A stretch of 64,000 nt of DNA from a virus. The notes beneath the pieces are model-generated. The model made no database searches. It was given only the letters and a program-made list of their open reading frames with translations, and was not told the DNA's origin. The translations under genes and the position numbers were made by a program. Shown in pieces: positions 1 through 64,000 of this stretch; position 1 is the stretch's first letter; every line of letters begins with the position of its first letter. Where the stretch lies: IMG/VR virus record IMGVR_UViG_3300042881_006586, one strand, 5' to 3'.

Positions 1-101
1 CCTGTTTTGAGCATTTTTTGCTCAAGTTGAGCGGAAATATTTGCGAATGTGGCAGAACCACCATCATTCAAAAAATTCTTTAAATCATTAACTGAAATCA
101 T
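1..101 (-). CDS. Partial hypothetical protein (MISVNDLKNFLNDGGSATFAN..., runs off the left edge)
   Basis: ATG at 101 on the minus strand, open to position 1, preceded by two host-type promoters. Confidence 0.6.
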   Translation of the reverse strand, partial: MISVNDLKNFLNDGGSATFANISAQLEQKMLKT

Positions 102-139
102 AATAAGGTAGTTAAAAAGTGAATAATCAATTTGATACA

Positions 140-170
140 CAAAGGTAAGTATAATAATTGGTACTACAAA
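140..170 (-). promoter_or_regulatory. Bacteroidota-type sigma70 promoter (early)
   Basis: Minus strand reads TTTG-N19-TACCTTTG, matching the Bacteroidota -33/-7 consensus TTTG/TAnnTTTG. Confidence 0.7.
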
Positions 171-235
171 ACTTTTTTTAAGATTTTTTAAAACTTTTTT
201 TTGTAGCCCTTAATTCGTTCCCTCAAAAGCATATG

Positions 236-267
236 CAAATATAAGACGAATTATTTTCTTACGCAAG
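236..267 (-). promoter_or_regulatory. Second tandem Bacteroidota-type promoter
   Basis: Minus strand reads CTTG-N20-TATATTTG. Confidence 0.55.
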
Positions 268-490
268 TTTTTTGACAATTATTTTCAAAATAATTTTAAA
301 ATATTTTTTCAAAGGAATAAACGAAATTTTCAAAGGTCAAAGTTTAGGTTCAAAGGAATTTATAATATAGCCTTATTTGTCAAAATTTCGGCTTCTAAGG
401 GAATTTTACTATTGAAGTAATATATTTACTTTATTGAAAAATTGAATGCCTTAAATCGAAAATTTTAAAAACTGAATTTTAAGAAAATTT

Positions 491-1082
491 TTTATATACG
501 AAAAAATAAATTGTTACTTTTGAAAGGTATACGAAATATTTTTGTCAATTTATTTTTAATATACGAACTTTGTTCGTGGCAATTGCTTGCAATATACGAA
601 AAAAAATCTTTGCTTCTTTTGAAGGAAAAATAATATACGAAAAATTTGTGGCAATCGCTCCGCAATATACGAAAGTATTTTTTATGGTATACTAAAAAAT
701 GATATACGAGTTTCTTATGATATACGACATATACGCAAATAAGCGGTAGGTAGTATATACGCAATATACAACATATACGAAAGTATGTGGGAGGTATACG
801 ACATATACAAATATACGAAAGTAGGTAGGAGGTATACTGTATATACGTAAAATGAGCGGTAGGTAGTATATACGCAATATACACAAATTGGGGGTAGGTA
901 GTATATACGACATATACGTAATATACGCAAATGGGGGTAGGTAGTATATACGACATATACGTAATATACGCAAATGGGGGTAGGTAGTATATACAAAATA
1001 CCCCCCTACCCCACTATATACGACATATACGCCCCCCCCCTATCCTAAACCCCTCTCCCCACCCCCTATTTCGTATATGTCG
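491..1082. repeat. ATATACG iteron-like array with 43-bp tandem units and a terminal inverted copy
   Basis: About 20 exact ATATACG copies by hand count, all on +. 43-bp period repeats at 889-994. CGACATATACG (1021-1031) is inverted at 1072-1082. Confidence 0.9.
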
Positions 1083-1099
1083 TACACGCCCCCCGACCC

Positions 1100-1530
1100 T
1101 CTAAAAAAATTTTTTTCAATTTTTCATTTTTCCAAAAGTGAACTTTTCCAAAGGAAGCAATTTTATTCTCCAAAGAAAAATCAATTCCCCCAACCTCCTA
1201 AAAAAATTTTTTTCAAATTTTCATTTTTCCAAAAGTGAACTTTTCCAAAGGAAACAATTATAGGTTTCAAAGAAAACAATTTTAATCTCCAAAGGAAACA
1301 ATTATAGGTTTCAAAGGCTAAAGCCTTTGGTCTGCATAGCCTTTCAAAGGAAACAATTTTAATCTTCAAAGGAAGCATAGCCTTTCAAAGGAAACAATTT
1401 TAATCTCCAAAGGGAAAATCGGGGCAGGGTCAAAAATTTTTTTTTAGAATTTTTTGTTTTTTCAAAGGCTTCAAAGGGAGCAATTGCAGGTTACAAAGGA
1501 AACAATTTTAATCTTCAAAGGAAGCAATCA
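1100..1530. repeat. CAAAGG(AAACAATT) repeat array including a ~60-bp direct repeat
   Basis: About a dozen (T/C)CAAAGG copies, almost all on +. ~60-bp near-identical repeat at ~1102-1162 and ~1199-1259. Confidence 0.9.
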
Positions 1531-1615
1531 TATCGTTGGGATAGATGATATTTTGGAATATCGTTGGAATGAACGATATTTTGCAAAGGGTAAAAAAAAA
1601 GTTAAAGGGATATAA

Positions 1616-2725
1616 TCAATCTTCATAATATTCTTTAAATTTTTCGTAGTATTGATTTACGAGATTTTGGTCATCGACATCTTCAAAATAATCATCTTCA
1701 TTATTTCCAAGGAATTCGTCATTTTCTATAGCTTGTTGGATTTTATTTTTGAGATATTTTGAGAGCAGTGGTTTGGATACTTTGCTCATTTGGTATAATA
1801 CATTTGATTCTAAGGTATCGGTGGAGTTTACATAAAGTTTAAGGTTATTTTCATTGAAGAAATCTAACAGGGTTTCATCTACGGTATGATAATCTTCATT
1901 GGTGATATTGTTTATATAGCCATTGATATAATTTTCCAATTTTTTGGGATAGGTTTTGTTGATAAATTCTATGGTAAAGGTATCTATGATGATTCCAACT
2001 TCTCCGAGGGAGAACATTTGTTCGTTGGAGATATAGGCATATTCTACACCGTTGAAGAATTGGTAGAAGTCATATCGAGGATTTTCTTCTTTCAGTTGGA
2101 TTGCTTTTTGGATTCTTGAATTTATATAAGAATCTTTTAGAGAGTCTTCAAGATAATCTACGGTATTTTCAGGAAGTTTGACACCTTCTTCTATACAATA
2201 TTGGATATATTCCCTTTGTGTATTTGGTTTTATTTTTGGGAATTGTTCCAAATGGAATCCGTTTTTCAGAAGTTCCAAAATGGTTTCATTTGGAAGATTA
2301 TTTTGTAGTGTATTAGAGAATGGTCTATGGATGGTTTTAGAATAAAACTCCTCTATAAAATCTGCGATAGGATATTCGTTAGCATCGAGTATTTGGATAC
2401 CTAATTGCACTTTAGATTCTTCTTCGGAGTCTAAAAATCTTTTGATTGGGAATTGTTCCAAAGAAAATCCATTTTTCAGAAGTTCTAAAATGGTTTCATT
2501 TGGAAGATTATTTAGTAATTCGTTGGAAAATTTTTCGTATTTAGAATAAAACTTCTTTATAAAATTTATGATAGGATATTCGTTGGCATCGAGTATTTGG
2601 ATACCTATTTGCACGTTAGATTCGTTTTCAGAGTCTAAAAATCTTTTGAGGTTGTTAAGTTCTTCGTAGTTCAGATTTTCAAAAAGGAGTTTATATTGGC
2701 TTTCTGAGATAATTATTTTTTTCAT
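1616..2725 (-). CDS. Hypothetical protein with capsid-targeting-like leader and an internal ~70-aa duplication
   Basis: Starts MKKIIISESQYKLLFE. KRFLDSE...LEQFP occurs twice (210-bp period, ~2236-2650). TATTTATA 13 nt upstream. Confidence 0.8.
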   Translation of the reverse strand: MKKIIISESQYKLLFENLNYEELNNLKRFLDSENESNVQIGIQILDANEYPIINFIKKFYSKYEKFSNELLNNLPNETILELLKNGFSLEQFPIKRFLDSEEESKVQLGIQILDANEYPIADFIEEFYSKTIHRPFSNTLQNNLPNETILELLKNGFHLEQFPKIKPNTQREYIQYCIEEGVKLPENTVDYLEDSLKDSYINSRIQKAIQLKEENPRYDFYQFFNGVEYAYISNEQMFSLGEVGIIIDTFTIEFINKTYPKKLENYINGYINNITNEDYHTVDETLLDFFNENNLKLYVNSTDTLESNVLYQMSKVSKPLLSKYLKNKIQQAIENDEFLGNNEDDYFEDVDDQNLVNQYYEKFKEYYED

Positions 2726-2813
2726 TTGAAAATTTAATTATAAATATATTTGTTTTAGGAGGAATATTTATTGTTACAAAGGTAATGATATAATTTTAAA
2801 AAACTAAATTTAT

Positions 2814-3572
2814 ATGAGAATAATTATTACGGAGGCTCAATATGGGTTTATAACTTCATATAAAAATATTACTGAAAATACTTTATTAAAAAATGTTGTT
2901 AGGAGATATGAATCTTTAATAAAGAAAAAGGGTGTTGGTATTTTAGGTAAATTGGAGGAATCTGATTTAGAAAATCCAAATAAATATGAAGACGAAATAA
3001 ATACAATTATTGAATTATATTATGATTTAGAAGATGCTTATAACTATGATGATGATTTTGATTATAAACAAGGTCAATCTGAGTTATTTTCTAAATTAAA
3101 AGATAACATTGTATATAAGATGTGGTTTAATTATAAAAATGCTATGGAGCGTAACAGACCTGATTCTGCGTTATCGTTAGATAGGTTTGCGAATTATTTA
3201 AATTCAGGTACGTTATTATTATTTGAAAATAATGAAAGTTACATTATTGGTAAATATTCAAATGGATTTTTTAAACCATCACATTTTGCACCTAAGAGTA
3301 TAAGAGAGGGTATTGAGATAATAAAGGAATTAATTAAGTATGACAATATAGTTTTTACTGTAACAGATGATTTAAAAGATATGTTAGATAAATTGGGGGC
3401 ATATTCAAATGATAATCTTGTTATTTCGATGATATTTAGAGATATGCTTGTTAAAAAGCATGTGGTTCTAACGAATCCTTATATAATGGCACAGGTATTA
3501 AATGGATTGATGAATAATGAGTATAAAGACATATCAGATTTTGAAAATATAACTTATGAAGATTTAAAATAA
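2814..3572 (+). CDS. Hypothetical protein with capsid-targeting-like leader
   Basis: 252-aa ORF starting MRIIITEAQY. Confidence 0.75.
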   Translation: MRIIITEAQYGFITSYKNITENTLLKNVVRRYESLIKKKGVGILGKLEESDLENPNKYEDEINTIIELYYDLEDAYNYDDDFDYKQGQSELFSKLKDNIVYKMWFNYKNAMERNRPDSALSLDRFANYLNSGTLLLFENNESYIIGKYSNGFFKPSHFAPKSIREGIEIIKELIKYDNIVFTVTDDLKDMLDKLGAYSNDNLVISMIFRDMLVKKHVVLTNPYIMAQVLNGLMNNEYKDISDFENITYEDLK

Positions 3573-3580
3573 ATTAATAT

Positions 3581-4378
3581 ATGAGAAGAATAATTATTAC
3601 GGAGGCTCAATATGGGTTCATTGAGGGGATTGAGATTGGGGATGATGGTCAGATGAAGTTGGATGTGACTGACAAGGGAAATCAAAAATATATTGATACA
3701 TCTTTGGGGAAGTCATCAAAGAATGTTAAATTTGAAGCGAGGGTTACAACATTACCACAATCGGGGGTCAAGGTTATATCGGTATATAAGAAGGGTTCTG
3801 TTGAGGATAAGAGTCTAACAGATGTATTAAAGGGATTGAAGCGTAAGAGCAGTTCATATAGTATTTCAGATGAGGAGTATGATAGGTTTATCAACAGGAG
3901 TGCGATATTTTTTGCGAAGGAGATGAATCGTATGAAAGTTGATTCTGTGTTTTGCATGGGGTCATCATCTTCATTGGTCAGGGATATAGCTGAGAGGACT
4001 GTGGGAAAAGTATCGAATATTTCTTTGAAATTTTTGCCTGATTCGATTAAGAAAAATATTGATATGCTTGAGTTGGTTATTCCTGATGAGGATATAGAGC
4101 GTTTTGGTTCGGACATATTGGGTAGTTTGAGGAAAGAGGTTGAGAAGGCAAAGCAGCGTGGTGAGTTTGAGATAAAGAAGATACAGCCACAGTACAGAAA
4201 ATTTTTCAAGGGGTGGATAGAGGTTAATTCTGCATATATAAAGTCCATTATGGACAAGGATATAATTCTTTTTGATGATTATTTGACATCGGGGGCAACG
4301 CTTGATGAGGTATGTTTGGCGTTGAAGGCATATTCACCTAAGTCGATAACATGTTTTACAATTATAAAAATGAAATAA
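3581..4378 (+). CDS. Phosphoribosyltransferase-fold protein with leader
   Basis: PRPP-binding loop IILFDDYLTSGATL; starts MRRIIITEAQY. Confidence 0.75.
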   Translation: MRRIIITEAQYGFIEGIEIGDDGQMKLDVTDKGNQKYIDTSLGKSSKNVKFEARVTTLPQSGVKVISVYKKGSVEDKSLTDVLKGLKRKSSSYSISDEEYDRFINRSAIFFAKEMNRMKVDSVFCMGSSSSLVRDIAERTVGKVSNISLKFLPDSIKKNIDMLELVIPDEDIERFGSDILGSLRKEVEKAKQRGEFEIKKIQPQYRKFFKGWIEVNSAYIKSIMDKDIILFDDYLTSGATLDEVCLALKAYSPKSITCFTIIKMK

Positions 4379-4383
4379 GTCGT

Positions 4384-5139
4384 ATGAAAATAAGTTTAAA
4401 TGAATTAAGGTTGATTATCCATAATATTATTCAAGAGAATTTTGAGGATATTACTGAATATGAGGATTATGTTGAGCCTAAGAGAAAGAATAATAGGAAT
4501 ATTTCGGATATAGGTATTTCTCAGGATGAGGGTCGTGGAGTTGCCAATATAATGGCGGTGTATAATGAAGCTGAGGAGGAGGAAAAAGATTTTTGGGGGA
4601 GATGGTATTATAATTCAAAAGAAAATGTTCAAAATTTGGCACAGAGACATGATATTGATTTTGTGGTGACTGCTGCGGTTGTGGCGGTACTTTCTCCTGG
4701 GAATAAATGGAAGGCAAATCTCGTAGCTGCAGATAATGTCATTCAGATGTTTAAAAATCCTGAGATTCGAAAAAATATTAATGCATATGGTAAAAATGTA
4801 GAGAAGGCTATTAAAATTTTAGAGAGTGGAGATATTGGATATGTGCGAGGGCCGAAGGTATCCGTATTTTTAAAATCTCTCATTGACCCTGATTACACAA
4901 AAGATGCATTGGTATTAGATTCTCATGCTATAAACATTTGGTATGGTATCAAGAGAAATATAAAAATGACTCCAACAATTTCCACTAAAATGCGGATGAA
5001 AATCATGGATGATTATAGAACTGCTGCGAATAAATTGGGAGTGGGATTGCAAGCACTTCAAGCTACAACATGGTATATATGGAAATCGTTGAAAAATGCG
5101 CCTGAAATACCTCATACAAACATTCAAGTAGAAGTTTAA
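4384..5139 (+). CDS. HhH-GPD/DNA glycosylase-like phage protein with leader
   Basis: WY...AVLSPGNKWKAN...GPKV..F...LDSH...LQATTW pattern. Start moved to ATG 4384 (MKISLNELRLIIHNIIQE). Confidence 0.55.
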   Translation: MKISLNELRLIIHNIIQENFEDITEYEDYVEPKRKNNRNISDIGISQDEGRGVANIMAVYNEAEEEEKDFWGRWYYNSKENVQNLAQRHDIDFVVTAAVVAVLSPGNKWKANLVAADNVIQMFKNPEIRKNINAYGKNVEKAIKILESGDIGYVRGPKVSVFLKSLIDPDYTKDALVLDSHAINIWYGIKRNIKMTPTISTKMRMKIMDDYRTAANKLGVGLQALQATTWYIWKSLKNAPEIPHTNIQVEV

Positions 5140-5144
5140 GGATA

Positions 5145-6002
5145 ATGAAGAAAATAGTTGTCATAATTGTATTAGTTTTTATATTCATAGGAGCAAATTT
5201 GGTTTCAAAGGCTGAAGCCTTTGGTCAGCAAAGCTTTGCTTCAAAGGGAAGAAGTGATTCAAAGGAATTGCGTATACTTTCGTGGAATATACAGAATTTT
5301 GGAAAGTCTAAGATGGCAAATGATTCTGTTATGGTTTTTATCAGTGGTATTATGAGTTCTTATGATATTGTTGCAGTTCAAGAGGTATCTGTTTCGGAAT
5401 TTGGTTCACAGGCTGTTGCGAAGTTGGATGATTTATTGGATAGAAGTGGGGCTTCATGGGATTATGTTATATCTAATCCCACGAGTGGAAGTGGTTCAGA
5501 GAGGTATGCATATTTGTTTAGGAAAGATAGGGTGAAGTTGGTTAGTCATTCATTGGAAGCTACTTTGGCTTCTGTTGTGAACAGAGAGCCATATATTGGA
5601 AAGTTTTTGGTTGATGGTGTTGATGAGTATATCTTAGGGAATGTTCATTTAGTTCCGAAAGAAAAGAATCCTTCATTGGAGGTTAAGGAATTGGGTTCTC
5701 TTGGAGGTAAATATAAGAATAAGAAATTCATATTGATGGGTGACTTTAATTTGTCTGAGAGGGATAGGTCTTTTGATGGGATGAAGGTATGGTGCAATGT
5801 TGGGTTTAAAGGTGAAAGGACATCATTGAAGATGAAAGAGGGGGGAGAGTGGTTGAATGAGGAGTATGACAATTTTTTTGTTTCAAGAAAGGTAAAGGTT
5901 GGTTCAAGTGGGGTTTTGCATTTTTACAAAAAATTTGTTCGTTTGAGTGATGCGAGAAAAGTTTCTGACCATTGCCCTATATTTATATATGTAAAAAAAT
6001 GA
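5145..6002 (+). CDS. DNase I-like endonuclease/exonuclease/phosphatase with signal peptide
   Basis: SWNIQNFG, AVQEV, ERYAYLFR, REPY, MGDFN, YDNFF, VSDHCPI motifs; hydrophobic N-terminus. Confidence 0.9.
   Translation: MKKIVVIIVLVFIFIGANLVSKAEAFGQQSFASKGRSDSKELRILSWNIQNFGKSKMANDSVMVFISGIMSSYDIVAVQEVSVSEFGSQAVAKLDDLLDRSGASWDYVISNPTSGSGSERYAYLFRKDRVKLVSHSLEATLASVVNREPYIGKFLVDGVDEYILGNVHLVPKEKNPSLEVKELGSLGGKYKNKKFILMGDFNLSERDRSFDGMKVWCNVGFKGERTSLKMKEGGEWLNEEYDNFFVSRKVKVGSSGVLHFYKKFVRLSDARKVSDHCPIFIYVKK
5942..5997 (+). repeat. 56-bp direct repeat copy 1 (contains TATTTATA)
   Basis: Matches 6822-6877 with 1 mismatch. Confidence 0.95.
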
Positions 6003-6035
6003 TAGTTACTAAAGTAATTATATTTAGGTATTAAG

Positions 6036-6821
6036 ATGAAAAAGCTAATATTAACAGAGGGTCAGTATAGAATTCTTTTTGAGGGTATCAATGAGCAGGG
6101 GGAGCTTCGAAAGTTAGCCGAAGAGGTTATAGCTAAATTTTCAAAAGAAAACTTATCTGTTGTCAAGAGGGTTAAGAAGCAGATAGATGCAGGTCTTCCT
6201 GTTGATGGTTATTTTAACAGTGACTATATCAGTTTGGTTGAAATTACTGATGGGGGGTTGTATGATTTGTTAGGTGATTTTATCAAGAATTCTTCAGTTA
6301 ATATAGTTTTTTATGAAGATAAAAACAAGCGTATGAAGGGGGTTTATGATGGGAATGTTAAAATAAAATATAATAAAGATTTTGAGGGTAGTTTGGTATA
6401 TCAGGTTGGGTTTTACGAGAAGGCTGATGATATTAGTTCATCGGAAGCTGAACAGATTCTTAAGAAGGCTATGGGAATCTCCTTTAGAAGTACATTGATT
6501 CATGAGTTGCAGCATGCTTATGATGCTTATAGGAGTGGTGGAAAGTATGTATCAGACAAGAGGAGTGTTGCTTTTTATAACAAAAGGGGTGAAAATGATA
6601 TGAGTGATGAGGAGTATCAAGTATATTTAAGTTTACCACATGAGTATTGGGCGAGGTTCAGTCAGACGATGGCGGATATATTTAGGGATGGGATGAGTTT
6701 TGAGGATTTGCTTGATAAGTTTAAGAAGAGTGTTATTATGAGGTTTGATTCATTGAGGGATGGTGACAAGCGTAGAATATTGAAGGCATTATATGGGTAT
6801 TGGGATTTGCATAAAAAATAA
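6036..6821 (+). CDS. Zincin-like metallopeptidase (HExxH) with leader
   Basis: LIHELQHAYD plus downstream HEYWAR; starts MKKLILTEGQYRILFE. Confidence 0.7.
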   Translation: MKKLILTEGQYRILFEGINEQGELRKLAEEVIAKFSKENLSVVKRVKKQIDAGLPVDGYFNSDYISLVEITDGGLYDLLGDFIKNSSVNIVFYEDKNKRMKGVYDGNVKIKYNKDFEGSLVYQVGFYEKADDISSSEAEQILKKAMGISFRSTLIHELQHAYDAYRSGGKYVSDKRSVAFYNKRGENDMSDEEYQVYLSLPHEYWARFSQTMADIFRDGMSFEDLLDKFKKSVIMRFDSLRDGDKRRILKALYGYWDLHKK

Positions 6822-6877
6822 TTTGAGTGATACGAGAAAAGTTTCTGACCATTGCCCTATATTTATATATGTAAAAA
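6822..6877 (+). repeat. 56-bp direct repeat copy 2
   Basis: Begins immediately after the stop codon of 6036..6821. Confidence 0.95.
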
Positions 6878-6886
6878 GATAAAATT

Positions 6887-7222
6887 ATGAAACAAGTATT
6901 AAAGAGTATGATTGAAAGATTTTCATTTGGGCAAATGACTTCAAATGAGAATGGTAAGACATCTGCATCGGGAACTATGGGAGTTTTGATATGTGTCATT
7001 GGAACGCTTTGTTTTTTGATGGGATGTGTTGACAAGATGTTTTTGAACAAGGATATTGATGTTATCACGCAGAGCATCATATTTGTTGGTATTGGAGCAG
7101 GTTTGTTAGGATTCAGAAAATCAAGGGAGAGAAAAGTGGTTTCAAAGGAAATTCCACAAGCAGTTGAGCAGATGCCTTCAATTGGAACAGAACAATTACC
7201 ACAAAATCCACAAGAGTTATGA
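6887..7222 (+). CDS. Two-TM membrane protein, putative holin
   Basis: Two hydrophobic helices and a basic tail; late motif upstream. Confidence 0.5.
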   Translation: MKQVLKSMIERFSFGQMTSNENGKTSASGTMGVLICVIGTLCFLMGCVDKMFLNKDIDVITQSIIFVGIGAGLLGFRKSRERKVVSKEIPQAVEQMPSIGTEQLPQNPQEL

Positions 7223-7554
7223 GAATGAATGATTTTAAAAGAATTATCAGAGAAATGGTTTCTGATGAGATGGGTTCAAATGAAATGGGTATGGTTTCAA
7301 AGGGAAATATGATGAAAGTCAAAAGCAAGCAAGGGGAATTGACTGAAAATTATATGTTTTTTTCCAATTTGCAACAGATGAAAAGACAGATTGAGCTTTT
7401 GATGGAATTGGATAGAGAGGAGATTGAAGGTATTCTTCAGAACGGTCATGATTGGGCTGAAGACCACGTGGCTGTTGCAAAGAACAATTTAGACCAAGTT
7501 TTTGATTTCATGATGAATGAGGTTGAAGATTGTGGATGTGAAGATGAGATGTAA
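7219..7554 (+). CDS. Small acidic hypothetical (probable head) protein
   Basis: ATGA overlap with upstream gene; leader-like FKRIIRE and LTE site. Confidence 0.7.
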   Translation: MRMNDFKRIIREMVSDEMGSNEMGMVSKGNMMKVKSKQGELTENYMFFSNLQQMKRQIELLMELDREEIEGILQNGHDWAEDHVAVAKNNLDQVFDFMMNEVEDCGCEDEM

Positions 7555-7613
7555 CAAATATTTACCATTTTTGTTACAAAATTGAGTTGAGATATTTTCA
7601 AAGGGAAATATAT

Positions 7614-7646
7614 AAGGGCTGTTCAATTGAGCAGCCCCTTTTTTTT
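7614..7646 (+). terminator. Rho-independent terminator
   Basis: GGGCTGTTC-AATT-GAGCAGCCC followed by a T-run between convergent genes. Confidence 0.8.
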
Positions 7647-7938
7647 ATTGTATTTTTTTCTTTCTTGATTTTTTTGGTGTTGATTCTTCAAGAGGAACTT
7701 CGGGTTCTTCGGAAACAATTACAGTTTCATTCGGAACTGTAATAGGTTCTTCTGAAATTGTTTCAGGTTCAATAGAGATTTGAATTTCTTCAACAGAAAT
7801 TTCAATTTCTTCTTTTGGAGATTCCTCTTCAACAATTGGGTTAATTGTTTCGGTTTTAGGTTGAGGGGTGATTTTTTTGACGATTATAGGTTTCTCTGAG
7901 AGTTTTCCTATAATTTTCTTTTTGAAATATTCAGCCAT
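7645..7938 (-). CDS. Hypothetical low-complexity E/P/I-rich protein
   Basis: ORF with TATTTATA 11 nt upstream. Confidence 0.7.
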   Translation of the reverse strand: MAEYFKKKIIGKLSEKPIIVKKITPQPKTETINPIVEEESPKEEIEISVEEIQISIEPETISEEPITVPNETVIVSEEPEVPLEESTPKKSRKKKIQ

Positions 7939-7996
7939 AACAATTTTAATATAAATATGATAATAACAGAAATTGAAATATTTATAATAAAAAAAT

Positions 7997-8122
7997 ATGC
8001 CTTACAGTAAAAATCCTGCTACGATGTATGCCATTTTAGATGAATTAAGTAAACTAAAAGGTAATTATTTTCGGATAAATATAAAAATAAGCAGAACCTA
8101 TAATATTTATAATAAAATATAA
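7997..8122 (+). CDS. 41-aa micro-ORF or gene remnant
   Basis: MPYSKNPATMYAILDELSKLKG..., own TATTTATA at 7979-7986. Confidence 0.4.
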   Translation: MPYSKNPATMYAILDELSKLKGNYFRINIKISRTYNIYNKI

Positions 8123-8126
8123 TAAA

Positions 8127-9518
8127 ATGGCATATAAAATAAATCCTTTTACTACTAATTTTGATTATTATGAGGCAGGTGGCACAGGAAGTACTGTTTC
8201 ACAGGATTTAGATTCTGTATTAACTGCAGGTAATAATGCAGGTTCAAATGATATTGATATGAACAACAAAGATTTGTTGAATGTTGATAATATTGATTTA
8301 AATACTATAAATGGAGCTGCATATCCTCCATCAATTTCAGGAACTACTGCAGGCGGTGATTTATCGGGAACATATCCAAATCCTAAAGTTGATGCATTGC
8401 AAGGCTATGCTGTGAGCAATGTAGTTCCAATAAGTGGTCAGACATTACAATGGAGCGGTAGTGAGTGGACTCCTAAGTCAGTTCCCACAGGGGGTTCAGG
8501 CGGAGGTGGTATATTTTATTATTTCAATTATCAAAATACAGCAAGTATATCTCCGACAACAGGACTGCCAACTTCACCTGTTGCACCAAGTCAATTAGGT
8601 ATAAATTATAGCATTGGTTCAGGTTCTATTACATCTGCAAACCTATCTCAAGGTTCTTATAGTTTAGTGTGTGGGTTTGTTACTATTGTAGGAACTCCTT
8701 CTGTTACAAATATTCCTGCAGGTCTTTGGGATTTTAACATTTGGGTTGATATTTTAGGTGGAACAGGTAATGCTAATCAAACACAATTTCAGATTAGAGT
8801 TTATAAATATGATGGAGCAACTGCACCAACATTATTAGCAAGTTCTGATGATATTTATGTTTATGACCCTACAACAATAGCACAATACATTGGCAATGTT
8901 ACAATGCCACAAACGACAATTCTTTCTACTGATAGAATTTATATTGAATTGTGGGCACAAAAGAATGTTAATCAATCAAGACAAATAAGATTTTATTTTG
9001 ATTCATTGCATCCTTCACATGTACATACAACATTACCTTCAGTTGCAGGTTCAGGAATTGCAAAAGTTGTAAATGGGGTATTTCAAAGTCCTGCAAGTAC
9101 AATCGTAAATGCAGATGTTTCTGCAAGTGCTGCTATTGCTATTAGTAAGTTAGCACCTTTACCTGTAGAAATACAAGTTGCATGTTCAGATGAAACAACT
9201 GCTATCACTGCAGGAACAAATAAGGTAACATTTAGGATGCCTCATGCGATGACAGTCACATCTGTTAGGGCTTCATTAACAACTGCACAGGCTTCGGGAA
9301 GTATATTCACTGTGGATATAAATGAAGGTGGAGTATCTATTTTAAGTACAAAATTAACAATAGATAATACTGAAAAAACAAGTACAACTGCTGCTACAGC
9401 TCCTGTTATATCTGATACAGCATTGGCTGATGATGCGGAAATCACGGTAGATGTAGACCAAATCGGGAACGGAACTGCTACAGGATTAAAGGTGACAATA
9501 ATAGGAACAAGAGTATGA
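8127..9518 (+). CDS. Tail-fibre-like virion structural protein
   Basis: G/S/T-rich, AGGDLSGTYPNP motif, beta-rich modules, late motif upstream. Confidence 0.65.
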   Translation: MAYKINPFTTNFDYYEAGGTGSTVSQDLDSVLTAGNNAGSNDIDMNNKDLLNVDNIDLNTINGAAYPPSISGTTAGGDLSGTYPNPKVDALQGYAVSNVVPISGQTLQWSGSEWTPKSVPTGGSGGGGIFYYFNYQNTASISPTTGLPTSPVAPSQLGINYSIGSGSITSANLSQGSYSLVCGFVTIVGTPSVTNIPAGLWDFNIWVDILGGTGNANQTQFQIRVYKYDGATAPTLLASSDDIYVYDPTTIAQYIGNVTMPQTTILSTDRIYIELWAQKNVNQSRQIRFYFDSLHPSHVHTTLPSVAGSGIAKVVNGVFQSPASTIVNADVSASAAIAISKLAPLPVEIQVACSDETTAITAGTNKVTFRMPHAMTVTSVRASLTTAQASGSIFTVDINEGGVSILSTKLTIDNTEKTSTTAATAPVISDTALADDAEITVDVDQIGNGTATGLKVTIIGTRV

Positions 9519-11113
9519 TAATAAATTCTTATATATTTGGTGGATTTGATGCTGATGCTCAAGCATTTATTACTGCTGCAGCTATAACTGATAACACTCA
9601 AAAGAACGCTATCAATAATCTTGTGATAAATTTGAAAGCTGCAGGAATATGGAGCAAAATGAAGGCAGTGTATCCTTTTGTAGGGGGTACTGCTGCGACT
9701 CATAAGTTCAATTTAAAAAATCCTGCTGATACTAATGCAGCTTTTAGATTATCGTTTATTGGTGGATGGACACATACTGCAACAGGAGCATTACCAAATG
9801 GTACAAATGCTTATGCAAACACATTTCTTGATACTCAAAATGATTTATCTTTAAATAGTGGACATTTTTCTTTTTATAGTAGAACTAATTTACCAACTGC
9901 TGCAATAAGAATAGATATGGGTGCATTAAGACCTTCACCTGATTCTTACTCAGACTTAAATTCATCAAATTCAAATCTTACATATTTTAGATTTAATAAT
10001 GGTGTTGCTTATGATTCAGTAGCTTCAGCCAATTCTACGGGTTTTTATATTGGAAGTAGAACTGCTTCAAATATTATTAAAACTTATAAAAATGGTTCTA
10101 CAGTCTTATCTGGAACAGCAGTATCTAGTTCTACAAGTAACATTGACATTTATATTGGTGCTGTTAATAGTAATGGAAGTCCTTTATATTATGCAAATAG
10201 AGAATGTGCATTAGCAAGCATTGGTGATAGTTTAACTGATACAGAAGCATTAGTATTTAATCAGATAGTTGAAGGATATCAATATGAATTAAGTAGAAAT
10301 ATAAATGCTGTAAATGTAAATTATTATAATACAGCATATAACAATGAAACAAATGCATTTTTATATGCATCAGAAATAACAAATACTACTCAAAAGTCAG
10401 CAGTTAATAGTCTTGTAAATGATTTAAAAACAGCAGGAATATGGACTAAGATGAAAGCAGTTTATCCGTTCATTGGGGGGACAGCAAGCACTCACAAATG
10501 GAATCTTGTAAATCCTCAAGATACAAATGCAGCTTTTCGCTTAGTTTTTTTTGGAGGGTGGACACATACTTCTAATGGGGTTCAAGCAAATGGTACTAAT
10601 GGATATGCCGATACTTTTTTAGTTCCAAATACTACTCTTGCTGCTGCTGATAGTGTTCATTTAAGTGTTTATTCAAGAACTGACCAAGCTGCACCAACAG
10701 ATTTAGAAATGGGTACTTATGATGGAAACTCAAATTCATTATTAGGTATTGGGTTAGATAGAAGTGCATCCCCAACAGGTTCTTATGGTTGGATAAATAA
10801 TGCAAATGTAATATCATTTACAGATACAAACTCAGCAGCTTTTTATGTAGCAACAAGAGTTGGAAGTGTACAAAAAATATTTAGAAACCTTGTAACAGGT
10901 GTAAGTTTTACTAATGCAGCAGCTTTAAGAGCTACAACAAAAATATTTATTGCTAATGCTTATAGTCAACCTTTTTCAGGACCTGACCCTGGGCTTTATT
11001 CTAATAAACAATATGCTTTTATGAGTATCGGTGACGGCTTAACAGATACTGATGCAAGTAATTTCTATACAGCCGTTCAGGCATTTAACACAACTTTAGC
11101 AAGACAAGTATAA
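9515..11113 (+). CDS. Structural protein with two tandem ~260-aa lectin/LamG-like domains
   Basis: Internal duplication LK.AGIW.KMKAVYPF.GGTA.THK.NL.NP; ATGA-coupled to the upstream gene. Confidence 0.65.
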   Translation: MIINSYIFGGFDADAQAFITAAAITDNTQKNAINNLVINLKAAGIWSKMKAVYPFVGGTAATHKFNLKNPADTNAAFRLSFIGGWTHTATGALPNGTNAYANTFLDTQNDLSLNSGHFSFYSRTNLPTAAIRIDMGALRPSPDSYSDLNSSNSNLTYFRFNNGVAYDSVASANSTGFYIGSRTASNIIKTYKNGSTVLSGTAVSSSTSNIDIYIGAVNSNGSPLYYANRECALASIGDSLTDTEALVFNQIVEGYQYELSRNINAVNVNYYNTAYNNETNAFLYASEITNTTQKSAVNSLVNDLKTAGIWTKMKAVYPFIGGTASTHKWNLVNPQDTNAAFRLVFFGGWTHTSNGVQANGTNGYADTFLVPNTTLAAADSVHLSVYSRTDQAAPTDLEMGTYDGNSNSLLGIGLDRSASPTGSYGWINNANVISFTDTNSAAFYVATRVGSVQKIFRNLVTGVSFTNAAALRATTKIFIANAYSQPFSGPDPGLYSNKQYAFMSIGDGLTDTDASNFYTAVQAFNTTLARQV

Positions 11114-11126
11114 AATAATTAAAAAT

Positions 11127-11345
11127 ATGGAAGTAGGACTTTTAACAGAAATTGAAAAAGACAGTTTGGTAGGGCAATTATATGCTCCCGACAGCTATTT
11201 CAATCCCCTGCAAGACAATTCAGACAATTGGATTATCAGTATTGAAGAAATTGACCAATGTGTAATACCTGAATTTCAATGGGTAAAAGATTTGCCTTTG
11301 ATTGAGTATGTGGCAAAACCTACACCTCCTTTATTTGAAGAGTAG
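11127..11345 (+). CDS. Small acidic protein, possible fibre assembly chaperone
   Basis: 72 aa, directly after fibre-like genes. Confidence 0.5.
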   Translation: MEVGLLTEIEKDSLVGQLYAPDSYFNPLQDNSDNWIISIEEIDQCVIPEFQWVKDLPLIEYVAKPTPPLFEE

Positions 11346-11367
11346 ATATTTATAATAAAGACTATAG

Positions 11368-13158
11368 ATGAGAAATTTCCCGATAGAGCAGGTAAAATCT
11401 GAGATTATACAAAGTTTTCAAGAGAATCAAATAACTATCATCAGTACGCCTACGAGTTCGGGTAAATCCATGTTAGTTCCGCATTATGCCAATGAGTATT
11501 CAGGTAAGCAAGTTTATTGCACTGTTCCAAGAAGAATATTGGCTACTGAGGGGATGAAAAGCTGTAATGCGATACATGGAGATGGTTTTGCAGGATATAT
11601 TCATGGTGAAGGCGAAGAAAATGTTGACTCTTCTGTTTGTTATATAACAGAGGGGTCTTTTATTATGAGAGGTGTAGCTTCCAAATTAGGTTATGGTTCA
11701 ATTGTATGTTTTGATGAAGTCCATGAGCAGGGAAAGATATTAGAAACATTGTTATATGCTGCTATTGAGTATGCAAAAAACGGTTTGAAAATAGTATTGA
11801 TGTCTGCCACTTTGGATATTCCAAAATATAAAGGTTATTACGAAAAAAGGGGTATAAGTGTAGGGGTTGTGAAGTTGGATAATGAGAGAATGTTTGACCT
11901 TGAATATACCATCATAGATTCTCCTGAGAAATCTGTTATGATTGCTGCAAAGAATGGTGGAAGGGTTTTGGTTGGACTTTCAGGAAAAGAGGAGATTGAC
12001 AGATTTTCATATGAAGTTGCAAAAGGTTTCAAGGGGAAAATATTTCATATTCATGGGGAGGTAGAAGTTGATGAGCAAGAGGAAGCTTTGAATTATGAGG
12101 GTTCTTGTGTTTATATATGTACCAATATGGTTCAATCAGGAATAACTATAAAGGGATTGACACATGGGTATTTTGATGGGTATGGAAAAAGAATACATTT
12201 GGAGAAAGGTGAGAACAAATTGGTAAGATACAAACTTTCAAAAAGTGAGATGAGGCAATGGTATGGAAGGCTTGGAAGGGTTTGTCATGGGGAGATATTT
12301 GTTACAAGTCAAAAGGACATTGATTTGGATGAGAGGGATGATATGCCAACACCTGAAATATTGAGAACTTCTTTGGAGGATTCTATTTTGTTTTTTGCTT
12401 ATATTGGATTGAAGATTGAGGAATGTGTTCTTTTGAACAAGCCACCGAAAGCACATCTTATGTTGGGGATTGAAATGTTAAAAAAGTTAAAATGTGCAGA
12501 TTCAAATGGAGATATAAATTCTTATGGATTGGCTGTTGTTTCTGAGGGGCAAGGTGTTCGAGGGGGAATAGCTGTTATACATGGAAGAAAGCATGGTATT
12601 GAGAATTTGGCTAAAAAGGTTGCGCTTGTTTCTCAATATAAGCCTTTTTTGAGCAAAAATGGGGAAGTGAATACTTCCACTGAGAATATAGTTAAAATTC
12701 TTGGGGAAATTTATGAAAAATGCAAACATTCTGATATATTAATACAAGTGAAGATTGTTGAATATTTCATCAAGAAATATTGTGGAGTTAATGAGAAAAA
12801 TAGAGGATATGTTTTGATAGAAGAATTTTCTGAGGATTTTAAAATTGAATGTGAGAAAGCTTCTTTTTTCCGAAGAACTTTGCAGAATATCATATATAAT
12901 TTTTATAAGATTGATAAAGATTGCAAAGATTTTTATGATGGATTTGAGAAGATTGATGAGGTGATAAGGGAGATGTATGCAGATTGTATCACTGATGCTT
13001 TTTATGGTAAAGTATATGATGGAAAGAATTTCAGAAAAATTGGAACAAGTTCAAAAGCAGTTCAGTTGGCTCAAATGAATGCTGTTGGAAATTTCGTTTG
13101 TATAGAGGATTCCAAAAAGAAAACAGTTTATTTGATAGAGAATGTAACTTATATATAA
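11368..13158 (+). CDS. DEAH-box (HrpA/HrpB-like) helicase
   Basis: PTSSGKS, DEVHE, MSATL, TNMVQSGITI, QWYGRLGR, PEILRTSL motifs. Confidence 0.85.
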   Translation: MRNFPIEQVKSEIIQSFQENQITIISTPTSSGKSMLVPHYANEYSGKQVYCTVPRRILATEGMKSCNAIHGDGFAGYIHGEGEENVDSSVCYITEGSFIMRGVASKLGYGSIVCFDEVHEQGKILETLLYAAIEYAKNGLKIVLMSATLDIPKYKGYYEKRGISVGVVKLDNERMFDLEYTIIDSPEKSVMIAAKNGGRVLVGLSGKEEIDRFSYEVAKGFKGKIFHIHGEVEVDEQEEALNYEGSCVYICTNMVQSGITIKGLTHGYFDGYGKRIHLEKGENKLVRYKLSKSEMRQWYGRLGRVCHGEIFVTSQKDIDLDERDDMPTPEILRTSLEDSILFFAYIGLKIEECVLLNKPPKAHLMLGIEMLKKLKCADSNGDINSYGLAVVSEGQGVRGGIAVIHGRKHGIENLAKKVALVSQYKPFLSKNGEVNTSTENIVKILGEIYEKCKHSDILIQVKIVEYFIKKYCGVNEKNRGYVLIEEFSEDFKIECEKASFFRRTLQNIIYNFYKIDKDCKDFYDGFEKIDEVIREMYADCITDAFYGKVYDGKNFRKIGTSSKAVQLAQMNAVGNFVCIEDSKKKTVYLIENVTYI

Positions 13159-13186
13159 AACAAAATATTTATAATAAAAAATAACA

Positions 13187-14941
13187 ATGAGAAAAATAAT
13201 TTTGACTGAAGAGCAATATGTTGATTTTTTAAATGAAAAAAAGTTAAGACTTCTAAGGGCTAATTGCAGGTCTTGCAAAGAAAAATCAAGATTAAAAAAT
13301 TTGTTTGAAAGTGTTAATATTGATGAAAATTTAAAAGTAGGTCAAGGCACTGTCTGTTTGAATCATCAAGATGTTACAGGATTCATAAATTCAATAAGAA
13401 AAAATGCAATTAAATTGGATGATAAATATAAAAGATTTATTAATGATAGCGAATTTTCTAAATTAAAAGGTATTAAATTTACAATAGCACAACCTTTTAT
13501 CCATAGTAAATCAAAATTATTTAAAGATGAAGAAGGAGCTTCTGAAAAAGAAAATAAAATAATTTCTCAATTAAAAAAAGAATTAGATGAAATTTATAAA
13601 AAATATAGGCAATCTAAAAATAATGGCGATGCTGAAAATTATGAAAAAATAATAAAGGCAAAAATAGCACATCTTTCAAAGGTTCATGATGGTTTGGCAG
13701 TGGACATAGAAAATTTTAAAAAGAATTTGATGGTTTTACCTAATAGTATTATTGGTAAAAATGCAAAAATGATGAAATCGGGAGCTGCAAATGAATTTGT
13801 GGTAAATACAGGTATTCCTGCTGTTGGTGCTATTATTTATAATAGAGCTGAGGATAGATTTGAGATGATTGAAACATGCCCAGGTCGTGGCTCATGTGCC
13901 ACCTTCTGTTATGCATTATCAAGTAATTATACACGTTTTTTTGGAGCTTATGATATCATGATAAGAAGATTAAATTTCATGATTAATGACCCTCAAGGTT
14001 ATGAAGATAAATTTTTTAACGAATTATATTCATTAGCTGAATTGAAAGGAGCAATAATTACAGAAAAAAAGATGAATTCTGCAATAAACCAATTTATATC
14101 CATTCATAAAGATGCAATAAGCAATATTAAGCGTAAGAATCCTGATTTTAGCGATTCAGATGCTATAGAGATGTTAAAAGAAGAATACGATAAATACTTA
14201 ATAAAATTCATGAATGATAGTAATAAAATTGTTTTAAGATGGAATGATTCAGGAGATTGGTTTAGTGAGGAATATGTAACAATTGGCTCGAATGTAGTAA
14301 GAAGATTAAGAGCAAAAGGAGTTAACATTACTACAACTACTTACACAAAAATTGCTCAAATAAGTGCAGATATCAGAGGGGTATGGGATGCAAAAAAAGA
14401 TTTTGCAATATATTCTGTTGGAGGAGCAAGTAAAAAAGAAGTAAGAAAATATAAAGAAATTCAAGCAACTGATGCTGCAAATAGACCTGTAAAAGATGCC
14501 ATTAGTCCTGATGGAACTAATTTTATGAATCCTATCACTGATAAACCATATAATGAAAAATTTGAAGATTTAAATTATATATTTAATATTGATAAAGGGG
14601 GTGCAAATAATAATGAAGTATTAAGAAGTTTTGGTGAAAATTACATGGGAATGAAAAATGTAGATTTGACTCCTTCAACAGTAAGCGATATAAAAGCTAA
14701 AATAAAAGAATTGATGCCATTTTTCAAAAATGATTTCAAAGAACAAATGCAAGCATATTTGAAAAGAATACATGATAAGGATGTTGAAATTAGTGATATC
14801 ATTTATTATGATGAAATGCGAAAAAGTTTTGAGATAAGAATTGGGCAAGAAATGAAATATTACGTAATTGTACCTAAAGGTTCAGGTGATGATGCTGCAA
14901 TATATCCAAGTACAAAAATGGTAATAAATTTAATGCATTAA
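13187..14941 (+). CDS. Gp88-like (radical-SAM-like Cys cluster) protein with leader
   Basis: TCPGRGSCATFCYA, RWNDSGD, YTK motifs; starts MRKIILTEEQY. Confidence 0.65.
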   Translation: MRKIILTEEQYVDFLNEKKLRLLRANCRSCKEKSRLKNLFESVNIDENLKVGQGTVCLNHQDVTGFINSIRKNAIKLDDKYKRFINDSEFSKLKGIKFTIAQPFIHSKSKLFKDEEGASEKENKIISQLKKELDEIYKKYRQSKNNGDAENYEKIIKAKIAHLSKVHDGLAVDIENFKKNLMVLPNSIIGKNAKMMKSGAANEFVVNTGIPAVGAIIYNRAEDRFEMIETCPGRGSCATFCYALSSNYTRFFGAYDIMIRRLNFMINDPQGYEDKFFNELYSLAELKGAIITEKKMNSAINQFISIHKDAISNIKRKNPDFSDSDAIEMLKEEYDKYLIKFMNDSNKIVLRWNDSGDWFSEEYVTIGSNVVRRLRAKGVNITTTTYTKIAQISADIRGVWDAKKDFAIYSVGGASKKEVRKYKEIQATDAANRPVKDAISPDGTNFMNPITDKPYNEKFEDLNYIFNIDKGGANNNEVLRSFGENYMGMKNVDLTPSTVSDIKAKIKELMPFFKNDFKEQMQAYLKRIHDKDVEISDIIYYDEMRKSFEIRIGQEMKYYVIVPKGSGDDAAIYPSTKMVINLMH

Positions 14942-14945
14942 CAAC

Positions 14946-15503
14946 ATGTCAAACATAAAACCAAATACATTTCCTCTGAAGCTATCTTTGGATGGCTCAG
15001 AGGAAATTTATACACAAACAAATGATATCAATGAGAAATTCACATTGAATCAGGTAAGTACTTATATAACTCAGAATATTGACACTTGGTTATATAAGGA
15101 GGTTTATATGACAGGTGCAGATTTGGATGCTTTGCCAACAACCAAATTTGAATTATTGAGTGAGAATGATTTGAATACTAATGAATATTATGAGGTCAAT
15201 AGATTAGTATTTGAAGCAGATTATAATAGTACTGCACATAAGCTACTTGATGATATATATGTGCTCTTTAAAACATCTAATTCAATTCCTATAGGAAATG
15301 CATTCCCTGACAATTCTATATTTATAAATCTTCCTAATACTCTGATAGAATGTAACGAGAATATAATTTACTGTTTATATTCTCCTGCCATAATTGAGCA
15401 TTATGTAAAATTAACAGGCTTGTATATAGATTCTTCTTTAACTGCAAGTAACGGTGGAGATACGGTCTTCAAAATAAAAATTTATTACAAAATAAAATCT
15501 TAG
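14946..15503 (+). CDS. Structural paralog 1 with KPxxFP-LDGxEExYTQ module
   Basis: Paralogous to the next two genes over its full length (YEVNRLVFE, KIYYK). Confidence 0.75.
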   Translation: MSNIKPNTFPLKLSLDGSEEIYTQTNDINEKFTLNQVSTYITQNIDTWLYKEVYMTGADLDALPTTKFELLSENDLNTNEYYEVNRLVFEADYNSTAHKLLDDIYVLFKTSNSIPIGNAFPDNSIFINLPNTLIECNENIIYCLYSPAIIEHYVKLTGLYIDSSLTASNGGDTVFKIKIYYKIKS

Positions 15504-15504
15504 G

Positions 15505-16050
15505 ATGTCCATAAGAAAACCAAGTACATTTCCTGTTAGACCTGTTTTGGATGGTTCTGAAGAAATCTATACGCAAACTAATGGAGTCAGTGAAAAATTT
15601 ACTTTAGGAGCTTTGGCTTCATATGTAACACAGTATGCTGATGAATGGTTGTATAAAGAAATTTTTATAGATTCTATTGATGCATATGATATTTTAGCTA
15701 ATCCTGTAATTATATTAGATGAGGCAGATTTAGGATTAAATGAATATTTTGAAATAAATAGAGTTATTATAGAATCTAAATTTAATGGGGCTGCTATGAT
15801 ATGTAATTTTGATGCTTTAATTTCATATAAGCCTACGAGATATACTGCATTAAATACTACTGAATATTATTATAAAGTTCCTGATAATTTTATTGAGACT
15901 TCTTATGATAGTGTATTATGTTTTTATTCACCTTATACTGCAAGTGTCTTCCGAAGAAATCACGGAGTTTATTTAGATATGGATGGAGGAAATATGGAAG
16001 AAGGTGATACAGATTATACTATAAAAATTTATTACAAAATCGTAAGTTAA
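15505..16050 (+). CDS. Structural paralog 2 with KPxxFP-LDGxEExYTQ module
   Basis: Same N-terminal module and C-terminal KIYYK. Confidence 0.75.
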   Translation: MSIRKPSTFPVRPVLDGSEEIYTQTNGVSEKFTLGALASYVTQYADEWLYKEIFIDSIDAYDILANPVIILDEADLGLNEYFEINRVIIESKFNGAAMICNFDALISYKPTRYTALNTTEYYYKVPDNFIETSYDSVLCFYSPYTASVFRRNHGVYLDMDGGNMEEGDTDYTIKIYYKIVS

Positions 16051-16052
16051 TT

Positions 16053-16592
16053 ATGCCACAGATAAAACCAAATGATTTTCCTGTAAGACCTGTTTTAGAT
16101 GGTACTGAAGAAGTTTACACTCAAAACAATGGAGTTAATCAAAAATTTTTATTATCAAATGCTACAAATTATATCACAAACAATATAGATTTATGGGATT
16201 TGAAAACAGTATTTGTTGATGAGTTAGATTTGTTTAATATAGATACTACACCTATTCAAGTTTTAGATGAAGCTAATTTGGCTTCAAATGAATATTATGA
16301 AATAAATCGTATTGTAATAGAATTAAGTCATAATACAATTTACAATCCGAGTAAAGCTATTTGGTTTCAATTTAAAACAAGTGTATCAATGCCTTATGTA
16401 AACAGTTATAATTTTTATGAAATGAAAAATAATTTAATGGCTGCAACTGAAGACGTTATAACTTGTTCATATACTCCTTGGAATCATGTTCCTTATCTAA
16501 GGAATACAGGTTTATATATTCATTCACAAGGAAATGTTATTATTGGTAATGGCACATTCAAAATAAAAGTTTATTACAAGGTTAGTATTTAA
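16053..16592 (+). CDS. Structural paralog 3 with KPxxFP-LDGxEExYTQ module
   Basis: Same N-terminal module and C-terminal KVYYK. Confidence 0.75.
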   Translation: MPQIKPNDFPVRPVLDGTEEVYTQNNGVNQKFLLSNATNYITNNIDLWDLKTVFVDELDLFNIDTTPIQVLDEANLASNEYYEINRIVIELSHNTIYNPSKAIWFQFKTSVSMPYVNSYNFYEMKNNLMAATEDVITCSYTPWNHVPYLRNTGLYIHSQGNVIIGNGTFKIKVYYKVSI

Positions 16593-17080
16593 TCTAATCT
16601 CTCATAGACTTTAAATTTGAAATCATATTCATTCCAAATGTCTTTTTCGTGAAATTCTTCAGAAACAAGTTTCCATTCTTTTGGGTCGATTTCGGGAAGA
16701 AAGCTATCAGGATTTTCAAAAGTAGTTTGTAATTCTGTAAGATATAATTTATCACAGTATGGAAATGCTTTTTTGAAGGTTGAGTTGCCTCCAATGAAAA
16801 ATAATTCTTTCTTCCAAAATTCAAGAATATTCAAGCCATTTTCAAAATTATAAATAACATGTGTATTTGGCTTACAATATTTTTTATCCTTGGAGAAAAT
16901 AACATTTCTTGTGGCAACAAAAGGTTTTTGGAAAAAATCTTGTGCTTTTCTCCCCATCAAAACTGTATTGAATTTTGTTAACCTTTTTAACTTTCTTTGA
17001 TGTTTTTTACAAAGAGGCAAAGTATTATTATCTGAGGTAGCTCTATTGAGGTCAATACAAGCTATTATCGAAAGGTTCAT
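16589..17080 (-). CDS. folA: Dihydrofolate reductase-like protein with degenerate folate site
   Basis: VLMGRK, RNVIFS, FIGG, DKLYLTEL, DSFLPEID motifs; the PW..D motif is missing. Confidence 0.75.
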   Translation of the reverse strand: MNLSIIACIDLNRATSDNNTLPLCKKHQRKLKRLTKFNTVLMGRKAQDFFQKPFVATRNVIFSKDKKYCKPNTHVIYNFENGLNILEFWKKELFFIGGNSTFKKAFPYCDKLYLTELQTTFENPDSFLPEIDPKEWKLVSEEFHEKDIWNEYDFKFKVYERLD

Positions 17081-17196
17081 AATTCGGCTTTTGAGAGTTC
17101 ACTCCAAAACGAAATGGTGAAATAGCTTTCACCATCCGTTGTTACATCTTGGGCTATTTCTTCCAAAGAAAGTTCTTCGGTTTCATTTGAGTTCAT
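17077..17196 (-). CDS. 39-aa acidic peptide
   Basis: ATG at 17196, just after the upstream stop; TGA overlaps the DHFR ATG. Confidence 0.6.
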   Translation of the reverse strand: MNSNETEELSLEEIAQDVTTDGESYFTISFWSELSKAEL

Positions 17197-17200
17197 ATAT

Positions 17201-17605
17201 TTATTTTGAAGCTTTAGGGAAATCGTTAGGGAATTTAGAGAAAAGAAAATAAATAATATCCGTTGGAGACTTTTCAATAGAAATAACTGAAAGCTCGTTC
17301 ATTTCAAAGAAAATGTTTACTTTTTCAGTACCTTTAGTTTTGAATGTCATAATTTTTCCGAATTCATCGGAAATTGTTTCTTCCAAAGAAACCAATTCGA
17401 CTTCAAAACTTGTATTCTTTTTCGTTCCAATGAAAGAAAGCTTTTTGTAATCTTTATCAATTACGATTTTGTAGTCAATTCTTTCAGTGTATTCTTTGAA
17501 ATTTTCACCTAAGACATTTCTAACATTTGTAACAAGAGTATCTTGAGCAGACACATTAACAATTGTAGCAAAAATAATTGCAAAAGACAGCATTAAGTTT
17601 CTCAT
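17201..17605 (-). CDS. Exported hypothetical protein
   Basis: Sec signal peptide ending VSA-Q, typical of Bacteroidota. Confidence 0.7.
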   Translation of the reverse strand: MRNLMLSFAIIFATIVNVSAQDTLVTNVRNVLGENFKEYTERIDYKIVIDKDYKKLSFIGTKKNTSFEVELVSLEETISDEFGKIMTFKTKGTEKVNIFFEMNELSVISIEKSPTDIIYFLFSKFPNDFPKASK

Positions 17606-17711
17606 GGTAAATAAATTTAAGTTGTAAAAAATGATTAAGTTGCTAACAGCGTAATGTAAAGATAGGACTTTATTTTGAAATAAAAAATTTTTTATGATAT
17701 TTTTTTAAAAT

Positions 17712-18128
17712 TTATTCAAAAATTTCAGGATGCTGTTTACCAAATTTTCTCATCATAACTCCTGCAAATGAATTTGCTTCATTTTCTTCAGGAGAACCAT
17801 CTTCTCCTGATGAAGATGTTAATATACCATTTAAGTTTTGTTGATGGTGTTTTAGTTCATGAGCGATACTTCTTAACACATCACCAATATGTCTATTCTT
17901 TATATAGACTGTCAAACTACTTTCAGCAGGAGAAAAATGTGCAAAGGTTTTTGTTTTAGATTTTTTATCAGTCAAAAGAACTTTAATTTTATCATTTATA
18001 GATAGATTCTCTTTGCAAAAATCTACAAATGTTTTTATCAATGGGAGTTTTTCATTGATATCATTGGAAACTATTGGGCTATTTTTGAAAACTAAATTAT
18101 ATTGTTCTTCAGTGATAAGTAATTTCAT
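17712..18128 (-). CDS. Zincin/ImmA-like metallopeptidase with leader
   Basis: IAHELKH...ENEAN; starts MKLLITEEQY. Confidence 0.75.
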   Translation of the reverse strand: MKLLITEEQYNLVFKNSPIVSNDINEKLPLIKTFVDFCKENLSINDKIKVLLTDKKSKTKTFAHFSPAESSLTVYIKNRHIGDVLRSIAHELKHHQQNLNGILTSSSGEDGSPEENEANSFAGVMMRKFGKQHPEIFE

Positions 18129-18137
18129 TTGATTTTA

Positions 18138-18410
18138 TTAATAACCATAAATATCTTTTCTCAGTTGGTTAGAAACTTTTTTTAATTTAGAAGCAGTAGT
18201 ATCTTCATTTTTAGATTTATAATGATTTGCCATAGCATCTAATATTTGAGACGTACTAAATTTATTTAATAGGCTTTTTAAAGAATCAGTAATATTTAAC
18301 GAGATTTCAGGTTTTTTATCGGGATATTTTTCTTTAGAATTTTCTTTAGAATTTTCTTCTCTCAAAACTTGTTTAACAAGCATTTTTAATTCATTCAATG
18401 AAATATTCAT
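18138..18410 (-). CDS. Small protein with leader
   Basis: Starts MNISLNELKMLVKQVLREE; late motif upstream. Confidence 0.7.
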   Translation of the reverse strand: MNISLNELKMLVKQVLREENSKENSKEKYPDKKPEISLNITDSLKSLLNKFSTSQILDAMANHYKSKNEDTTASKLKKVSNQLRKDIYGY

Positions 18411-18472
18411 ATTTTTTCTATTTAAGTTAATTTTATTATAAATATATAAATTATAATAAAAAAATACGAATA

Positions 18473-18829
18473 TTAAGATTTACCTTTAAAACACTTATCT
18501 AATATTTTAGAAATACTATCTTCTTTTTCATAGCTTATAACAATCAAATTATAACCATTTTCTTTAGCAAACTTCTTTTTGATTTCATCATTTTGTTTTT
18601 GAATTTTCAATTTTTCTTCTCCACCAAAATGATTTATAGGTTCATAATGTTGGATTCCATTGAATTCAATCAAAATATTATATTTGGGAATATAAAAATC
18701 AAAAGGAAGTGGTCTGACATTCTTGCAATCATCAAACTTCTTTTGAAGGTTATATTTTATCTTTTGTTCAATCAAATAATTTCTTATTTTATGTTCCCCT
18801 TTGGATTCCCATTTTTTTCTTTTTGCCAT
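18473..18829 (-). CDS. PD-(D/E)xK (Vsr/DUF559-like) endonuclease
   Basis: SKGE, LPFDFYIP, LIEFNGIQHY motifs. Confidence 0.8.
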   Translation of the reverse strand: MAKRKKWESKGEHKIRNYLIEQKIKYNLQKKFDDCKNVRPLPFDFYIPKYNILIEFNGIQHYEPINHFGGEEKLKIQKQNDEIKKKFAKENGYNLIVISYEKEDSISKILDKCFKGKS

Positions 18830-18830
18830 A

Positions 18831-20798
18831 TCAGTTAATACTCATAAATTTTCTTTTGTTCAGCCAAAGACCACAACATACAGGTAAAGGTCTTTCAATA
18901 GTATCAAAGAAATCAACTTCAAACCCTTTAGTAGAATATTGTTTTGCTACTTCATACCAAGCATCTTTATAAAGTGCATTAAATTCTTCATGTCTTTTGC
19001 CTAACACATAATTGCTTCTATTGAAATGAGAATAATATTTCTCCTCCATAAAATAACTATCAGGAATTTCAAAGGAATCTATTGCAAATTCAAGATTTTC
19101 TGTTATCAATCCAATTTCTTCCGCAAATATATGCCCCATGTAGCTTTCATATACTTGATAGAATTTACCCTTTTCATTTTCATTTGGATAAAAAATGGTT
19201 GCATTGGCTTTAAAATCTTTCATCCATTTGAGTTCAAGTTTTTCTTCTCTTAAAAACTTATATCCCAAATTCTGTTTGGTGACAATCTTCTTATCCAATT
19301 CTATAATGCTTTCAATCAGATTATCTACTTGAAAATGATAGATAGAAATTTCTCTATGGACACCATTTTTTATAATCCTATTGACCCTACCCTCACGTTG
19401 TATAATCTTGCTTGGATTCCATTTTTGGTCAAAATGAATAAGTATATCTGCTTGATGTAGATTTACCCCTTCAGAAAGAACATCTGTTGTAGCGACAATT
19501 TGGATATTATTTTTGGTTACATTATTAGCATCAAAGTTTTCATTTATTAAATCTAAAGTAGATTCATTGCTTTCTGATGAATAACATATATAATTATTAT
19601 AAATTTTTGCCAAATATTGATTGATTACTTCAAGGGTATCTTTATACTCTGTAAAAATAACTGCCTTTTTATTCTTTATTATTTCAAATAACAATTCTAC
19701 TTTTTTATTGTCATTTAGCTCCTCAGAAAGAATTTTTATCTTTTGGAGGTATTCTTTATCCTTTAGTAAATCAAGCTCATAGTGGTCATTTAAAGGGTAA
19801 GTAGAGCCTTCTATATCAATTGTATAGTTTCCTTTGAGTAATTCTGTTTCAACATTGACCAACATTTTCTCTATTGATTTTTTGAAAGCATTCAAAGAAC
19901 TATCAAGGCGTTTTAGTAAGAAAGTTTTCATCAATCCTCCAAAGAAGTTTTGGTTTTTATATCTTGGATGATTGCTATAATAGATGATGTTTTGCATTGC
20001 AAATTTCATCTTGGTTAAGATATCTATAATGTTTCCAATTTTGATTATTTCATCAGGATTAAAAAAGGCTTCAATATTCGATTTGGTAATAGTTGGGAAA
20101 TGTCCCATCAATTTCACATCAGATTGATATTTTTCATTAATAGAATTTCTTGTATTCCTAACGGAGAAAGTATTTACTACTTTTGAAATAGTATCTATAT
20201 GTTTATCTTGAACTGAATTTATTTTAGAAGTTTCAGTGATTGCTTCAAAAGAATCATCTGAATATCTTTCGATAGTTTTTATTTTCTTTTCAGCTTCTAT
20301 TACCTTTTGAAATAATGAAGGCAGCATTATCAATGCAGGTGTATCTGATTTGAAATTTATCAATGAGATAACATTTCTAAATTCTCTTATATTATTTTGA
20401 AAAGGGGTTGCTGTTAACAAGAGGACTACAGGATTATGCCTTTTAATAAATTCAAAAACCTTTACAAAAGATTTAGATTTTTCATTTCTTAAATTATGAG
20501 CTTCATCTATGATAAGCACTTCACATTTTTCAGGTGAAGGTTTTGCATAGGTGGAAATCTCATAGAAATTTGGAGTTTTTGATAGGACATCTCTCCAACT
20601 CTTTTGATTGGATTTTGGGGAAATCACATTGATTTTTCCTTCAGTGATATTGATGGCTGTAGTTGAAGCTGTGATAGTTTTACCTAAACCTGTTTCATCA
20701 AAAATACAAGCACCATTATTAAACTTTACAATCTCTAATAGTTTAGCTATGGTATCACTTTGAAATAAGAAAGGTTCAAAAGAAGGAATGAGTTTCAT
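18831..20798 (-). CDS. SNF2-family helicase
   Basis: DETGLGKT, DEAHNL, TATPFQN, SEGVNL, QREGRVNRI. Start moved to ATG 20798 because TTG 20819 lies inside the promoter. Confidence 0.88.
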   Translation of the reverse strand: MKLIPSFEPFLFQSDTIAKLLEIVKFNNGACIFDETGLGKTITASTTAINITEGKINVISPKSNQKSWRDVLSKTPNFYEISTYAKPSPEKCEVLIIDEAHNLRNEKSKSFVKVFEFIKRHNPVVLLLTATPFQNNIREFRNVISLINFKSDTPALIMLPSLFQKVIEAEKKIKTIERYSDDSFEAITETSKINSVQDKHIDTISKVVNTFSVRNTRNSINEKYQSDVKLMGHFPTITKSNIEAFFNPDEIIKIGNIIDILTKMKFAMQNIIYYSNHPRYKNQNFFGGLMKTFLLKRLDSSLNAFKKSIEKMLVNVETELLKGNYTIDIEGSTYPLNDHYELDLLKDKEYLQKIKILSEELNDNKKVELLFEIIKNKKAVIFTEYKDTLEVINQYLAKIYNNYICYSSESNESTLDLINENFDANNVTKNNIQIVATTDVLSEGVNLHQADILIHFDQKWNPSKIIQREGRVNRIIKNGVHREISIYHFQVDNLIESIIELDKKIVTKQNLGYKFLREEKLELKWMKDFKANATIFYPNENEKGKFYQVYESYMGHIFAEEIGLITENLEFAIDSFEIPDSYFMEEKYYSHFNRSNYVLGKRHEEFNALYKDAWYEVAKQYSTKGFEVDFFDTIERPLPVCCGLWLNKRKFMSIN

Positions 20799-20816
20799 AT
20801 GAGAAATATTTTTTTT

Positions 20817-20848
20817 CAAAGGTAATGAAAAGTTTTCATATGAACAAA
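20817..20848 (-). promoter_or_regulatory. Bacteroidota-type promoter for the SNF2 operon
   Basis: Minus strand reads TTTG-N20-TACCTTTG. Confidence 0.7.
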
Positions 20849-20879
20849 AAAAAAGAGCTTTAAATTTTAAAGCTCTTTT
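20849..20879. terminator. Intrinsic terminator
   Basis: AAAAGAGCTTTAAA/TTTAAAGCTCTTTT hairpin. Confidence 0.75.
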
Positions 20880-20895
20880 GTAAGATTTATATTTT

Positions 20896-21771
20896 TTATC
20901 TTTTAAATTTATTTTTCTTCGTTTCTTTTAGAACATTTTTAATAAGTTTCCTAATTTCATTTAATGGAGTATTTAGTAATTCTTGTATTTCCGAATCAAA
21001 TTCATCTTCTTCCATTCTCCCTTTTTCCACCATTCTATAAAGAACCGCTATTGCTTTTTGATTTTCTGCACTTTCATTACCAATCCATTCATTATAATTG
21101 GCATAAGTTTTTCCTCCTGATGATGTTACAGGTTCTTCTGCAGGCTCATTTCCAAATTTTGATTTATAATCACCACCTAATTTTCCTTGATTTCTACCGC
21201 CACCTCTTCTAAATTCTGAAGAACTCGTAGCATCTGTTGCACCTTTAATATAATCAGGGGTTTCTGCAGATTTTTTAATTTTTATATATGGTAATATGGT
21301 ACTAATTATATTTTGTGTATTAACATTTTTTTTCATAAATGTTGAAAATACGTTTGATATAAATTCTGCAAGAATGTTTACTTTATCCATTGATTCTAAA
21401 GTAATGTCTCCTGAAACGTAAGGTTGAATACCTGCATTACCTAATCCTCTACTTTTTGCCCATTCATTTGTATAAAGCCATATACTCAAATCCCGAAAAT
21501 CTGTGCCTTCTAATTTTAAATATGTACCTTCAGGGATAGAATCATTATTAAAATTTCCTAAGCTAAACTCAACGTTATTAAGCGGTGTAAACTCTTCTTT
21601 TTTACTATCATAAAATTTTATATTATCTTTTAAGTATTGTTTTGCCTCTGAGCTAAAACTCATAAACACTTCTCTTATATTTTTATCAGTATTTTCAGTG
21701 CTTGGAAACTGTATATTTTCTTTCAAAATATTTTTAACGAGATTTCTAAGTTCGTTCAATGTAATTCTCAT
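20896..21771 (-). CDS. Hypothetical protein with leader motif at both termini
   Basis: N-terminal MRITLNELRNLVKNILKE and C-terminal LNEIRKLIKNVLKE. Confidence 0.75.
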   Translation of the reverse strand: MRITLNELRNLVKNILKENIQFPSTENTDKNIREVFMSFSSEAKQYLKDNIKFYDSKKEEFTPLNNVEFSLGNFNNDSIPEGTYLKLEGTDFRDLSIWLYTNEWAKSRGLGNAGIQPYVSGDITLESMDKVNILAEFISNVFSTFMKKNVNTQNIISTILPYIKIKKSAETPDYIKGATDATSSSEFRRGGGRNQGKLGGDYKSKFGNEPAEEPVTSSGGKTYANYNEWIGNESAENQKAIAVLYRMVEKGRMEEDEFDSEIQELLNTPLNEIRKLIKNVLKETKKNKFKR

Positions 21772-21820
21772 GATATATATTATTTATACTTGTAATTTAT
21801 ATATAAATATATAGAAAATA

Positions 21821-21853
21821 AAAAAAGAGCCTTAAAAAAATAAGGCTCTTTTT
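21821..21853. terminator. Intrinsic terminator
   Basis: AAAAAGAGCCTTA/TAAGGCTCTTTTT hairpin. Confidence 0.75.
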
Positions 21854-21860
21854 GTATCAT

Positions 21861-22211
21861 TTAAAATGGTAATTCACCATTATCTTCATCATCAAAAGAA
21901 AAATCTGATTCATCATCAGAATCATGTTTCGATGGAGGAGTATAAGATGCATTCTCAATTCTCCATGCTTGAAGGTTGACAAAGTATTTGTTTTGCCATT
22001 CACTTCCTCTGAGATTGAAAAATGTTTTTATGGTATCTCCTATTCTTTTGCTGTCAAGAAGATTACATTTTTCCTGTATCAATTCCATTTTTATCTTTTG
22101 AGGATAAGTTTCTTCGGTTTCGATAACGAATTCACGTTTTTTGAAATTGCTTGCTCCTACAGTGGAAGTTTCACCGATTTGCACCAATTTACCTGTTAAT
22201 TCAAAATTCAT
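21861..22211 (-). CDS. DUF3127-like OB-fold single-stranded DNA-binding protein
   Basis: FKKREFVIET..YPQKI, FNLRGSEW..KYFVNLQAWRIE, acidic tail ending LPF. Confidence 0.85.
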   Translation of the reverse strand: MNFELTGKLVQIGETSTVGASNFKKREFVIETEETYPQKIKMELIQEKCNLLDSKRIGDTIKTFFNLRGSEWQNKYFVNLQAWRIENASYTPPSKHDSDDESDFSFDDEDNGELPF

Positions 22212-22240
22212 AAATAAAATATTTAATAGAGTTAAAAAAA

Positions 22241-23515
22241 TTATTTGATAGAGCTGAAAATCTTTTTAAATGTTTGACCTCCTTGTTGCATAAGGCTATT
22301 TGAAGCTGCTGATATATTAGGTCTATAATTATTTCTTGAATCTAAAGCTACTTGAGCTAAATCTTCTTCAGTGTGATTAGGATTTTTTGCGATATAGTTT
22401 TTTATATCTTTTGCAAATTCTTGAAACCACCAAGGGCCGTTCCACACAGCGTATATAAAGTGAATCATCAATCTTTTGCTATTTTTGATAGCATTTTGTA
22501 ATTCTTCTGTTGGAAAGTAACTTTTCATATATTGTTGAAAATAAGGCTTAATAACATTTAAAGCTTTTATCCTTATATCAGAGCCAAGTTCTTTTGCCAT
22601 ATGATTGTAACCCCATTTTGGTTTACTGCCTAATGATGGTGGATTCCAACCACTATTTTTATCTATCTCAGTCCAAAATATTTTTCCTGCACCTGATTCA
22701 GCCATACCTTTACCTGCTAATCTATCTAATCCAAACATAGTTTCCCCTGAAGAAGCATATCTTTGGTCTTTTATTACTCCTGTTTTTAACATGTCGGGAT
22801 GATAAAATCCTCCTTCAAGATTATCAATAACAAATTGCCCTATACTTTCGAAATCAGCCGTACCATCAAATGTAAAATCATGTCCTGCTGCCTTTAATGT
22901 GATTCCTAAAACTACATTATATAGTTTACTAATAGTATCCATATTAGGGTCAATTGTTGAATCACTAAACCCTGAAGGGAAAACTTTTTCTCTTTGGTAT
23001 TTTCCAATTAAATCATAAAAAGCTGCGCATTTACCAACTGCTGCATAATCTATGTCTGCATCTTCTGAGGAAGCTTTACTTGCTCCATCTGAAGATGTAG
23101 ATGTAGAAGTTGTTGATTTTGTAGAGCTTGAAGAACTTGAAGTAATTGCATCTAATAATTGACTTGGACTTTTTGTATCAGCAGTACTTTTTGTATCAGC
23201 AGTACTTTTTGTATCAGTAGTACTTTTTGTATCAGTAGTACTTTTTGTATCAGTTTTAGCAGGAGTTGTTGCAGTTGAAGTTGACCCTTTAGAGCCACAT
23301 TTAGCTATTACATCTTGAACTTCTTTAGCCATACCTACTTTTTCATGGGAAAACAAGTCCAAAACATGTTTTACATCTTCAGGTTTATTTACTCCATTTT
23401 CACCTACTGATTGAAAATCTTTCTTTTGTTCAATTTTAGAAGCTTCCTCAAATAAATTTTTACGATTTCTTTCAACTAATTTATATATTTGTTCTAAAGT
23501 TAATATTTTTCTCAT
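22241..23515 (-). CDS. GH108-like lysozyme domain protein with leader and Ser/Thr-rich linker
   Basis: IDNLEGG...GETMFG motif; DTKST(T/A) repeats; late motif upstream. Confidence 0.65.
   Translation of the reverse strand: MRKILTLEQIYKLVERNRKNLFEEASKIEQKKDFQSVGENGVNKPEDVKHVLDLFSHEKVGMAKEVQDVIAKCGSKGSTSTATTPAKTDTKSTTDTKSTTDTKSTADTKSTADTKSPSQLLDAITSSSSSSTKSTTSTSTSSDGASKASSEDADIDYAAVGKCAAFYDLIGKYQREKVFPSGFSDSTIDPNMDTISKLYNVVLGITLKAAGHDFTFDGTADFESIGQFVIDNLEGGFYHPDMLKTGVIKDQRYASSGETMFGLDRLAGKGMAESGAGKIFWTEIDKNSGWNPPSLGSKPKWGYNHMAKELGSDIRIKALNVIKPYFQQYMKSYFPTEELQNAIKNSKRLMIHFIYAVWNGPWWFQEFAKDIKNYIAKNPNHTEEDLAQVALDSRNNYRPNISAASNSLMQQGGQTFKKIFSSIK
23169..23253. repeat. 18-bp coding tandem repeat (DTKST[T/A])
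   Basis: CTTTTTGTATCAG(C/T)AGTA about 4.5 copies. Confidence 0.9.
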
Positions 23516-23552
23516 TACGATTTTTATATAAATATTTTTTTTTCAAATAAAG

Positions 23553-23583
23553 TTTGATAATTTGAAAATTATTTATACCTTTG
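23553..23583 (+). promoter_or_regulatory. Bacteroidota-type promoter
   Basis: TTTG-N19-TACCTTTG upstream of 23631. Confidence 0.75.
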
Positions 23584-23630
23584 TCTTTCGATAGCAAATA
23601 TAAAGTTTAATTTCCTAAAAAACAACAATT

Positions 23631-23978
23631 ATGTTAAAAAAGTCAAAAATTTTATGGAATAAAGTTAGTCGCATAAAAAATGTTTGCGATAAAGTTGAAA
23701 GACAGGTTGAAGAAAATGAGAAGAAATTTTTATTTTTTGCAAAATTGTCATTAGATTATGAATATGCTATACATAATTGTGAATACGTTCCTATGGTAGA
23801 AGACCATCAAATGGAAATAAAGAAAATATTTGAACAAAGTCAAATATATTTAAAGAAAAGAGCTTATTATATAAGAAAGCTACAATTGTTACAAAGGATA
23901 ATAGCTGATAACAATTTAAGCATGTTTATTTCCATGAGAAAAATAAATGAAAAGTCATATTATGATAATTTACTATAA
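23631..23978 (+). CDS. Hypothetical protein (early/middle)
   Basis: ORF behind a host-type promoter. Confidence 0.7.
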   Translation: MLKKSKILWNKVSRIKNVCDKVERQVEENEKKFLFFAKLSLDYEYAIHNCEYVPMVEDHQMEIKKIFEQSQIYLKKRAYYIRKLQLLQRIIADNNLSMFISMRKINEKSYYDNLL

Positions 23979-24085
23979 TGAGACCAATTAAAATTTCAAG
24001 AAAAAATATTTGTGATTTTGCAACATTAGTTTCCAAAGGAATTATTATTGCAAAATTATTTGGTTTCAACTATAAAGAAATATGA
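23978..24085 (+). CDS. 35-aa microprotein missing from the ORF track
   Basis: MRPIKISRKNICDFATLVSKGIIIAKLFGFNYKEI; TAATG overlap upstream and ATGA overlap downstream. Confidence 0.65.
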   Translation: MRPIKISRKNICDFATLVSKGIIIAKLFGFNYKEI

Positions 24086-24384
24086 AAACAATCTATTATT
24101 ACTTCCCAAAAGAAGGTGTTAAGAATAAAGCAGGCAATGCTCTATTGACATTTGATTGGTTCAAAAAGAAATTCAGGCTTCCTCTTGATATGGATTATTT
24201 TAATCGGATAAATTATATTGAAGAAGGTGAAACATTTGAAATACCTTATATAAAAGATATAGTTGCTATAACTGATGAAGATATTTTATGGCAAGGGCAA
24301 GTTGAAGCAATCATAAGACAAAAAAGTTTGGAAGAAGGTGAAATTGTGAGAATCCTTCTTTGCGAAATAAAAAAAAGCCTCTGA
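24082..24384 (+). CDS. Hypothetical protein
   Basis: ORF followed by a terminator. Confidence 0.7.
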   Translation: MKTIYYYFPKEGVKNKAGNALLTFDWFKKKFRLPLDMDYFNRINYIEEGETFEIPYIKDIVAITDEDILWQGQVEAIIRQKSLEEGEIVRILLCEIKKSL

Positions 24385-24402
24385 TTTTTCAGAGGCTTTT
24401 TT
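24371..24402 (+). terminator. Intrinsic terminator (CCTCTGA/TCAGAGG family)
   Basis: AAGCCTCTGA-TTTT-TCAGAGGCTTTTTT. Confidence 0.8.
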
Positions 24403-24441
24403 GATTTTAATATTTGATATATATTTATATAAAAACCCATT

Positions 24442-25155
24442 ATGAATAATTTTTTAAAAATGTTATTGGCTACATTACCTATTTATATAGTGTTATACTT
24501 CTTATTTTTCTATCAAAAGAATCAATTGACACCTAATGATGTTATCAGCCAATTAAATCAAAGGGACTCTATAATTTCCACAAGCTTTGATAAACAGGGT
24601 AGACTAATAATTGACCATACTAACAGAGAATACAATACAACTGTCATTCAAAAATCAGATGATGCTGAAATGGTCAAATTGAGAGAGGAATTAAAAAATA
24701 TGAATATAAAAGTCAAAGATTTGAAATCAGCTATCGATTTGCAAACAGAAGCAATTGGAAAAGGGCAAATTCAAATAGTCAGACTAAATGATACTTTGGA
24801 TACTTATACTTTTTCGGATTCTACAGGGAAACATTTGAAATTAAAAGGTAAAGTTAATACCAAAAGTAATATGTTGGATTATGAATATTCATATTCTGCA
24901 AATTATAAATTATTTTCTTATGAATACAAGAAAAATCTTTTTAAAGCTCCTGAGCTTCGTTTGAAAATTGTTGCTGACGATAGTTCCAATACTATAAATG
25001 CTAAAACATTCAACGTAAAAGCTCCAAGAGAAATTGTAAGTATTGGAGCAGGTATAGGTGCTTCATTGATTTATGATAACAATCAAGTAAAAGTAAGACC
25101 TGCTATTCAAGTGGGGATTTTTAAGCCTATAATCACTTTTCGCTCAAAGAAATGA
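24442..25155 (+). CDS. Membrane-anchored coiled-coil protein, possible spanin
   Basis: N-terminal TM helix, coiled coil, C-terminal amphipathic beta strands; late motif upstream. Confidence 0.45.
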   Translation: MNNFLKMLLATLPIYIVLYFLFFYQKNQLTPNDVISQLNQRDSIISTSFDKQGRLIIDHTNREYNTTVIQKSDDAEMVKLREELKNMNIKVKDLKSAIDLQTEAIGKGQIQIVRLNDTLDTYTFSDSTGKHLKLKGKVNTKSNMLDYEYSYSANYKLFSYEYKKNLFKAPELRLKIVADDSSNTINAKTFNVKAPREIVSIGAGIGASLIYDNNQVKVRPAIQVGIFKPIITFRSKK

Positions 25156-25231
25156 TATTTATTAAAAAAGTATAGATTATTATCTTTTTTGAGGATATTT
25201 ATAAGAAAATATAAAATATAAAATATAAAAT

Positions 25232-28200
25232 ATGGATTTATCTTATTTTGACAAATTAATTAAAGAAGCGGATAGTTTTCTTAATGGATTGGATAAAGAT
25301 ACTATAAGATTGCTTAATGACAATATTAATAGATATCAAAGATTCAAAAAAAATTTTAAATTAGATAAGAGGTCATTTTATGATTATCAATCTTCTTTAC
25401 AATACTATGATACACTTGCAAAAAAAACCAAATCCGAAAGAAAGGATGTTTTTCAATCTATTATTAGAAATGCTGAAAATGAACTTCTTTATACCAAGAA
25501 TAATTATTGGCATGAGCGATGGAGAGAAGAAAATCGAGAAAACCTTGTTGAATTTTTAGATTTTTTTGAGAATTTTTATGAGCAATTTTCTGAAGGATTA
25601 AAATCATTCAAAGGACAGTTATATGAAAATAAAAAAGAAATGAAAATATTAAAACAAACAACAGTTGGAAACCTCAAAAGAAGATTGAATGAATCAAAAG
25701 GTGGATTTACTCTCGGTCAAGGATTTGGCAGTGAAACGAGATTCAAATCTAACGTTAATACCAATTCTATATACAATCGCAAACTTGATAAAAATGGAGG
25801 ATTCGGTCTCGGAGATGGTTTTACTCAATTGAATGAGGAAGAAATGGTTGATTTCATCGCTAACATTGTTGAAAACATGAAAGGCAAAACTGAATATCAC
25901 AATTTGAAATTTGTAGATAGAATTGCAAATGAAAAAGGTTTGTTTGAAAGCCATGCCAAAAATATCAAAAATATTATCAAAAATGATAGAACTCCATATC
26001 AATTGAAACTTCGCAAATATCTTACAGAAAATGTCGCTGAAGAAATGTCAGAAATTTATGAAGGTTATAGCGGATTGATGCATGAAAGTGAAATGATGGT
26101 TAATGAAATCAAAAAAACTTTCAATGAAATGAAATCAATGAAAAAAACCACAAATGAAGCTGTTGCAATGACTGCAGAAGCTTTGGATGTTCCTATGGAA
26201 ATGGTTCAAAAGATGGTTGAAATCCAAAAGGAAGCTTATGAAACTCAAATGGAAGGTGGTCAATCAATGGATATCACTGAAAAAATGTGTCAAGTTTATG
26301 AAGCTTATCAGAATATGTCTGAAGGAAACATGAAACCTGTTTATGAGGAATTGAAAGAAATGATGAATCCTAAAGAAGACCCTGAAGAACCTCCTTATGG
26401 TTCTTTGAAAGGTGAAAAAGGTTATGAAGGTTTTGATTCAGATGAAGGAGATGAAGAGAGTCAAGAAGATTATGAGGCACGTCAATATGATGCATATAAA
26501 AGAGATTATGAAGATGAAGAAAGATACAATCCATTAGAAGAAGAATCATGCATGGAATGTGGTGATACTGATGAGGATTCATATATCGAAGTGGAGTTAA
26601 GTTCTCCTAAAGATTTTGCTTTACTTCGTATGCTTGGAAAAGGTTCTATGCCTATGGAAAGACCTTCAATGGGAATGAAAGGTTATTCAATGGGAATGAA
26701 AAGACCTTCAATGGATGATGAAAATATGTATGAAGTTCCTATGGATTATTCATCAAACCCTTATAAGAAATATAAATTTGACACAGGATTGAGTGAAATT
26801 CCTTATGGAAAAAAAAAAATTAGTTCCTTAGAAGGTGAAGAGAGTACTCAAGGTATTGATAAAGGACTTTATGAAAGTGTTTTTGGTAGAAAAGGATTTA
26901 AAATATCTTATTGCAAGAAATATATGATGATTGAAAATGAGATATATTATGTTAATACAGGGAAAAAAGTAAAAAATAGAGTATTAGTTGAAAATTTAAT
27001 AGTAGAAGGTTGGAATTGGATTGATTATCTTCAAGCAGGCGTGAGTGTTGTTTCGATTATTTTTCCAGGAATAGGAAACGGCCCGCTTTTCTTAAATGGT
27101 ATGGTGTATTTTCTTAGGTCTTATTTTACTGAAGGCGGTGATGCAATGAAAGCTGAAAGGTATTGGAATGGTATTTTAGACATCGCATCTGCACTTTTAC
27201 CTCAAGTAATTGGTATAGTTGCAGCTACATGGAGGGGTGCAATAGCAGCAGCAAAAACTGCTACTACTGCTGCAAAAGTGAGTTCTACTACTTTCAGATT
27301 GGTGAGTGAAGCTTTACAAGCTCTTGTTACATATGGAGGATATATAGTTAAAAGTATACTTAAATTTGTATCATACGGATGGGTTAAATGGATTTTGGGT
27401 GCAAAAAGATGGACTGCTATTACTACAGGTATAAGAGCTGCATATGAAATGGTTAAAAAATGGTTACAAGGAATTGTGACAAGAGCAGGTGCAGCGAGTG
27501 CAAAAGTTACTGAAAAACTTGGTATGAATGCGGTTAAATTGGGTACTAAAGCTGAAATTTTAGTTGCAAAAAAAGGTTTTACAGGGTTTTTTGAGTCTGT
27601 TATAAATATTGCTTCGGGTAAAAATGTATTAAGAATTGTTTCAGGTTCTGAACAAGCATTATTAAAAGCATTAAAAGTTAAAGTAGGAACTAAAGTAATG
27701 ATTAATGGTGAAAAGGCTACTGTAAAGGCAATAGGAAATGATTATGTACATATACTTACTAAAAATGGAGCACAACAAATTAATACATTAGATTTTGTAA
27801 ATACTGCTATGAAAGCTCCTTGGATGAAATCTTATGTAATGAAAATATTAGCTCAACCTTCCGCTTATAAGCATGGTTCAATGTTTTTACAAGCTTTTGC
27901 ATTTGGAGCAGATGGTAGTGCTTCTTTTGATATGTCTAAACTTCCTGCAGAAGCTTATCCTAATTTAGCAGAAGCACTTGCAGGTATAAATTTAGACGTT
28001 GAACTTGCAGGCTACGAAGGCGAATCAGGTGAATATACAGTAAAAGATGAAGTTACCGCAGTTCAAACAGCATTGCAATCATTAGGTAAAGACCTTGGAG
28101 GTGCAGGTGTAGATGGAAAGTACGGGCCTGCAACTAAAGCTGCCATAAATAGTGCAGAAGAAGGTATTGAAGCAGAACCAACAACAGGTACTATTACAGT

Positions 28201-28531
28201 AAAAACAGTAGTAAATATTATTTTAGCCCTAATAAAAGCTGATAAAAAAGCTGAAGCAAAAACATTAGCTAAAAATGGAATAAAAGATGCTACAATTAAA
28301 GCACAAGTTGAAAAATTACTGAACAGTAATACCCCTAAAGCAGACATGTTTACTCAAATGCAAAATATATGGAATACTATGAGTCAAGTAAGTGGAACTG
28401 CAAGTGCTTCAACTGAAAAGAAAAGTAGTGTTACTGATTTGGTTAATACAATGTTTAATAGAACAAGCACTGTAACAGAAGAAACTTTTTCTGAAAACTA
28501 CAAAAGAATGTTCGGATTGACTTTAGATTAA
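25232..28531 (+). CDS. Large internal head/ejection protein with membrane segments and peptidoglycan-binding domain
   Basis: Acidic Met-rich N-half with many (L/I)xE sites; hydrophobic helices after LIVE-GWNW; VQTALQSLG..GVDGKYGPATKAAI PG-binding motif. Confidence 0.65.
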   Translation: MDLSYFDKLIKEADSFLNGLDKDTIRLLNDNINRYQRFKKNFKLDKRSFYDYQSSLQYYDTLAKKTKSERKDVFQSIIRNAENELLYTKNNYWHERWREENRENLVEFLDFFENFYEQFSEGLKSFKGQLYENKKEMKILKQTTVGNLKRRLNESKGGFTLGQGFGSETRFKSNVNTNSIYNRKLDKNGGFGLGDGFTQLNEEEMVDFIANIVENMKGKTEYHNLKFVDRIANEKGLFESHAKNIKNIIKNDRTPYQLKLRKYLTENVAEEMSEIYEGYSGLMHESEMMVNEIKKTFNEMKSMKKTTNEAVAMTAEALDVPMEMVQKMVEIQKEAYETQMEGGQSMDITEKMCQVYEAYQNMSEGNMKPVYEELKEMMNPKEDPEEPPYGSLKGEKGYEGFDSDEGDEESQEDYEARQYDAYKRDYEDEERYNPLEEESCMECGDTDEDSYIEVELSSPKDFALLRMLGKGSMPMERPSMGMKGYSMGMKRPSMDDENMYEVPMDYSSNPYKKYKFDTGLSEIPYGKKKISSLEGEESTQGIDKGLYESVFGRKGFKISYCKKYMMIENEIYYVNTGKKVKNRVLVENLIVEGWNWIDYLQAGVSVVSIIFPGIGNGPLFLNGMVYFLRSYFTEGGDAMKAERYWNGILDIASALLPQVIGIVAATWRGAIAAAKTATTAAKVSSTTFRLVSEALQALVTYGGYIVKSILKFVSYGWVKWILGAKRWTAITTGIRAAYEMVKKWLQGIVTRAGAASAKVTEKLGMNAVKLGTKAEILVAKKGFTGFFESVINIASGKNVLRIVSGSEQALLKALKVKVGTKVMINGEKATVKAIGNDYVHILTKNGAQQINTLDFVNTAMKAPWMKSYVMKILAQPSAYKHGSMFLQAFAFGADGSASFDMSKLPAEAYPNLAEALAGINLDVELAGYEGESGEYTVKDEVTAVQTALQSLGKDLGGAGVDGKYGPATKAAINSAEEGIEAEPTTGTITVKTVVNIILALIKADKKAEAKTLAKNGIKDATIKAQVEKLLNSNTPKADMFTQMQNIWNTMSQVSGTASASTEKKSSVTDLVNTMFNRTSTVTEETFSENYKRMFGLTLD

Positions 28532-28552
28532 AATCTGATACAACTAAAAAAT

Positions 28553-28578
28553 AAAAGCGGTTCAAAAGACCGCTTTTA
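28553..28578. terminator. Bidirectional terminator
   Basis: AAAAGCGGT-TCAAAAG-ACCGCTTTT between convergent genes. Confidence 0.7.
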
Positions 28579-30997
28579 TTTTTTTATCCTCAATAGTAAC
28601 TTTTATTTCTTTAGGTTTATCCTCCAAAAGGACTTCAGCAATTATCAATTTGATTTCATCATTGATTTTTCTTTTGAAAGGTCTAAATCCGTATTCTATT
28701 GAATAATTTTCATCTAAAAGGAATTCTTTCACTTCATTGGAAATAACAAGCTCTACATCATGTTTTTTGACTTGGTTTTTGAGTTTATTCAATTCCATAT
28801 CTAAAAGGGTCATAATTGCTTCCTTAGAAAGAATATTAAAGTGAATGATATTATCTATCCTATTGATAAATTCGGGTTTAAATTGCTTTTTAACTTCTTT
28901 TTCAACAATAGATTGTTCATATTCCGCATTTTGTTTAGAATACCCAATAGATGACATATTTTTTATGGCATTTTTTGTGCCTACATTGGATGTCATTATT
29001 ATAATACTATTTTTGAAGCTAATAGTTTCACCTTTATTATCTGTTAATCTGCCTTCACCTAATACCTGCAAAAGGATATCAAATAGTTTCTCATGAGCTT
29101 TTTCTATCTCATCAAACAAAATGACCGAGAATGGGTTTCTTTTGACCTTTTCAGTCAATTGTCCGCCTTCTTCATATCCAATGTAACCTGCAGGTGCTCC
29201 AATGAGTTTAGAGACCTCATGCGATTGGCTGTATTCACTGCAATCAATTCTTATAAGACTACTTTCATTTCCTGAAAGAAATCTTGAAACTTCTTTTGTA
29301 AGTTCTGTTTTACCTACCCCTGAATACCCAATAAACAAGAATGAGCCGATAGGCTTTTCATTATCATCGAGTTCAAGTTTGTTAAGCATTACAGTTTTCA
29401 CTATAGAATTTACAGCATTCTCTTGACCAATAATTTTTTTCTCAAGATGTTGTTTCAATCCTTTTACATCTAATCCTTTATCAGTTATAGGAATTTTAGT
29501 TATTTCTTGGATGATTGATTTTACATCTGCAACATCAATAACGACTTGCTCATTTTTTTCTTTATTTTGAATTTCTCTTTCAGCTTTTATTTTTGATAGA
29601 ATCTTATTGGATTCTTTTTTGATATCTTCAGCCAAATGGTAACTTCTATATTTTATAATATCAATTTTTTTATCTTCAATTTTTTTATATTCCTCTTGAA
29701 GTTTTATTATATTTGAAACACCATATTTTGATAATCTTTTTTTAGCTGCCACATCATCCAAAATATCAATAGCTTTATCAGGAAGTGTCCTATAAGGCAT
29801 GTACTTATGGCTTAGTTCTACACAGGCAATAATAGCTTCATTTGTAAATTCAACATTGTGAGCAGATTCATAAGAAGCTTTTATATTATTAAGAATTCTG
29901 ATTGCATCCTCAACACTTGGTTCTTCAATAGTAATTTCTGAAAATCTTCTTACTAAAGCTTTATCTTTTTCAATATACTTTTTGTATTCTGAAGTAGTGG
30001 TTGCTCCAATGATTTGAAAGCCTTTTCTTGCAAGATAAGGTTTGAGTATATTTGATAGGTCACCTGAACTTTCTGAAGCTCCTGCTCCAACAATATTATG
30101 AATTTCATCTATAAAAAGTATTGCATTTTCATTTTCAGCAAGTTCTTCCAATATAGCTTGAATACGTTCTTCAAACATCCCCCTGTATTTTGTACCTGCT
30201 ACCAATGAATTTATATCCAAAGAATAAATTATTTTATTCAAAAGATTTTTAGGAGCATTCCCTCTTACAATGCTCACAGCAAGCCCTTCAACAAGATTTG
30301 TTTTACCAACACCTTCTCTACCAATTAATATCGCATTTCTTTTTTTGGTTCTTGTGAGAATTCTGTATAATTCATTTAGTTTATCTTCTCGACCAAAGCA
30401 AGTATCAATTTTATTTTGACTTGCCAAAGTAGTAAAATTGATACAATATTTTTCTAAATTTTGATTTTTATTATTTTGAGTAGATGGTTTACCAACTCTG
30501 ATAGAATATACTTCTGCATATTCTAATTCATCATCAATATCACTGTTATAATAATCTGATTCTAATTCAATTGAGATTTCTTCAAATTTTGTATGTTCAA
30601 TATGATAATCTTTAAAAATTTCAGTCAATTCATTATCAATTTGTAAACAAGAGAGGAAAATGTCTATAATAGTAACTTCGTCTTTTCCTTCTATAGCAGT
30701 CGGATTTTCTAAAGAAAAATCTAAAATTTCCTGTAATTCTTTACTATTCTTTATTGATTTAGGTTTAGTTTCTTGAGGAACAACATTTTCACTTCTTATA
30801 ATTTCAACGCTATCCGTAAGTAAATCGATATCAATATTCAATTCTTCTAAAACTCCTGTGACAATATTATATCTTCTATCATTTAAAATTGCGAAAATTA
30901 AATGTGAGACTCTTATCTCTTTATCTTTATCTTTTACCCTTGCATAGTTCTCAGCTTTCTTTAGACAACTATCCGCTACGTCATCAAATTTTTTCAT
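28562..30997 (-). CDS. clpC: ClpC-type Hsp100 AAA+ chaperone
   Basis: Clp-N domain, GREGVGKT/LFIDEIH, LPDKAID, GYSGVGKT/LFDEIEKAH, SIGY ClpP-docking-like loop. Confidence 0.93.
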   Translation of the reverse strand: MKKFDDVADSCLKKAENYARVKDKDKEIRVSHLIFAILNDRRYNIVTGVLEELNIDIDLLTDSVEIIRSENVVPQETKPKSIKNSKELQEILDFSLENPTAIEGKDEVTIIDIFLSCLQIDNELTEIFKDYHIEHTKFEEISIELESDYYNSDIDDELEYAEVYSIRVGKPSTQNNKNQNLEKYCINFTTLASQNKIDTCFGREDKLNELYRILTRTKKRNAILIGREGVGKTNLVEGLAVSIVRGNAPKNLLNKIIYSLDINSLVAGTKYRGMFEERIQAILEELAENENAILFIDEIHNIVGAGASESSGDLSNILKPYLARKGFQIIGATTTSEYKKYIEKDKALVRRFSEITIEEPSVEDAIRILNNIKASYESAHNVEFTNEAIIACVELSHKYMPYRTLPDKAIDILDDVAAKKRLSKYGVSNIIKLQEEYKKIEDKKIDIIKYRSYHLAEDIKKESNKILSKIKAEREIQNKEKNEQVVIDVADVKSIIQEITKIPITDKGLDVKGLKQHLEKKIIGQENAVNSIVKTVMLNKLELDDNEKPIGSFLFIGYSGVGKTELTKEVSRFLSGNESSLIRIDCSEYSQSHEVSKLIGAPAGYIGYEEGGQLTEKVKRNPFSVILFDEIEKAHEKLFDILLQVLGEGRLTDNKGETISFKNSIIIMTSNVGTKNAIKNMSSIGYSKQNAEYEQSIVEKEVKKQFKPEFINRIDNIIHFNILSKEAIMTLLDMELNKLKNQVKKHDVELVISNEVKEFLLDENYSIEYGFRPFKRKINDEIKLIIAEVLLEDKPKEIKVTIEDKKIKAVF

Positions 30998-31010
30998 AAG
31001 CCTCTTTTTA

Positions 31011-31051
31011 TATAAATAGTTGTTTTCTGAATATTATTTGATATATTTATA
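31011..31051. promoter_or_regulatory. Divergent pair of TATTTATA motifs (clpC and KTSC-LRR)
   Basis: TATAAATA 31011-31018 (minus-strand TATTTATA) and TATTTATA 31044-31051. Confidence 0.75.
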
Positions 31052-31060
31052 ATAAAAAAT

Positions 31061-31366
31061 ATGTTATTATTAGAAGAAAAAGTAGACAATGGAAGCGTAT
31101 GTTATTTCGATTCCTCTAATATTCATGCATGTAAGTATAATAATGATACTAATCAGCTTGCAATAATTTTTAAGGGTGGAATACAATATGTTTACGAAAA
31201 TATAACAAATTATAACTTTCAAAGGTTAAAAGTTGCCGAAAGTCAAGGAAAACACTTTAGAGGTTACATAAAAGATAAATTCAAATTTGCAAAAGTTGAA
31301 GGTAAAGTTGATATGGAAAATATTTTAACTTTGATTGAACAGTTAAAGAAAAAACAATCTAAATAA
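31061..31366 (+). CDS. KTSC domain protein
   Basis: DSSNI...Y......L.I.FK.G..Y.Y......AESQGKHF...IK pattern. Confidence 0.8.
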   Translation: MLLLEEKVDNGSVCYFDSSNIHACKYNNDTNQLAIIFKGGIQYVYENITNYNFQRLKVAESQGKHFRGYIKDKFKFAKVEGKVDMENILTLIEQLKKKQSK

Positions 31367-32010
31367 TGGATATAAATAAATTAAATGATAGAATGTTGAA
31401 TTTATCTGAAAAAGGTTTCTTTAAGGCAAATTTAATGGAAGCTAAAAATTCCAATGACAGCACTCATTTTCTTTTGAAATTAATAGATTCTGCAAATGAA
31501 GATTTAATTGATGTTATTGAATTTTTTGTCAAAAAGGAGAATATTGATATTCAAAAATTGTTGAATCAAAGTTATGAAAATCTTTTTGATTTTTTTAATG
31601 AAAGTGAAATAAATTTAAAATCTTTAATAAAAATTTTAAATTCTGATATAGTTCGTTTGGATTCCAAAAGAATCACTTCAATTCCTAATGAGATTTCTAA
31701 ATTGAAAAAAATGAAATCTTTGAATTTGGATAACAATAAAATTAAAAAGCTTCCTGAGAATATAAGCAAATTGTCGAAATTAGAAAAGCTTTCTTTGGCT
31801 AATAATCAAATAAAACAAATTCCATCTTCAATAGTAAAAATTTTAAATTTGAGTTATTTAGATTTATCCAATAATGATTTAGAATCCTTACCTAATAATA
31901 TCGATATGTTAAAAGGATTATCTTTATTAGATTTAAGAGGAAATAATTTTTCAAAAGAAGAACAAAAGCGAATAAAGAAGATATTTAAATCAATTAAAGT
32001 CATTTTTTAA
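31366..32010 (+). CDS. Leucine-rich repeat protein
   Basis: Four to five 23-aa LxxLxLxxNxIxxLP repeats. Confidence 0.88.
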   Translation: MDINKLNDRMLNLSEKGFFKANLMEAKNSNDSTHFLLKLIDSANEDLIDVIEFFVKKENIDIQKLLNQSYENLFDFFNESEINLKSLIKILNSDIVRLDSKRITSIPNEISKLKKMKSLNLDNNKIKKLPENISKLSKLEKLSLANNQIKQIPSSIVKILNLSYLDLSNNDLESLPNNIDMLKGLSLLDLRGNNFSKEEQKRIKKIFKSIKVIF

Positions 32011-32029
32011 GATATTTATATTAAAAATA

Positions 32030-33034
32030 ATGAAAATAAAAGTCAACGAAGATACTTTTAAAGCTTTAAGAAGAAAAAGGCTTGAAGAGGATTACGATTT
32101 ATCTGTATTTCAGATGAAAGATACATTATGTCCTGATATCTTTGATGCTAACGAAAAAATGATTCCTGAAGTAAGAAAAAATCTTTTAAAAATAGCTGAA
32201 GATTTTTATAAATATTTAGCGGTTGAGTGGGTGAAGTATGAAGACATAATCCTTACAGGTTCTTTGGCTAATTACAATTGGTCTAATTTATCTGATTTAG
32301 ATTTACATGTAATTCTTCCATTTGAAGAAATAACAAAAAATAAAGAATTAGCTGATAATTATGCCTATGCTCAAAAGGAGCTTTGGAATGATAGACATGA
32401 TATCAATATAAAAAATTTCCCTGTGGAATTATATGCACAAGATTCTGAAGGGACTTTGGTTGCAGGTGGAATTTATTCGGTTCTATATGATAAATGGATA
32501 AAAAAACCTGAAAGAACTACTTTACGTTTTGATGAAGCATTGATTCAAAAGTTAATAAATTTCTTTCAAGATAAAATTGATGGTTTGTATAAAAAATATA
32601 CAATGGGAAATTTGAATGGTTTATTGGATGAAATTGATGCCATCAAAAAAGCAATAGCTGATATGAGGCAAAAAGGATTGAATGAGAAAGGAGAATTTTC
32701 TTCGGGAAATATTGCATTCAAAAGTTTGAGAAGAATGGGTCTTTTGGAAAAATTGGGAGATATGAAAGCGGATGCTTATGACAAAGAGATGTCTTACGGT
32801 GAAAAAGAAAAAGTTCAACCTGTTCAATCAAATAAACCTGCATTTGAACCAATAAATGAACCTAAAGAAGATAAAAGGATTCAACAAGGTGCAGGAAGAT
32901 ATTCTATTTTTGGAAGAAGATTTACTTCTTTAAGACAGGCAGAACGTAAACTTGGAATACCAAAATCTACGCTTCAATATAGAGTAAAATCAGATTCTCC
33001 TGAATTTTCTCAATATAAAGAGCTTCCAATATAA
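32030..33034 (+). CDS. Pol-beta-type nucleotidyltransferase with leader and C-terminal NUMOD1-like HTH
   Basis: LTGSLANYNWS..SDLDLH, VELYAQD; C-terminal FTSLRQAERKLGIPKSTLQYR. Confidence 0.75.
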   Translation: MKIKVNEDTFKALRRKRLEEDYDLSVFQMKDTLCPDIFDANEKMIPEVRKNLLKIAEDFYKYLAVEWVKYEDIILTGSLANYNWSNLSDLDLHVILPFEEITKNKELADNYAYAQKELWNDRHDINIKNFPVELYAQDSEGTLVAGGIYSVLYDKWIKKPERTTLRFDEALIQKLINFFQDKIDGLYKKYTMGNLNGLLDEIDAIKKAIADMRQKGLNEKGEFSSGNIAFKSLRRMGLLEKLGDMKADAYDKEMSYGEKEKVQPVQSNKPAFEPINEPKEDKRIQQGAGRYSIFGRRFTSLRQAERKLGIPKSTLQYRVKSDSPEFSQYKELPI

Positions 33035-33083
33035 TAAAAATTAAATATTTCAATAAATTAATATATTTATAATAAAAAATAGT

Positions 33084-33323
33084 ATGGCTATTAAAGAACC
33101 TTGGAATATATACGGAGGATATCCTATAAATTGTACATGTGAAAATATTAGTGCGGTTGCTGATAGTGGTTCATGGACTAATGTTAGTGGTAATTCAATA
33201 GATTATACATACATTGGCAACAATGTTGAAACTGCAGAATATAAAACTAACGGTGTTACGATTTTCACTCAAACATTTGCATATGATGGAAATAACAATG
33301 TGATAAGTATTACAACAACTTAA
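33084..33323 (+). CDS. Small late (structural) protein
   Basis: Late motif upstream; beta-rich. Confidence 0.6.
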   Translation: MAIKEPWNIYGGYPINCTCENISAVADSGSWTNVSGNSIDYTYIGNNVETAEYKTNGVTIFTQTFAYDGNNNVISITTT

Positions 33324-33324
33324 A

Positions 33325-33753
33325 ATGAGTAGATGTACACAACCAACCGTAACTGATACTATAATTTGTGCTAAAGTGTGTTATCAACAATTTAATGATA
33401 ATCCTTTAGCAAAATTTTTGTTTAATGATTATGTTCTTGTGGATGATTCTACTTATTATGATGCCAATCTTATTTCTTTGAGAGAAATTCGTTGGAAGGT
33501 TTTTGTAGGCGATTATTTTTTTTATGATTTTGGGTGGAACAATGTTACAGATATTGTTTTGAGTTTAGGGAACGGTTCTACTTACGGTCAATTAGATTTA
33601 GGATTTCAAAATCAAGACATAATAACTTTTTTTGAATCTTTACCATCAACTCAAGTCCCTGTAGGAACAAAGTTTTGCATGCAATTGGATGTTAGAGATA
33701 ATTCAGGAGTTGAAAGTAACAATATATCAAATACTTATTGCTTTATAAAATAA
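33325..33753 (+). CDS. Hypothetical structural protein
   Basis: In operon with 33084; Cys-containing beta-rich protein. Confidence 0.6.
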   Translation: MSRCTQPTVTDTIICAKVCYQQFNDNPLAKFLFNDYVLVDDSTYYDANLISLREIRWKVFVGDYFFYDFGWNNVTDIVLSLGNGSTYGQLDLGFQNQDIITFFESLPSTQVPVGTKFCMQLDVRDNSGVESNNISNTYCFIK

Positions 33754-33762
33754 TTTAAAAAT

Positions 33763-35361
33763 ATGATATTAAAAGGAAATGATGCTTTAGAAAAAGCTAA
33801 CAAAATGATGGAATCTCTTAATGTTTCACAGAAAGTGGATTCTTTTTCTAATGTAGAAAAAACTTTTTCTGCATATAATGGAAAACGTTATGGCATCGTA
33901 AAAGAAGGAACAAAATATATTATCAAAGAAGCAGTTGTTAAGAATGCTAAAAATCCGAATGATTTTGCATATATTGATGGAGTTCAAAACAAATCAAAAT
34001 ATTCAAAAAATACTTTGTTGGAAGCAGAAAGAACTTTGAATCTTTGGAATATTGAATTCAGTCGTGTTTATGGCACTTCTTTGATTAAAGAGCAAGAAGA
34101 AATGCCTGAAGATGAAGAGCCTACAAAAAAGACTGTATTAAAAGTTCCTGCTAAAAAAAGTGCTGCACCTGCAATGGATATGCCTCCTATGGATATGGCA
34201 GCTCCTGCGCCTGATGCAACTGCTCCTATGGATGCTCCTATGGATGCTCCTGCTGAAGAGATGCCAACAGATATGCCTCCGATGCCTGCAGGTGAAGAAG
34301 GTGCTGAACCAATGCCTGAAGAAGGTGATGAAGATGAAGAATCGGGTGTAGACCCTAAGAAATCTATTCAAAAACTCGCAGGTAAGTTGGCTTATGAATT
34401 AAGAGAATTTGAAGGTGAAGACGAAGATTATAGCGATATATATAAATTTGCAACTTCAATGGTTATATCTGCTGCAGATGCGGATAAAATTACTGAAAAG
34501 GATAAAAAGGCTATCAAGAATAAAGTCGAAAAAAGCTTGACAGTTGATGAGGAAGATACACTTCCTGAAGATGAAACTGAGGAAATGCCTGAAGAAAGTG
34601 AAGAAATGCCTGCAGATGAAGAAGGTGCTGAACCAATGCCTGAAGAAGGAATGGAAAAAACTTTGGCTGAAGCTTTGAAAAGAATCAAAAAAGCTAAAGC
34701 AGGATTATCTAAGTCGCAAAAAATACATTTTGATAAAAATGGTGATAACAAAATCACTCCAATAGATTTGAAAATGTTGCGTAAAGGCAAAAAGGAAGAA
34801 TCTGTAGAAATGCCTATGAATGAAGGTTTGAAAGGAAAACCTATCAGTGCTTGGATTAAAGATTTTATGGATTCAAAAAATCCTAAATTCAAAGGGAAAT
34901 CTAAAAAGAAAAGAAGAGAAATGGCTATCGCTGCATTTCTTGAACATGAAAGAAGTCAAGGGAAAGATAGTTCTGTTACCTATGTGAAAGGAAAAAAATC
35001 TAAAGGTAAAAAATCTTTGAAAGAAGGTAGCGATTATGGAATGCCTATGGAAGCAGATTATATGGCTGAAGATAATTTTAAATTTGATGAAGGGAAAAAG
35101 AAAGATAAACTTCTTTTGGATAAAGAATATATGTCTGAAGAAGATGTATATGAAGCTTATATGATGTCTGAAGAAGAATATATGATGTCTGAAGAAGAAT
35201 ATATGATGAATGAAGATGAATATATGATGTCTGAAGAAGAATATATGATGAATGAAGATGAATATATGATGAATGAAGATGAATATATGATGAATGAAGA
35301 TGAAGATTTGATGGAAGATGATTTTACTTTTGAAATGGATTATAGTCAAAAAAAAAAGTAG
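33763..35361 (+). CDS. Acidic Met/Pro-rich head (core) protein, possibly extended by -1 slippage to 35525
   Basis: (L/I)xE sites, EF-hand-like DKNGDNKITPID, EYMM(S/N)E repeats, ends A10-G-TAG. Confidence 0.75.
   Translation: MILKGNDALEKANKMMESLNVSQKVDSFSNVEKTFSAYNGKRYGIVKEGTKYIIKEAVVKNAKNPNDFAYIDGVQNKSKYSKNTLLEAERTLNLWNIEFSRVYGTSLIKEQEEMPEDEEPTKKTVLKVPAKKSAAPAMDMPPMDMAAPAPDATAPMDAPMDAPAEEMPTDMPPMPAGEEGAEPMPEEGDEDEESGVDPKKSIQKLAGKLAYELREFEGEDEDYSDIYKFATSMVISAADADKITEKDKKAIKNKVEKSLTVDEEDTLPEDETEEMPEESEEMPADEEGAEPMPEEGMEKTLAEALKRIKKAKAGLSKSQKIHFDKNGDNKITPIDLKMLRKGKKEESVEMPMNEGLKGKPISAWIKDFMDSKNPKFKGKSKKKRREMAIAAFLEHERSQGKDSSVTYVKGKKSKGKKSLKEGSDYGMPMEADYMAEDNFKFDEGKKKDKLLLDKEYMSEEDVYEAYMMSEEEYMMSEEEYMMNEDEYMMSEEEYMMNEDEYMMNEDEYMMNEDEDLMEDDFTFEMDYSQKKK
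35125..35306 (+). repeat. 21-bp coding tandem repeat (EYMM[S/N]E[E/D])
   Basis: GAATATATGATG(TCT/AAT)GAAGA(A/T) repeated. Confidence 0.9.
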
Positions 35362-35525
35362 TTCCTCCGAAATATGATGGAGTTTTCACTGAAAAAGTTC
35401 CTGTTCCTAAGAATAAAAAAAGTTTGACAAGAGCTCCTGATGGGACAATAATTGGGAGAGAGTATGGAGATGATGATTATTATTTGAAGGTCAGTCCTAA
35501 TAAGTTCAAAATGTTTAACACATGA
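35348..35525 (+). other. Slippery A10 site and -1 frame extension (~55 codons)
   Basis: A_AAA_AAG_TAG; the -1 frame is open to TGA 35523-35525, which overlaps the next ATG. Confidence 0.7.
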
Positions 35526-35938
35526 AATTAGTTTTTGTAAATTTTGTAGGAAGCAATTTTAGAGGTGATAATTTATATGAATTTTTATTTTCTTCTGAAG
35601 ATTTAAGTAATGTTACAGGTGAAGATTGGGATTCTTATCCTGCAAATGGAAATCCAAGACCTCCTATTGATTTTGTAGAGCAGGCATATAAATTAGAAAC
35701 TGAAAATGAATTTGAATTAATACAGAATCATGTTTCATTTGATATGAGCGATTGTAAACAAGGAATCATTGCAATAGCATGGGAAGCTGAAAAAGACGAA
35801 TCTATTTTTGATAAAAGATTATTTTTTAAATTCGGTGAAACTTTAGATAGCGTGAAATCAAAATTATACGAAAAAGATTTATTTATAGAAAAAATATATG
35901 GAAAAGAAAAACAATCTACTGATAGAACAAGCGATTAA
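35522..35938 (+). CDS. Hypothetical protein
   Basis: 138-aa ORF in late operon. Confidence 0.75.
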   Translation: MKLVFVNFVGSNFRGDNLYEFLFSSEDLSNVTGEDWDSYPANGNPRPPIDFVEQAYKLETENEFELIQNHVSFDMSDCKQGIIAIAWEAEKDESIFDKRLFFKFGETLDSVKSKLYEKDLFIEKIYGKEKQSTDRTSD

Positions 35939-36245
35939 AAAAGCTTATTTGAAGGAGAATGAAGAAAAATCTTCAAAAGCTCCAAAAGAACCTCATATGG
36001 AATGTGATGAAATGGTTGATAAGATTTCAAAAGATTTAATGAAATTACAAGAAATTTTAAAGAAAATGAAAATCAAGAAAGATTCTCCACCAATGAAAGA
36101 TGTTCGAGAAATGTATAATGTTATTTCTAATTTTAAACCATCCAACGCAAATCTTAAAGAATATGTAGAAATGAATACTCAAGAAGCTGCTAATGCAATG
36201 GTAAAGGAATCTAAAAACAAAAAACGTTATTACAGAGTAGATTAA
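35898..36245 (+). CDS. Hypothetical protein with leader-like N-terminus
   Basis: LLIEQAIKKAYLKE. Confidence 0.7.
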   Translation: MEKKNNLLIEQAIKKAYLKENEEKSSKAPKEPHMECDEMVDKISKDLMKLQEILKKMKIKKDSPPMKDVREMYNVISNFKPSNANLKEYVEMNTQEAANAMVKESKNKKRYYRVD

Positions 36246-36265
36246 TAAAAATAAGATAATAATGA

Positions 36266-36297
36266 TAAGGAGATTTTGAAAATAAATCTCCTTTTTT
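36266..36297 (+). terminator. Intrinsic terminator
   Basis: AAGGAGATTT...AAATCTCCTTTTTT. Confidence 0.75.
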
Positions 36298-36307
36298 GTT
36301 TTTAAGA

Positions 36308-36315
36308 TATTTATA
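36308..36315 (+). promoter_or_regulatory. TATTTATA putative late promoter (terminase); one of about 24
   Basis: Conserved sense-strand motif upstream of structural genes. Confidence 0.75.
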
Positions 36316-36327
36316 AGAAATATTGAT

Positions 36328-38106
36328 ATGAATCAACAGATGACAAAGGCAGATATTCAAAAGGAATATATGATTGGAATGTTGAATCCTGCGTTTCTTA
36401 TTGAAAAATATATGAAGACTGTGGATTTAACAAGAGGTGGTTTTGTGCCTTTTAAATTGTTTCCTCGTCAAAAAGAACTTGTAGGCTGTTACGATAAGTA
36501 CCGACATAACATTGTTACAAAACCTCGACAGACAGGTATTTCTACTACTACTCAAGCATTTTTAGCAGTTAAAGCTGCATATGCTGATACAAAGAAACCT
36601 GAAATTATAATGATTATTGCAAATAAATTTTCTTCAGCTAAAAAATTTATAGCAGGTATCAGACTTTTTTTATCTCAATTGCCAAGATGGGTTTGGGGTG
36701 CTAATTATGACGATTCAAAAGAAACAGAAGGTCATATAAAAGGTAAAGGTTCTACAGAAACTTTAGAGTTAATGAATGGAACTATTATAAAAGCAGTAGC
36801 TACATCTCCCGATGCTCTGAGGGGTTGGACTCCTACATACTTAGTTATAGATGAGGCTGCATATGTAGAAACTTTTGCAAAGGAGTTATATACTGCTTCA
36901 ATGGCAGCTCTTATTACAGGGGGTAAAATGATAATCATTTCGACTCCTAATGGTAAAGATGAATTATATTATAAAACATATATGAGTGCCAAATCAGGTG
37001 AAAATGGATTTAATATAGTTCAATTGAAATGGTACGAAGACCCAAGATATAATAAGAACTTGGAATGGCAAAAGGATGATGAAAATGGTAAAACGGAAAT
37101 TGTAAAAGAAACTGAATATACATTTGCTTCATTTGAAAAAATGGAGAAAGCAGGGTATAAAGCTTATGCTCCTTGGTATAAGGAAATGTGTGCAATGTTG
37201 AACAATGATAAGTTATCTATTGCACGAGAATTAGATGTTAAATTTGAAGGTTCTGCAGGTACTGTAGTTGAACAAGAATGGATTGAATATCATGAAAGGT
37301 TTAATGTTCAAGAACCTATTGAAAAACATGAGATGGAAGATAGACTATGGTTGTTTGAATATCCAATAGAAGGACATGAATATATGATGGGAGTGGATGT
37401 TAGTAGTGGTAATGCTGATGACTATTCTGCTATTGTTATTATTGATACTGTTACAGGAAATCAAGCTTTAGAATTCAAAGGTAAAGTAAGACCTGAACAT
37501 CTTGCAGAAATTGTTTTCAAATGGGGTAATATGTTTTCCGCATTGACAATTATAGATACTACAGGGGGGTACGGTGATAACTGTATTTTAAAATTACAAG
37601 AATTTGAATATAAGCATTTATATTATTCCAAGGGAACTGTTGAATTTATGAAGAAAAAACCTGTATTGACTTATAATGATAATAAATTAGTTGCAGGTTA
37701 TAAAATAAGTTCAAAAAGACCTCAAATTATAGGAAAATTGACAAATGTAATTGAATCTAATGAATTCAAAATAAGGTCTAAAAGATTTACTGCAGAATTA
37801 GAAACTTTCATTTGGGTAAATGGAAGACCTGACCATACATCAGGGTTTAATGATGACTTAATATTTGCTGCAGCACTTGCACTTTGGGTATTGGAAACAG
37901 ATTTCAAGAGTTTAGAAAAAGCAACTCAATCAAGAAAAAGTATTTTGAATGTACTTGGTAATGGCGGAGTAAGAGTTAAAAGAGAAATTGTAAATGGTAA
38001 TAAACCAATTATCACTCCTTCAGATGTAAAAAATAGAAAAGATGGTAATTTTATTTATAAATCTGAACAAGACCCTACAGGTGAACATAGTTGGCTTTTC
38101 AGATAA
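36328..38106 (+). CDS. gp17: Terminase large subunit (T4 gp17-like)
   Basis: KPRQTGIST, LVIDEAA, ISTPNG, GVDVSSG..DYS, DDLIFA motifs. Confidence 0.95.
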   Translation: MNQQMTKADIQKEYMIGMLNPAFLIEKYMKTVDLTRGGFVPFKLFPRQKELVGCYDKYRHNIVTKPRQTGISTTTQAFLAVKAAYADTKKPEIIMIIANKFSSAKKFIAGIRLFLSQLPRWVWGANYDDSKETEGHIKGKGSTETLELMNGTIIKAVATSPDALRGWTPTYLVIDEAAYVETFAKELYTASMAALITGGKMIIISTPNGKDELYYKTYMSAKSGENGFNIVQLKWYEDPRYNKNLEWQKDDENGKTEIVKETEYTFASFEKMEKAGYKAYAPWYKEMCAMLNNDKLSIARELDVKFEGSAGTVVEQEWIEYHERFNVQEPIEKHEMEDRLWLFEYPIEGHEYMMGVDVSSGNADDYSAIVIIDTVTGNQALEFKGKVRPEHLAEIVFKWGNMFSALTIIDTTGGYGDNCILKLQEFEYKHLYYSKGTVEFMKKKPVLTYNDNKLVAGYKISSKRPQIIGKLTNVIESNEFKIRSKRFTAELETFIWVNGRPDHTSGFNDDLIFAAALALWVLETDFKSLEKATQSRKSILNVLGNGGVRVKREIVNGNKPIITPSDVKNRKDGNFIYKSEQDPTGEHSWLFR

Positions 38107-38133
38107 AAATAATATATTAATATAAAACAAATA

Positions 38134-40653
38134 ATGGAAGGGAATCAGCCTATAATAACAAAATATAAAAAGTTAACCCAAAGCTTTTTGAAGGATAATC
38201 CTTATGTTGATGATAAAGCAACAGCACAGAATCCTAATAAAACTATTTATACTACTAAGGATAAAAAGGATTATGAAACAAAGAAGCTTGAAAAGCAACA
38301 GACTAAATTTTTAAGTGGGCAATGGCAGAAAGTTAAAACTCATATTCAAGAGAAATCTTTGTTATATGAAACTCAGAGATATCCTGCGTACTTAGATTAT
38401 GACTTAATGGAATATTATCCAATTATAGGTCAAGCTTTAGATATTTTGATGGAAGAATGTACAACTGTAAATGCAGAAGGTAAGATTTTAAATATTTATT
38501 CTGAAAGTAAAAGAGTTCAAGATGAACTTAAAGAGTTGTTTTACAATAGGTTAAATATTCATACCGTACTTCCAATGTGGATACGAAATCTGCCTGTCCG
38601 AAAAAACAGTATGATACCCTTGTTAGATGGTTCAACAATTTCTATCGAAGAACTTTCACAAAAAGTGAAGTCAGGCGAAGAGATATGGACATATTCTGTA
38701 CAAGAAGGTACAAATGACATTGTTCCAAGTAAAATTGTTTGGTGCGACTTAACAAGAAAGAATTCTAAAATTTATAGAGTTACTTTTGATGATGGTACGT
38801 ATACTGATACCACACCTGACCATCAATATATGATGAGGAATGGTTCGTATAAAGCTGCAGAAAATTTAAATGTTGGTGATAGCTTAATGCCTTTTTACAC
38901 TAAGGAAGGAAGTAATAAAAGTCGATTAGTAAATAAAGCTGAAAGAGTATATAATCCTAAAACTAATGATTATAAGTTGACACATAGAATTCTTTCAGAA
39001 AATCTCTTAAATAGTGGATTAATTAAATTGAGAAAAGGTAGTTTATCTATTTCAAACGGAAAATTAGTAAATCACAAAGTAGTTTCTGTTGTTGAATTAG
39101 ATGAATTAGATGATGTATATTGCATGGAAGTGCTTGGCCCTAACGGTGAGCATGATAGGCATAATTTCGCTATTTGTTCAAGAGATGAGCATGGAAATTA
39201 TAGTAGGAATGGGGTTTTCGTGGCAAATTGTAAGTATGGTGATAATTTTGTTTATTTGCAGATTGACGATGAAATGGGCATTGTAGGAACAAGACAATTG
39301 GCTAATATTGAAGTTGAAAGAGTTGAAGGGACTACAAATGCAAGAAATAAAGCTACATTAAAAAATCATGAGGATGAAGTAATTTTCCGTTGGAAATCAA
39401 CAGATATTGCTGAGTTCAAATATTGGCAGATTGCACATTTCAGGCTTCTTATAGATGATAGAAGACTTCCTTATGGAGTTTCTGTTTTAGAAAAGGCAAG
39501 AAGAATATGGAAAAACTTGCTTCTTGTGGAAGATGCTATGAGAACTATAAGACTTTTGAGAGCAATTGATAGAAGAGTTTATTATATAAATGTAGGTAAT
39601 ATTGACCCTAATGATGTTCAAGCTTATATTGAGGATATTGCAAGTAGATTTAAGCGTAAAAGACATATTGATGAATATACAGGTCAAGAGGATTTGAAAT
39701 ATAACGTAATGGGGTATGACCAAGATTATTTCATTCCTATAAGAGATGCAAATGAAGGTACAAAAATTGATACGTTGGCAGGTGCATCCAATATTGACCA
39801 AATTGCGGATATTGAATACGATTTGAATCAATTATTTGCTGCTCTTGGTATTCCTAAACCATTTTTGCAATATGATGCTGCTGCAGGTGAAGGAAAGAAT
39901 TTAGCTATGGCGGATGTTCGTTTCGCAAGAAAAATAAATCGTATTCAGCAAGCAGCTCTTCAAGAATTAAATAAAATAGCAATGGTTCATTTGACACTTT
40001 TAGGGTTAGATGATGAATTGCATAATTTTGAATTGTCTTTGAATAATCCTTCAGTTCAAGCTGAGGTGATGAGAACCGAGCAATTTGCAGCCAAAATAAA
40101 TTCTTTCAAAGATGCAGTTGCAGATGCAGGAAAAGGTATTTCTGCTTTATCTGTAACTATGGCTATGAAAAGAATATTAGGTATGACTGATGATGAAATT
40201 AAATTGAATCTTGAACAGCAATTTATGGAATCTGTAGCAGCTGAAGAAATGAAAACTGCTGCAACAAAGGTCAAATCTTCAACCCTTTTTGATGGCATAT
40301 TAAAATTATATGGAATAGAAGCTACAGGCGATGCCCCTGCTGCTCCAACAGGAGAAACTGTAAGCTCTGACATGGGCGGTGGTGGTGGTGGAGGCAACTT
40401 CACTCCAACAGGAGCTTTGGAGATGGGTGGTGGAGGAGCTGATATGGGCGGAGGAGCTGAAGCAACAGCACCTGAAGCAACAGCACCTGAAGCAACAGCA
40501 CCTGAAGCAACAGCACCTGAAGCACCCCCTGCGGAAGAAGCTACACCTGAACCTACAGCAGAATCTTTTATAAACAATAAGAAAGACAAATTAATCATGG
40601 AGAGTGATGATGAATTGGAAAGAATTTTAGAAATAATGAAAAAAATGAAATAA
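38134..40653 (+). CDS. gp20: Portal protein (T4 gp20-like) with mini-intein
   Basis: SVLEKARRIW..L...EDA...R..RA..RRVYYI.VG, QDYFIP, IDTLAGA, D.RFAR.I.R.Q motifs. Confidence 0.95.
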   Translation: MEGNQPIITKYKKLTQSFLKDNPYVDDKATAQNPNKTIYTTKDKKDYETKKLEKQQTKFLSGQWQKVKTHIQEKSLLYETQRYPAYLDYDLMEYYPIIGQALDILMEECTTVNAEGKILNIYSESKRVQDELKELFYNRLNIHTVLPMWIRNLPVRKNSMIPLLDGSTISIEELSQKVKSGEEIWTYSVQEGTNDIVPSKIVWCDLTRKNSKIYRVTFDDGTYTDTTPDHQYMMRNGSYKAAENLNVGDSLMPFYTKEGSNKSRLVNKAERVYNPKTNDYKLTHRILSENLLNSGLIKLRKGSLSISNGKLVNHKVVSVVELDELDDVYCMEVLGPNGEHDRHNFAICSRDEHGNYSRNGVFVANCKYGDNFVYLQIDDEMGIVGTRQLANIEVERVEGTTNARNKATLKNHEDEVIFRWKSTDIAEFKYWQIAHFRLLIDDRRLPYGVSVLEKARRIWKNLLLVEDAMRTIRLLRAIDRRVYYINVGNIDPNDVQAYIEDIASRFKRKRHIDEYTGQEDLKYNVMGYDQDYFIPIRDANEGTKIDTLAGASNIDQIADIEYDLNQLFAALGIPKPFLQYDAAAGEGKNLAMADVRFARKINRIQQAALQELNKIAMVHLTLLGLDDELHNFELSLNNPSVQAEVMRTEQFAAKINSFKDAVADAGKGISALSVTMAMKRILGMTDDEIKLNLEQQFMESVAAEEMKTAATKVKSSTLFDGILKLYGIEATGDAPAAPTGETVSSDMGGGGGGGNFTPTGALEMGGGGADMGGGAEATAPEATAPEATAPEATAPEAPPAEEATPEPTAESFINNKKDKLIMESDDELERILEIMKKMK
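38593..39228 (+). mobile_element. 212-aa mini-intein starting with Pro (class-3-like)
   Basis: WIRNL|PVRKNSMIPLLDG...TTPDH...VYCMEV...HNF...NGVFVAN|CKYGD; only an endonuclease remnant remains. Confidence 0.85.
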
Positions 40654-40679
40654 AACAGATATTTATAATAAAAAATAAG

Positions 40680-41372
40680 ATGAAAAATTACGCACTCATA
40701 GTTCAAGGGTTTGAATCAATTTTGAAAGAGTCATATGAAAAAAATGACAAAAAAACCACTTCAACTATTCTTAATGAAATAAAATCCAATAAAGAATTGT
40801 ATACGCTTTATGCTATTGTAGATAATTTGAAAAGGGGTAAAGTTACAGAAGAAAATGTTGATAATTTCATAAATGAAAATATTGAATTTGCAAAGGAAAT
40901 AAATTATTCTAAAATAAAATTCCCTTTCAATAATCCTATTAAATCTGATGAAGAAATTTACAATAGTATTGGAAAGATTTTATTTGAAGAAAAAAATCCT
41001 TTCAATTTAATGGAATATAACGAAGCGTATGCTAATGTCCGTAATAATCTTTTAGAATCCAATATCAGTCTAAAAAATCTCAAAGAAACTGTTCAAAAAT
41101 TAAGTGAAAGTTTTGAGGTTTTAGAGGATGCTGATAAGATTCTTGTAGAAGGATTTGTATCTACTCCAAAAAATGAAAGAAGTATGTTATTTGAAACTGC
41201 AAAAAGCACTTGCATTACTTTGATTAATAAACATATTTCAAACTGTGAAGATGATAGTTCAAAGATAAAAATGTATGAAACGAAAGATGTTGTTTTTTCA
41301 ATGAATTATAATGAAAATAATTTTATCAATGATATGATAAGACTTCATGATTTCAACAAACAGTTAGTATAA
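40680..41372 (+). CDS. Hypothetical head-module protein
   Basis: Follows portal; own late motif; several (L/I)xE sites. Confidence 0.7.
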   Translation: MKNYALIVQGFESILKESYEKNDKKTTSTILNEIKSNKELYTLYAIVDNLKRGKVTEENVDNFINENIEFAKEINYSKIKFPFNNPIKSDEEIYNSIGKILFEEKNPFNLMEYNEAYANVRNNLLESNISLKNLKETVQKLSESFEVLEDADKILVEGFVSTPKNERSMLFETAKSTCITLINKHISNCEDDSSKIKMYETKDVVFSMNYNENNFINDMIRLHDFNKQLV

Positions 41373-41383
41373 ATATAAAAAAA

Positions 41384-42226
41384 ATGGTAGGTGTAATTAC
41401 AAGCAGTACAAGTGGATTTCATAAGAATATTTTATTTAATCTTTTGACTGAATTAGGTTATGTAGATATTGTGGATTTTCAAAAGAGAAATGGATTGACT
41501 GCTGATGGATTATTTGGGATGATGTCTTATAATAAACTTTATAGTATTCTTTTGAAAGTTGAAAATATTAATTTTGAAGGACATTATATTAAAACAGTAC
41601 ATCCTAAAAACCAAATTATTTGGCATCATAGTGCAGGGTGGGACAATGCAAGAGGAATGTTTCAGTGGTGGATGAATGATAAAGTTTTTCATGTTGCCAC
41701 TGCAATTGGAATTTCAGACGATGGTACAGTTTCAAAAGGATTTGATGAATCTTTTTGGGCAGCTTCTATTGGTTGTACATCTGATATTTTTATCAAGAAT
41801 GGAGTTCCTTTAAAATATGTAAATGGAAGAGTTGCAAACAATGTTGAATTAGACCAAGCTGCAGTTGCAGTTGAAGTTTGTAATTGGGGTTCTTTAACAT
41901 TCAAAGATGGCAAATATTATTCATGGGCAAATGCAGTTGTTCCTGCAGAAAAGGCTATTGAATTAAATTACAAATATGTCAAATTTTACGAAACCTATAC
42001 TGATGCTGAAATTAAAGCTTTGAAATATTGGACTTTATTAAATGCTTTAAGATTTCAAATACCTGTAGATTACAGTTATGATGATTTCTTCAAAGTGAGC
42101 AAAAAAGCTCTTTCAGGTCAGAAAGGAGTATTCACTCATAATTCATATCGTTCAGATAAAAGTGATGTAAGTCCTCAGCCTAAATTAATTAAAATGGCTG
42201 AATCAATGATTGAATATACAAAATAA
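41384..42226 (+). CDS. N-acetylmuramoyl-L-alanine amidase endolysin with PG-binding domain
   Basis: FQKRNGLTADGLFG; IIWHHSAG, VAVEVCNWG, THNSYRSDKSD motifs. Confidence 0.85.
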   Translation: MVGVITSSTSGFHKNILFNLLTELGYVDIVDFQKRNGLTADGLFGMMSYNKLYSILLKVENINFEGHYIKTVHPKNQIIWHHSAGWDNARGMFQWWMNDKVFHVATAIGISDDGTVSKGFDESFWAASIGCTSDIFIKNGVPLKYVNGRVANNVELDQAAVAVEVCNWGSLTFKDGKYYSWANAVVPAEKAIELNYKYVKFYETYTDAEIKALKYWTLLNALRFQIPVDYSYDDFFKVSKKALSGQKGVFTHNSYRSDKSDVSPQPKLIKMAESMIEYTK

Positions 42227-42267
42227 TTTTGGATAATACAAATTTTATTATATATTAATAAAAAAAA

Positions 42268-42621
42268 ATGTTATTCAGAAATATTACCGAAATATCAGAA
42301 GATTGTTACAATTTAAAATTAGAAGCTTGGTTAACTCCAAAAGATAATTTAGAAAGAGATTATAAGTCAATTGTTAAACGGATTGAAAAAGATTTAAAAC
42401 AATTGACTTTTCAATTGAAATCGGGATTAAGTATTGATGAATACATTATAGATTTAGATTTGAGAGTATCAGGAATAAGTTATGGCAAAAAATCTTATAT
42501 GAAATGTTACATAACTTTAATGAAAAAAGAAAAAGATATTGATACTGAATCATATTTAAATTATTTAAATAACTATTTTGATTCAAATGAGATTTTTGAA
42601 ATGTCTCAGGATAAACGGTAA
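42268..42621 (+). CDS. Hypothetical protein
   Basis: ORF with IIDLDLR.SGI.YGKKS motif. Confidence 0.7.
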   Translation: MLFRNITEISEDCYNLKLEAWLTPKDNLERDYKSIVKRIEKDLKQLTFQLKSGLSIDEYIIDLDLRVSGISYGKKSYMKCYITLMKKEKDIDTESYLNYLNNYFDSNEIFEMSQDKR

Positions 42622-42700
42622 ATAAAGGAGCAATAAGTATTACAACTTGTAATATTTATTGTTTTTTTATTTTATTAGATATTTATTATTAAAATAGTTA

Positions 42701-44557
42701 ATGAAACCACTTTCTAAAGGTAAGACAGGTTATGGTCTTTTAATTGAATATGATGCAGGCTTTATTAGCCCAAGTGATAATACTCATTTTCTTAGGGAAA
42801 TGAAAGAAGGTTCTGAAAAAGGAATTGTTCGCACTAAGTTATATGGAGTTATGCAAAAATACGGAGTTGAAAATAAAAACGGTCGTATTTATCCTGAAGC
42901 ATTGCTTAAAAGGGAAGCTGATAATTATATGAAATTAGTTGAAATGGGTGCATCAGCAGGTCATACTGACCATCCTGATTGCTATAGTGAAGGAGCTGAA
43001 ATTTTAACAACTGAAGGTTGGAAATTTTTTAAAGATTTAAAAGGAAATGAATCTGTTTATACGTTAAAATTAGATGGTTCGATTTCTGTTGAAAAAATTA
43101 ATAAAAAAATAGTTCAACCTTATAAAGGAAAAATGATTCGTCTAAAGGGGTTGAATATTGATTGTGAAGTTACACCTAATCATAAATTTCCTGTATACGA
43201 TAGAAAAAGAAATCAAAAATTTATCACTGCACAAGAAATTTTTGATGGAACAATAACTGATATGTCTAAACATTTTATACCTAAAAGGGCAAGAAATTTT
43301 GAATTAGGTAAAAATGGAGTCTTTACAATTTCTAAAATTAAAAATTTTCATTCGAGAGTTTCTAAAGTATTTTATAAAAAGCAATTTAAAGATTTAGTTT
43401 TAGACGAGGTTTTATTTGCTTCGTTTATGGGTATTTATTTAGCTGAAGGTTGTTGTTCAACATCAAAAAATTCGTATAAAATATCTATATATCAAAATAA
43501 ACTTGATAATGTAGAAAAAATAGATAATCTATTAAAATCTTTAAATTTTCACTATCATAAACGTGAAAGAAAAATTGGAGGTTTTGTTTTTGAAATTATT
43601 GATGCAAGATTATATAATTTTTTAAAACCTTTAGGTGTTGCAAAAAATAAATATATTCCTGAAGAAATAAAAAATATGTCTTTTGAAGCTTTAAATGCTT
43701 TATTTGAATGGTTTCATTTGGGTGATGGTAGAATAAGAAATGGTAAACAAAAATCTATTTTTTCAACTTCAAAAAGATTAATGGAAGATTTTCAAGAAGT
43801 CTTATTGAAAATTGGAAAATCAGGTAATATTACTATAGATAAAAGAACTGAAAAAGATAGATTAATTAATGAGAATGGTAATGTGCGTGTAATTAAAGCA
43901 TGTAATTCAAATGATATTTATAATTTAAATATATCTAACTGTAATGGCATTTTTCTAAACAAAGATTTTCTAAACGTTGAAGAATTCGATTATGAAGGTA
44001 ATGTTTATTGTGTAAATGTTCCAAATCATACTTTTTTTGCAAGACAAAATGGAAAAACTCATTGGTCAGGAAATAGTGCAATTATTTCAATTAAAGAGGT
44101 TTCAATGAGAGTAACAAATCTTTGGTGGGAAGGAAGAAACTTGATGGGTGAAATTTATTTGCCAATAACCAAAGGATATATCGAAACAGGTGTGATTTCT
44201 CATCCTGCGGATAAAGTTGCTCATGACATTATGCATGGTTTCCAATATGGAGTTTCAAGTCGTGGTGTAGGCAGTTTAGAATCAAAAGGAGGAAAGAATA
44301 TTGTTCAAGATGATTTTGAATTGATTTGTTGGGACTTTGTTACCACTCCAAGTACAAATGGTTCTTGGGTATTCTCAGATAAAAGTAAAGCAGAACCTTT
44401 TAAAGAAAGTTTAGATGTAAAAGGTTATGATGTTGAAGCAGATTTTAATAAACATAAAAAGAATGGAGATATGTGGGATTATATGTTAAAGGGTAGAAGT
44501 CCACAAAAAGTCGATAAAATAAACAATGTATTCAATAGTTTTCTTGATAAATTTTAG
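42701..44557 (+). CDS. gp21: Prohead core protease (T4 gp21-like) with LAGLIDADG intein
   Basis: NKNGRIYP, DHP, GVSSRGVGS, DFELICWDFV..PS motifs. Confidence 0.95.
   Translation: MKPLSKGKTGYGLLIEYDAGFISPSDNTHFLREMKEGSEKGIVRTKLYGVMQKYGVENKNGRIYPEALLKREADNYMKLVEMGASAGHTDHPDCYSEGAEILTTEGWKFFKDLKGNESVYTLKLDGSISVEKINKKIVQPYKGKMIRLKGLNIDCEVTPNHKFPVYDRKRNQKFITAQEIFDGTITDMSKHFIPKRARNFELGKNGVFTISKIKNFHSRVSKVFYKKQFKDLVLDEVLFASFMGIYLAEGCCSTSKNSYKISIYQNKLDNVEKIDNLLKSLNFHYHKRERKIGGFVFEIIDARLYNFLKPLGVAKNKYIPEEIKNMSFEALNALFEWFHLGDGRIRNGKQKSIFSTSKRLMEDFQEVLLKIGKSGNITIDKRTEKDRLINENGNVRVIKACNSNDIYNLNISNCNGIFLNKDFLNVEEFDYEGNVYCVNVPNHTFFARQNGKTHWSGNSAIISIKEVSMRVTNLWWEGRNLMGEIYLPITKGYIETGVISHPADKVAHDIMHGFQYGVSSRGVGSLESKGGKNIVQDDFELICWDFVTTPSTNGSWVFSDKSKAEPFKESLDVKGYDVEADFNKHKKNGDMWDYMLKGRSPQKVDKINNVFNSFLDKF
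42980..44074 (+). mobile_element. 365-aa intein with LAGLIDADG homing endonuclease
   Basis: DHPD|CYSEGAEILTTEGWK...VTPNH...GIYLAEG...HLGDG...VYCVNVPNH...WSGN|S. Confidence 0.92.
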
Positions 44558-44586
44558 AAAATTAGGATTTTTTCAAAATAACAAAA

Positions 44587-44594
44587 TATTTATA
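44587..44594 (+). promoter_or_regulatory. TATTTATA putative late promoter (scaffold-capsid operon)
   Basis: 16 nt upstream of the ATG. Confidence 0.75.
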
Positions 44595-44610
44595 AATAAA
44601 ACAAAAAGCA

Positions 44611-45987
44611 ATGTCAAAAAATTTATTAGAAGAATTGCTAATTCAAGCAAGCACGTTAAATGAGGTAACTGAAAAACGTGTTAATAATAATCAAAAAATA
44701 GTAATCGAAAATACTATGGCTTCTGCTGTTCGTAACTTTATTCAAGAAGCGGTAGGAGAAGAGGAAATTAATACTGCAGTTAATCCGCAAGAGCAAGGAA
44801 TGAGTCCTAAAGAAGCTGCTGAAGCTGCTAAATTGATGAAAGAAATGGAAAAACTTTATTCTGAAGAAGAAGTCGATGCTGAAACAGGTGAACCTTTAGC
44901 TTCTGATGAGGAAGACGAAGAGGAAGAAGAAGAGGAAGAAGACTATTCGGATGAAGATGAGGAAGAAGACTATTCGGATGAAGATGAGGAAGATGAAGAT
45001 TATTCTGAAGAAGATGAAGATATGTATGGTAGTGAATACACAGCGGATGAAGATGAAGAAGATGAAGATTATTCTGAAGAAGATGAAGATATGTATGGTA
45101 GTGAATACACAGCGGATGAAGATGAAGAAGAAGTCACGGATATGACTAATGCAGAAATCAATGATGTAATGGAGTTCATTGAGAATTCGGCTGAAGATGT
45201 GGTTATTCAGGTGGTAAAACACCCAACATACAATGTTAAGGTTTCAGGTGGCTCAAAAGGAATGTCAAAAGGCATGGGTTCATCTATGGAAGATGAAGAT
45301 GTAGAACTTGAAATTGACGAAACTGTACTTATGGAAATGATGAAAGGGTTGAAAGCTGAAATGAGAGGTAAAAATCCTATGAAACATGGAAGAGGCATGA
45401 AGCAAGAGGAAATTAAGGATATATATGAAGATGAAGATATTACTCTTGAAATCGAATTAGATGAAATGGAAGGTATGGAAGGTTTAGATGAGATGGAATT
45501 AGAACCGAGTCAAATGACAGACCCTAAAACAGGTAAAACATACGAATTAAAAGCTGTTGCCGAAAATCGTAGACTTAAAAACCGACTAAACCAATTGATT
45601 GCTGAGAACAAAAAATTGAAAATTAATGAAACAAAATCAATTGCAGCATTAAAATCAATGATTGAACAAACCAAACAAGTTGCTTTAGTAAACAGTAATC
45701 TTGCATATGTTTCAAGACTTTTCACTGAACATTCAACTACAAAACAAGAAAAAATTGCCATTTTGAAAGAATTTGATTCTGCTAAAACTTTAAAAGAATC
45801 TGAAATGACTTTCAAAATACTGACTGAATCTTTGGGTAAAAGAACTCAAAAGAAAACTTTAAATGTAAACATTAATGAAGCTGTAGATTTTAACAAACAG
45901 AAAGTTGTAAAAGAAGAAAAAGCTTATGTCAATGACCCTGAGCAAGCGCAGATTTTACGATTGATGAATTATAAATCTACCCTTTAA
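44611..45987 (+). CDS. Prohead scaffold/core protein (T4 gp22 position)
   Basis: Between protease and capsid; highly acidic with 69-bp duplication, C-terminal coiled coil, many LxE sites. Confidence 0.8.
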   Translation: MSKNLLEELLIQASTLNEVTEKRVNNNQKIVIENTMASAVRNFIQEAVGEEEINTAVNPQEQGMSPKEAAEAAKLMKEMEKLYSEEEVDAETGEPLASDEEDEEEEEEEEDYSDEDEEEDYSDEDEEDEDYSEEDEDMYGSEYTADEDEEDEDYSEEDEDMYGSEYTADEDEEEVTDMTNAEINDVMEFIENSAEDVVIQVVKHPTYNVKVSGGSKGMSKGMGSSMEDEDVELEIDETVLMEMMKGLKAEMRGKNPMKHGRGMKQEEIKDIYEDEDITLEIELDEMEGMEGLDEMELEPSQMTDPKTGKTYELKAVAENRRLKNRLNQLIAENKKLKINETKSIAALKSMIEQTKQVALVNSNLAYVSRLFTEHSTTKQEKIAILKEFDSAKTLKESEMTFKILTESLGKRTQKKTLNVNINEAVDFNKQKVVKEEKAYVNDPEQAQILRLMNYKSTL

Positions 45988-46023
45988 AAAAAACACGTAA
46001 ACAAAAAATTAAAATAATCAAAA

Positions 46024-47847
46024 ATGAGTATTATTTCTTCTAACAAACTTGGTAATATTACTACCAATAGAGAACGCTCACTTCGTCAAGAAATTACGGA
46101 GCGTTATGAAAACGTTGGTCGAGTTATCAACGAAAGAGGTCAAGTCCTTAAAGAAGGTGTGAATTGGCTTGGTGGACTTAAAGGTCACGTAAAAGACAAT
46201 ATCGCTTTGCTTTTCGAAAATCAAGCTAAGATTCTTAATGAGCAAACTGATTCATCTTCAAGCGGTTCTTTTGAAACAGTTGCGTTTCCTATGATTCGCA
46301 GAATTTTCTCTAAATTGCTTGCTAACGATATCGTATCTGTACAAGCGATGACACATCCTTCAGGAACATTGTTCTTCTACTATCCTCAGATTTCTGATAG
46401 AGTTGTAACTGTTGACCCTATTACAGGTTATGAAGTTCAAAGCCATACTTCACAAATTGCTAACCTTCCTGCATGTATCAGCGGTCACAACTGTTCTGAT
46501 ACCACTTTCACAGGTTGCAAATCATTGTATGACCGTTTCTATGATGATGGTACATATGATTTCTCTAAAGGTAAATTCACTGTTGTTACAGCTACAGGTG
46601 AAGCAGTTTCTTTGGATGTAAACGGTTGTTGGACAACTTACACTCCTGCAATTGCAACTGATGGTTCACTTCGTCACGTTAAATTTGGTGTTACAGGTTT
46701 TGATAATAGCAATCTTTCTTCTTCTAAAGGTCACACTGCTCGTTTGGGTGGTCGTGGTGGAAAAGGTCTTGAAATTGATAACCAAGAATTCCTTGCTTCT
46801 TTCACTGTTATTTGGGCAAATGTTGCTCCACTTCTTGACCCTAACGGAAATGTTATCTTCAACGAAGGTGATGTTATTCCTTTCCGTTCAGTGGCTCAAA
46901 AATATGGTCAAAGACTTGTACATTGGTCTGATTGGTGTGACCCTAATGGTACATTCTACATTGAATTGGATTTGACTCAACCTAATCCTGACTGTGTTGG
47001 TTGTCCTACATTTGATGGTTACATCGGTGCTGCATCAGGTACTACTTTTGCTGCAGAAGATATCGCTTTCGTTTGGAGACGTTATGATGACCTTGAATAC
47101 GAAACAGAAATGGGTGAAGTAACATTTACAATTGAGAAAATCAACGTAACTGTTAAACCTCGCAAACTTCGTGCTCGTTGGAGTCCTGAACTTGCTCAAG
47201 ACGTTAATGCTTATCATAACATTGATGCTGAAGCAGAACTTACTGCTCTTCTTTCTGAGCAAATCGCTATGGAAATCGACCGTGAAATTCTTCGTGAATT
47301 GAAGCGTGGTGCTGCTTGGACTCTTCGTTGGGACTTCTTGGGATGGAAATATCAAGGTTCTCAAAAATACACTGAGAAAGAGTGGAAACAAACTCTTATC
47401 ACTCGTATCAACCAACTTTCTGCTCAAATCCACAAATCTACTCTTCGTGGCGGTGCTAACTTTATCGTAGTTTCTACTGAGGTTTCTGCATTGTTCGATG
47501 ACCTTGAAAACTTCATGGTTTCTAACGGTAACGTGGATGATGACAAATACAACTTGGGTATGCGTAGAATCGGTACTTTGAGTGGTCGTTACACTGTATA
47601 TGTTGACCCATATGCAAAAGCAGGTGACATTTTGATTGGTCACAAAGGTAGCTCTATCCTTGACACAGGATACATCTATGCTCCTTATGTACCACTTCAA
47701 TTAACTCCAACTTTGACTGACCCTCATACTTTCACAAATGTAAAAGGTATCACTACTCGCTACGCTACTGCTTACATTAACAATCATTATTTTGCAAGAG
47801 TTGTTGTAGATAACATTCCTACATTCGACACTCGTGAATTGAGATAG
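46024..47847 (+). CDS. gp23: Major capsid protein (T4 gp23-like)
   Basis: FPMIRR..LLANDIVSVQAM..P.G, RKLRARWSPELAQD..AYHNIDAEAEL, EIDREIL, YAPYVPL, TRY motifs; highly expressed codon bias. Confidence 0.97.
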   Translation: MSIISSNKLGNITTNRERSLRQEITERYENVGRVINERGQVLKEGVNWLGGLKGHVKDNIALLFENQAKILNEQTDSSSSGSFETVAFPMIRRIFSKLLANDIVSVQAMTHPSGTLFFYYPQISDRVVTVDPITGYEVQSHTSQIANLPACISGHNCSDTTFTGCKSLYDRFYDDGTYDFSKGKFTVVTATGEAVSLDVNGCWTTYTPAIATDGSLRHVKFGVTGFDNSNLSSSKGHTARLGGRGGKGLEIDNQEFLASFTVIWANVAPLLDPNGNVIFNEGDVIPFRSVAQKYGQRLVHWSDWCDPNGTFYIELDLTQPNPDCVGCPTFDGYIGAASGTTFAAEDIAFVWRRYDDLEYETEMGEVTFTIEKINVTVKPRKLRARWSPELAQDVNAYHNIDAEAELTALLSEQIAMEIDREILRELKRGAAWTLRWDFLGWKYQGSQKYTEKEWKQTLITRINQLSAQIHKSTLRGGANFIVVSTEVSALFDDLENFMVSNGNVDDDKYNLGMRRIGTLSGRYTVYVDPYAKAGDILIGHKGSSILDTGYIYAPYVPLQLTPTLTDPHTFTNVKGITTRYATAYINNHYFARVVVDNIPTFDTRELR

Positions 47848-47868
47848 TCAAAATTTCATTTGAAATTT

Positions 47869-47905
47869 AAAAGACCTCTAAAGAAATTTAGGGGTCTTTT
47901 TTTTT
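47869..47905 (+). terminator. Capsid operon terminator
   Basis: AAAAGACCTCTAAA...TTTAGGGGTCTTTTTTT. Confidence 0.85.
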
Positions 47906-47955
47906 GTTTATTTATATTTATATATAAAAAAGTAGATATTTATATATAAAAATAA

Positions 47956-49395
47956 ATGGATTTTGAATCTTTCATAAAAGAAGCTATAAATGAAATCCAA
48001 TCAAAAGAAGATAAAATTCAAAAGAAAAAAATAGTAATTGAATTTGAAATTGATTGGAATAAAGACATAGGTAAAGTTAAACAAGAAATTACTTTAGCTA
48101 TGTCTAAAGATAGTATTGGTTTATTTAAACTCGGAAAAGATATTGAAAAATTTTCAGGCTTAACTTTAAAAGATGCAGAAAAATCTAAAGAAACTCCTGA
48201 TGATGCGTATGTCTATGGATTATGTAATGTTATGAATGGAGGTAAAGATATATTCTTTTGGACTAACGGTACTCGCCTTTCAGGAGCTGCTAAAAAATCA
48301 GGTGTATTAGAAGCGATTATAGAGCAAATTTCTCATGAATGTGTTCATTTGACTCGTTTAATATTATCAAAACATGTCTTTGAAAAAGATGAAGAGTGGT
48401 ATACTAAAGATTTAGTTATAAGTGACAAAAAAGGAAAAAATATTATTGATGAGGAAGCTTTTGCTACTGCTGAAGGAATAATAGCTGAAAAAATCCTTCC
48501 ATATTTTTTAGACATGGCAAAAGAGTATATACCTCAATTGAGAAAATTAAATTTAAATGAATCAAAAAATCTCACAGGGTTAAGAAGATGGTTCAAAGAA
48601 AAATGGGTAGATGTCTCAAGAAAAGTAGATGGTAAACATCCTGAATGTGGAAGAAGTGATGCTGATAAAGGTGCTTATCCTAAATGCAGACCTTCAAAAA
48701 AAGTAAACAGTAAAACTCCAAAGATAGCTTCATCATTTTCAAAAAAAGAAAAACAATCAATGGTAAGAAAAAAGAGGGCTGCAGAAAAAAAACCAAGACA
48801 AGGTAAAACTCCTCATTATACAACTTATAAAGAATCTGAAGAAATGAATATAAACGAAACAGAATTGTGTGCAAGAGGAAAGGATGCTGCAAAAGAGAAG
48901 TTTGATGTGTATCCAAGTATCTATGCTAATTCTTTTGCAGTTAAAGTCTGCAAAGGACAGGTAAAAGGTCTCGATGGAAAAAAATCTGTTGCATCAGGAT
49001 ACCAAAAGAAAAAAGGTAAACCAAAAAGAATTAAAGAATCCTTTGAAGATTTAAAACTTGATTTGATAAATGATAGAGTTCTAAATGAATCATATCAATG
49101 GGTTCTTCAGGAAGCAACATACAAAGGAAAAAAAGTTACCCTTAATAGACCGTTTAGACAGGCTGCTGCAGGTAAAAAGTTTGCAGTATATGTCAAAGCT
49201 CCTTCAGGGAATGTAAAGAGAATTAGATTTGGAGCTCAAGGTTATCGTGTTAGAAATGCGAACAAAGGTGCAGCAAGTAATTTTCAAAAGAGACATAAAT
49301 GCTCTGAAAAGAAAGATAGAACAAAGGCAGGATATTGGGCTTGCAGAGCACATTTATATTCAAGTTTAAAATTGGCATCCTCAAGAAAATGGTAA
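47956..49395 (+). CDS. Multi-module protein: HExxH domain plus three basic Cys-containing modules separated by (L/I)xE sites
   Basis: ISHECVH; LNE|..RRWFKEKWVD..CGR..YPKCRP; INE|.ELCARG..YPS.YAN; LQE|ATYKGKKV.LN.PFR..KKFAVYVK..RHKC..AGYWAC. Confidence 0.7.
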   Translation: MDFESFIKEAINEIQSKEDKIQKKKIVIEFEIDWNKDIGKVKQEITLAMSKDSIGLFKLGKDIEKFSGLTLKDAEKSKETPDDAYVYGLCNVMNGGKDIFFWTNGTRLSGAAKKSGVLEAIIEQISHECVHLTRLILSKHVFEKDEEWYTKDLVISDKKGKNIIDEEAFATAEGIIAEKILPYFLDMAKEYIPQLRKLNLNESKNLTGLRRWFKEKWVDVSRKVDGKHPECGRSDADKGAYPKCRPSKKVNSKTPKIASSFSKKEKQSMVRKKRAAEKKPRQGKTPHYTTYKESEEMNINETELCARGKDAAKEKFDVYPSIYANSFAVKVCKGQVKGLDGKKSVASGYQKKKGKPKRIKESFEDLKLDLINDRVLNESYQWVLQEATYKGKKVTLNRPFRQAAAGKKFAVYVKAPSGNVKRIRFGAQGYRVRNANKGAASNFQKRHKCSEKKDRTKAGYWACRAHLYSSLKLASSRKW

Positions 49396-49396
49396 T

Positions 49397-50266
49397 ATGG
49401 AAAAATTAGTTTATTCAGAATATATCCCTGTAGAAATACTTAAATTAGTCAAAAAAGATAAAGGAATCTTTGATGGATATTCCTATCAAAAATTTTTGAA
49501 TGAAACTTGTCCTGATATTCAAGAAAGTTTAAAGGAATTGCAATATATAAAAAAAGAATTTCCTTTGGATGAAGATTTTGTTAGAGAGTATGATGATATT
49601 GCTACAATATTTTCAGAATATTTTTCTTTTCAAGACGATGTTCGTGAATCTATTGAAAGTATTATAGATGATTCTCGTATAATAATTTCAATAATAAAAT
49701 GGTATTATAATAGAATAAGACCTTACCAATTGGCTAAAAAATATAATATTGAAATTGATAATCTTTTGCTTGATACAATGGTAAATCCAAGTTTTCCATC
49801 GGGACATTCTGCTCAATCTTATATCATAGCTTATTATTTTGGGGGAATTTATCCCGACCTTAAAAAAGATTTATTAGAGTTAGCTAATAAGATTTCAGTT
49901 TCAAGATTGGCAGCTAAAGCGCATTATCCAAGTGATATTGCTTTTGGAAGAGTTATAGGTCAAGATATGGCAAATTTTCTTATAGATAACAAAGTAGATT
50001 TAGATGCTGAAAAATTGCCATTTGACGAAGAAAAATACAAAGGATATGTTATCAGGTCTTTTTCGAAAGATATTGCCTCAGATGAGCTAAAATGGCACAC
50101 AGATGGGGAGCATAGAACAATAATTCCTTTGAATGAGAATGATTGGATGATACAATTGGATAATGAGCTTCCAAAACCTATCAAAGGAAAAATATTTATT
50201 CCTGAAGGAAAATATCATAGAGTTATCAAAGGAACTACAGATTTACATATTAAAGTAATAAAATAA
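49397..50266 (+). CDS. PAP2-superfamily acid phosphatase fused to a cupin-like domain
   Basis: KWYYNRIRP, PSFPSGH, SRLAAKAHYPSD; C-terminal WHTD...IPEGKYHRVIKG. Confidence 0.85.
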   Translation: MEKLVYSEYIPVEILKLVKKDKGIFDGYSYQKFLNETCPDIQESLKELQYIKKEFPLDEDFVREYDDIATIFSEYFSFQDDVRESIESIIDDSRIIISIIKWYYNRIRPYQLAKKYNIEIDNLLLDTMVNPSFPSGHSAQSYIIAYYFGGIYPDLKKDLLELANKISVSRLAAKAHYPSDIAFGRVIGQDMANFLIDNKVDLDAEKLPFDEEKYKGYVIRSFSKDIASDELKWHTDGEHRTIIPLNENDWMIQLDNELPKPIKGKIFIPEGKYHRVIKGTTDLHIKVIK

Positions 50267-50271
50267 ACAAT

Positions 50272-50625
50272 ATGAAACTTATACTTAACGAAAATACTAA
50301 AAAGACTCTTCTCAGTGAGAATTTGAAATATCATTTGAAAAATAGAATAACTATACACGAATCAGTTTTCAGAATCGGTTCAGATTCTTGGTGTGATTTG
50401 ATAAATGAAGTAAGAGAATTACATGAGGATGGATTGATTATGTTGAATGAAGAGGAGCAGGAAATCATTGATTCAGATGCAGGTGAATATGGTTTGTATG
50501 AAGGAGAAGATGTTCCTTTGGATGCACCGTTTCTTCTTGAAGTAAAAAATGATGGAACAAAATTGTATGGTGTGTTTGTTCTTGATGAACACGAAAATAC
50601 TAAAAAAGTAGTTTTTAAAGCATAA
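50272..50625 (+). CDS. Hypothetical protein with leader
   Basis: Starts MKLILNE...LLSENLKYHL. Confidence 0.7.
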   Translation: MKLILNENTKKTLLSENLKYHLKNRITIHESVFRIGSDSWCDLINEVRELHEDGLIMLNEEEQEIIDSDAGEYGLYEGEDVPLDAPFLLEVKNDGTKLYGVFVLDEHENTKKVVFKA

Positions 50626-50659
50626 TAAAAAAGCCTCTGAATTTCTTCAGAGGCTTTTG
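50626..50659. terminator. Bidirectional terminator (CCTCTGA/TCAGAGG family)
   Basis: AAAAGCCTCTGAA-TTTC-TTCAGAGGCTTTT. Confidence 0.85.
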
Positions 50660-50669
50660 TTTTTAGTTG

Positions 50670-53342
50670 TTAAGCTGTTATTGAAACTGTTTGGGTAACT
50701 GTTCCATCAAAATACTGTAAATAATAATTAGTATCACTACTTCTTATTACTGTACAATTATACTCTGCATAAACATGAGTGGCTGTTGAAAAGTTAGTTG
50801 CTGATATTGGATATAGAATTTGATTATATTTGAAATAATCAACTATAGTATTATTAAAAAAATTATTACCAATAACATTATCATAACAGTCCACACCTAT
50901 AGTATTATTTGCAAAGCTATTACCAATTTTATTTCCTCTTAGAACACTTCCACCATAACCAAAAGAATTTCCAATTGTATTATTTCCGAAATTATCGCCA
51001 ATTATATTATAAGCAAAATCTTCTCCAACATTATTATCAAGAAAATTATTTCCAATTACATTGTTTCTAAATTCTGTTTCACTTTCATTTGAAACAAAGT
51101 CATGTCCAATATGGTTTTTGAAAAAATTACCTTCTGCAAGATTATTTTTAAAATCATTTCCAATAATATTATCAGTAAAATCATAACTTCCAATGAAATC
51201 CGAATTACCAATTGTATTATTGTCAAAATAATCTAAAATTTGGTTGTCGGCAAATACATTATAGATTACATTATCATTATACGCATTACCGATATGATTT
51301 CCATAGAACTCATCCCAAATCCAATTGTTATTAAAACCATTGCCTATGAAGTTTTTATAGAAATCGTCACGAAGAGCGATATAATTATCATTAAAACCAT
51401 TATTAATTACATTATTTTGAAAATCGTCAGTACCTGTAACATTATTTTCAAAGTTTTCTCCAATTTTATTTCTCCAAGTTTCACCATTAAATACGTTATC
51501 CGTAAAATATTCTCCAACTACATTTGCATAAAAACCTCTTCTTAAAGAATTGTTTTGGAAAGTACCACTGATTTGGTTTCTGTTGAACCAATTGTAAGTA
51601 GAGTTATTGAAACATCTGTCACCTAATTTATTAGAATAAGAATTGAAACCAAATACATTGTTTGCAAGAAGGAAGTCACTATTACTTAAATTACCTTGAA
51701 TGTAAAAAGTAGAGTAGTCTCCAATCCAATTATTAGTGGAAGTTACCTCGTCATTTAACTGTAATTCTTCTTGAGAACGGAAAGTAGTCATTTCTCTGTA
51801 TACGTCATCAATAATGTTGTTATTTTTATATTCGTAACTTCTATATCTTACAGAAAAATCTGTATAAATAAAGTTAGCTCCATCATAGATGTCATCACCG
51901 CCATCATCAATAGTGTTTTCTCCCTCATCATTTATATCTGCAACATCATTGAATAGATAAATGTCAGGTACAAGTGCTGTTAAAGTTGAATAGTTAGTAT
52001 TAAGTATATTTAAAGTATTTGCAATATTTGCACCTTCAACTAAATTAAGGTAAGCATCAACTAAGGCTTCAAAATCTGCATCCTCAAGTTTATCACCTGT
52101 TCCTCTTGAAGTAAGTAGGTAATGTATTTCAGTTACGCCTGTTGTTGCCAAGTTACTTATTTCATGAAAGTCATCAGTAGTTGAAGAATCATAAGTTTGT
52201 GAAATACCTGTACCATCACCATTTACAATAAATATTTGATTGATAGAAGGGTCATCTGCATCATACACTCTTTTAATAAAAGCAGTATAATCATTTCCAT
52301 TTACATTTGTTGTGTACTGATTAATGTCTGCAGTTCCATCTCCATCTGCTCCAATATTACCATCGATTCGGAAGAAATCAATTTCGATGTCTTTAGCAGC
52401 CATTACGAAAAGTCCTGCGTAGAGGTTTGTAAAATATTCTGAAGTACCAATACTTCCGCAAAAATAATTTACACCACTTTTAACTTGCCCATCCATAATA
52501 AAATCTCCAATTAAAGCTTCTTCATCATAAACAACAGGAGGGTCAGTCATTTGAGTGTGAGTATAAGGAATCTGTGATAGTGAACCTTCAGTTTGCGAGG
52601 TTGCTTTATAATATTTTTCTCCGCTAAAACTCTTATTTTCAACAGAAGTTACTACCATATCAGTTGCTGAATTGATTGTTAAAACTTTGTACCAATATTT
52701 ATCAACATAAATAACATCTCCTTCAATCAACTCATTTATAAAGTCTGTATCAATTCCTACTACAGTAATTTCATAACCTCCTGTTGTAGGAGTTGATACT
52801 GTTGTACTTGTAGTACCTGTTAATGGACTATCAAAATTATGAAAATAAGTTTTATAACGTTTGAAAAGAATTGTTCTGTGGTCGTAATCTGTACGATTGT
52901 TCCACTCATCAATTCTTTCAGTAATTCTACCATAGGCATCACCACTTGTAGATTCAGTTGTATCAAAGAAAACATCATATTTGATTTTATCATTAGGATA
53001 TTTAGGTTGATATGCATCAGGAGCAAGAGTGTTTTCTGATGTAGCCATAACAATTATTGGCTCTATATCTGCTTCTTTATAAGTACCATTAGTACTATTT
53101 CCATTAGCATTATAATCAGGTTGGTCATAACAAGTTCTAAAATCTGTTATGATGTAATGTGAACCTGTAATTAAAGCTGAATTATCAATTAATTTTGTTA
53201 ATGTTTCATAAGTAACTTCAATTGCATTTGCAAATGCTTTTGCCGAATTCAAAGTGAACTTTTGAGATATACCGCCTGTTTGGGTATAAATCTCTTCAGC
53301 ACCATTTAAAGTTGGTCTTGTAGGAAAATTATTTGGTTTCAT
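50670..53342 (-). CDS. Beta-helix tailspike/fibre-like protein A with shared N-terminal module
   Basis: MKPNNFPTRPTLNGAEEIYTQ; NNxIGxxF repeats; late motif upstream. Confidence 0.75.
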   Translation of the reverse strand: MKPNNFPTRPTLNGAEEIYTQTGGISQKFTLNSAKAFANAIEVTYETLTKLIDNSALITGSHYIITDFRTCYDQPDYNANGNSTNGTYKEADIEPIIVMATSENTLAPDAYQPKYPNDKIKYDVFFDTTESTSGDAYGRITERIDEWNNRTDYDHRTILFKRYKTYFHNFDSPLTGTTSTTVSTPTTGGYEITVVGIDTDFINELIEGDVIYVDKYWYKVLTINSATDMVVTSVENKSFSGEKYYKATSQTEGSLSQIPYTHTQMTDPPVVYDEEALIGDFIMDGQVKSGVNYFCGSIGTSEYFTNLYAGLFVMAAKDIEIDFFRIDGNIGADGDGTADINQYTTNVNGNDYTAFIKRVYDADDPSINQIFIVNGDGTGISQTYDSSTTDDFHEISNLATTGVTEIHYLLTSRGTGDKLEDADFEALVDAYLNLVEGANIANTLNILNTNYSTLTALVPDIYLFNDVADINDEGENTIDDGGDDIYDGANFIYTDFSVRYRSYEYKNNNIIDDVYREMTTFRSQEELQLNDEVTSTNNWIGDYSTFYIQGNLSNSDFLLANNVFGFNSYSNKLGDRCFNNSTYNWFNRNQISGTFQNNSLRRGFYANVVGEYFTDNVFNGETWRNKIGENFENNVTGTDDFQNNVINNGFNDNYIALRDDFYKNFIGNGFNNNWIWDEFYGNHIGNAYNDNVIYNVFADNQILDYFDNNTIGNSDFIGSYDFTDNIIGNDFKNNLAEGNFFKNHIGHDFVSNESETEFRNNVIGNNFLDNNVGEDFAYNIIGDNFGNNTIGNSFGYGGSVLRGNKIGNSFANNTIGVDCYDNVIGNNFFNNTIVDYFKYNQILYPISATNFSTATHVYAEYNCTVIRSSDTNYYLQYFDGTVTQTVSITA

Positions 53343-53376
53343 AGTGTGTTTTTTTTATATAAATATATGTATAAAA

Positions 53377-53406
53377 CAAAACCTCTGAATTTCTTCAGAG
53401 GTTTTG
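53377..53406 (-). terminator. Terminator (CCTCTGA/TCAGAGG family)
   Basis: 20-bp core identical to 50634-50653. Confidence 0.8.
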
Positions 53407-53415
53407 TTGTTATTT

Positions 53416-53661
53416 TTATTTAATCATTTTTAGATTGTGTTTTTCAAGAAAGTCTTTAGGCTCAGAAATTTCCATAGTAGTAAATTCTCTTTTCGCCATA
53501 AGTTTATCAGCTTTCTTTTGGTCTACAACCATTGTACAGAAGTAATGTGTTGCAGGTTTTTCACCTGATTGTGACAACTCAATTGTTAAAATTTTATTAT
53601 TATCTTCTTTTTGTCTTGCTTCTTCAATGCGTGAAGCATCACATAAAATACATATTCTCAT
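53416..53661 (-). CDS. Small protein, possible fibre chaperone
   Basis: 81 aa, LS.SG..PATHYFC motif, follows a fibre-like gene. Confidence 0.55.
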   Translation of the reverse strand: MRICILCDASRIEEARQKEDNNKILTIELSQSGEKPATHYFCTMVVDQKKADKLMAKREFTTMEISEPKDFLEKHNLKMIK

Positions 53662-53688
53662 TTTATTAGATTTTTATTTTTATAATTG

Positions 53689-55599
53689 TTAAGCATCTAC
53701 TGCAACATATTGATTTGTAGTTCCATCAAAATATTCTAAATAATCATTGTTATCATTACCTCTTAATAATGTACAGTTATAACTTCCATAAACATGTGTT
53801 GCACCTGAAAAGTTTATTGCATTCATTACAACAGTAACATTATTAAATTGAAAATCATCTACTATTATATTATTTATAAAATTATTAGTAATAACATTAT
53901 CATAGAAATCTTGACCTATGGTATTACCTTGGAAGTTATTTCCAATTTTATTACCTTTTCCACTTGCTCCGCCATAACCGAAATTATTTCCGATAGTATT
54001 ATTATTAAATATATTAGCAATTTGATTATAACCAAAGTTTTCTCCTATGTTATTAGAAAAAGTGTTATTTCCAATGACATTATAAGTAAAACTATCTTCA
54101 GTTCCATTTGAAACAAAGTCATTTCCTATTTGATTATGTGTAAATTGTCCTAATGTTGAATTACCTTTAAAATTATTTCCAATTACGTTATCTTCAAAAA
54201 TTCCTGCACCAATATCTTCAATATCACCAATAGTGTTATTATTAAAATCATTAGAAATTTTATTATCATAAAAATCTTGATAAATTTCATTGTTATTGAA
54301 ACCATTGCCAATAGTATTATCCTCAAAATTTCTAAAGATGGTATTATTTTCAAATGAATCACCGATTTGATTACGGTCAAAATCATATGTCGAACTACTA
54401 TCTATCCAATTGTTGGTAAAATCGTTGCCAATTCGGTTATTTCTAAAATCAAAATCAGTATTAATAATGGTATTATTCGCAAAGTCCTCACCAACATGGT
54501 TATATTGAAAGTCTGCTGTAATTAGATTATTAGTGAATCCATTTCCGATAACATTTCCATCAAAATCATTATTAGTAATATTGTTATAACAATAATTTCC
54601 TATTGTATTATTGTTACAATCGTCATTAAAAGTATTGTTATAAAAACCATTACCAATGTTATTGTTGTTGTACTCCCCATCTTTGAAAACATTATTTGCA
54701 AGAAGAAAATCACCTTCATTATCTTCAAGGTGTAAATTACTGTAATCTCCAATATAATTATTTATTACGCCATCACCAATTGCATCACCGAATGTGGTAT
54801 ATAAATTAAAATCTGTTGGGTCATCAACATTACTTCTATAGTAACTGTCATAACTTCCTGCGTTAGTAGTATAAAATTCACCGCTTCCACCAAAGGAATT
54901 AATAGATAATCCGCTTACTAACATAAGCGTATCTGATGAAATAGAATCAATTATAAAAAATACTTCATCTGAATTAGGATATGCAATAACATCTCCTATA
55001 GTAAGAGCTGTAAAAAACGTACCGAAACCATTAACAGTTCCATCATTTAATAATTCCATTGTACCTGTTTCAGGAGTTTCTCTACTGAAGTAATAAAATC
55101 TATATCTTTTGAATTCAATAGTTCTATGGTCATAATCTGTACGATTGTTCCACTCATCGATTCTTTCAGTTATTCTTCCAAATGCAACATCTCCTGATTC
55201 AGTTGTAGAATAGTTGATATCATATTTTATTCTATCATTAGGATATTTCAGTTGATATGCATCAATAGCAAATGTATTAAAACTTGTAGCCATTACTATT
55301 ATTGGTTCAATAGCTGCTTGAATATATGTAGAACCTGAAACAATAATGCTGTTTTTATTTTGGTCATAGTCGGGTCTATTGTAACATGTTCTAAAATTAT
55401 TTATAATGTAATGTGAGCCTGCTATTAAAGCTTGATTTGGAATTAAATCATCTTTTAATTCAGCATAAGTAACTTCAATTGCATTTGCATATTTTTTAGC
55501 TTCTTCTAAAGTAAACTTTTGAGATACGTTGGCTGTTTGCGTATAAAGTTCTTCAGTTCCATCCAAACTTGGTCTTAAAGGAAAATTATTTGGTTTCAT
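53689..55599 (-). CDS. Beta-helix tailspike/fibre-like protein B
   Basis: Paralog of A (GRITERIDEWNNRTDYDHR identical); Asn-ladder repeats. Confidence 0.75.
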   Translation of the reverse strand: MKPNNFPLRPSLDGTEELYTQTANVSQKFTLEEAKKYANAIEVTYAELKDDLIPNQALIAGSHYIINNFRTCYNRPDYDQNKNSIIVSGSTYIQAAIEPIIVMATSFNTFAIDAYQLKYPNDRIKYDINYSTTESGDVAFGRITERIDEWNNRTDYDHRTIEFKRYRFYYFSRETPETGTMELLNDGTVNGFGTFFTALTIGDVIAYPNSDEVFFIIDSISSDTLMLVSGLSINSFGGSGEFYTTNAGSYDSYYRSNVDDPTDFNLYTTFGDAIGDGVINNYIGDYSNLHLEDNEGDFLLANNVFKDGEYNNNNIGNGFYNNTFNDDCNNNTIGNYCYNNITNNDFDGNVIGNGFTNNLITADFQYNHVGEDFANNTIINTDFDFRNNRIGNDFTNNWIDSSSTYDFDRNQIGDSFENNTIFRNFEDNTIGNGFNNNEIYQDFYDNKISNDFNNNTIGDIEDIGAGIFEDNVIGNNFKGNSTLGQFTHNQIGNDFVSNGTEDSFTYNVIGNNTFSNNIGENFGYNQIANIFNNNTIGNNFGYGGASGKGNKIGNNFQGNTIGQDFYDNVITNNFINNIIVDDFQFNNVTVVMNAINFSGATHVYGSYNCTLLRGNDNNDYLEYFDGTTNQYVAVDA

Positions 55600-55604
55600 T
55601 TTTT

Positions 55605-55877
55605 TTAGTTTAAATAATTGTTTATTTGTGTTAGGATAAAATCTTTGATTTCAGTTTCGTTATCTGATTTGATAACAGTCATTGGAAGCTTATCATTTGA
55701 TTCAATATCATTTTCAGTATATTTGAACCAAACGGTCAATTTTCTTCCTGAAATAGTTGTCAAAGATTTGAATCTCAAATCCTTTCTTTCTATTTCTTTT
55801 TCAATATTGAAGACAGTTTTTGTTTGAGGATGTCCCATCCCATATATTTCTATTGATTTTTCTATTAAGGTTTTCAT
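55605..55877 (-). CDS. Hypothetical protein
   Basis: 90-aa ORF between tailspike-like genes. Confidence 0.6.
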   Translation of the reverse strand: MKTLIEKSIEIYGMGHPQTKTVFNIEKEIERKDLRFKSLTTISGRKLTVWFKYTENDIESNDKLPMTVIKSDNETEIKDFILTQINNYLN

Positions 55878-55893
55878 TTTATTTGTTTAATTT

Positions 55894-57981
55894 TTAAGCT
55901 GTTGGAGAAACATAAGTTGCAGTTGTGCCTGAAAAATATTCTAAGTATAAATTTGTATCATTTGATTTAAATATTCTACAAGTGTAATCTGCATAAACAT
56001 GAGTTGCTGCTGAGAAATTTGTACTACCTATTGAATAATCTATTAGGTTTCTTTGGAATAAATTGCCAATTGTATTGTTGTTAAATGTACTGATATTACG
56101 AATATTGTTAGCAAAGAAATTATTGCCTATAGCATTTGAACTGAAACTATCACCAATAATGTTTGATTGAAAAAAAAGTCCTATTGTATTAGTAGCAAAA
56201 GTATTACCAATTGTGTTCAATAAAAAATTAATTCCAATTGTGTTATTTTGGAAACCATTACCAATTGCATTATCACTAAAAAGAGAACCAATTGTATTAC
56301 CTTGGGAGCTATTACCAATTGTATTATTATTACAATTGATATCAATAGTGTTATTTACAAAACTGTTACCAATTGTGTTATTATTAAAACCATTTTGAAT
56401 ATCATTGTTATCAAATTCATTAGCAATTGTGTTGTCTCTGAAATTATCTCCAATATTATTAGCTGAAAAATTATTAGCAATTGTGTTATTATTAAAATTA
56501 TCTCCTATTGTATTACTATTGAATTCATTACCAATATTATTGTCTTGAAAATCATCTGCAATATTATTCGAACCAAAATCTTTTTGAATGTTATTCTTAG
56601 TAAAATTAGCTCCTATTTCATTAGAGTTAAAATCTTTTGAAATATTATTATATAAAAATTGAGTTAAAATATTATTATCACTAAAACCATTTTCAATAGT
56701 ATTGTATGAAAAATCACTGCCAATAGTATTAAATGCAAATTCTGAACCTATATTATTACTATTAACATTGTTTCCAATAGTGTTAAAAAAGCAGACACCA
56801 CCTATAACATTATCGAAAAAATCCGTACCTATTGTACTATATGAAAAAAAACCATTTAATTGATTAAAATAAAAATCTCCTAAAAAGACTACATTATCAC
56901 TAAAACCTCTATTTCCAATCAATTCTGCTCCACCTGTATCATTCCATTTTATATTAAAAGCATCATATCCATCGTTGCCAAAGCATTTAAAGTCCTTATA
57001 GTTTCCTGTTGTACCTTGACCTAAATAATTATCTCCAATCCCCCAATAACCTGTTCCCAAAGAAGCAGTAATACCACTCAAATCAACTTCAAATCTTCTA
57101 TATTTTCTTCCACGAAAATCAAAGGGGGCATCGATATTTCTATAGGTGTCAATTCTTCTTGTTATCCAACCATAAGCATTTTCTATTTCATATATTGTCT
57201 CAACAGATAATGTATCTGCATCATAATTAAGAAAATCATTATAATCTAAATCTATAAGAACTACTTTAAATCCATCTTCTTCGATTCTTATTCTTGACAT
57301 TGCTTTTGGATATGCAAAATCAGGGTCATCGGATGTGTAAGGATATTGAGCTGTTGAAATATTAGGAGTTAAAGGTTCAAATGCACCATCTTGATAATAG
57401 GTTGAACCGCTGAATTCTGCATATACATAAAAATAATGCCCAAAAAGCGCAGGGTAGTTTGTAGGCATAGTAAAATAAACATCTGTTCCATCCCATTGAA
57501 GGTCAAATCCTGAAATTGCAGTTAAATCAGGAAGATTATTTCCATTATAAATTGTAAACGGTACACCTATTTTATCAGTATAAGGTTCATATTGAACAAT
57601 ATCCCCTTGAAAAGTTTCTGAATATCCTATTGGAGAAATTTCATAAGAAGAAATAGCTTGAAGAAGTAAAACTTCAGTTTCACCTTCATAAACTTCTCTT
57701 GGAATAAAATTAGGGTCATTTGGAGTTGGATTATTATAAGCAATGTCTGCTCCATTTAAAAAGTTGACCGACCTATAGTCAGTCAGCCTATACCATTGAC
57801 CTGCAACCAATTCACCATTTACAATTTTATCGTAAAGTTCAGAATAAATGATATCAGTAGGATTAAGTATAAATTCTTTAGCAGAATCTAAAATAAATTT
57901 TTGTGGAATATTATTTGTTTGTGTGTATAATTCTTCAGTACCATTCAAACTTGGTCTTATTGGGAAATTATTGGGTTTCAT
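55894..57981 (-). CDS. Beta-helix tailspike/fibre-like protein C
   Basis: Same N-module and C-terminal ATHVY..Y.C...YL.YF.GT cap; 11-aa NNTIGxxF repeats. Confidence 0.75.
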   Translation of the reverse strand: MKPNNFPIRPSLNGTEELYTQTNNIPQKFILDSAKEFILNPTDIIYSELYDKIVNGELVAGQWYRLTDYRSVNFLNGADIAYNNPTPNDPNFIPREVYEGETEVLLLQAISSYEISPIGYSETFQGDIVQYEPYTDKIGVPFTIYNGNNLPDLTAISGFDLQWDGTDVYFTMPTNYPALFGHYFYVYAEFSGSTYYQDGAFEPLTPNISTAQYPYTSDDPDFAYPKAMSRIRIEEDGFKVVLIDLDYNDFLNYDADTLSVETIYEIENAYGWITRRIDTYRNIDAPFDFRGRKYRRFEVDLSGITASLGTGYWGIGDNYLGQGTTGNYKDFKCFGNDGYDAFNIKWNDTGGAELIGNRGFSDNVVFLGDFYFNQLNGFFSYSTIGTDFFDNVIGGVCFFNTIGNNVNSNNIGSEFAFNTIGSDFSYNTIENGFSDNNILTQFLYNNISKDFNSNEIGANFTKNNIQKDFGSNNIADDFQDNNIGNEFNSNTIGDNFNNNTIANNFSANNIGDNFRDNTIANEFDNNDIQNGFNNNTIGNSFVNNTIDINCNNNTIGNSSQGNTIGSLFSDNAIGNGFQNNTIGINFLLNTIGNTFATNTIGLFFQSNIIGDSFSSNAIGNNFFANNIRNISTFNNNTIGNLFQRNLIDYSIGSTNFSAATHVYADYTCRIFKSNDTNLYLEYFSGTTATYVSPTA

Positions 57982-57992
57982 TTGATTTTTAT

Positions 57993-58044
57993 TATAAATA
58001 TATAAATCCCCTTTAAAATTTTAACTAAGTAAAAGATATTTATA
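57993..58044. promoter_or_regulatory. Divergent pair of TATTTATA motifs
   Basis: TATAAATA 57993-58000 and TATTTATA 58037-58044, each oriented with its gene. Confidence 0.75.
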
Positions 58045-58051
58045 ATAAAAA

Positions 58052-59491
58052 ATGTATTGGAGAACATACTTTGACAAGGACAATGTTATAATAAAGGATT
58101 CAACTGTTAATCTTGGGAAGAATCCAATTGTATCGCTTTATTACGGTGGTACTTATGGAAGTTCTACATATTCAAGATATATCTTTCATTTTCCAATTGA
58201 AAAATTGAAACAACTTTATGACGATTGCATGCTTGGTGATTTAACCAATGTCAAACATAAGCTCGTTTTGAAACCTACAAGATATTTCGGAAACGGTTTG
58301 GATATGACAACTGCATGTTTGGCAACTGCATATGATTTGTGTCTTTTCAGGACAAGACAAGATTGGGTTGAAGGATGTGGATATGATTTTGACTGCGCTG
58401 AAAGATGTGATGGTTATATCAGTCCAAATTGTAATACTTCTTTAGCAGAATCCAATTGGTTCTATGCAAAACCAAATGAACCTTGGCAAACTCAAGGGAT
58501 ATACGATGCATTTTCTGCAGAAACAATGATTATCACAGGAGATACTTATTTCTCAGGAGAACCTATATATCTTCAATGCAAAGCTCAAGCCTGTGATGAT
58601 TGTCTTTTTGAAATGGATATGACTTCTCTTGTAAATGATTTGATTTCGGGAGACACCCCCAATTATGGATTTGGATTGGCTTTCAATAGTAACTATGAAA
58701 TAAATCCCGAAGGAGTTACAAAATATCTTGGATTTTATAGCAGTGAAACTCCTAACTTTTTCAAACCCTATATTGAAACTGAATATATCAATCCAATTAT
58801 AGATGATAGGCAAAGTTTTTACACTGATAAGGAAAATACTTTATATCTATATGTAAATGTCAAAGGAGAACCTGCGAATTTGGATGAAAATCCAATTGTA
58901 ACGATATATAATGAGTTTGACGATGTTTATACTATCCTAACAGGAGAATGTGTCTCAAAAGGAATTTATGGAGTTTCTTTTGAAGTTGATTCTGCTCAAT
59001 CTGATATAAACAGTTGTGTCGTTTGGAGAGATGTGTGGTCAAATGTTAAAATCAATGGCAGATTGTTAAGGAATGCTGAACAAGAATTCCAATTGAAACC
59101 TAATGATGATTATTATCAAATAGGAATAAGTACAGGAAGTCCTAAAAAATATGGTTTCAAATTCAAAGGGATTCAAAGAAATGAAAATATAAGAGTTGGT
59201 GATGTAAGAAAGATAACTATTGATACTTATGAAGCATTTGAGCCTAATAAGAGAGTAGTTGTTGATAACATTTTTTATAGGCTATATGTAAAAGAAGGAG
59301 TTGAACAATTGGATATTATACCTTGGACTCCTGTAAATATTGGTTCTTGTGAAAATTTTATTTATCTTTATACCGAATGGATGCTTCCTCAGATTTATTA
59401 TTTAGATTTTAAATCTATATCTAATCAAGAGGAAAGAACTTATCCTGAAGAAATCAAATTTTATATATTAGACGATAATGTAAAATGTTAA
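58052..59491 (+). CDS. Cys-rich virion structural protein
   Basis: Late motif 7 nt upstream; SRYIFHF...W.EG.GYD...NYGFGLAF...PYIE pattern resembling DNRLRE-like domains. Confidence 0.6.
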   Translation: MYWRTYFDKDNVIIKDSTVNLGKNPIVSLYYGGTYGSSTYSRYIFHFPIEKLKQLYDDCMLGDLTNVKHKLVLKPTRYFGNGLDMTTACLATAYDLCLFRTRQDWVEGCGYDFDCAERCDGYISPNCNTSLAESNWFYAKPNEPWQTQGIYDAFSAETMIITGDTYFSGEPIYLQCKAQACDDCLFEMDMTSLVNDLISGDTPNYGFGLAFNSNYEINPEGVTKYLGFYSSETPNFFKPYIETEYINPIIDDRQSFYTDKENTLYLYVNVKGEPANLDENPIVTIYNEFDDVYTILTGECVSKGIYGVSFEVDSAQSDINSCVVWRDVWSNVKINGRLLRNAEQEFQLKPNDDYYQIGISTGSPKKYGFKFKGIQRNENIRVGDVRKITIDTYEAFEPNKRVVVDNIFYRLYVKEGVEQLDIIPWTPVNIGSCENFIYLYTEWMLPQIYYLDFKSISNQEERTYPEEIKFYILDDNVKC

Positions 59492-61053
59492 AAAAATATA
59501 TTTTTGAAAGATTGCAAGATGTTGAAGCTACAAAGTTAGCTGAAACTGTTTTTAATGAAATAGTTTTTCATAAGCAAAGGGAGATACAAGAAGAATTTAA
59601 AAATTGGGGTATAATAGGTTTTAATACTCCTGATGGGATTAAATTAGATTCATTTGAAGGTGTATTTTCATTGAAAGTTATCAATAAATTTGCATCTTCT
59701 TTTTATTCACCATCTAAAGATGATAAATTGATTGTTTTAACTGTTGTTGGTTATGATAAGTATAATGATATGGTTGATAATTTAATTAGAATCATAATTG
59801 ATAAAAAATCGACTTTTATTCATGAATTCATTCACATGTTAGATGATATAAGAAGTGATGGGAAAATTATTAAAGAACCTACTAATAAGGAAGGCGGTCA
59901 AAAAAGATATGAAAAACTGAATAGAGAAGTAAATGCAAGATTTCATCAGATTGCTTCTGCAGTAAAAGAAAAATATATAGACAAAGAAATAGCTTCTATA
60001 AAAAAAGATTATGTTTTAAATAGAAAAAAATTTGAAAATGAATTTGATTTTGAAGGGTTATCAGAAGAAGAAAAATTGAATCTTGTATTAGTTAATTCTT
60101 CAGAATATGTTTGTAATATAAATTATTTAGTAGATTTATTTAAAGAGGAAATATTTAATTTTTTCCATTATAAATTAAACCCTAATTTAGAAAAAAGACT
60201 TCTTTCAAGAGCATATACTTATTTTTCAGAGCTTATTAAAAGTTATGATATTGATTGTTCAAAAAAAATAAAAATAATTTACGAAAATAAAATAAACTCT
60301 TTATTGGAAACTTATAGGGCTATAACTGAAGATGATTTAAATGAAGTTATATATGTTCCAAATGAAGGAAGTGATGAAGAAGGGAATGAATATTGGATAA
60401 AACAAATGAAACTATCAATTGACCGTTTGAGGGCTCAAAATCCTTTAAATGGGGTAAAATATGATTTAGATAGTATTGATTTCCCTAATGAAATTATAAA
60501 TCTTTATGGAAAAGTTTTTGCAATAGTTTTATATTCTAATGAAAATATGGAAGATATTGTATATATGACTCGTTATGAATTGTATAGAGATGGGATTAAA
60601 CTTATTAATACAAGGTCTGTCCCAAATGTCAGAGGTCGAGGATTAGCTCTTAGAATATATAAAGCATTAAAACAAAAATTAAATACTCCAATTTATTCAG
60701 ACACTTCTCATTCCCCATTTACAAAATTTGGTGTTTGGAAAAAATTATATAAAGAATCTCCGAATAGTGTAAAAGCATATGATGTAAATAAAGACAAAAA
60801 ATTTGACATTGAAATGAGACCTAATAGAAAAGGTGAAGAGGATATGTTTTATATTGATAACAATGTTGATATTAAAGAATATAAAAAAACTGCAAAAACT
60901 CTTGGGATTAATTGGGATAAAGATTGGAATAAAGGCTCTCAAATAAATTGGGATAATGTTCCTGCAGATGTTAAAGATAAATTAATGGAATACTCCAAAT
61001 ATAAAGAAGTATATTCGAAAAAAGATAATGGAATTATATTAGTTTATCTATAA
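59485..61053 (+). CDS. Polyvalent protein: zincin HExxH domain plus GNAT-like domain
   Basis: FIHEFIH...EVNARF; linker LLE/ITE/LNE; VRGRGLALRIY...IYSD....VWKKL. Confidence 0.6.
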   Translation: MLKKYIFERLQDVEATKLAETVFNEIVFHKQREIQEEFKNWGIIGFNTPDGIKLDSFEGVFSLKVINKFASSFYSPSKDDKLIVLTVVGYDKYNDMVDNLIRIIIDKKSTFIHEFIHMLDDIRSDGKIIKEPTNKEGGQKRYEKLNREVNARFHQIASAVKEKYIDKEIASIKKDYVLNRKKFENEFDFEGLSEEEKLNLVLVNSSEYVCNINYLVDLFKEEIFNFFHYKLNPNLEKRLLSRAYTYFSELIKSYDIDCSKKIKIIYENKINSLLETYRAITEDDLNEVIYVPNEGSDEEGNEYWIKQMKLSIDRLRAQNPLNGVKYDLDSIDFPNEIINLYGKVFAIVLYSNENMEDIVYMTRYELYRDGIKLINTRSVPNVRGRGLALRIYKALKQKLNTPIYSDTSHSPFTKFGVWKKLYKESPNSVKAYDVNKDKKFDIEMRPNRKGEEDMFYIDNNVDIKEYKKTAKTLGINWDKDWNKGSQINWDNVPADVKDKLMEYSKYKEVYSKKDNGIILVYL

Positions 61054-61161
61054 TTTAATTAATTTTAGTAAATTGGTGAAAAATAGTAAATCAAAAAGTA
61101 AAGAAGAGGTTGATAAAATATTTCAATTAGCAGACGATTATAATGCTGAACGTTATGTCTA

Positions 61162-62454
61162 TTAACCAATTCTTATATTTTTATCTACTAAATCTTCCAA
61201 ATTAAAATTACTAATATTTTGTACATTTGTATCAGGGTCAGTTGGTAATCCTGAATAAGGATGTACATGTGTTTCTATAAAAGTTTTAACCAATTTCAAA
61301 AAGTCAATAAGTTTATCCCCATGAACCATTGGATGACTATTGGTATTTATTTCCAATTGAGCATCTTCAGTAATCATTTTTTCAGGGTCTGTCAATTGAA
61401 AATTGTTAGAACCTTTATGTGACAAAAGATTTATTTTTTCAGCAACAATATTTACAACACTCCCTGCAAATTGGTCAAATTCATTTTGGTCTTTTACAAT
61501 TTCTTCCTTTTGAATGATTGTTTTAGAAAGAGGGAAATCTTTATCTAATTTTGAAAGTTCAGGGTCAACTGTAATAAGTTTCCATTTAGAATAAGTGTTT
61601 TGGTAATCTGAAATTTGTTCTTTAGCTGCAAGTAATAGTTGTTCCCTATTATCATAGGCTTGATTAAATTCCTCAACTAATGTATTGGTAGTAAAAGAAA
61701 ATATTTTTATTTCTAATTGTTTATCTTCTCTAACGAATACATTTATGATATGTGTAGGAGGTGTAATTTTTTCAATAAATACCCTTTTTTTCTTAACTTC
61801 TTTTGAAGCATTGTTTAATCCATGTCTTATTTGAATATAAGCAGGGTCTTTTTTATTGAAAATTGTATTATCATTTTTTTCATGTTTACCTGCTCTCAAA
61901 AGAACTTCACCATCTCTCAAGAGAACATCAGTATTCTTTCTTCCAACAAGTCCTATATCTGTTTTTGTAGCATATGCGCCTTTTGCTGCAGGTATTTCAG
62001 ATATAGCTTTACCTGCTTCTAAAGTACCATCAGATTCACGAGAAGATGCCGTTGTGTCATAAGGGTCATTTTCTATATTTTGTGGCTTGGAAATAGATGT
62101 TGTAAAATAATATCTTTTTTCCTTTTGAGCACTTTTTAAAGTATTATGGTATCTATCCATAATAACCATAACTCTTTCACCTAATTGAGGCACATAATGA
62201 AAATATGCAGGAGTTAAAGGGTAGCATTCAGGAAGATTATCTATAAAAGAATCTGATAAAGCAGTAGAAAAATTATTTTTCTTTTTACTACTAAGTGAAA
62301 ATTTTTCAAAATCTGCTGATTTCGAATCTACTTCAGGAATATATACTTTTATTGTTCTTGATTCATATTTATCGGTTATGCTGACTACCTTCCCCCAATA
62401 TGCAATTTTGGAGGTTAAGGGTACATCTGATAAATCATCGTATTTGTGCCTCAT
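61162..62454 (-). CDS. Baseplate hub/central spike protein (gp5/GpV-like OB fold)
   Basis: GKVVSI.D....IKVYIPE, PQLGERVMV, C-terminal THVHP metal-binding spike motif. Confidence 0.75.
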   Translation of the reverse strand: MRHKYDDLSDVPLTSKIAYWGKVVSITDKYESRTIKVYIPEVDSKSADFEKFSLSSKKKNNFSTALSDSFIDNLPECYPLTPAYFHYVPQLGERVMVIMDRYHNTLKSAQKEKRYYFTTSISKPQNIENDPYDTTASSRESDGTLEAGKAISEIPAAKGAYATKTDIGLVGRKNTDVLLRDGEVLLRAGKHEKNDNTIFNKKDPAYIQIRHGLNNASKEVKKKRVFIEKITPPTHIINVFVREDKQLEIKIFSFTTNTLVEEFNQAYDNREQLLLAAKEQISDYQNTYSKWKLITVDPELSKLDKDFPLSKTIIQKEEIVKDQNEFDQFAGSVVNIVAEKINLLSHKGSNNFQLTDPEKMITEDAQLEINTNSHPMVHGDKLIDFLKLVKTFIETHVHPYSGLPTDPDTNVQNISNFNLEDLVDKNIRIG

Positions 62455-62849
62455 GATATTACTGATGTTCCTATACCTAAACCTGTAGTAACTCCTTGTA
62501 CTACGACAGGGCCTAAAGGTGATGCACCTACTGCAGTGACAGGTATCCCTGCAGGGAGAACTACTGTGAATTTAGCGTTTTCTAATAAATGTTCAACTAT
62601 TACTTCCATTCTTATTCTTTCCATTTTCTCTGAAACATTTTCTGCTCCTGAAGGTAAATTACCTATTGGAGCACCTGCTTCTTGTTGACGAATAATAACT
62701 TCCTTTGCCATATCTCTTGCAGACATTCCTGTTCGTGTAAATCCTCCTGTCAAGACTAAAGGTGCAGGGATAGGTAAAGCAGGTGTTTTACCTGATTTAA
62801 TTACCCCCATTATTATTTCTATAATTTTATCGATTGAGATTTCTTCCAT
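62451..62849 (-). CDS. Hypothetical baseplate-region protein
   Basis: ATGA-coupled to the spike gene. Confidence 0.65.
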   Translation of the reverse strand: MEEISIDKIIEIIMGVIKSGKTPALPIPAPLVLTGGFTRTGMSARDMAKEVIIRQQEAGAPIGNLPSGAENVSEKMERIRMEVIVEHLLENAKFTVVLPAGIPVTAVGASPLGPVVVQGVTTGLGIGTSVIS

Positions 62850-62850
62850 G

Positions 62851-64000
62851 TTATATAAAATTTGCTACTAATCCAATAATTTCATTATTTACTCCAAGTA
62901 AAGACTTAATAATACTTATCTGATTTTTAATTTTTTCTTTATTTTTTTCTATTGTCTCTTGAGTAACTAATTTAGTTAAATGTTTGATGAGAATTTTCAT
63001 AAGAAATTTGATTACTATCGGTAACAAAACTTTTTTAACTAAATCTATAATTAGTTGTTTATTTTCTTTCAAAAATTCTCCAAATGTTTTGAATCCTATA
63101 GAATTATTTACTATTTTAAAATAGCTTACAATCATCATCATTACTTTAGGCGCAAAAAGTAAATTTGCAAGAGCTTTTACTATTCCTAATAGAAAATTGC
63201 CAAAGAAATTATTTTTTCCAAAATCCCTATTTTCTTCACTTATATTGTTTGTTGCTTGATTTGAGAGCGTATCAAATTTATTTGTAAGAATATCCTTTAT
63301 CTCAATTAAAGTAGATGTTGCATTTAATTGGTCATTTAAATCAATTAAGTCATTTATATCTATAGAGCTTGAAACAAAATCACATTCTTTTAGAATTTTT
63401 TCCCCTGTAACTCTTTCTTCAACTTTTTCATTGAATAAATCAATTTCATCCTTTGTGAAATCAAAATAACTGTTATCTATTTCAGTAATTTCTGTGAAGT
63501 CAATAATTTTATCTATTAATATATCAAGTTCTACTTCTGCAGAAACAGTATTCTTGTTAAATTTTAATAGATTGGAAACTGAACCATATGTCATATCAAA
63601 TACCTTATTTACAAAAGTTGGTAAATTAAATATAATAATTCCATCTAAAAAAGCATTGATAAAATCATTTACAGTTCTTCCGCTCCAAGAGGAATCTATC
63701 TTCACATTGAAGATATTTGTTTTCATTTTGCCATCTACAATTCCTTGTTGCTGATATGTAACAGTGATTAAGTTTTTCCAACTTCCAACGTTACCTTGTA
63801 ATACATCATAAAGGTAAGCATTTAAGTCTTGAGAGATTGAACCATAAATTAGTTTACCTCCTATAGAATTAGGGTCTACTTTAAGAATGCTACAAAAGTC
63901 AACTTGTTTTACAGCTACATTAAATCCTGTACCTGTACCATCAACTAAAAAATCAGGAATAATTGCATCAACACTGCATGAAAATTTATTTTTTAAAATA
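62851..64000 (-). CDS. Partial hypothetical protein (5' end outside window)
   Basis: Frame stays open from 63999 through the listed 63726 ATG. Confidence 0.75.
   Translation of the reverse strand, partial: ILKNKFSCSVDAIIPDFLVDGTGTGFNVAVKQVDFCSILKVDPNSIGGKLIYGSISQDLNAYLYDVLQGNVGSWKNLITVTYQQQGIVDGKMKTNIFNVKIDSSWSGRTVNDFINAFLDGIIIFNLPTFVNKVFDMTYGSVSNLLKFNKNTVSAEVELDILIDKIIDFTEITEIDNSYFDFTKDEIDLFNEKVEERVTGEKILKECDFVSSSIDINDLIDLNDQLNATSTLIEIKDILTNKFDTLSNQATNNISEENRDFGKNNFFGNFLLGIVKALANLLFAPKVMMMIVSYFKIVNNSIGFKTFGEFLKENKQLIIDLVKKVLLPIVIKFLMKILIKHLTKLVTQETIEKNKEKIKNQISIIKSLLGVNNEIIGLVANFI

Follow-up and report, generated by a model that had tools for sequence, protein, structure and literature searches.

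Two leader peptides shared by unrelated proteins of an uncultured T4-related jumbo phage

Several genes in a 64,000-nt stretch of the virus record IMGVR_UViG_3300042881_006586 (the window, here meaning the whole stretch analysed) encode proteins that begin alike and continue differently, which raises the question of what these N-termini do. A preliminary description recognized two types, leaders A and B, and proposed that they load a swappable set of enzymes into the phage head for injection into the host.

The phage and its head genes

The record represents an uncultured T4-related jumbo phage whose nearest cultured relatives are distant in sequence comparisons. The full contig is 125,583 b (46% of the genome) and includes a part beyond the window. 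A T4-type head module is present (Table 1), with a gp23-like capsid protein, a gp20-like portal and a gp21 (Peptidase_S77) prohead protease (PHROG matches phrog_138, phrog_213 and phrog_207), the last confirming the protease assignment of the preliminary description. The capsid protein matches PDB gp23 structures at 1e-27, and its candidate propeptide end, ...FENQAKILNE/QTD, parallels ...FENQEK...FLTE/AEIGG of T4; the I/L/V-x-E is kept in two related genomes, G001 and G002, and in the immuto phage. The protease gene is split by a LAGLIDADG intein (about nt 42986–44074), and its G001 orthologue is 256 aa long and has no such insert. LNE is conserved at residues 16–20 of the candidate scaffold. 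In the immuto phage, portal and protease flank a small protein that starts with an amphipathic leader of similar style; this is the position of T4 core genes 67/68.

Table 1. Leader genes, weaker candidates and head genes of the window (nt positions; h, hydrophobic residue; slash, candidate cleavage point)
Position	Strand	Feature	Basis or remark
1616..2725	-	Leader A (MKKIIISESQYKLLFEN...), 369 aa, repeat-containing cargo	32.8 bits
2814..3572	+	Leader A (MRIIITEAQYGFI...), 252 aa	26.5 bits
3581..4378	+	Leader A (MRRIIITEAQYGFI...), 265 aa, PRTase-like towards the C-terminus	27.1 bits
4384..5139	+	Leader B (MKISLNELRLIIHNIIQE...), 251 aa, DUF7178 cargo	18.6 bits
6036..6821	+	Leader A (MKKLILTEGQYRILFEG...), 261 aa, HELQH zincin-like cargo	26.9 bits
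7219..7554	+	B-like start (MRMNDFKRIIREMV)	Cargo homologous to N-terminal part of G001/G002 leader-A proteins
13187..14941	+	Leader A (MRKIILTEEQYVDFLNE...), 584 aa, Gp88 domain 324-461	29.6 bits
17712..18128	-	Leader A (MKLLITEEQYNLVF...), 138 aa, small zincin (HELKH)	phrog_87
18138..18410	-	Leader B (MNISLNELKMLVKQVLRE...), 90 aa	28.9 bits
20896..21771	-	Leader B (MRITLNELRNLVKNILKE...), 291 aa	36.9 bits
22241..23515	-	Weak A-like start (MRKILTLEQIYKLVE), 424 aa, doubtful	Regular expression only, <4 bits
32030..33034	+	Degenerate A-like start (MKIKVNED...), nucleotidyltransferase-like	Orthologue starts MRILVSEQ
35898..36245	+	Small head-module protein	Amphipathic N-terminus ending h-x-E, residues 18-20, in three phages
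38134..40653	+	gp20-type portal	Sequence match
42701..44557	+	Prohead protease, Peptidase_S77 (T4 gp21 family)	PF03420, 51.7 bits
44611..45987	+	Candidate scaffold, acidic	Flanked by protease and capsid genes; role by position only
46024..47847	+	gp23-type major capsid protein	Candidate propeptide end ILNE/Q, residues 70-73 (nt 46231-46242)
47956..49395	+	MDFESFIKE start, HECVH	Aromatic/aromatic/I/E spacing of T4 CTS; single case, lead only
50272..50625	+	A-like start MKLILNEN	Start kept in G001 and G002
59485..61053	+	Degenerate start (MLKKYIFE), HEFIH motif	G001 orthologue starts MLKKLIVSES

Two portable leader peptides

Leader A has the consensus M-K/R-h-h-h-T/S-E-x-Q-Y, and leader B M-x-I-S/T-L-N-E-L-R/K...h-x-E. 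When the entire 125,583-b contig is translated in six frames, the strict A pattern [IL][IL][IL][TS]E.QY occurs seven times, always 2–3 residues past an ORF-initial Met (chance of this placement about 1e-18): in genes 2725(-), 2814, 3581, 6036, 13187 and 18128(-), and at the contig end, at window coordinate 82776. The pattern I[ST]LNEL[RK] is found three times, each N-terminal, in 4384, 18410(-) and 21771(-). These nine genes of the window, six with leader A and three with leader B, had been listed as such in the preliminary description, and they are recovered at 18.6–36.9 bits by HMMs whose training sequences all came from outside the window. Ten leaders are strong by HMM (A 23.7–32.8 bits, B 18.6–36.9 bits), and the next-best matches are C-terminal copies (A 15.7 bits; B 11.2 bits, the B-like motif LNEIRKLIKNVLKE near the C-terminus of 21771(-), nt 20923–20964).

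The leaders are 17–18 residues long, with a first h-(T/S/N)-E at residues 5–8, a short amphipathic stretch and usually a second h-x-E at 15–18. Leader A has an invariant Glu after h-T/S, and in 10/12 cargo clusters it also has an [ILVF]-x-E that ends 9–12 residues past the Thr. In leader B, E7, L8 and E18 are invariant with I/L at P3; column entropy is 0–1.7 bits at positions 1–18 and about 3 bits from position 20, conservation ending exactly at Glu18. The cargo cannot be aligned past the first 25–50 residues, and its description as non-homologous holds. Synonymous codons differ at the conserved residues (Thr ACC/ACG/ACA/ACT, Glu GAA/GAG, Leu CTC/TTA/TTG), from which it follows that selection acts on the leader peptide. 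At the other extreme, the leader DNAs of 2814 and 3581 are identical at 38/39 nt in front of different cargo.

The AlphaFold models represent both leaders as low-confidence short helices detached from confident domains. For 18128(-), residues 1–21 have pLDDT values of 45–52 and a confident domain, with a weak minigluzincin/IrrE-like fold match, spans residues 24–138; comparison with nine homologues shows an invariant leader and a variable linker. Both terminal helices of 21771(-) are likewise low-confidence and detached. Pfam domains begin after the leader, DUF7178 (PF23802, 7e-35) at residue 52 of 4384 and, in a related contig (see below), ART-PolyVal at residue 23. Leaders A and B are selected as peptides, and they are portable modules, interchangeable among unrelated cargo, outside folded domains and ending at h-x-E. 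They are not strictly N-terminal, as conserved C-terminal and inter-unit copies occur: leader A has a conserved C-terminal copy in 79917–80402(-) and its G001 orthologue, and the B-like motif recurs at unit junctions in homologues of the 21771(-) protein.

A Sec or lipoprotein signal has a basic N-terminus followed by a hydrophobic core of about 10 or more residues, as seen in the true signal peptide of gene 5145 (MKKIVVIIVLVFIFIGANLV...). We rejected this assignment for leader A, whose hydrophobic run is 3–4 residues and then gives way to T-E, and for leader B, whose helix is amphipathic and charged.

The preliminary count of about 15 leader genes reduces to nine strong ones and about four with support from relatives. 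All eight of its variants [23515(-), 32030, 50272, 7219, 25232, 35898, 47956 and 59485] score <4 bits with both HMMs, and half are indistinguishable from chance. Orthologues with clearer A-like starts back 32030, 59485 and 50272, and conservation in other phages adds 35898. The C-terminal domain of 47956 bears leader A in G001 and G002. The cargo labels fared similarly. Four proteins with zincin HExxH motifs are indeed present [6036, 18128(-), 47956 and 59485], as are the Gp88 domain of 13187 (PF17338, 2e-12), a PRTase match in 3581 just under the cut-off (PF00156, 25.8 bits against 26.3) and a weak nucleotidyltransferase; GH108, GNAT and HhH domains were not detected in the leader proteins by Pfam or PHROGs.

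Expression context and relatives

A promoter-like motif, ATATTTAT[AT], precedes the terminase, protease, scaffold and fibre genes as well as 6/9 strong leader genes at a distance of 16–57 nt, a sharing of leader and structural genes with Fisher p=6e-4; it is found 22 nt upstream of 2725(-) and 20 nt upstream of the doubtful 23515(-). The three strong leader genes without a motif of their own (3581, 4384 and 18128) sit downstream in motif-headed strings. Designation of the motif as late is presumptive, because the helicase-like gene 11368 is also preceded by it. Strong leaders are present on 10/106 genes on the window's side of the contig versus 0/95 on the early-looking side (p=0.001).

Profile searches of public protein sets show that at least 12 unrelated cargo clusters open with leader A, right at the N-terminus, and that at least 13 bear leader B. 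In L044, a locus of a 276-kb ENA phage contig, 11/22 genes bear leaders, including an orthologue of 2814 and an ART-PolyVal ADP-ribosyltransferase (L044:501–998, 40.7 bits); a PF00959 lysozyme (P0030) is also among the leader cargo, and some cargo proteins are large (584–1099 aa). One cargo domain may carry different leaders depending on the phage (47956/7219 versus G001_43284 and G002_13830), and LRR-like paralogues within G001 share a cargo domain and differ in leader. Leader A has drifted in G001, whose capsid protein is 77% identical (VLISE, IITEKQ; the orthologue of 13187 starts MVILISEQQ), and no leader B was found in the covered part (68%) of that genome. As a control, clustering of N-termini recovered the IPII/IPIII CTS and Alt/Alt.-1 in T4; it found nothing in cyanophage S-SM1.

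Proposed capsid targeting and its alternatives

The T4 gp21 protease removes the capsid-targeting sequences (CTS) of IPI, IPII and IPIII and the propeptides of Alt, gp24, gp67 and gp68 at L/I-x-E. The CTS propeptides of T4 internal proteins are 10–19 residues long, and Alt is processed at two sites, ITE-6 and, close to the C-terminus, LTE-619 (PMC9026906, PMC5694885). Our phage resembles T4 in several respects: both have T4-type head genes including an S77 protease, both place a short N-terminal peptide ending in hydrophobic-x-Glu on unrelated, non-essential-looking proteins, and in both the cargo genes vary between relatives. An ADP-ribosyltransferase is among the leader cargo of the related contig. 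The T4 record of Alt reads MELITE/LFDE compared with MKLLITE-EQY here, and the C-terminal copies of A and B parallel the C-terminal propeptide of Alt. There are also differences. Neither leader can be aligned to the T4 CTS MKTYQEFIAE, only the leader A core resembling Alt MELITE and only 47956 the CTS spacing. Two classes of 17–18 residues, each with two Glu sites, coexist here; T4 has three CTS proteins plus Alt, whereas we find ten strong leaders on 46% of a genome and 11/22 genes in a relative's locus; and the cargo, small basic proteins in T4, consists here mostly of predicted enzymes.

Two other systems were compared. In phiKZ, 201phi2-1 and SPN3US the propeptides of ejection or inner-body proteins are cut at A/S/G-x-E, many head-internal proteins of phiKZ-like phages are trimmed behind a Glu by a protease related to gp21, and paralogues begin with identical 15-mers (PMC5694885). 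That cleavage motif, with a small P3, does not fit, as both leaders and the end of the capsid propeptide have I/L/V at P3; moreover, our leaders are common to non-homologous proteins rather than to paralogues, and the capsid protein and portal are closer to those of T4-type phages. Polyvalent proteins of phages and conjugative elements are enzymes delivered with the invading DNA, stringing 2–15 domains in one polypeptide (Iyer et al. 2017, PMC5512222). Zincin metallopeptidases and an ART of the polyvalent clade are common to both, but the leader proteins show one recognizable domain each, in a separate gene with its own leader, and do not belong to that class.

We favor the interpretation that leaders A and B are probably T4-like capsid-targeting propeptides, in a form that is new and greatly expanded. 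A leader would tether its late-made cargo protein to the scaffold or core of the prohead during assembly. Cleavage behind Glu by the gp21-type protease (42701) would follow, and the cargo so freed inside the head would exit with the DNA at infection. Core binding, cleavage, virion presence, injection and any anti-defence role are steps that we only infer; zincin, ART-PolyVal and lysozyme are cargo types for which injection together with phage DNA is known or predicted (PMC5512222). The preliminary interpretation is partly supported; every indirect test that was run pointed the way it proposed. Finding h-x-E is in itself weak evidence, since the tripeptide is common, and its general positional enrichment is modest.

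The T4 cleavage rule leaves unexplained the invariant Q-Y that follows the first Glu in leader A, residues that a T4-type cut does not need. Alternatively, the leaders might be docking tags, acting through a short strand or amphipathic helix that binds a common partner at another late assembly or site (tail or baseplate, capsid decoration, membrane, or a multi-enzyme complex) with no involvement of the head protease. Both leaders are predicted as detached helices, B-like motifs also occur internally at unit junctions, and a separate 35-residue N-terminal module is already a shared adaptor on six fibre-like proteins of the same genome. We nevertheless consider docking of this kind unlikely, as leader B ends exactly at an invariant h-x-E, the leader A core equals the processed ITE motif of Alt, the cargo consists of enzymes of injected-effector types and not of structural proteins, and the leader-style small protein of the immuto phage lies at the T4 gene 67/68 position.

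The same h-x-E boundary and Alt parallels would be left unexplained if the leaders were autoinhibitory pro-sequences, or recognition tags for a modifying enzyme (such as RiPP-like tags read by a radical-SAM/SPASM enzyme) or for the conserved two-ring AAA+ ClpB-like protein (28562–30997) whose gene adjoins leader genes. No co-occurrence of the leaders with a single enzyme was seen. Radical_SAM (PF04055) has no match on the contig (46% complete), and the 22 genes of the L044 locus, 11 of them leader genes, include no radical-SAM enzyme. Such tags seem to us very improbable. Hardly credible, and largely refuted, is the view that these are old paralogues with only their N-termini still alike, or that the gene start is a DNA-level recombination or translation cassette with no peptide function. 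The near-identical gene starts of 2814 and 3581 would suit it, as would the preference of AT-rich genomes for AT-rich first codons (Lys, Ile) at translation starts. However, cargo families and folds differ (PRTase, zincin, Gp88, DUF7178, ART, lysozyme), synonymous variation at invariant residues indicates selection on the peptide, the operon-internal genes 3581, 4384 and 18128 bear leaders with no promoter motif, C-terminal copies are conserved, and conservation reaches E-x-Q-Y of leader A and the whole 18-residue helix of leader B.

Extending the capsid-targeting interpretation, we tentatively raise the doubtful possibility that each of the two classes is recognized by a different core or scaffold receptor, the classes together making up a sorting code, that N-terminal, C-terminal and inter-unit copies serve tethering and release, and that a marine low-GC jumbo T4-like clade packs dozens of separate enzymes (zincins, ADP-ribosyltransferase, lysozyme, PRTase-like and others). 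If this were true, the first-strike proteins that a phage injects could be read straight from its sequence with a simple leader HMM.

Leaders in the genome and its relatives

The window corresponds to bases 18,947–82,946, reverse strand, of a 125,583-b IMG/VR virus record with a GC content of ~30% and a completeness of 46% (CheckV); 2 bases differ between the window and its genome record. The closest cultured phages, Microcystis phage Mel-JY01, the Flavobacterium immuto phages, PA5oct-like phages and RM378, are all distant, and the nearer relatives are uncultured: G001 (184.5 kb; capsid protein 77% identical) and G002 (38 kb; 84%). The prohead protease gene (42701–44557) is split by a ~360-aa insert at 42986–44074 that matches Intein_splicing and LAGLIDADG_3, and its 256-aa G001 orthologue is without the insert; a PAP2-superfamily phosphatase (49397–50266, +) also lies within the head-gene string. 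Six fibre-like proteins, at 14946–16592 (+) and 50670–57981 (−), have a common 35-residue N-terminal module, KPNxFPxRPxLDGTEExYTQT..., which G001 shares and which is likely a common attachment adaptor. Outside the window, at coordinates ~−40,300 to −32,100 (− strand), is a tandem array of ~30 small genes of 58–125 aa, 17 of which group by the start M(E/K)NL(N/S)(K/R)KI followed by Q/L-rich repeats, e.g. SQLxSQL.

Genes of the T4-type head module, in window coordinates
Gene	Position
Large terminase	36328
gp20-type portal	38134
Prohead protease, Peptidase_S77 (gp21-type)	42701
gp23-type capsid protein	46024

The preliminary description reported two N-terminal leaders, here written as A (M-K/R-h-h-h-T/S-E-x-Q-Y, h being hydrophobic) and B (M-x-I-S/T-L-N-E-L-R/K...h-x-E), and the core of this observation is solid. 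In a six-frame translation of the whole contig the strict leader A pattern has 7 matches, every one 2–3 residues past an ORF-initial Met (chance of such placement ~1e-18), and six fall inside the window, at the genes originally listed: 2725 (−), 2814, 3581, 6036, 13187 and 18128 (−). The leader B pattern matches the three expected N-termini, at 4384, 18410 (−) and 21771 (−). HMMs trained solely on sequences from outside the window set these ten strong leaders cleanly apart (A, 23.7–32.8 bits; B, 18.6–36.9 bits); the next-best matches are C-terminal copies, at 15.7 and 11.2 bits, and all others are below 9 bits. The original count of about 15 leaders is inflated, with all eight supposed variants, at 23515 (−), 32030, 50272, 7219, 25232, 35898, 47956 and 59485, scoring below 4 bits, and some of these are rescued by their orthologues. 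In G001 the orthologues of 32030, 59485 and 13187 begin MRILVSEQ, MLKKLIVSES and MVILISEQQ, and the 50272 start, MKLILNEN, is kept in both G001 and G002. The motif h-h-h-[TSN]-E is found in the first 11 residues of 3.5–5.4% of genes (G000, G001 and G002) compared to ~0.15% of internal windows, and is absent from this position in immuto. Searching G001 for the TExQY pattern gave internal chance matches only, indicating that the leader drifts between relatives.

Cargo and module boundary

A leader A profile, built from residues 1–42 of the A proteins and compared with the longer proteins of a 5.8-billion-protein set, identified 47 proteins with the leader; it stands at the very N-terminus in every case except two, and those two probably have miscalled starts. 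Their cargo falls into 12 or more clusters, among them a PF00959 lysozyme and PRTase-like, Gp88 and zincin proteins. The leader B profile identified 39 proteins whose cargo forms 13 or more clusters, and ten IMG/VR contigs likewise carry leader B. Between the cargo of the leader genes on the contig there is no BLASTP similarity past the first 25–50 residues, and this together with the distinct Pfam families rules out diverged paralogues. In a 275,969-b ENA contig (GC 30%), a single 20-kb locus has 22 genes of at least 100 aa, and 11 of these carry leaders (six A, four B and one that is B-like), one of them encoding leader A immediately followed by an ART-PolyVal ADP-ribosyltransferase domain (40.7 bits). 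Among the nine members of the 18128 protein family the leader is invariant and the linker after it variable, with an indel. The 47956 C-terminal domain and the 7219 cargo are homologous to single G001/G002 proteins that begin with A-type leaders, and G001 LRR-like paralogues have at least three different N-termini; one cargo can bear different leaders. The leaders of the adjoining genes 2814 and 3581 are identical at 38 of 39 nt and their cargo is unrelated, which points to a recent leader transfer.

Several other genes are also of note. Three near-identical 403–416-aa genes starting MQYKSLKIRLEPT in G001 (L023/L024/L029; 41936–43186, 70310–71560 (−) and 170132–171343) resemble a TnpB/OrfB-type transposon protein, putatively multiplied in that genome. 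A large paralogous repeat-protein family with the N-terminus MDIxKLNEIMKKRLxEGFFG occurs in G001 (e.g. 3520–4518, 73143–75323, 43872–45876) and in the window (31366–32010), some members bearing A-like leaders instead. Inside the leader-gene island, 5145–6002 (+) encodes an Exo_endo_phos nuclease/phosphatase with a classical signal peptide and without a leader.

Column entropy in leader B is 0–1.7 bits at positions 1–18 and ~3 bits from position 20, placing the end of the module exactly after h-x-E; E7, L8 and E18 are invariant. In leader A the E, Q and Y are invariant, and a second [ILVF]-x-E, ending 9–12 residues past the Thr, is present in 10 of 12 clusters. Conserved leader residues are encoded by differing codons, which shows that selection acts on the peptide. 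AlphaFold places leader A residues 1–21 (pLDDT 45–52) and leader B residues 1–18 (pLDDT <50) outside the confidently folded domains, and Pfam domains start only after the leader. Foldseek with the 18128 model gave weak minigluzincin/IrrE-type matches, and an ESM Atlas look-up with the 2814 cargo was uninformative. Leader A has a C-terminal copy in 79917–80402 (−) and its G001 orthologue, and leader B has copies at the C-terminus of 20896–21771 (−) and at unit junctions in homologues of that protein. The zincin family of 17712–18128 (−) ends exactly in ...(I/V)(F/Y)E, with homologues P0013 and P0019 running 9–10 residues further, and this Glu may mark another point of C-terminal trimming.

Relationship to the head and to T4

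The capsid propeptide region reads ...LLFENQAKILNE/QTDSSSSG (slashes mark expected or known cleavage points), and the proposed propeptide end at ILNE/Q has Glu-ending counterparts at the same position in G001 (ALVE/S), G002 (LILE/Q) and immuto (IVSE/A), and another in T4 gp23 (...IFENQEK...GSFLTE/AEIGG), whose mature chain aligns from just downstream. From these propeptide ends, the protease probably keeps a T4-like preference for a hydrophobic P3 and Glu at P1, whereas the A/S/G-x-E preference of phiKZ-like phages (PMC5694885) is not seen in this phage. The motif ATATTTAT[AT] is found 16–57 nt ahead of the genes for terminase, protease, scaffold and fibres and of gene 58052. Six of the nine strong leader genes are likewise preceded by it, and the remaining three lie further down in the same strings of genes (p=6e-4). 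The opposite side of the contig has 95 genes, mostly small, and none of them bears a strong leader (p=0.001). The general positional enrichment of h-x-E across late proteins is slight and contributes little.

T4 IP propeptides of 10–19 residues direct their proteins to the core before being removed, and Alt is trimmed at both ends, by six residues at ITE-6 on the N-terminal side and by 63 at LTE-619 on the C-terminal side (PMC9026906, PMC5694885). T4 reviews describe the residues for targeting as separable from those for processing, and the capsid targeting sequence (CTS) as a possible general means for T4-like phages to load diverse proteins. In the T4 record, Alt begins MELITE/LFDE and two ip genes begin MKTYQEFIAE. 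The leader A core, L/I-I-T-E, matches the processed motif of Alt, and the leader B start, I-x-L-N-E-L-R, resembles the T4 gp24 N-terminus MAKINELLRE, these short matches being leads and not homology. T4 gp24 loses ~ten residues.

As a control, our N-terminus clustering script recovers the CTS trio and Alt/Alt.-1 from T4; in cyanophage S-SM1, the negative control, it finds no leader family, and a ...QLKQIIKEEL-like leader in T4-like cyanophages was not confirmed there. The immuto phages have their own, different leader families (MENFDLKKFLVEN..., MKKSQLRxIIKxEL... and MKKQILSEQF...), one of which forms the start of a 73-aa protein encoded between the portal and protease genes, the place of T4 core genes 67/68. 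Neither a leader peptide nor the Gp88-like cargo had a tblastn match among cultured phages, and none of the papers in the library searched describes leaders A or B.

Interpretation of the leaders

A DNA-level cassette or translation signal is ruled out by the synonymous variation, operon-internal leaders and C-terminal copies, and a signal peptide on the leader genes by reading the sequences; the conserved C-terminal copies fit the Alt precedent better than any start-of-gene artefact. The best-supported explanation, which we hold to be reasonably probable, is that the leaders mark putative capsid cargo. It is unlikely that they instead dock proteins to another late structure or site, and still more doubtful that they are recognition tags for an enzyme or chaperone. 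A ClpB-like AAA+ gene adjoining leader genes is a candidate partner for such a tag. A radical-SAM gene was found neither on the contig (46% complete) nor in the leader-rich ENA locus, which counts against a radical-SAM-linked tag. The product of 28562–30997 (−) is a two-ring AAA+ protein of ClpB/ClpA type (AAA_2, AAA_lid_9, ClpB_D2-small), 62% identical in G001.

Read as capsid cargo, the leader system is an enlarged variant, with two classes, of a principle known from T4, rather than a system of a new kind. Proteins that enter the cell with the phage DNA act ahead of all phage gene expression; they include known counter-defence and host-takeover factors (T4 IPI, Alt) and are hard to spot from sequence. 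The sharp leader boundary yields exact predictions of mature N-termini. If the leaders do mark packaged cargo, a 17–18-residue profile would turn up dozens of injected-effector candidates, mostly of unknown function, in uncultured marine phages, and the T4 packaging-tag principle would have been scaled up and diversified far beyond the T-even phages.
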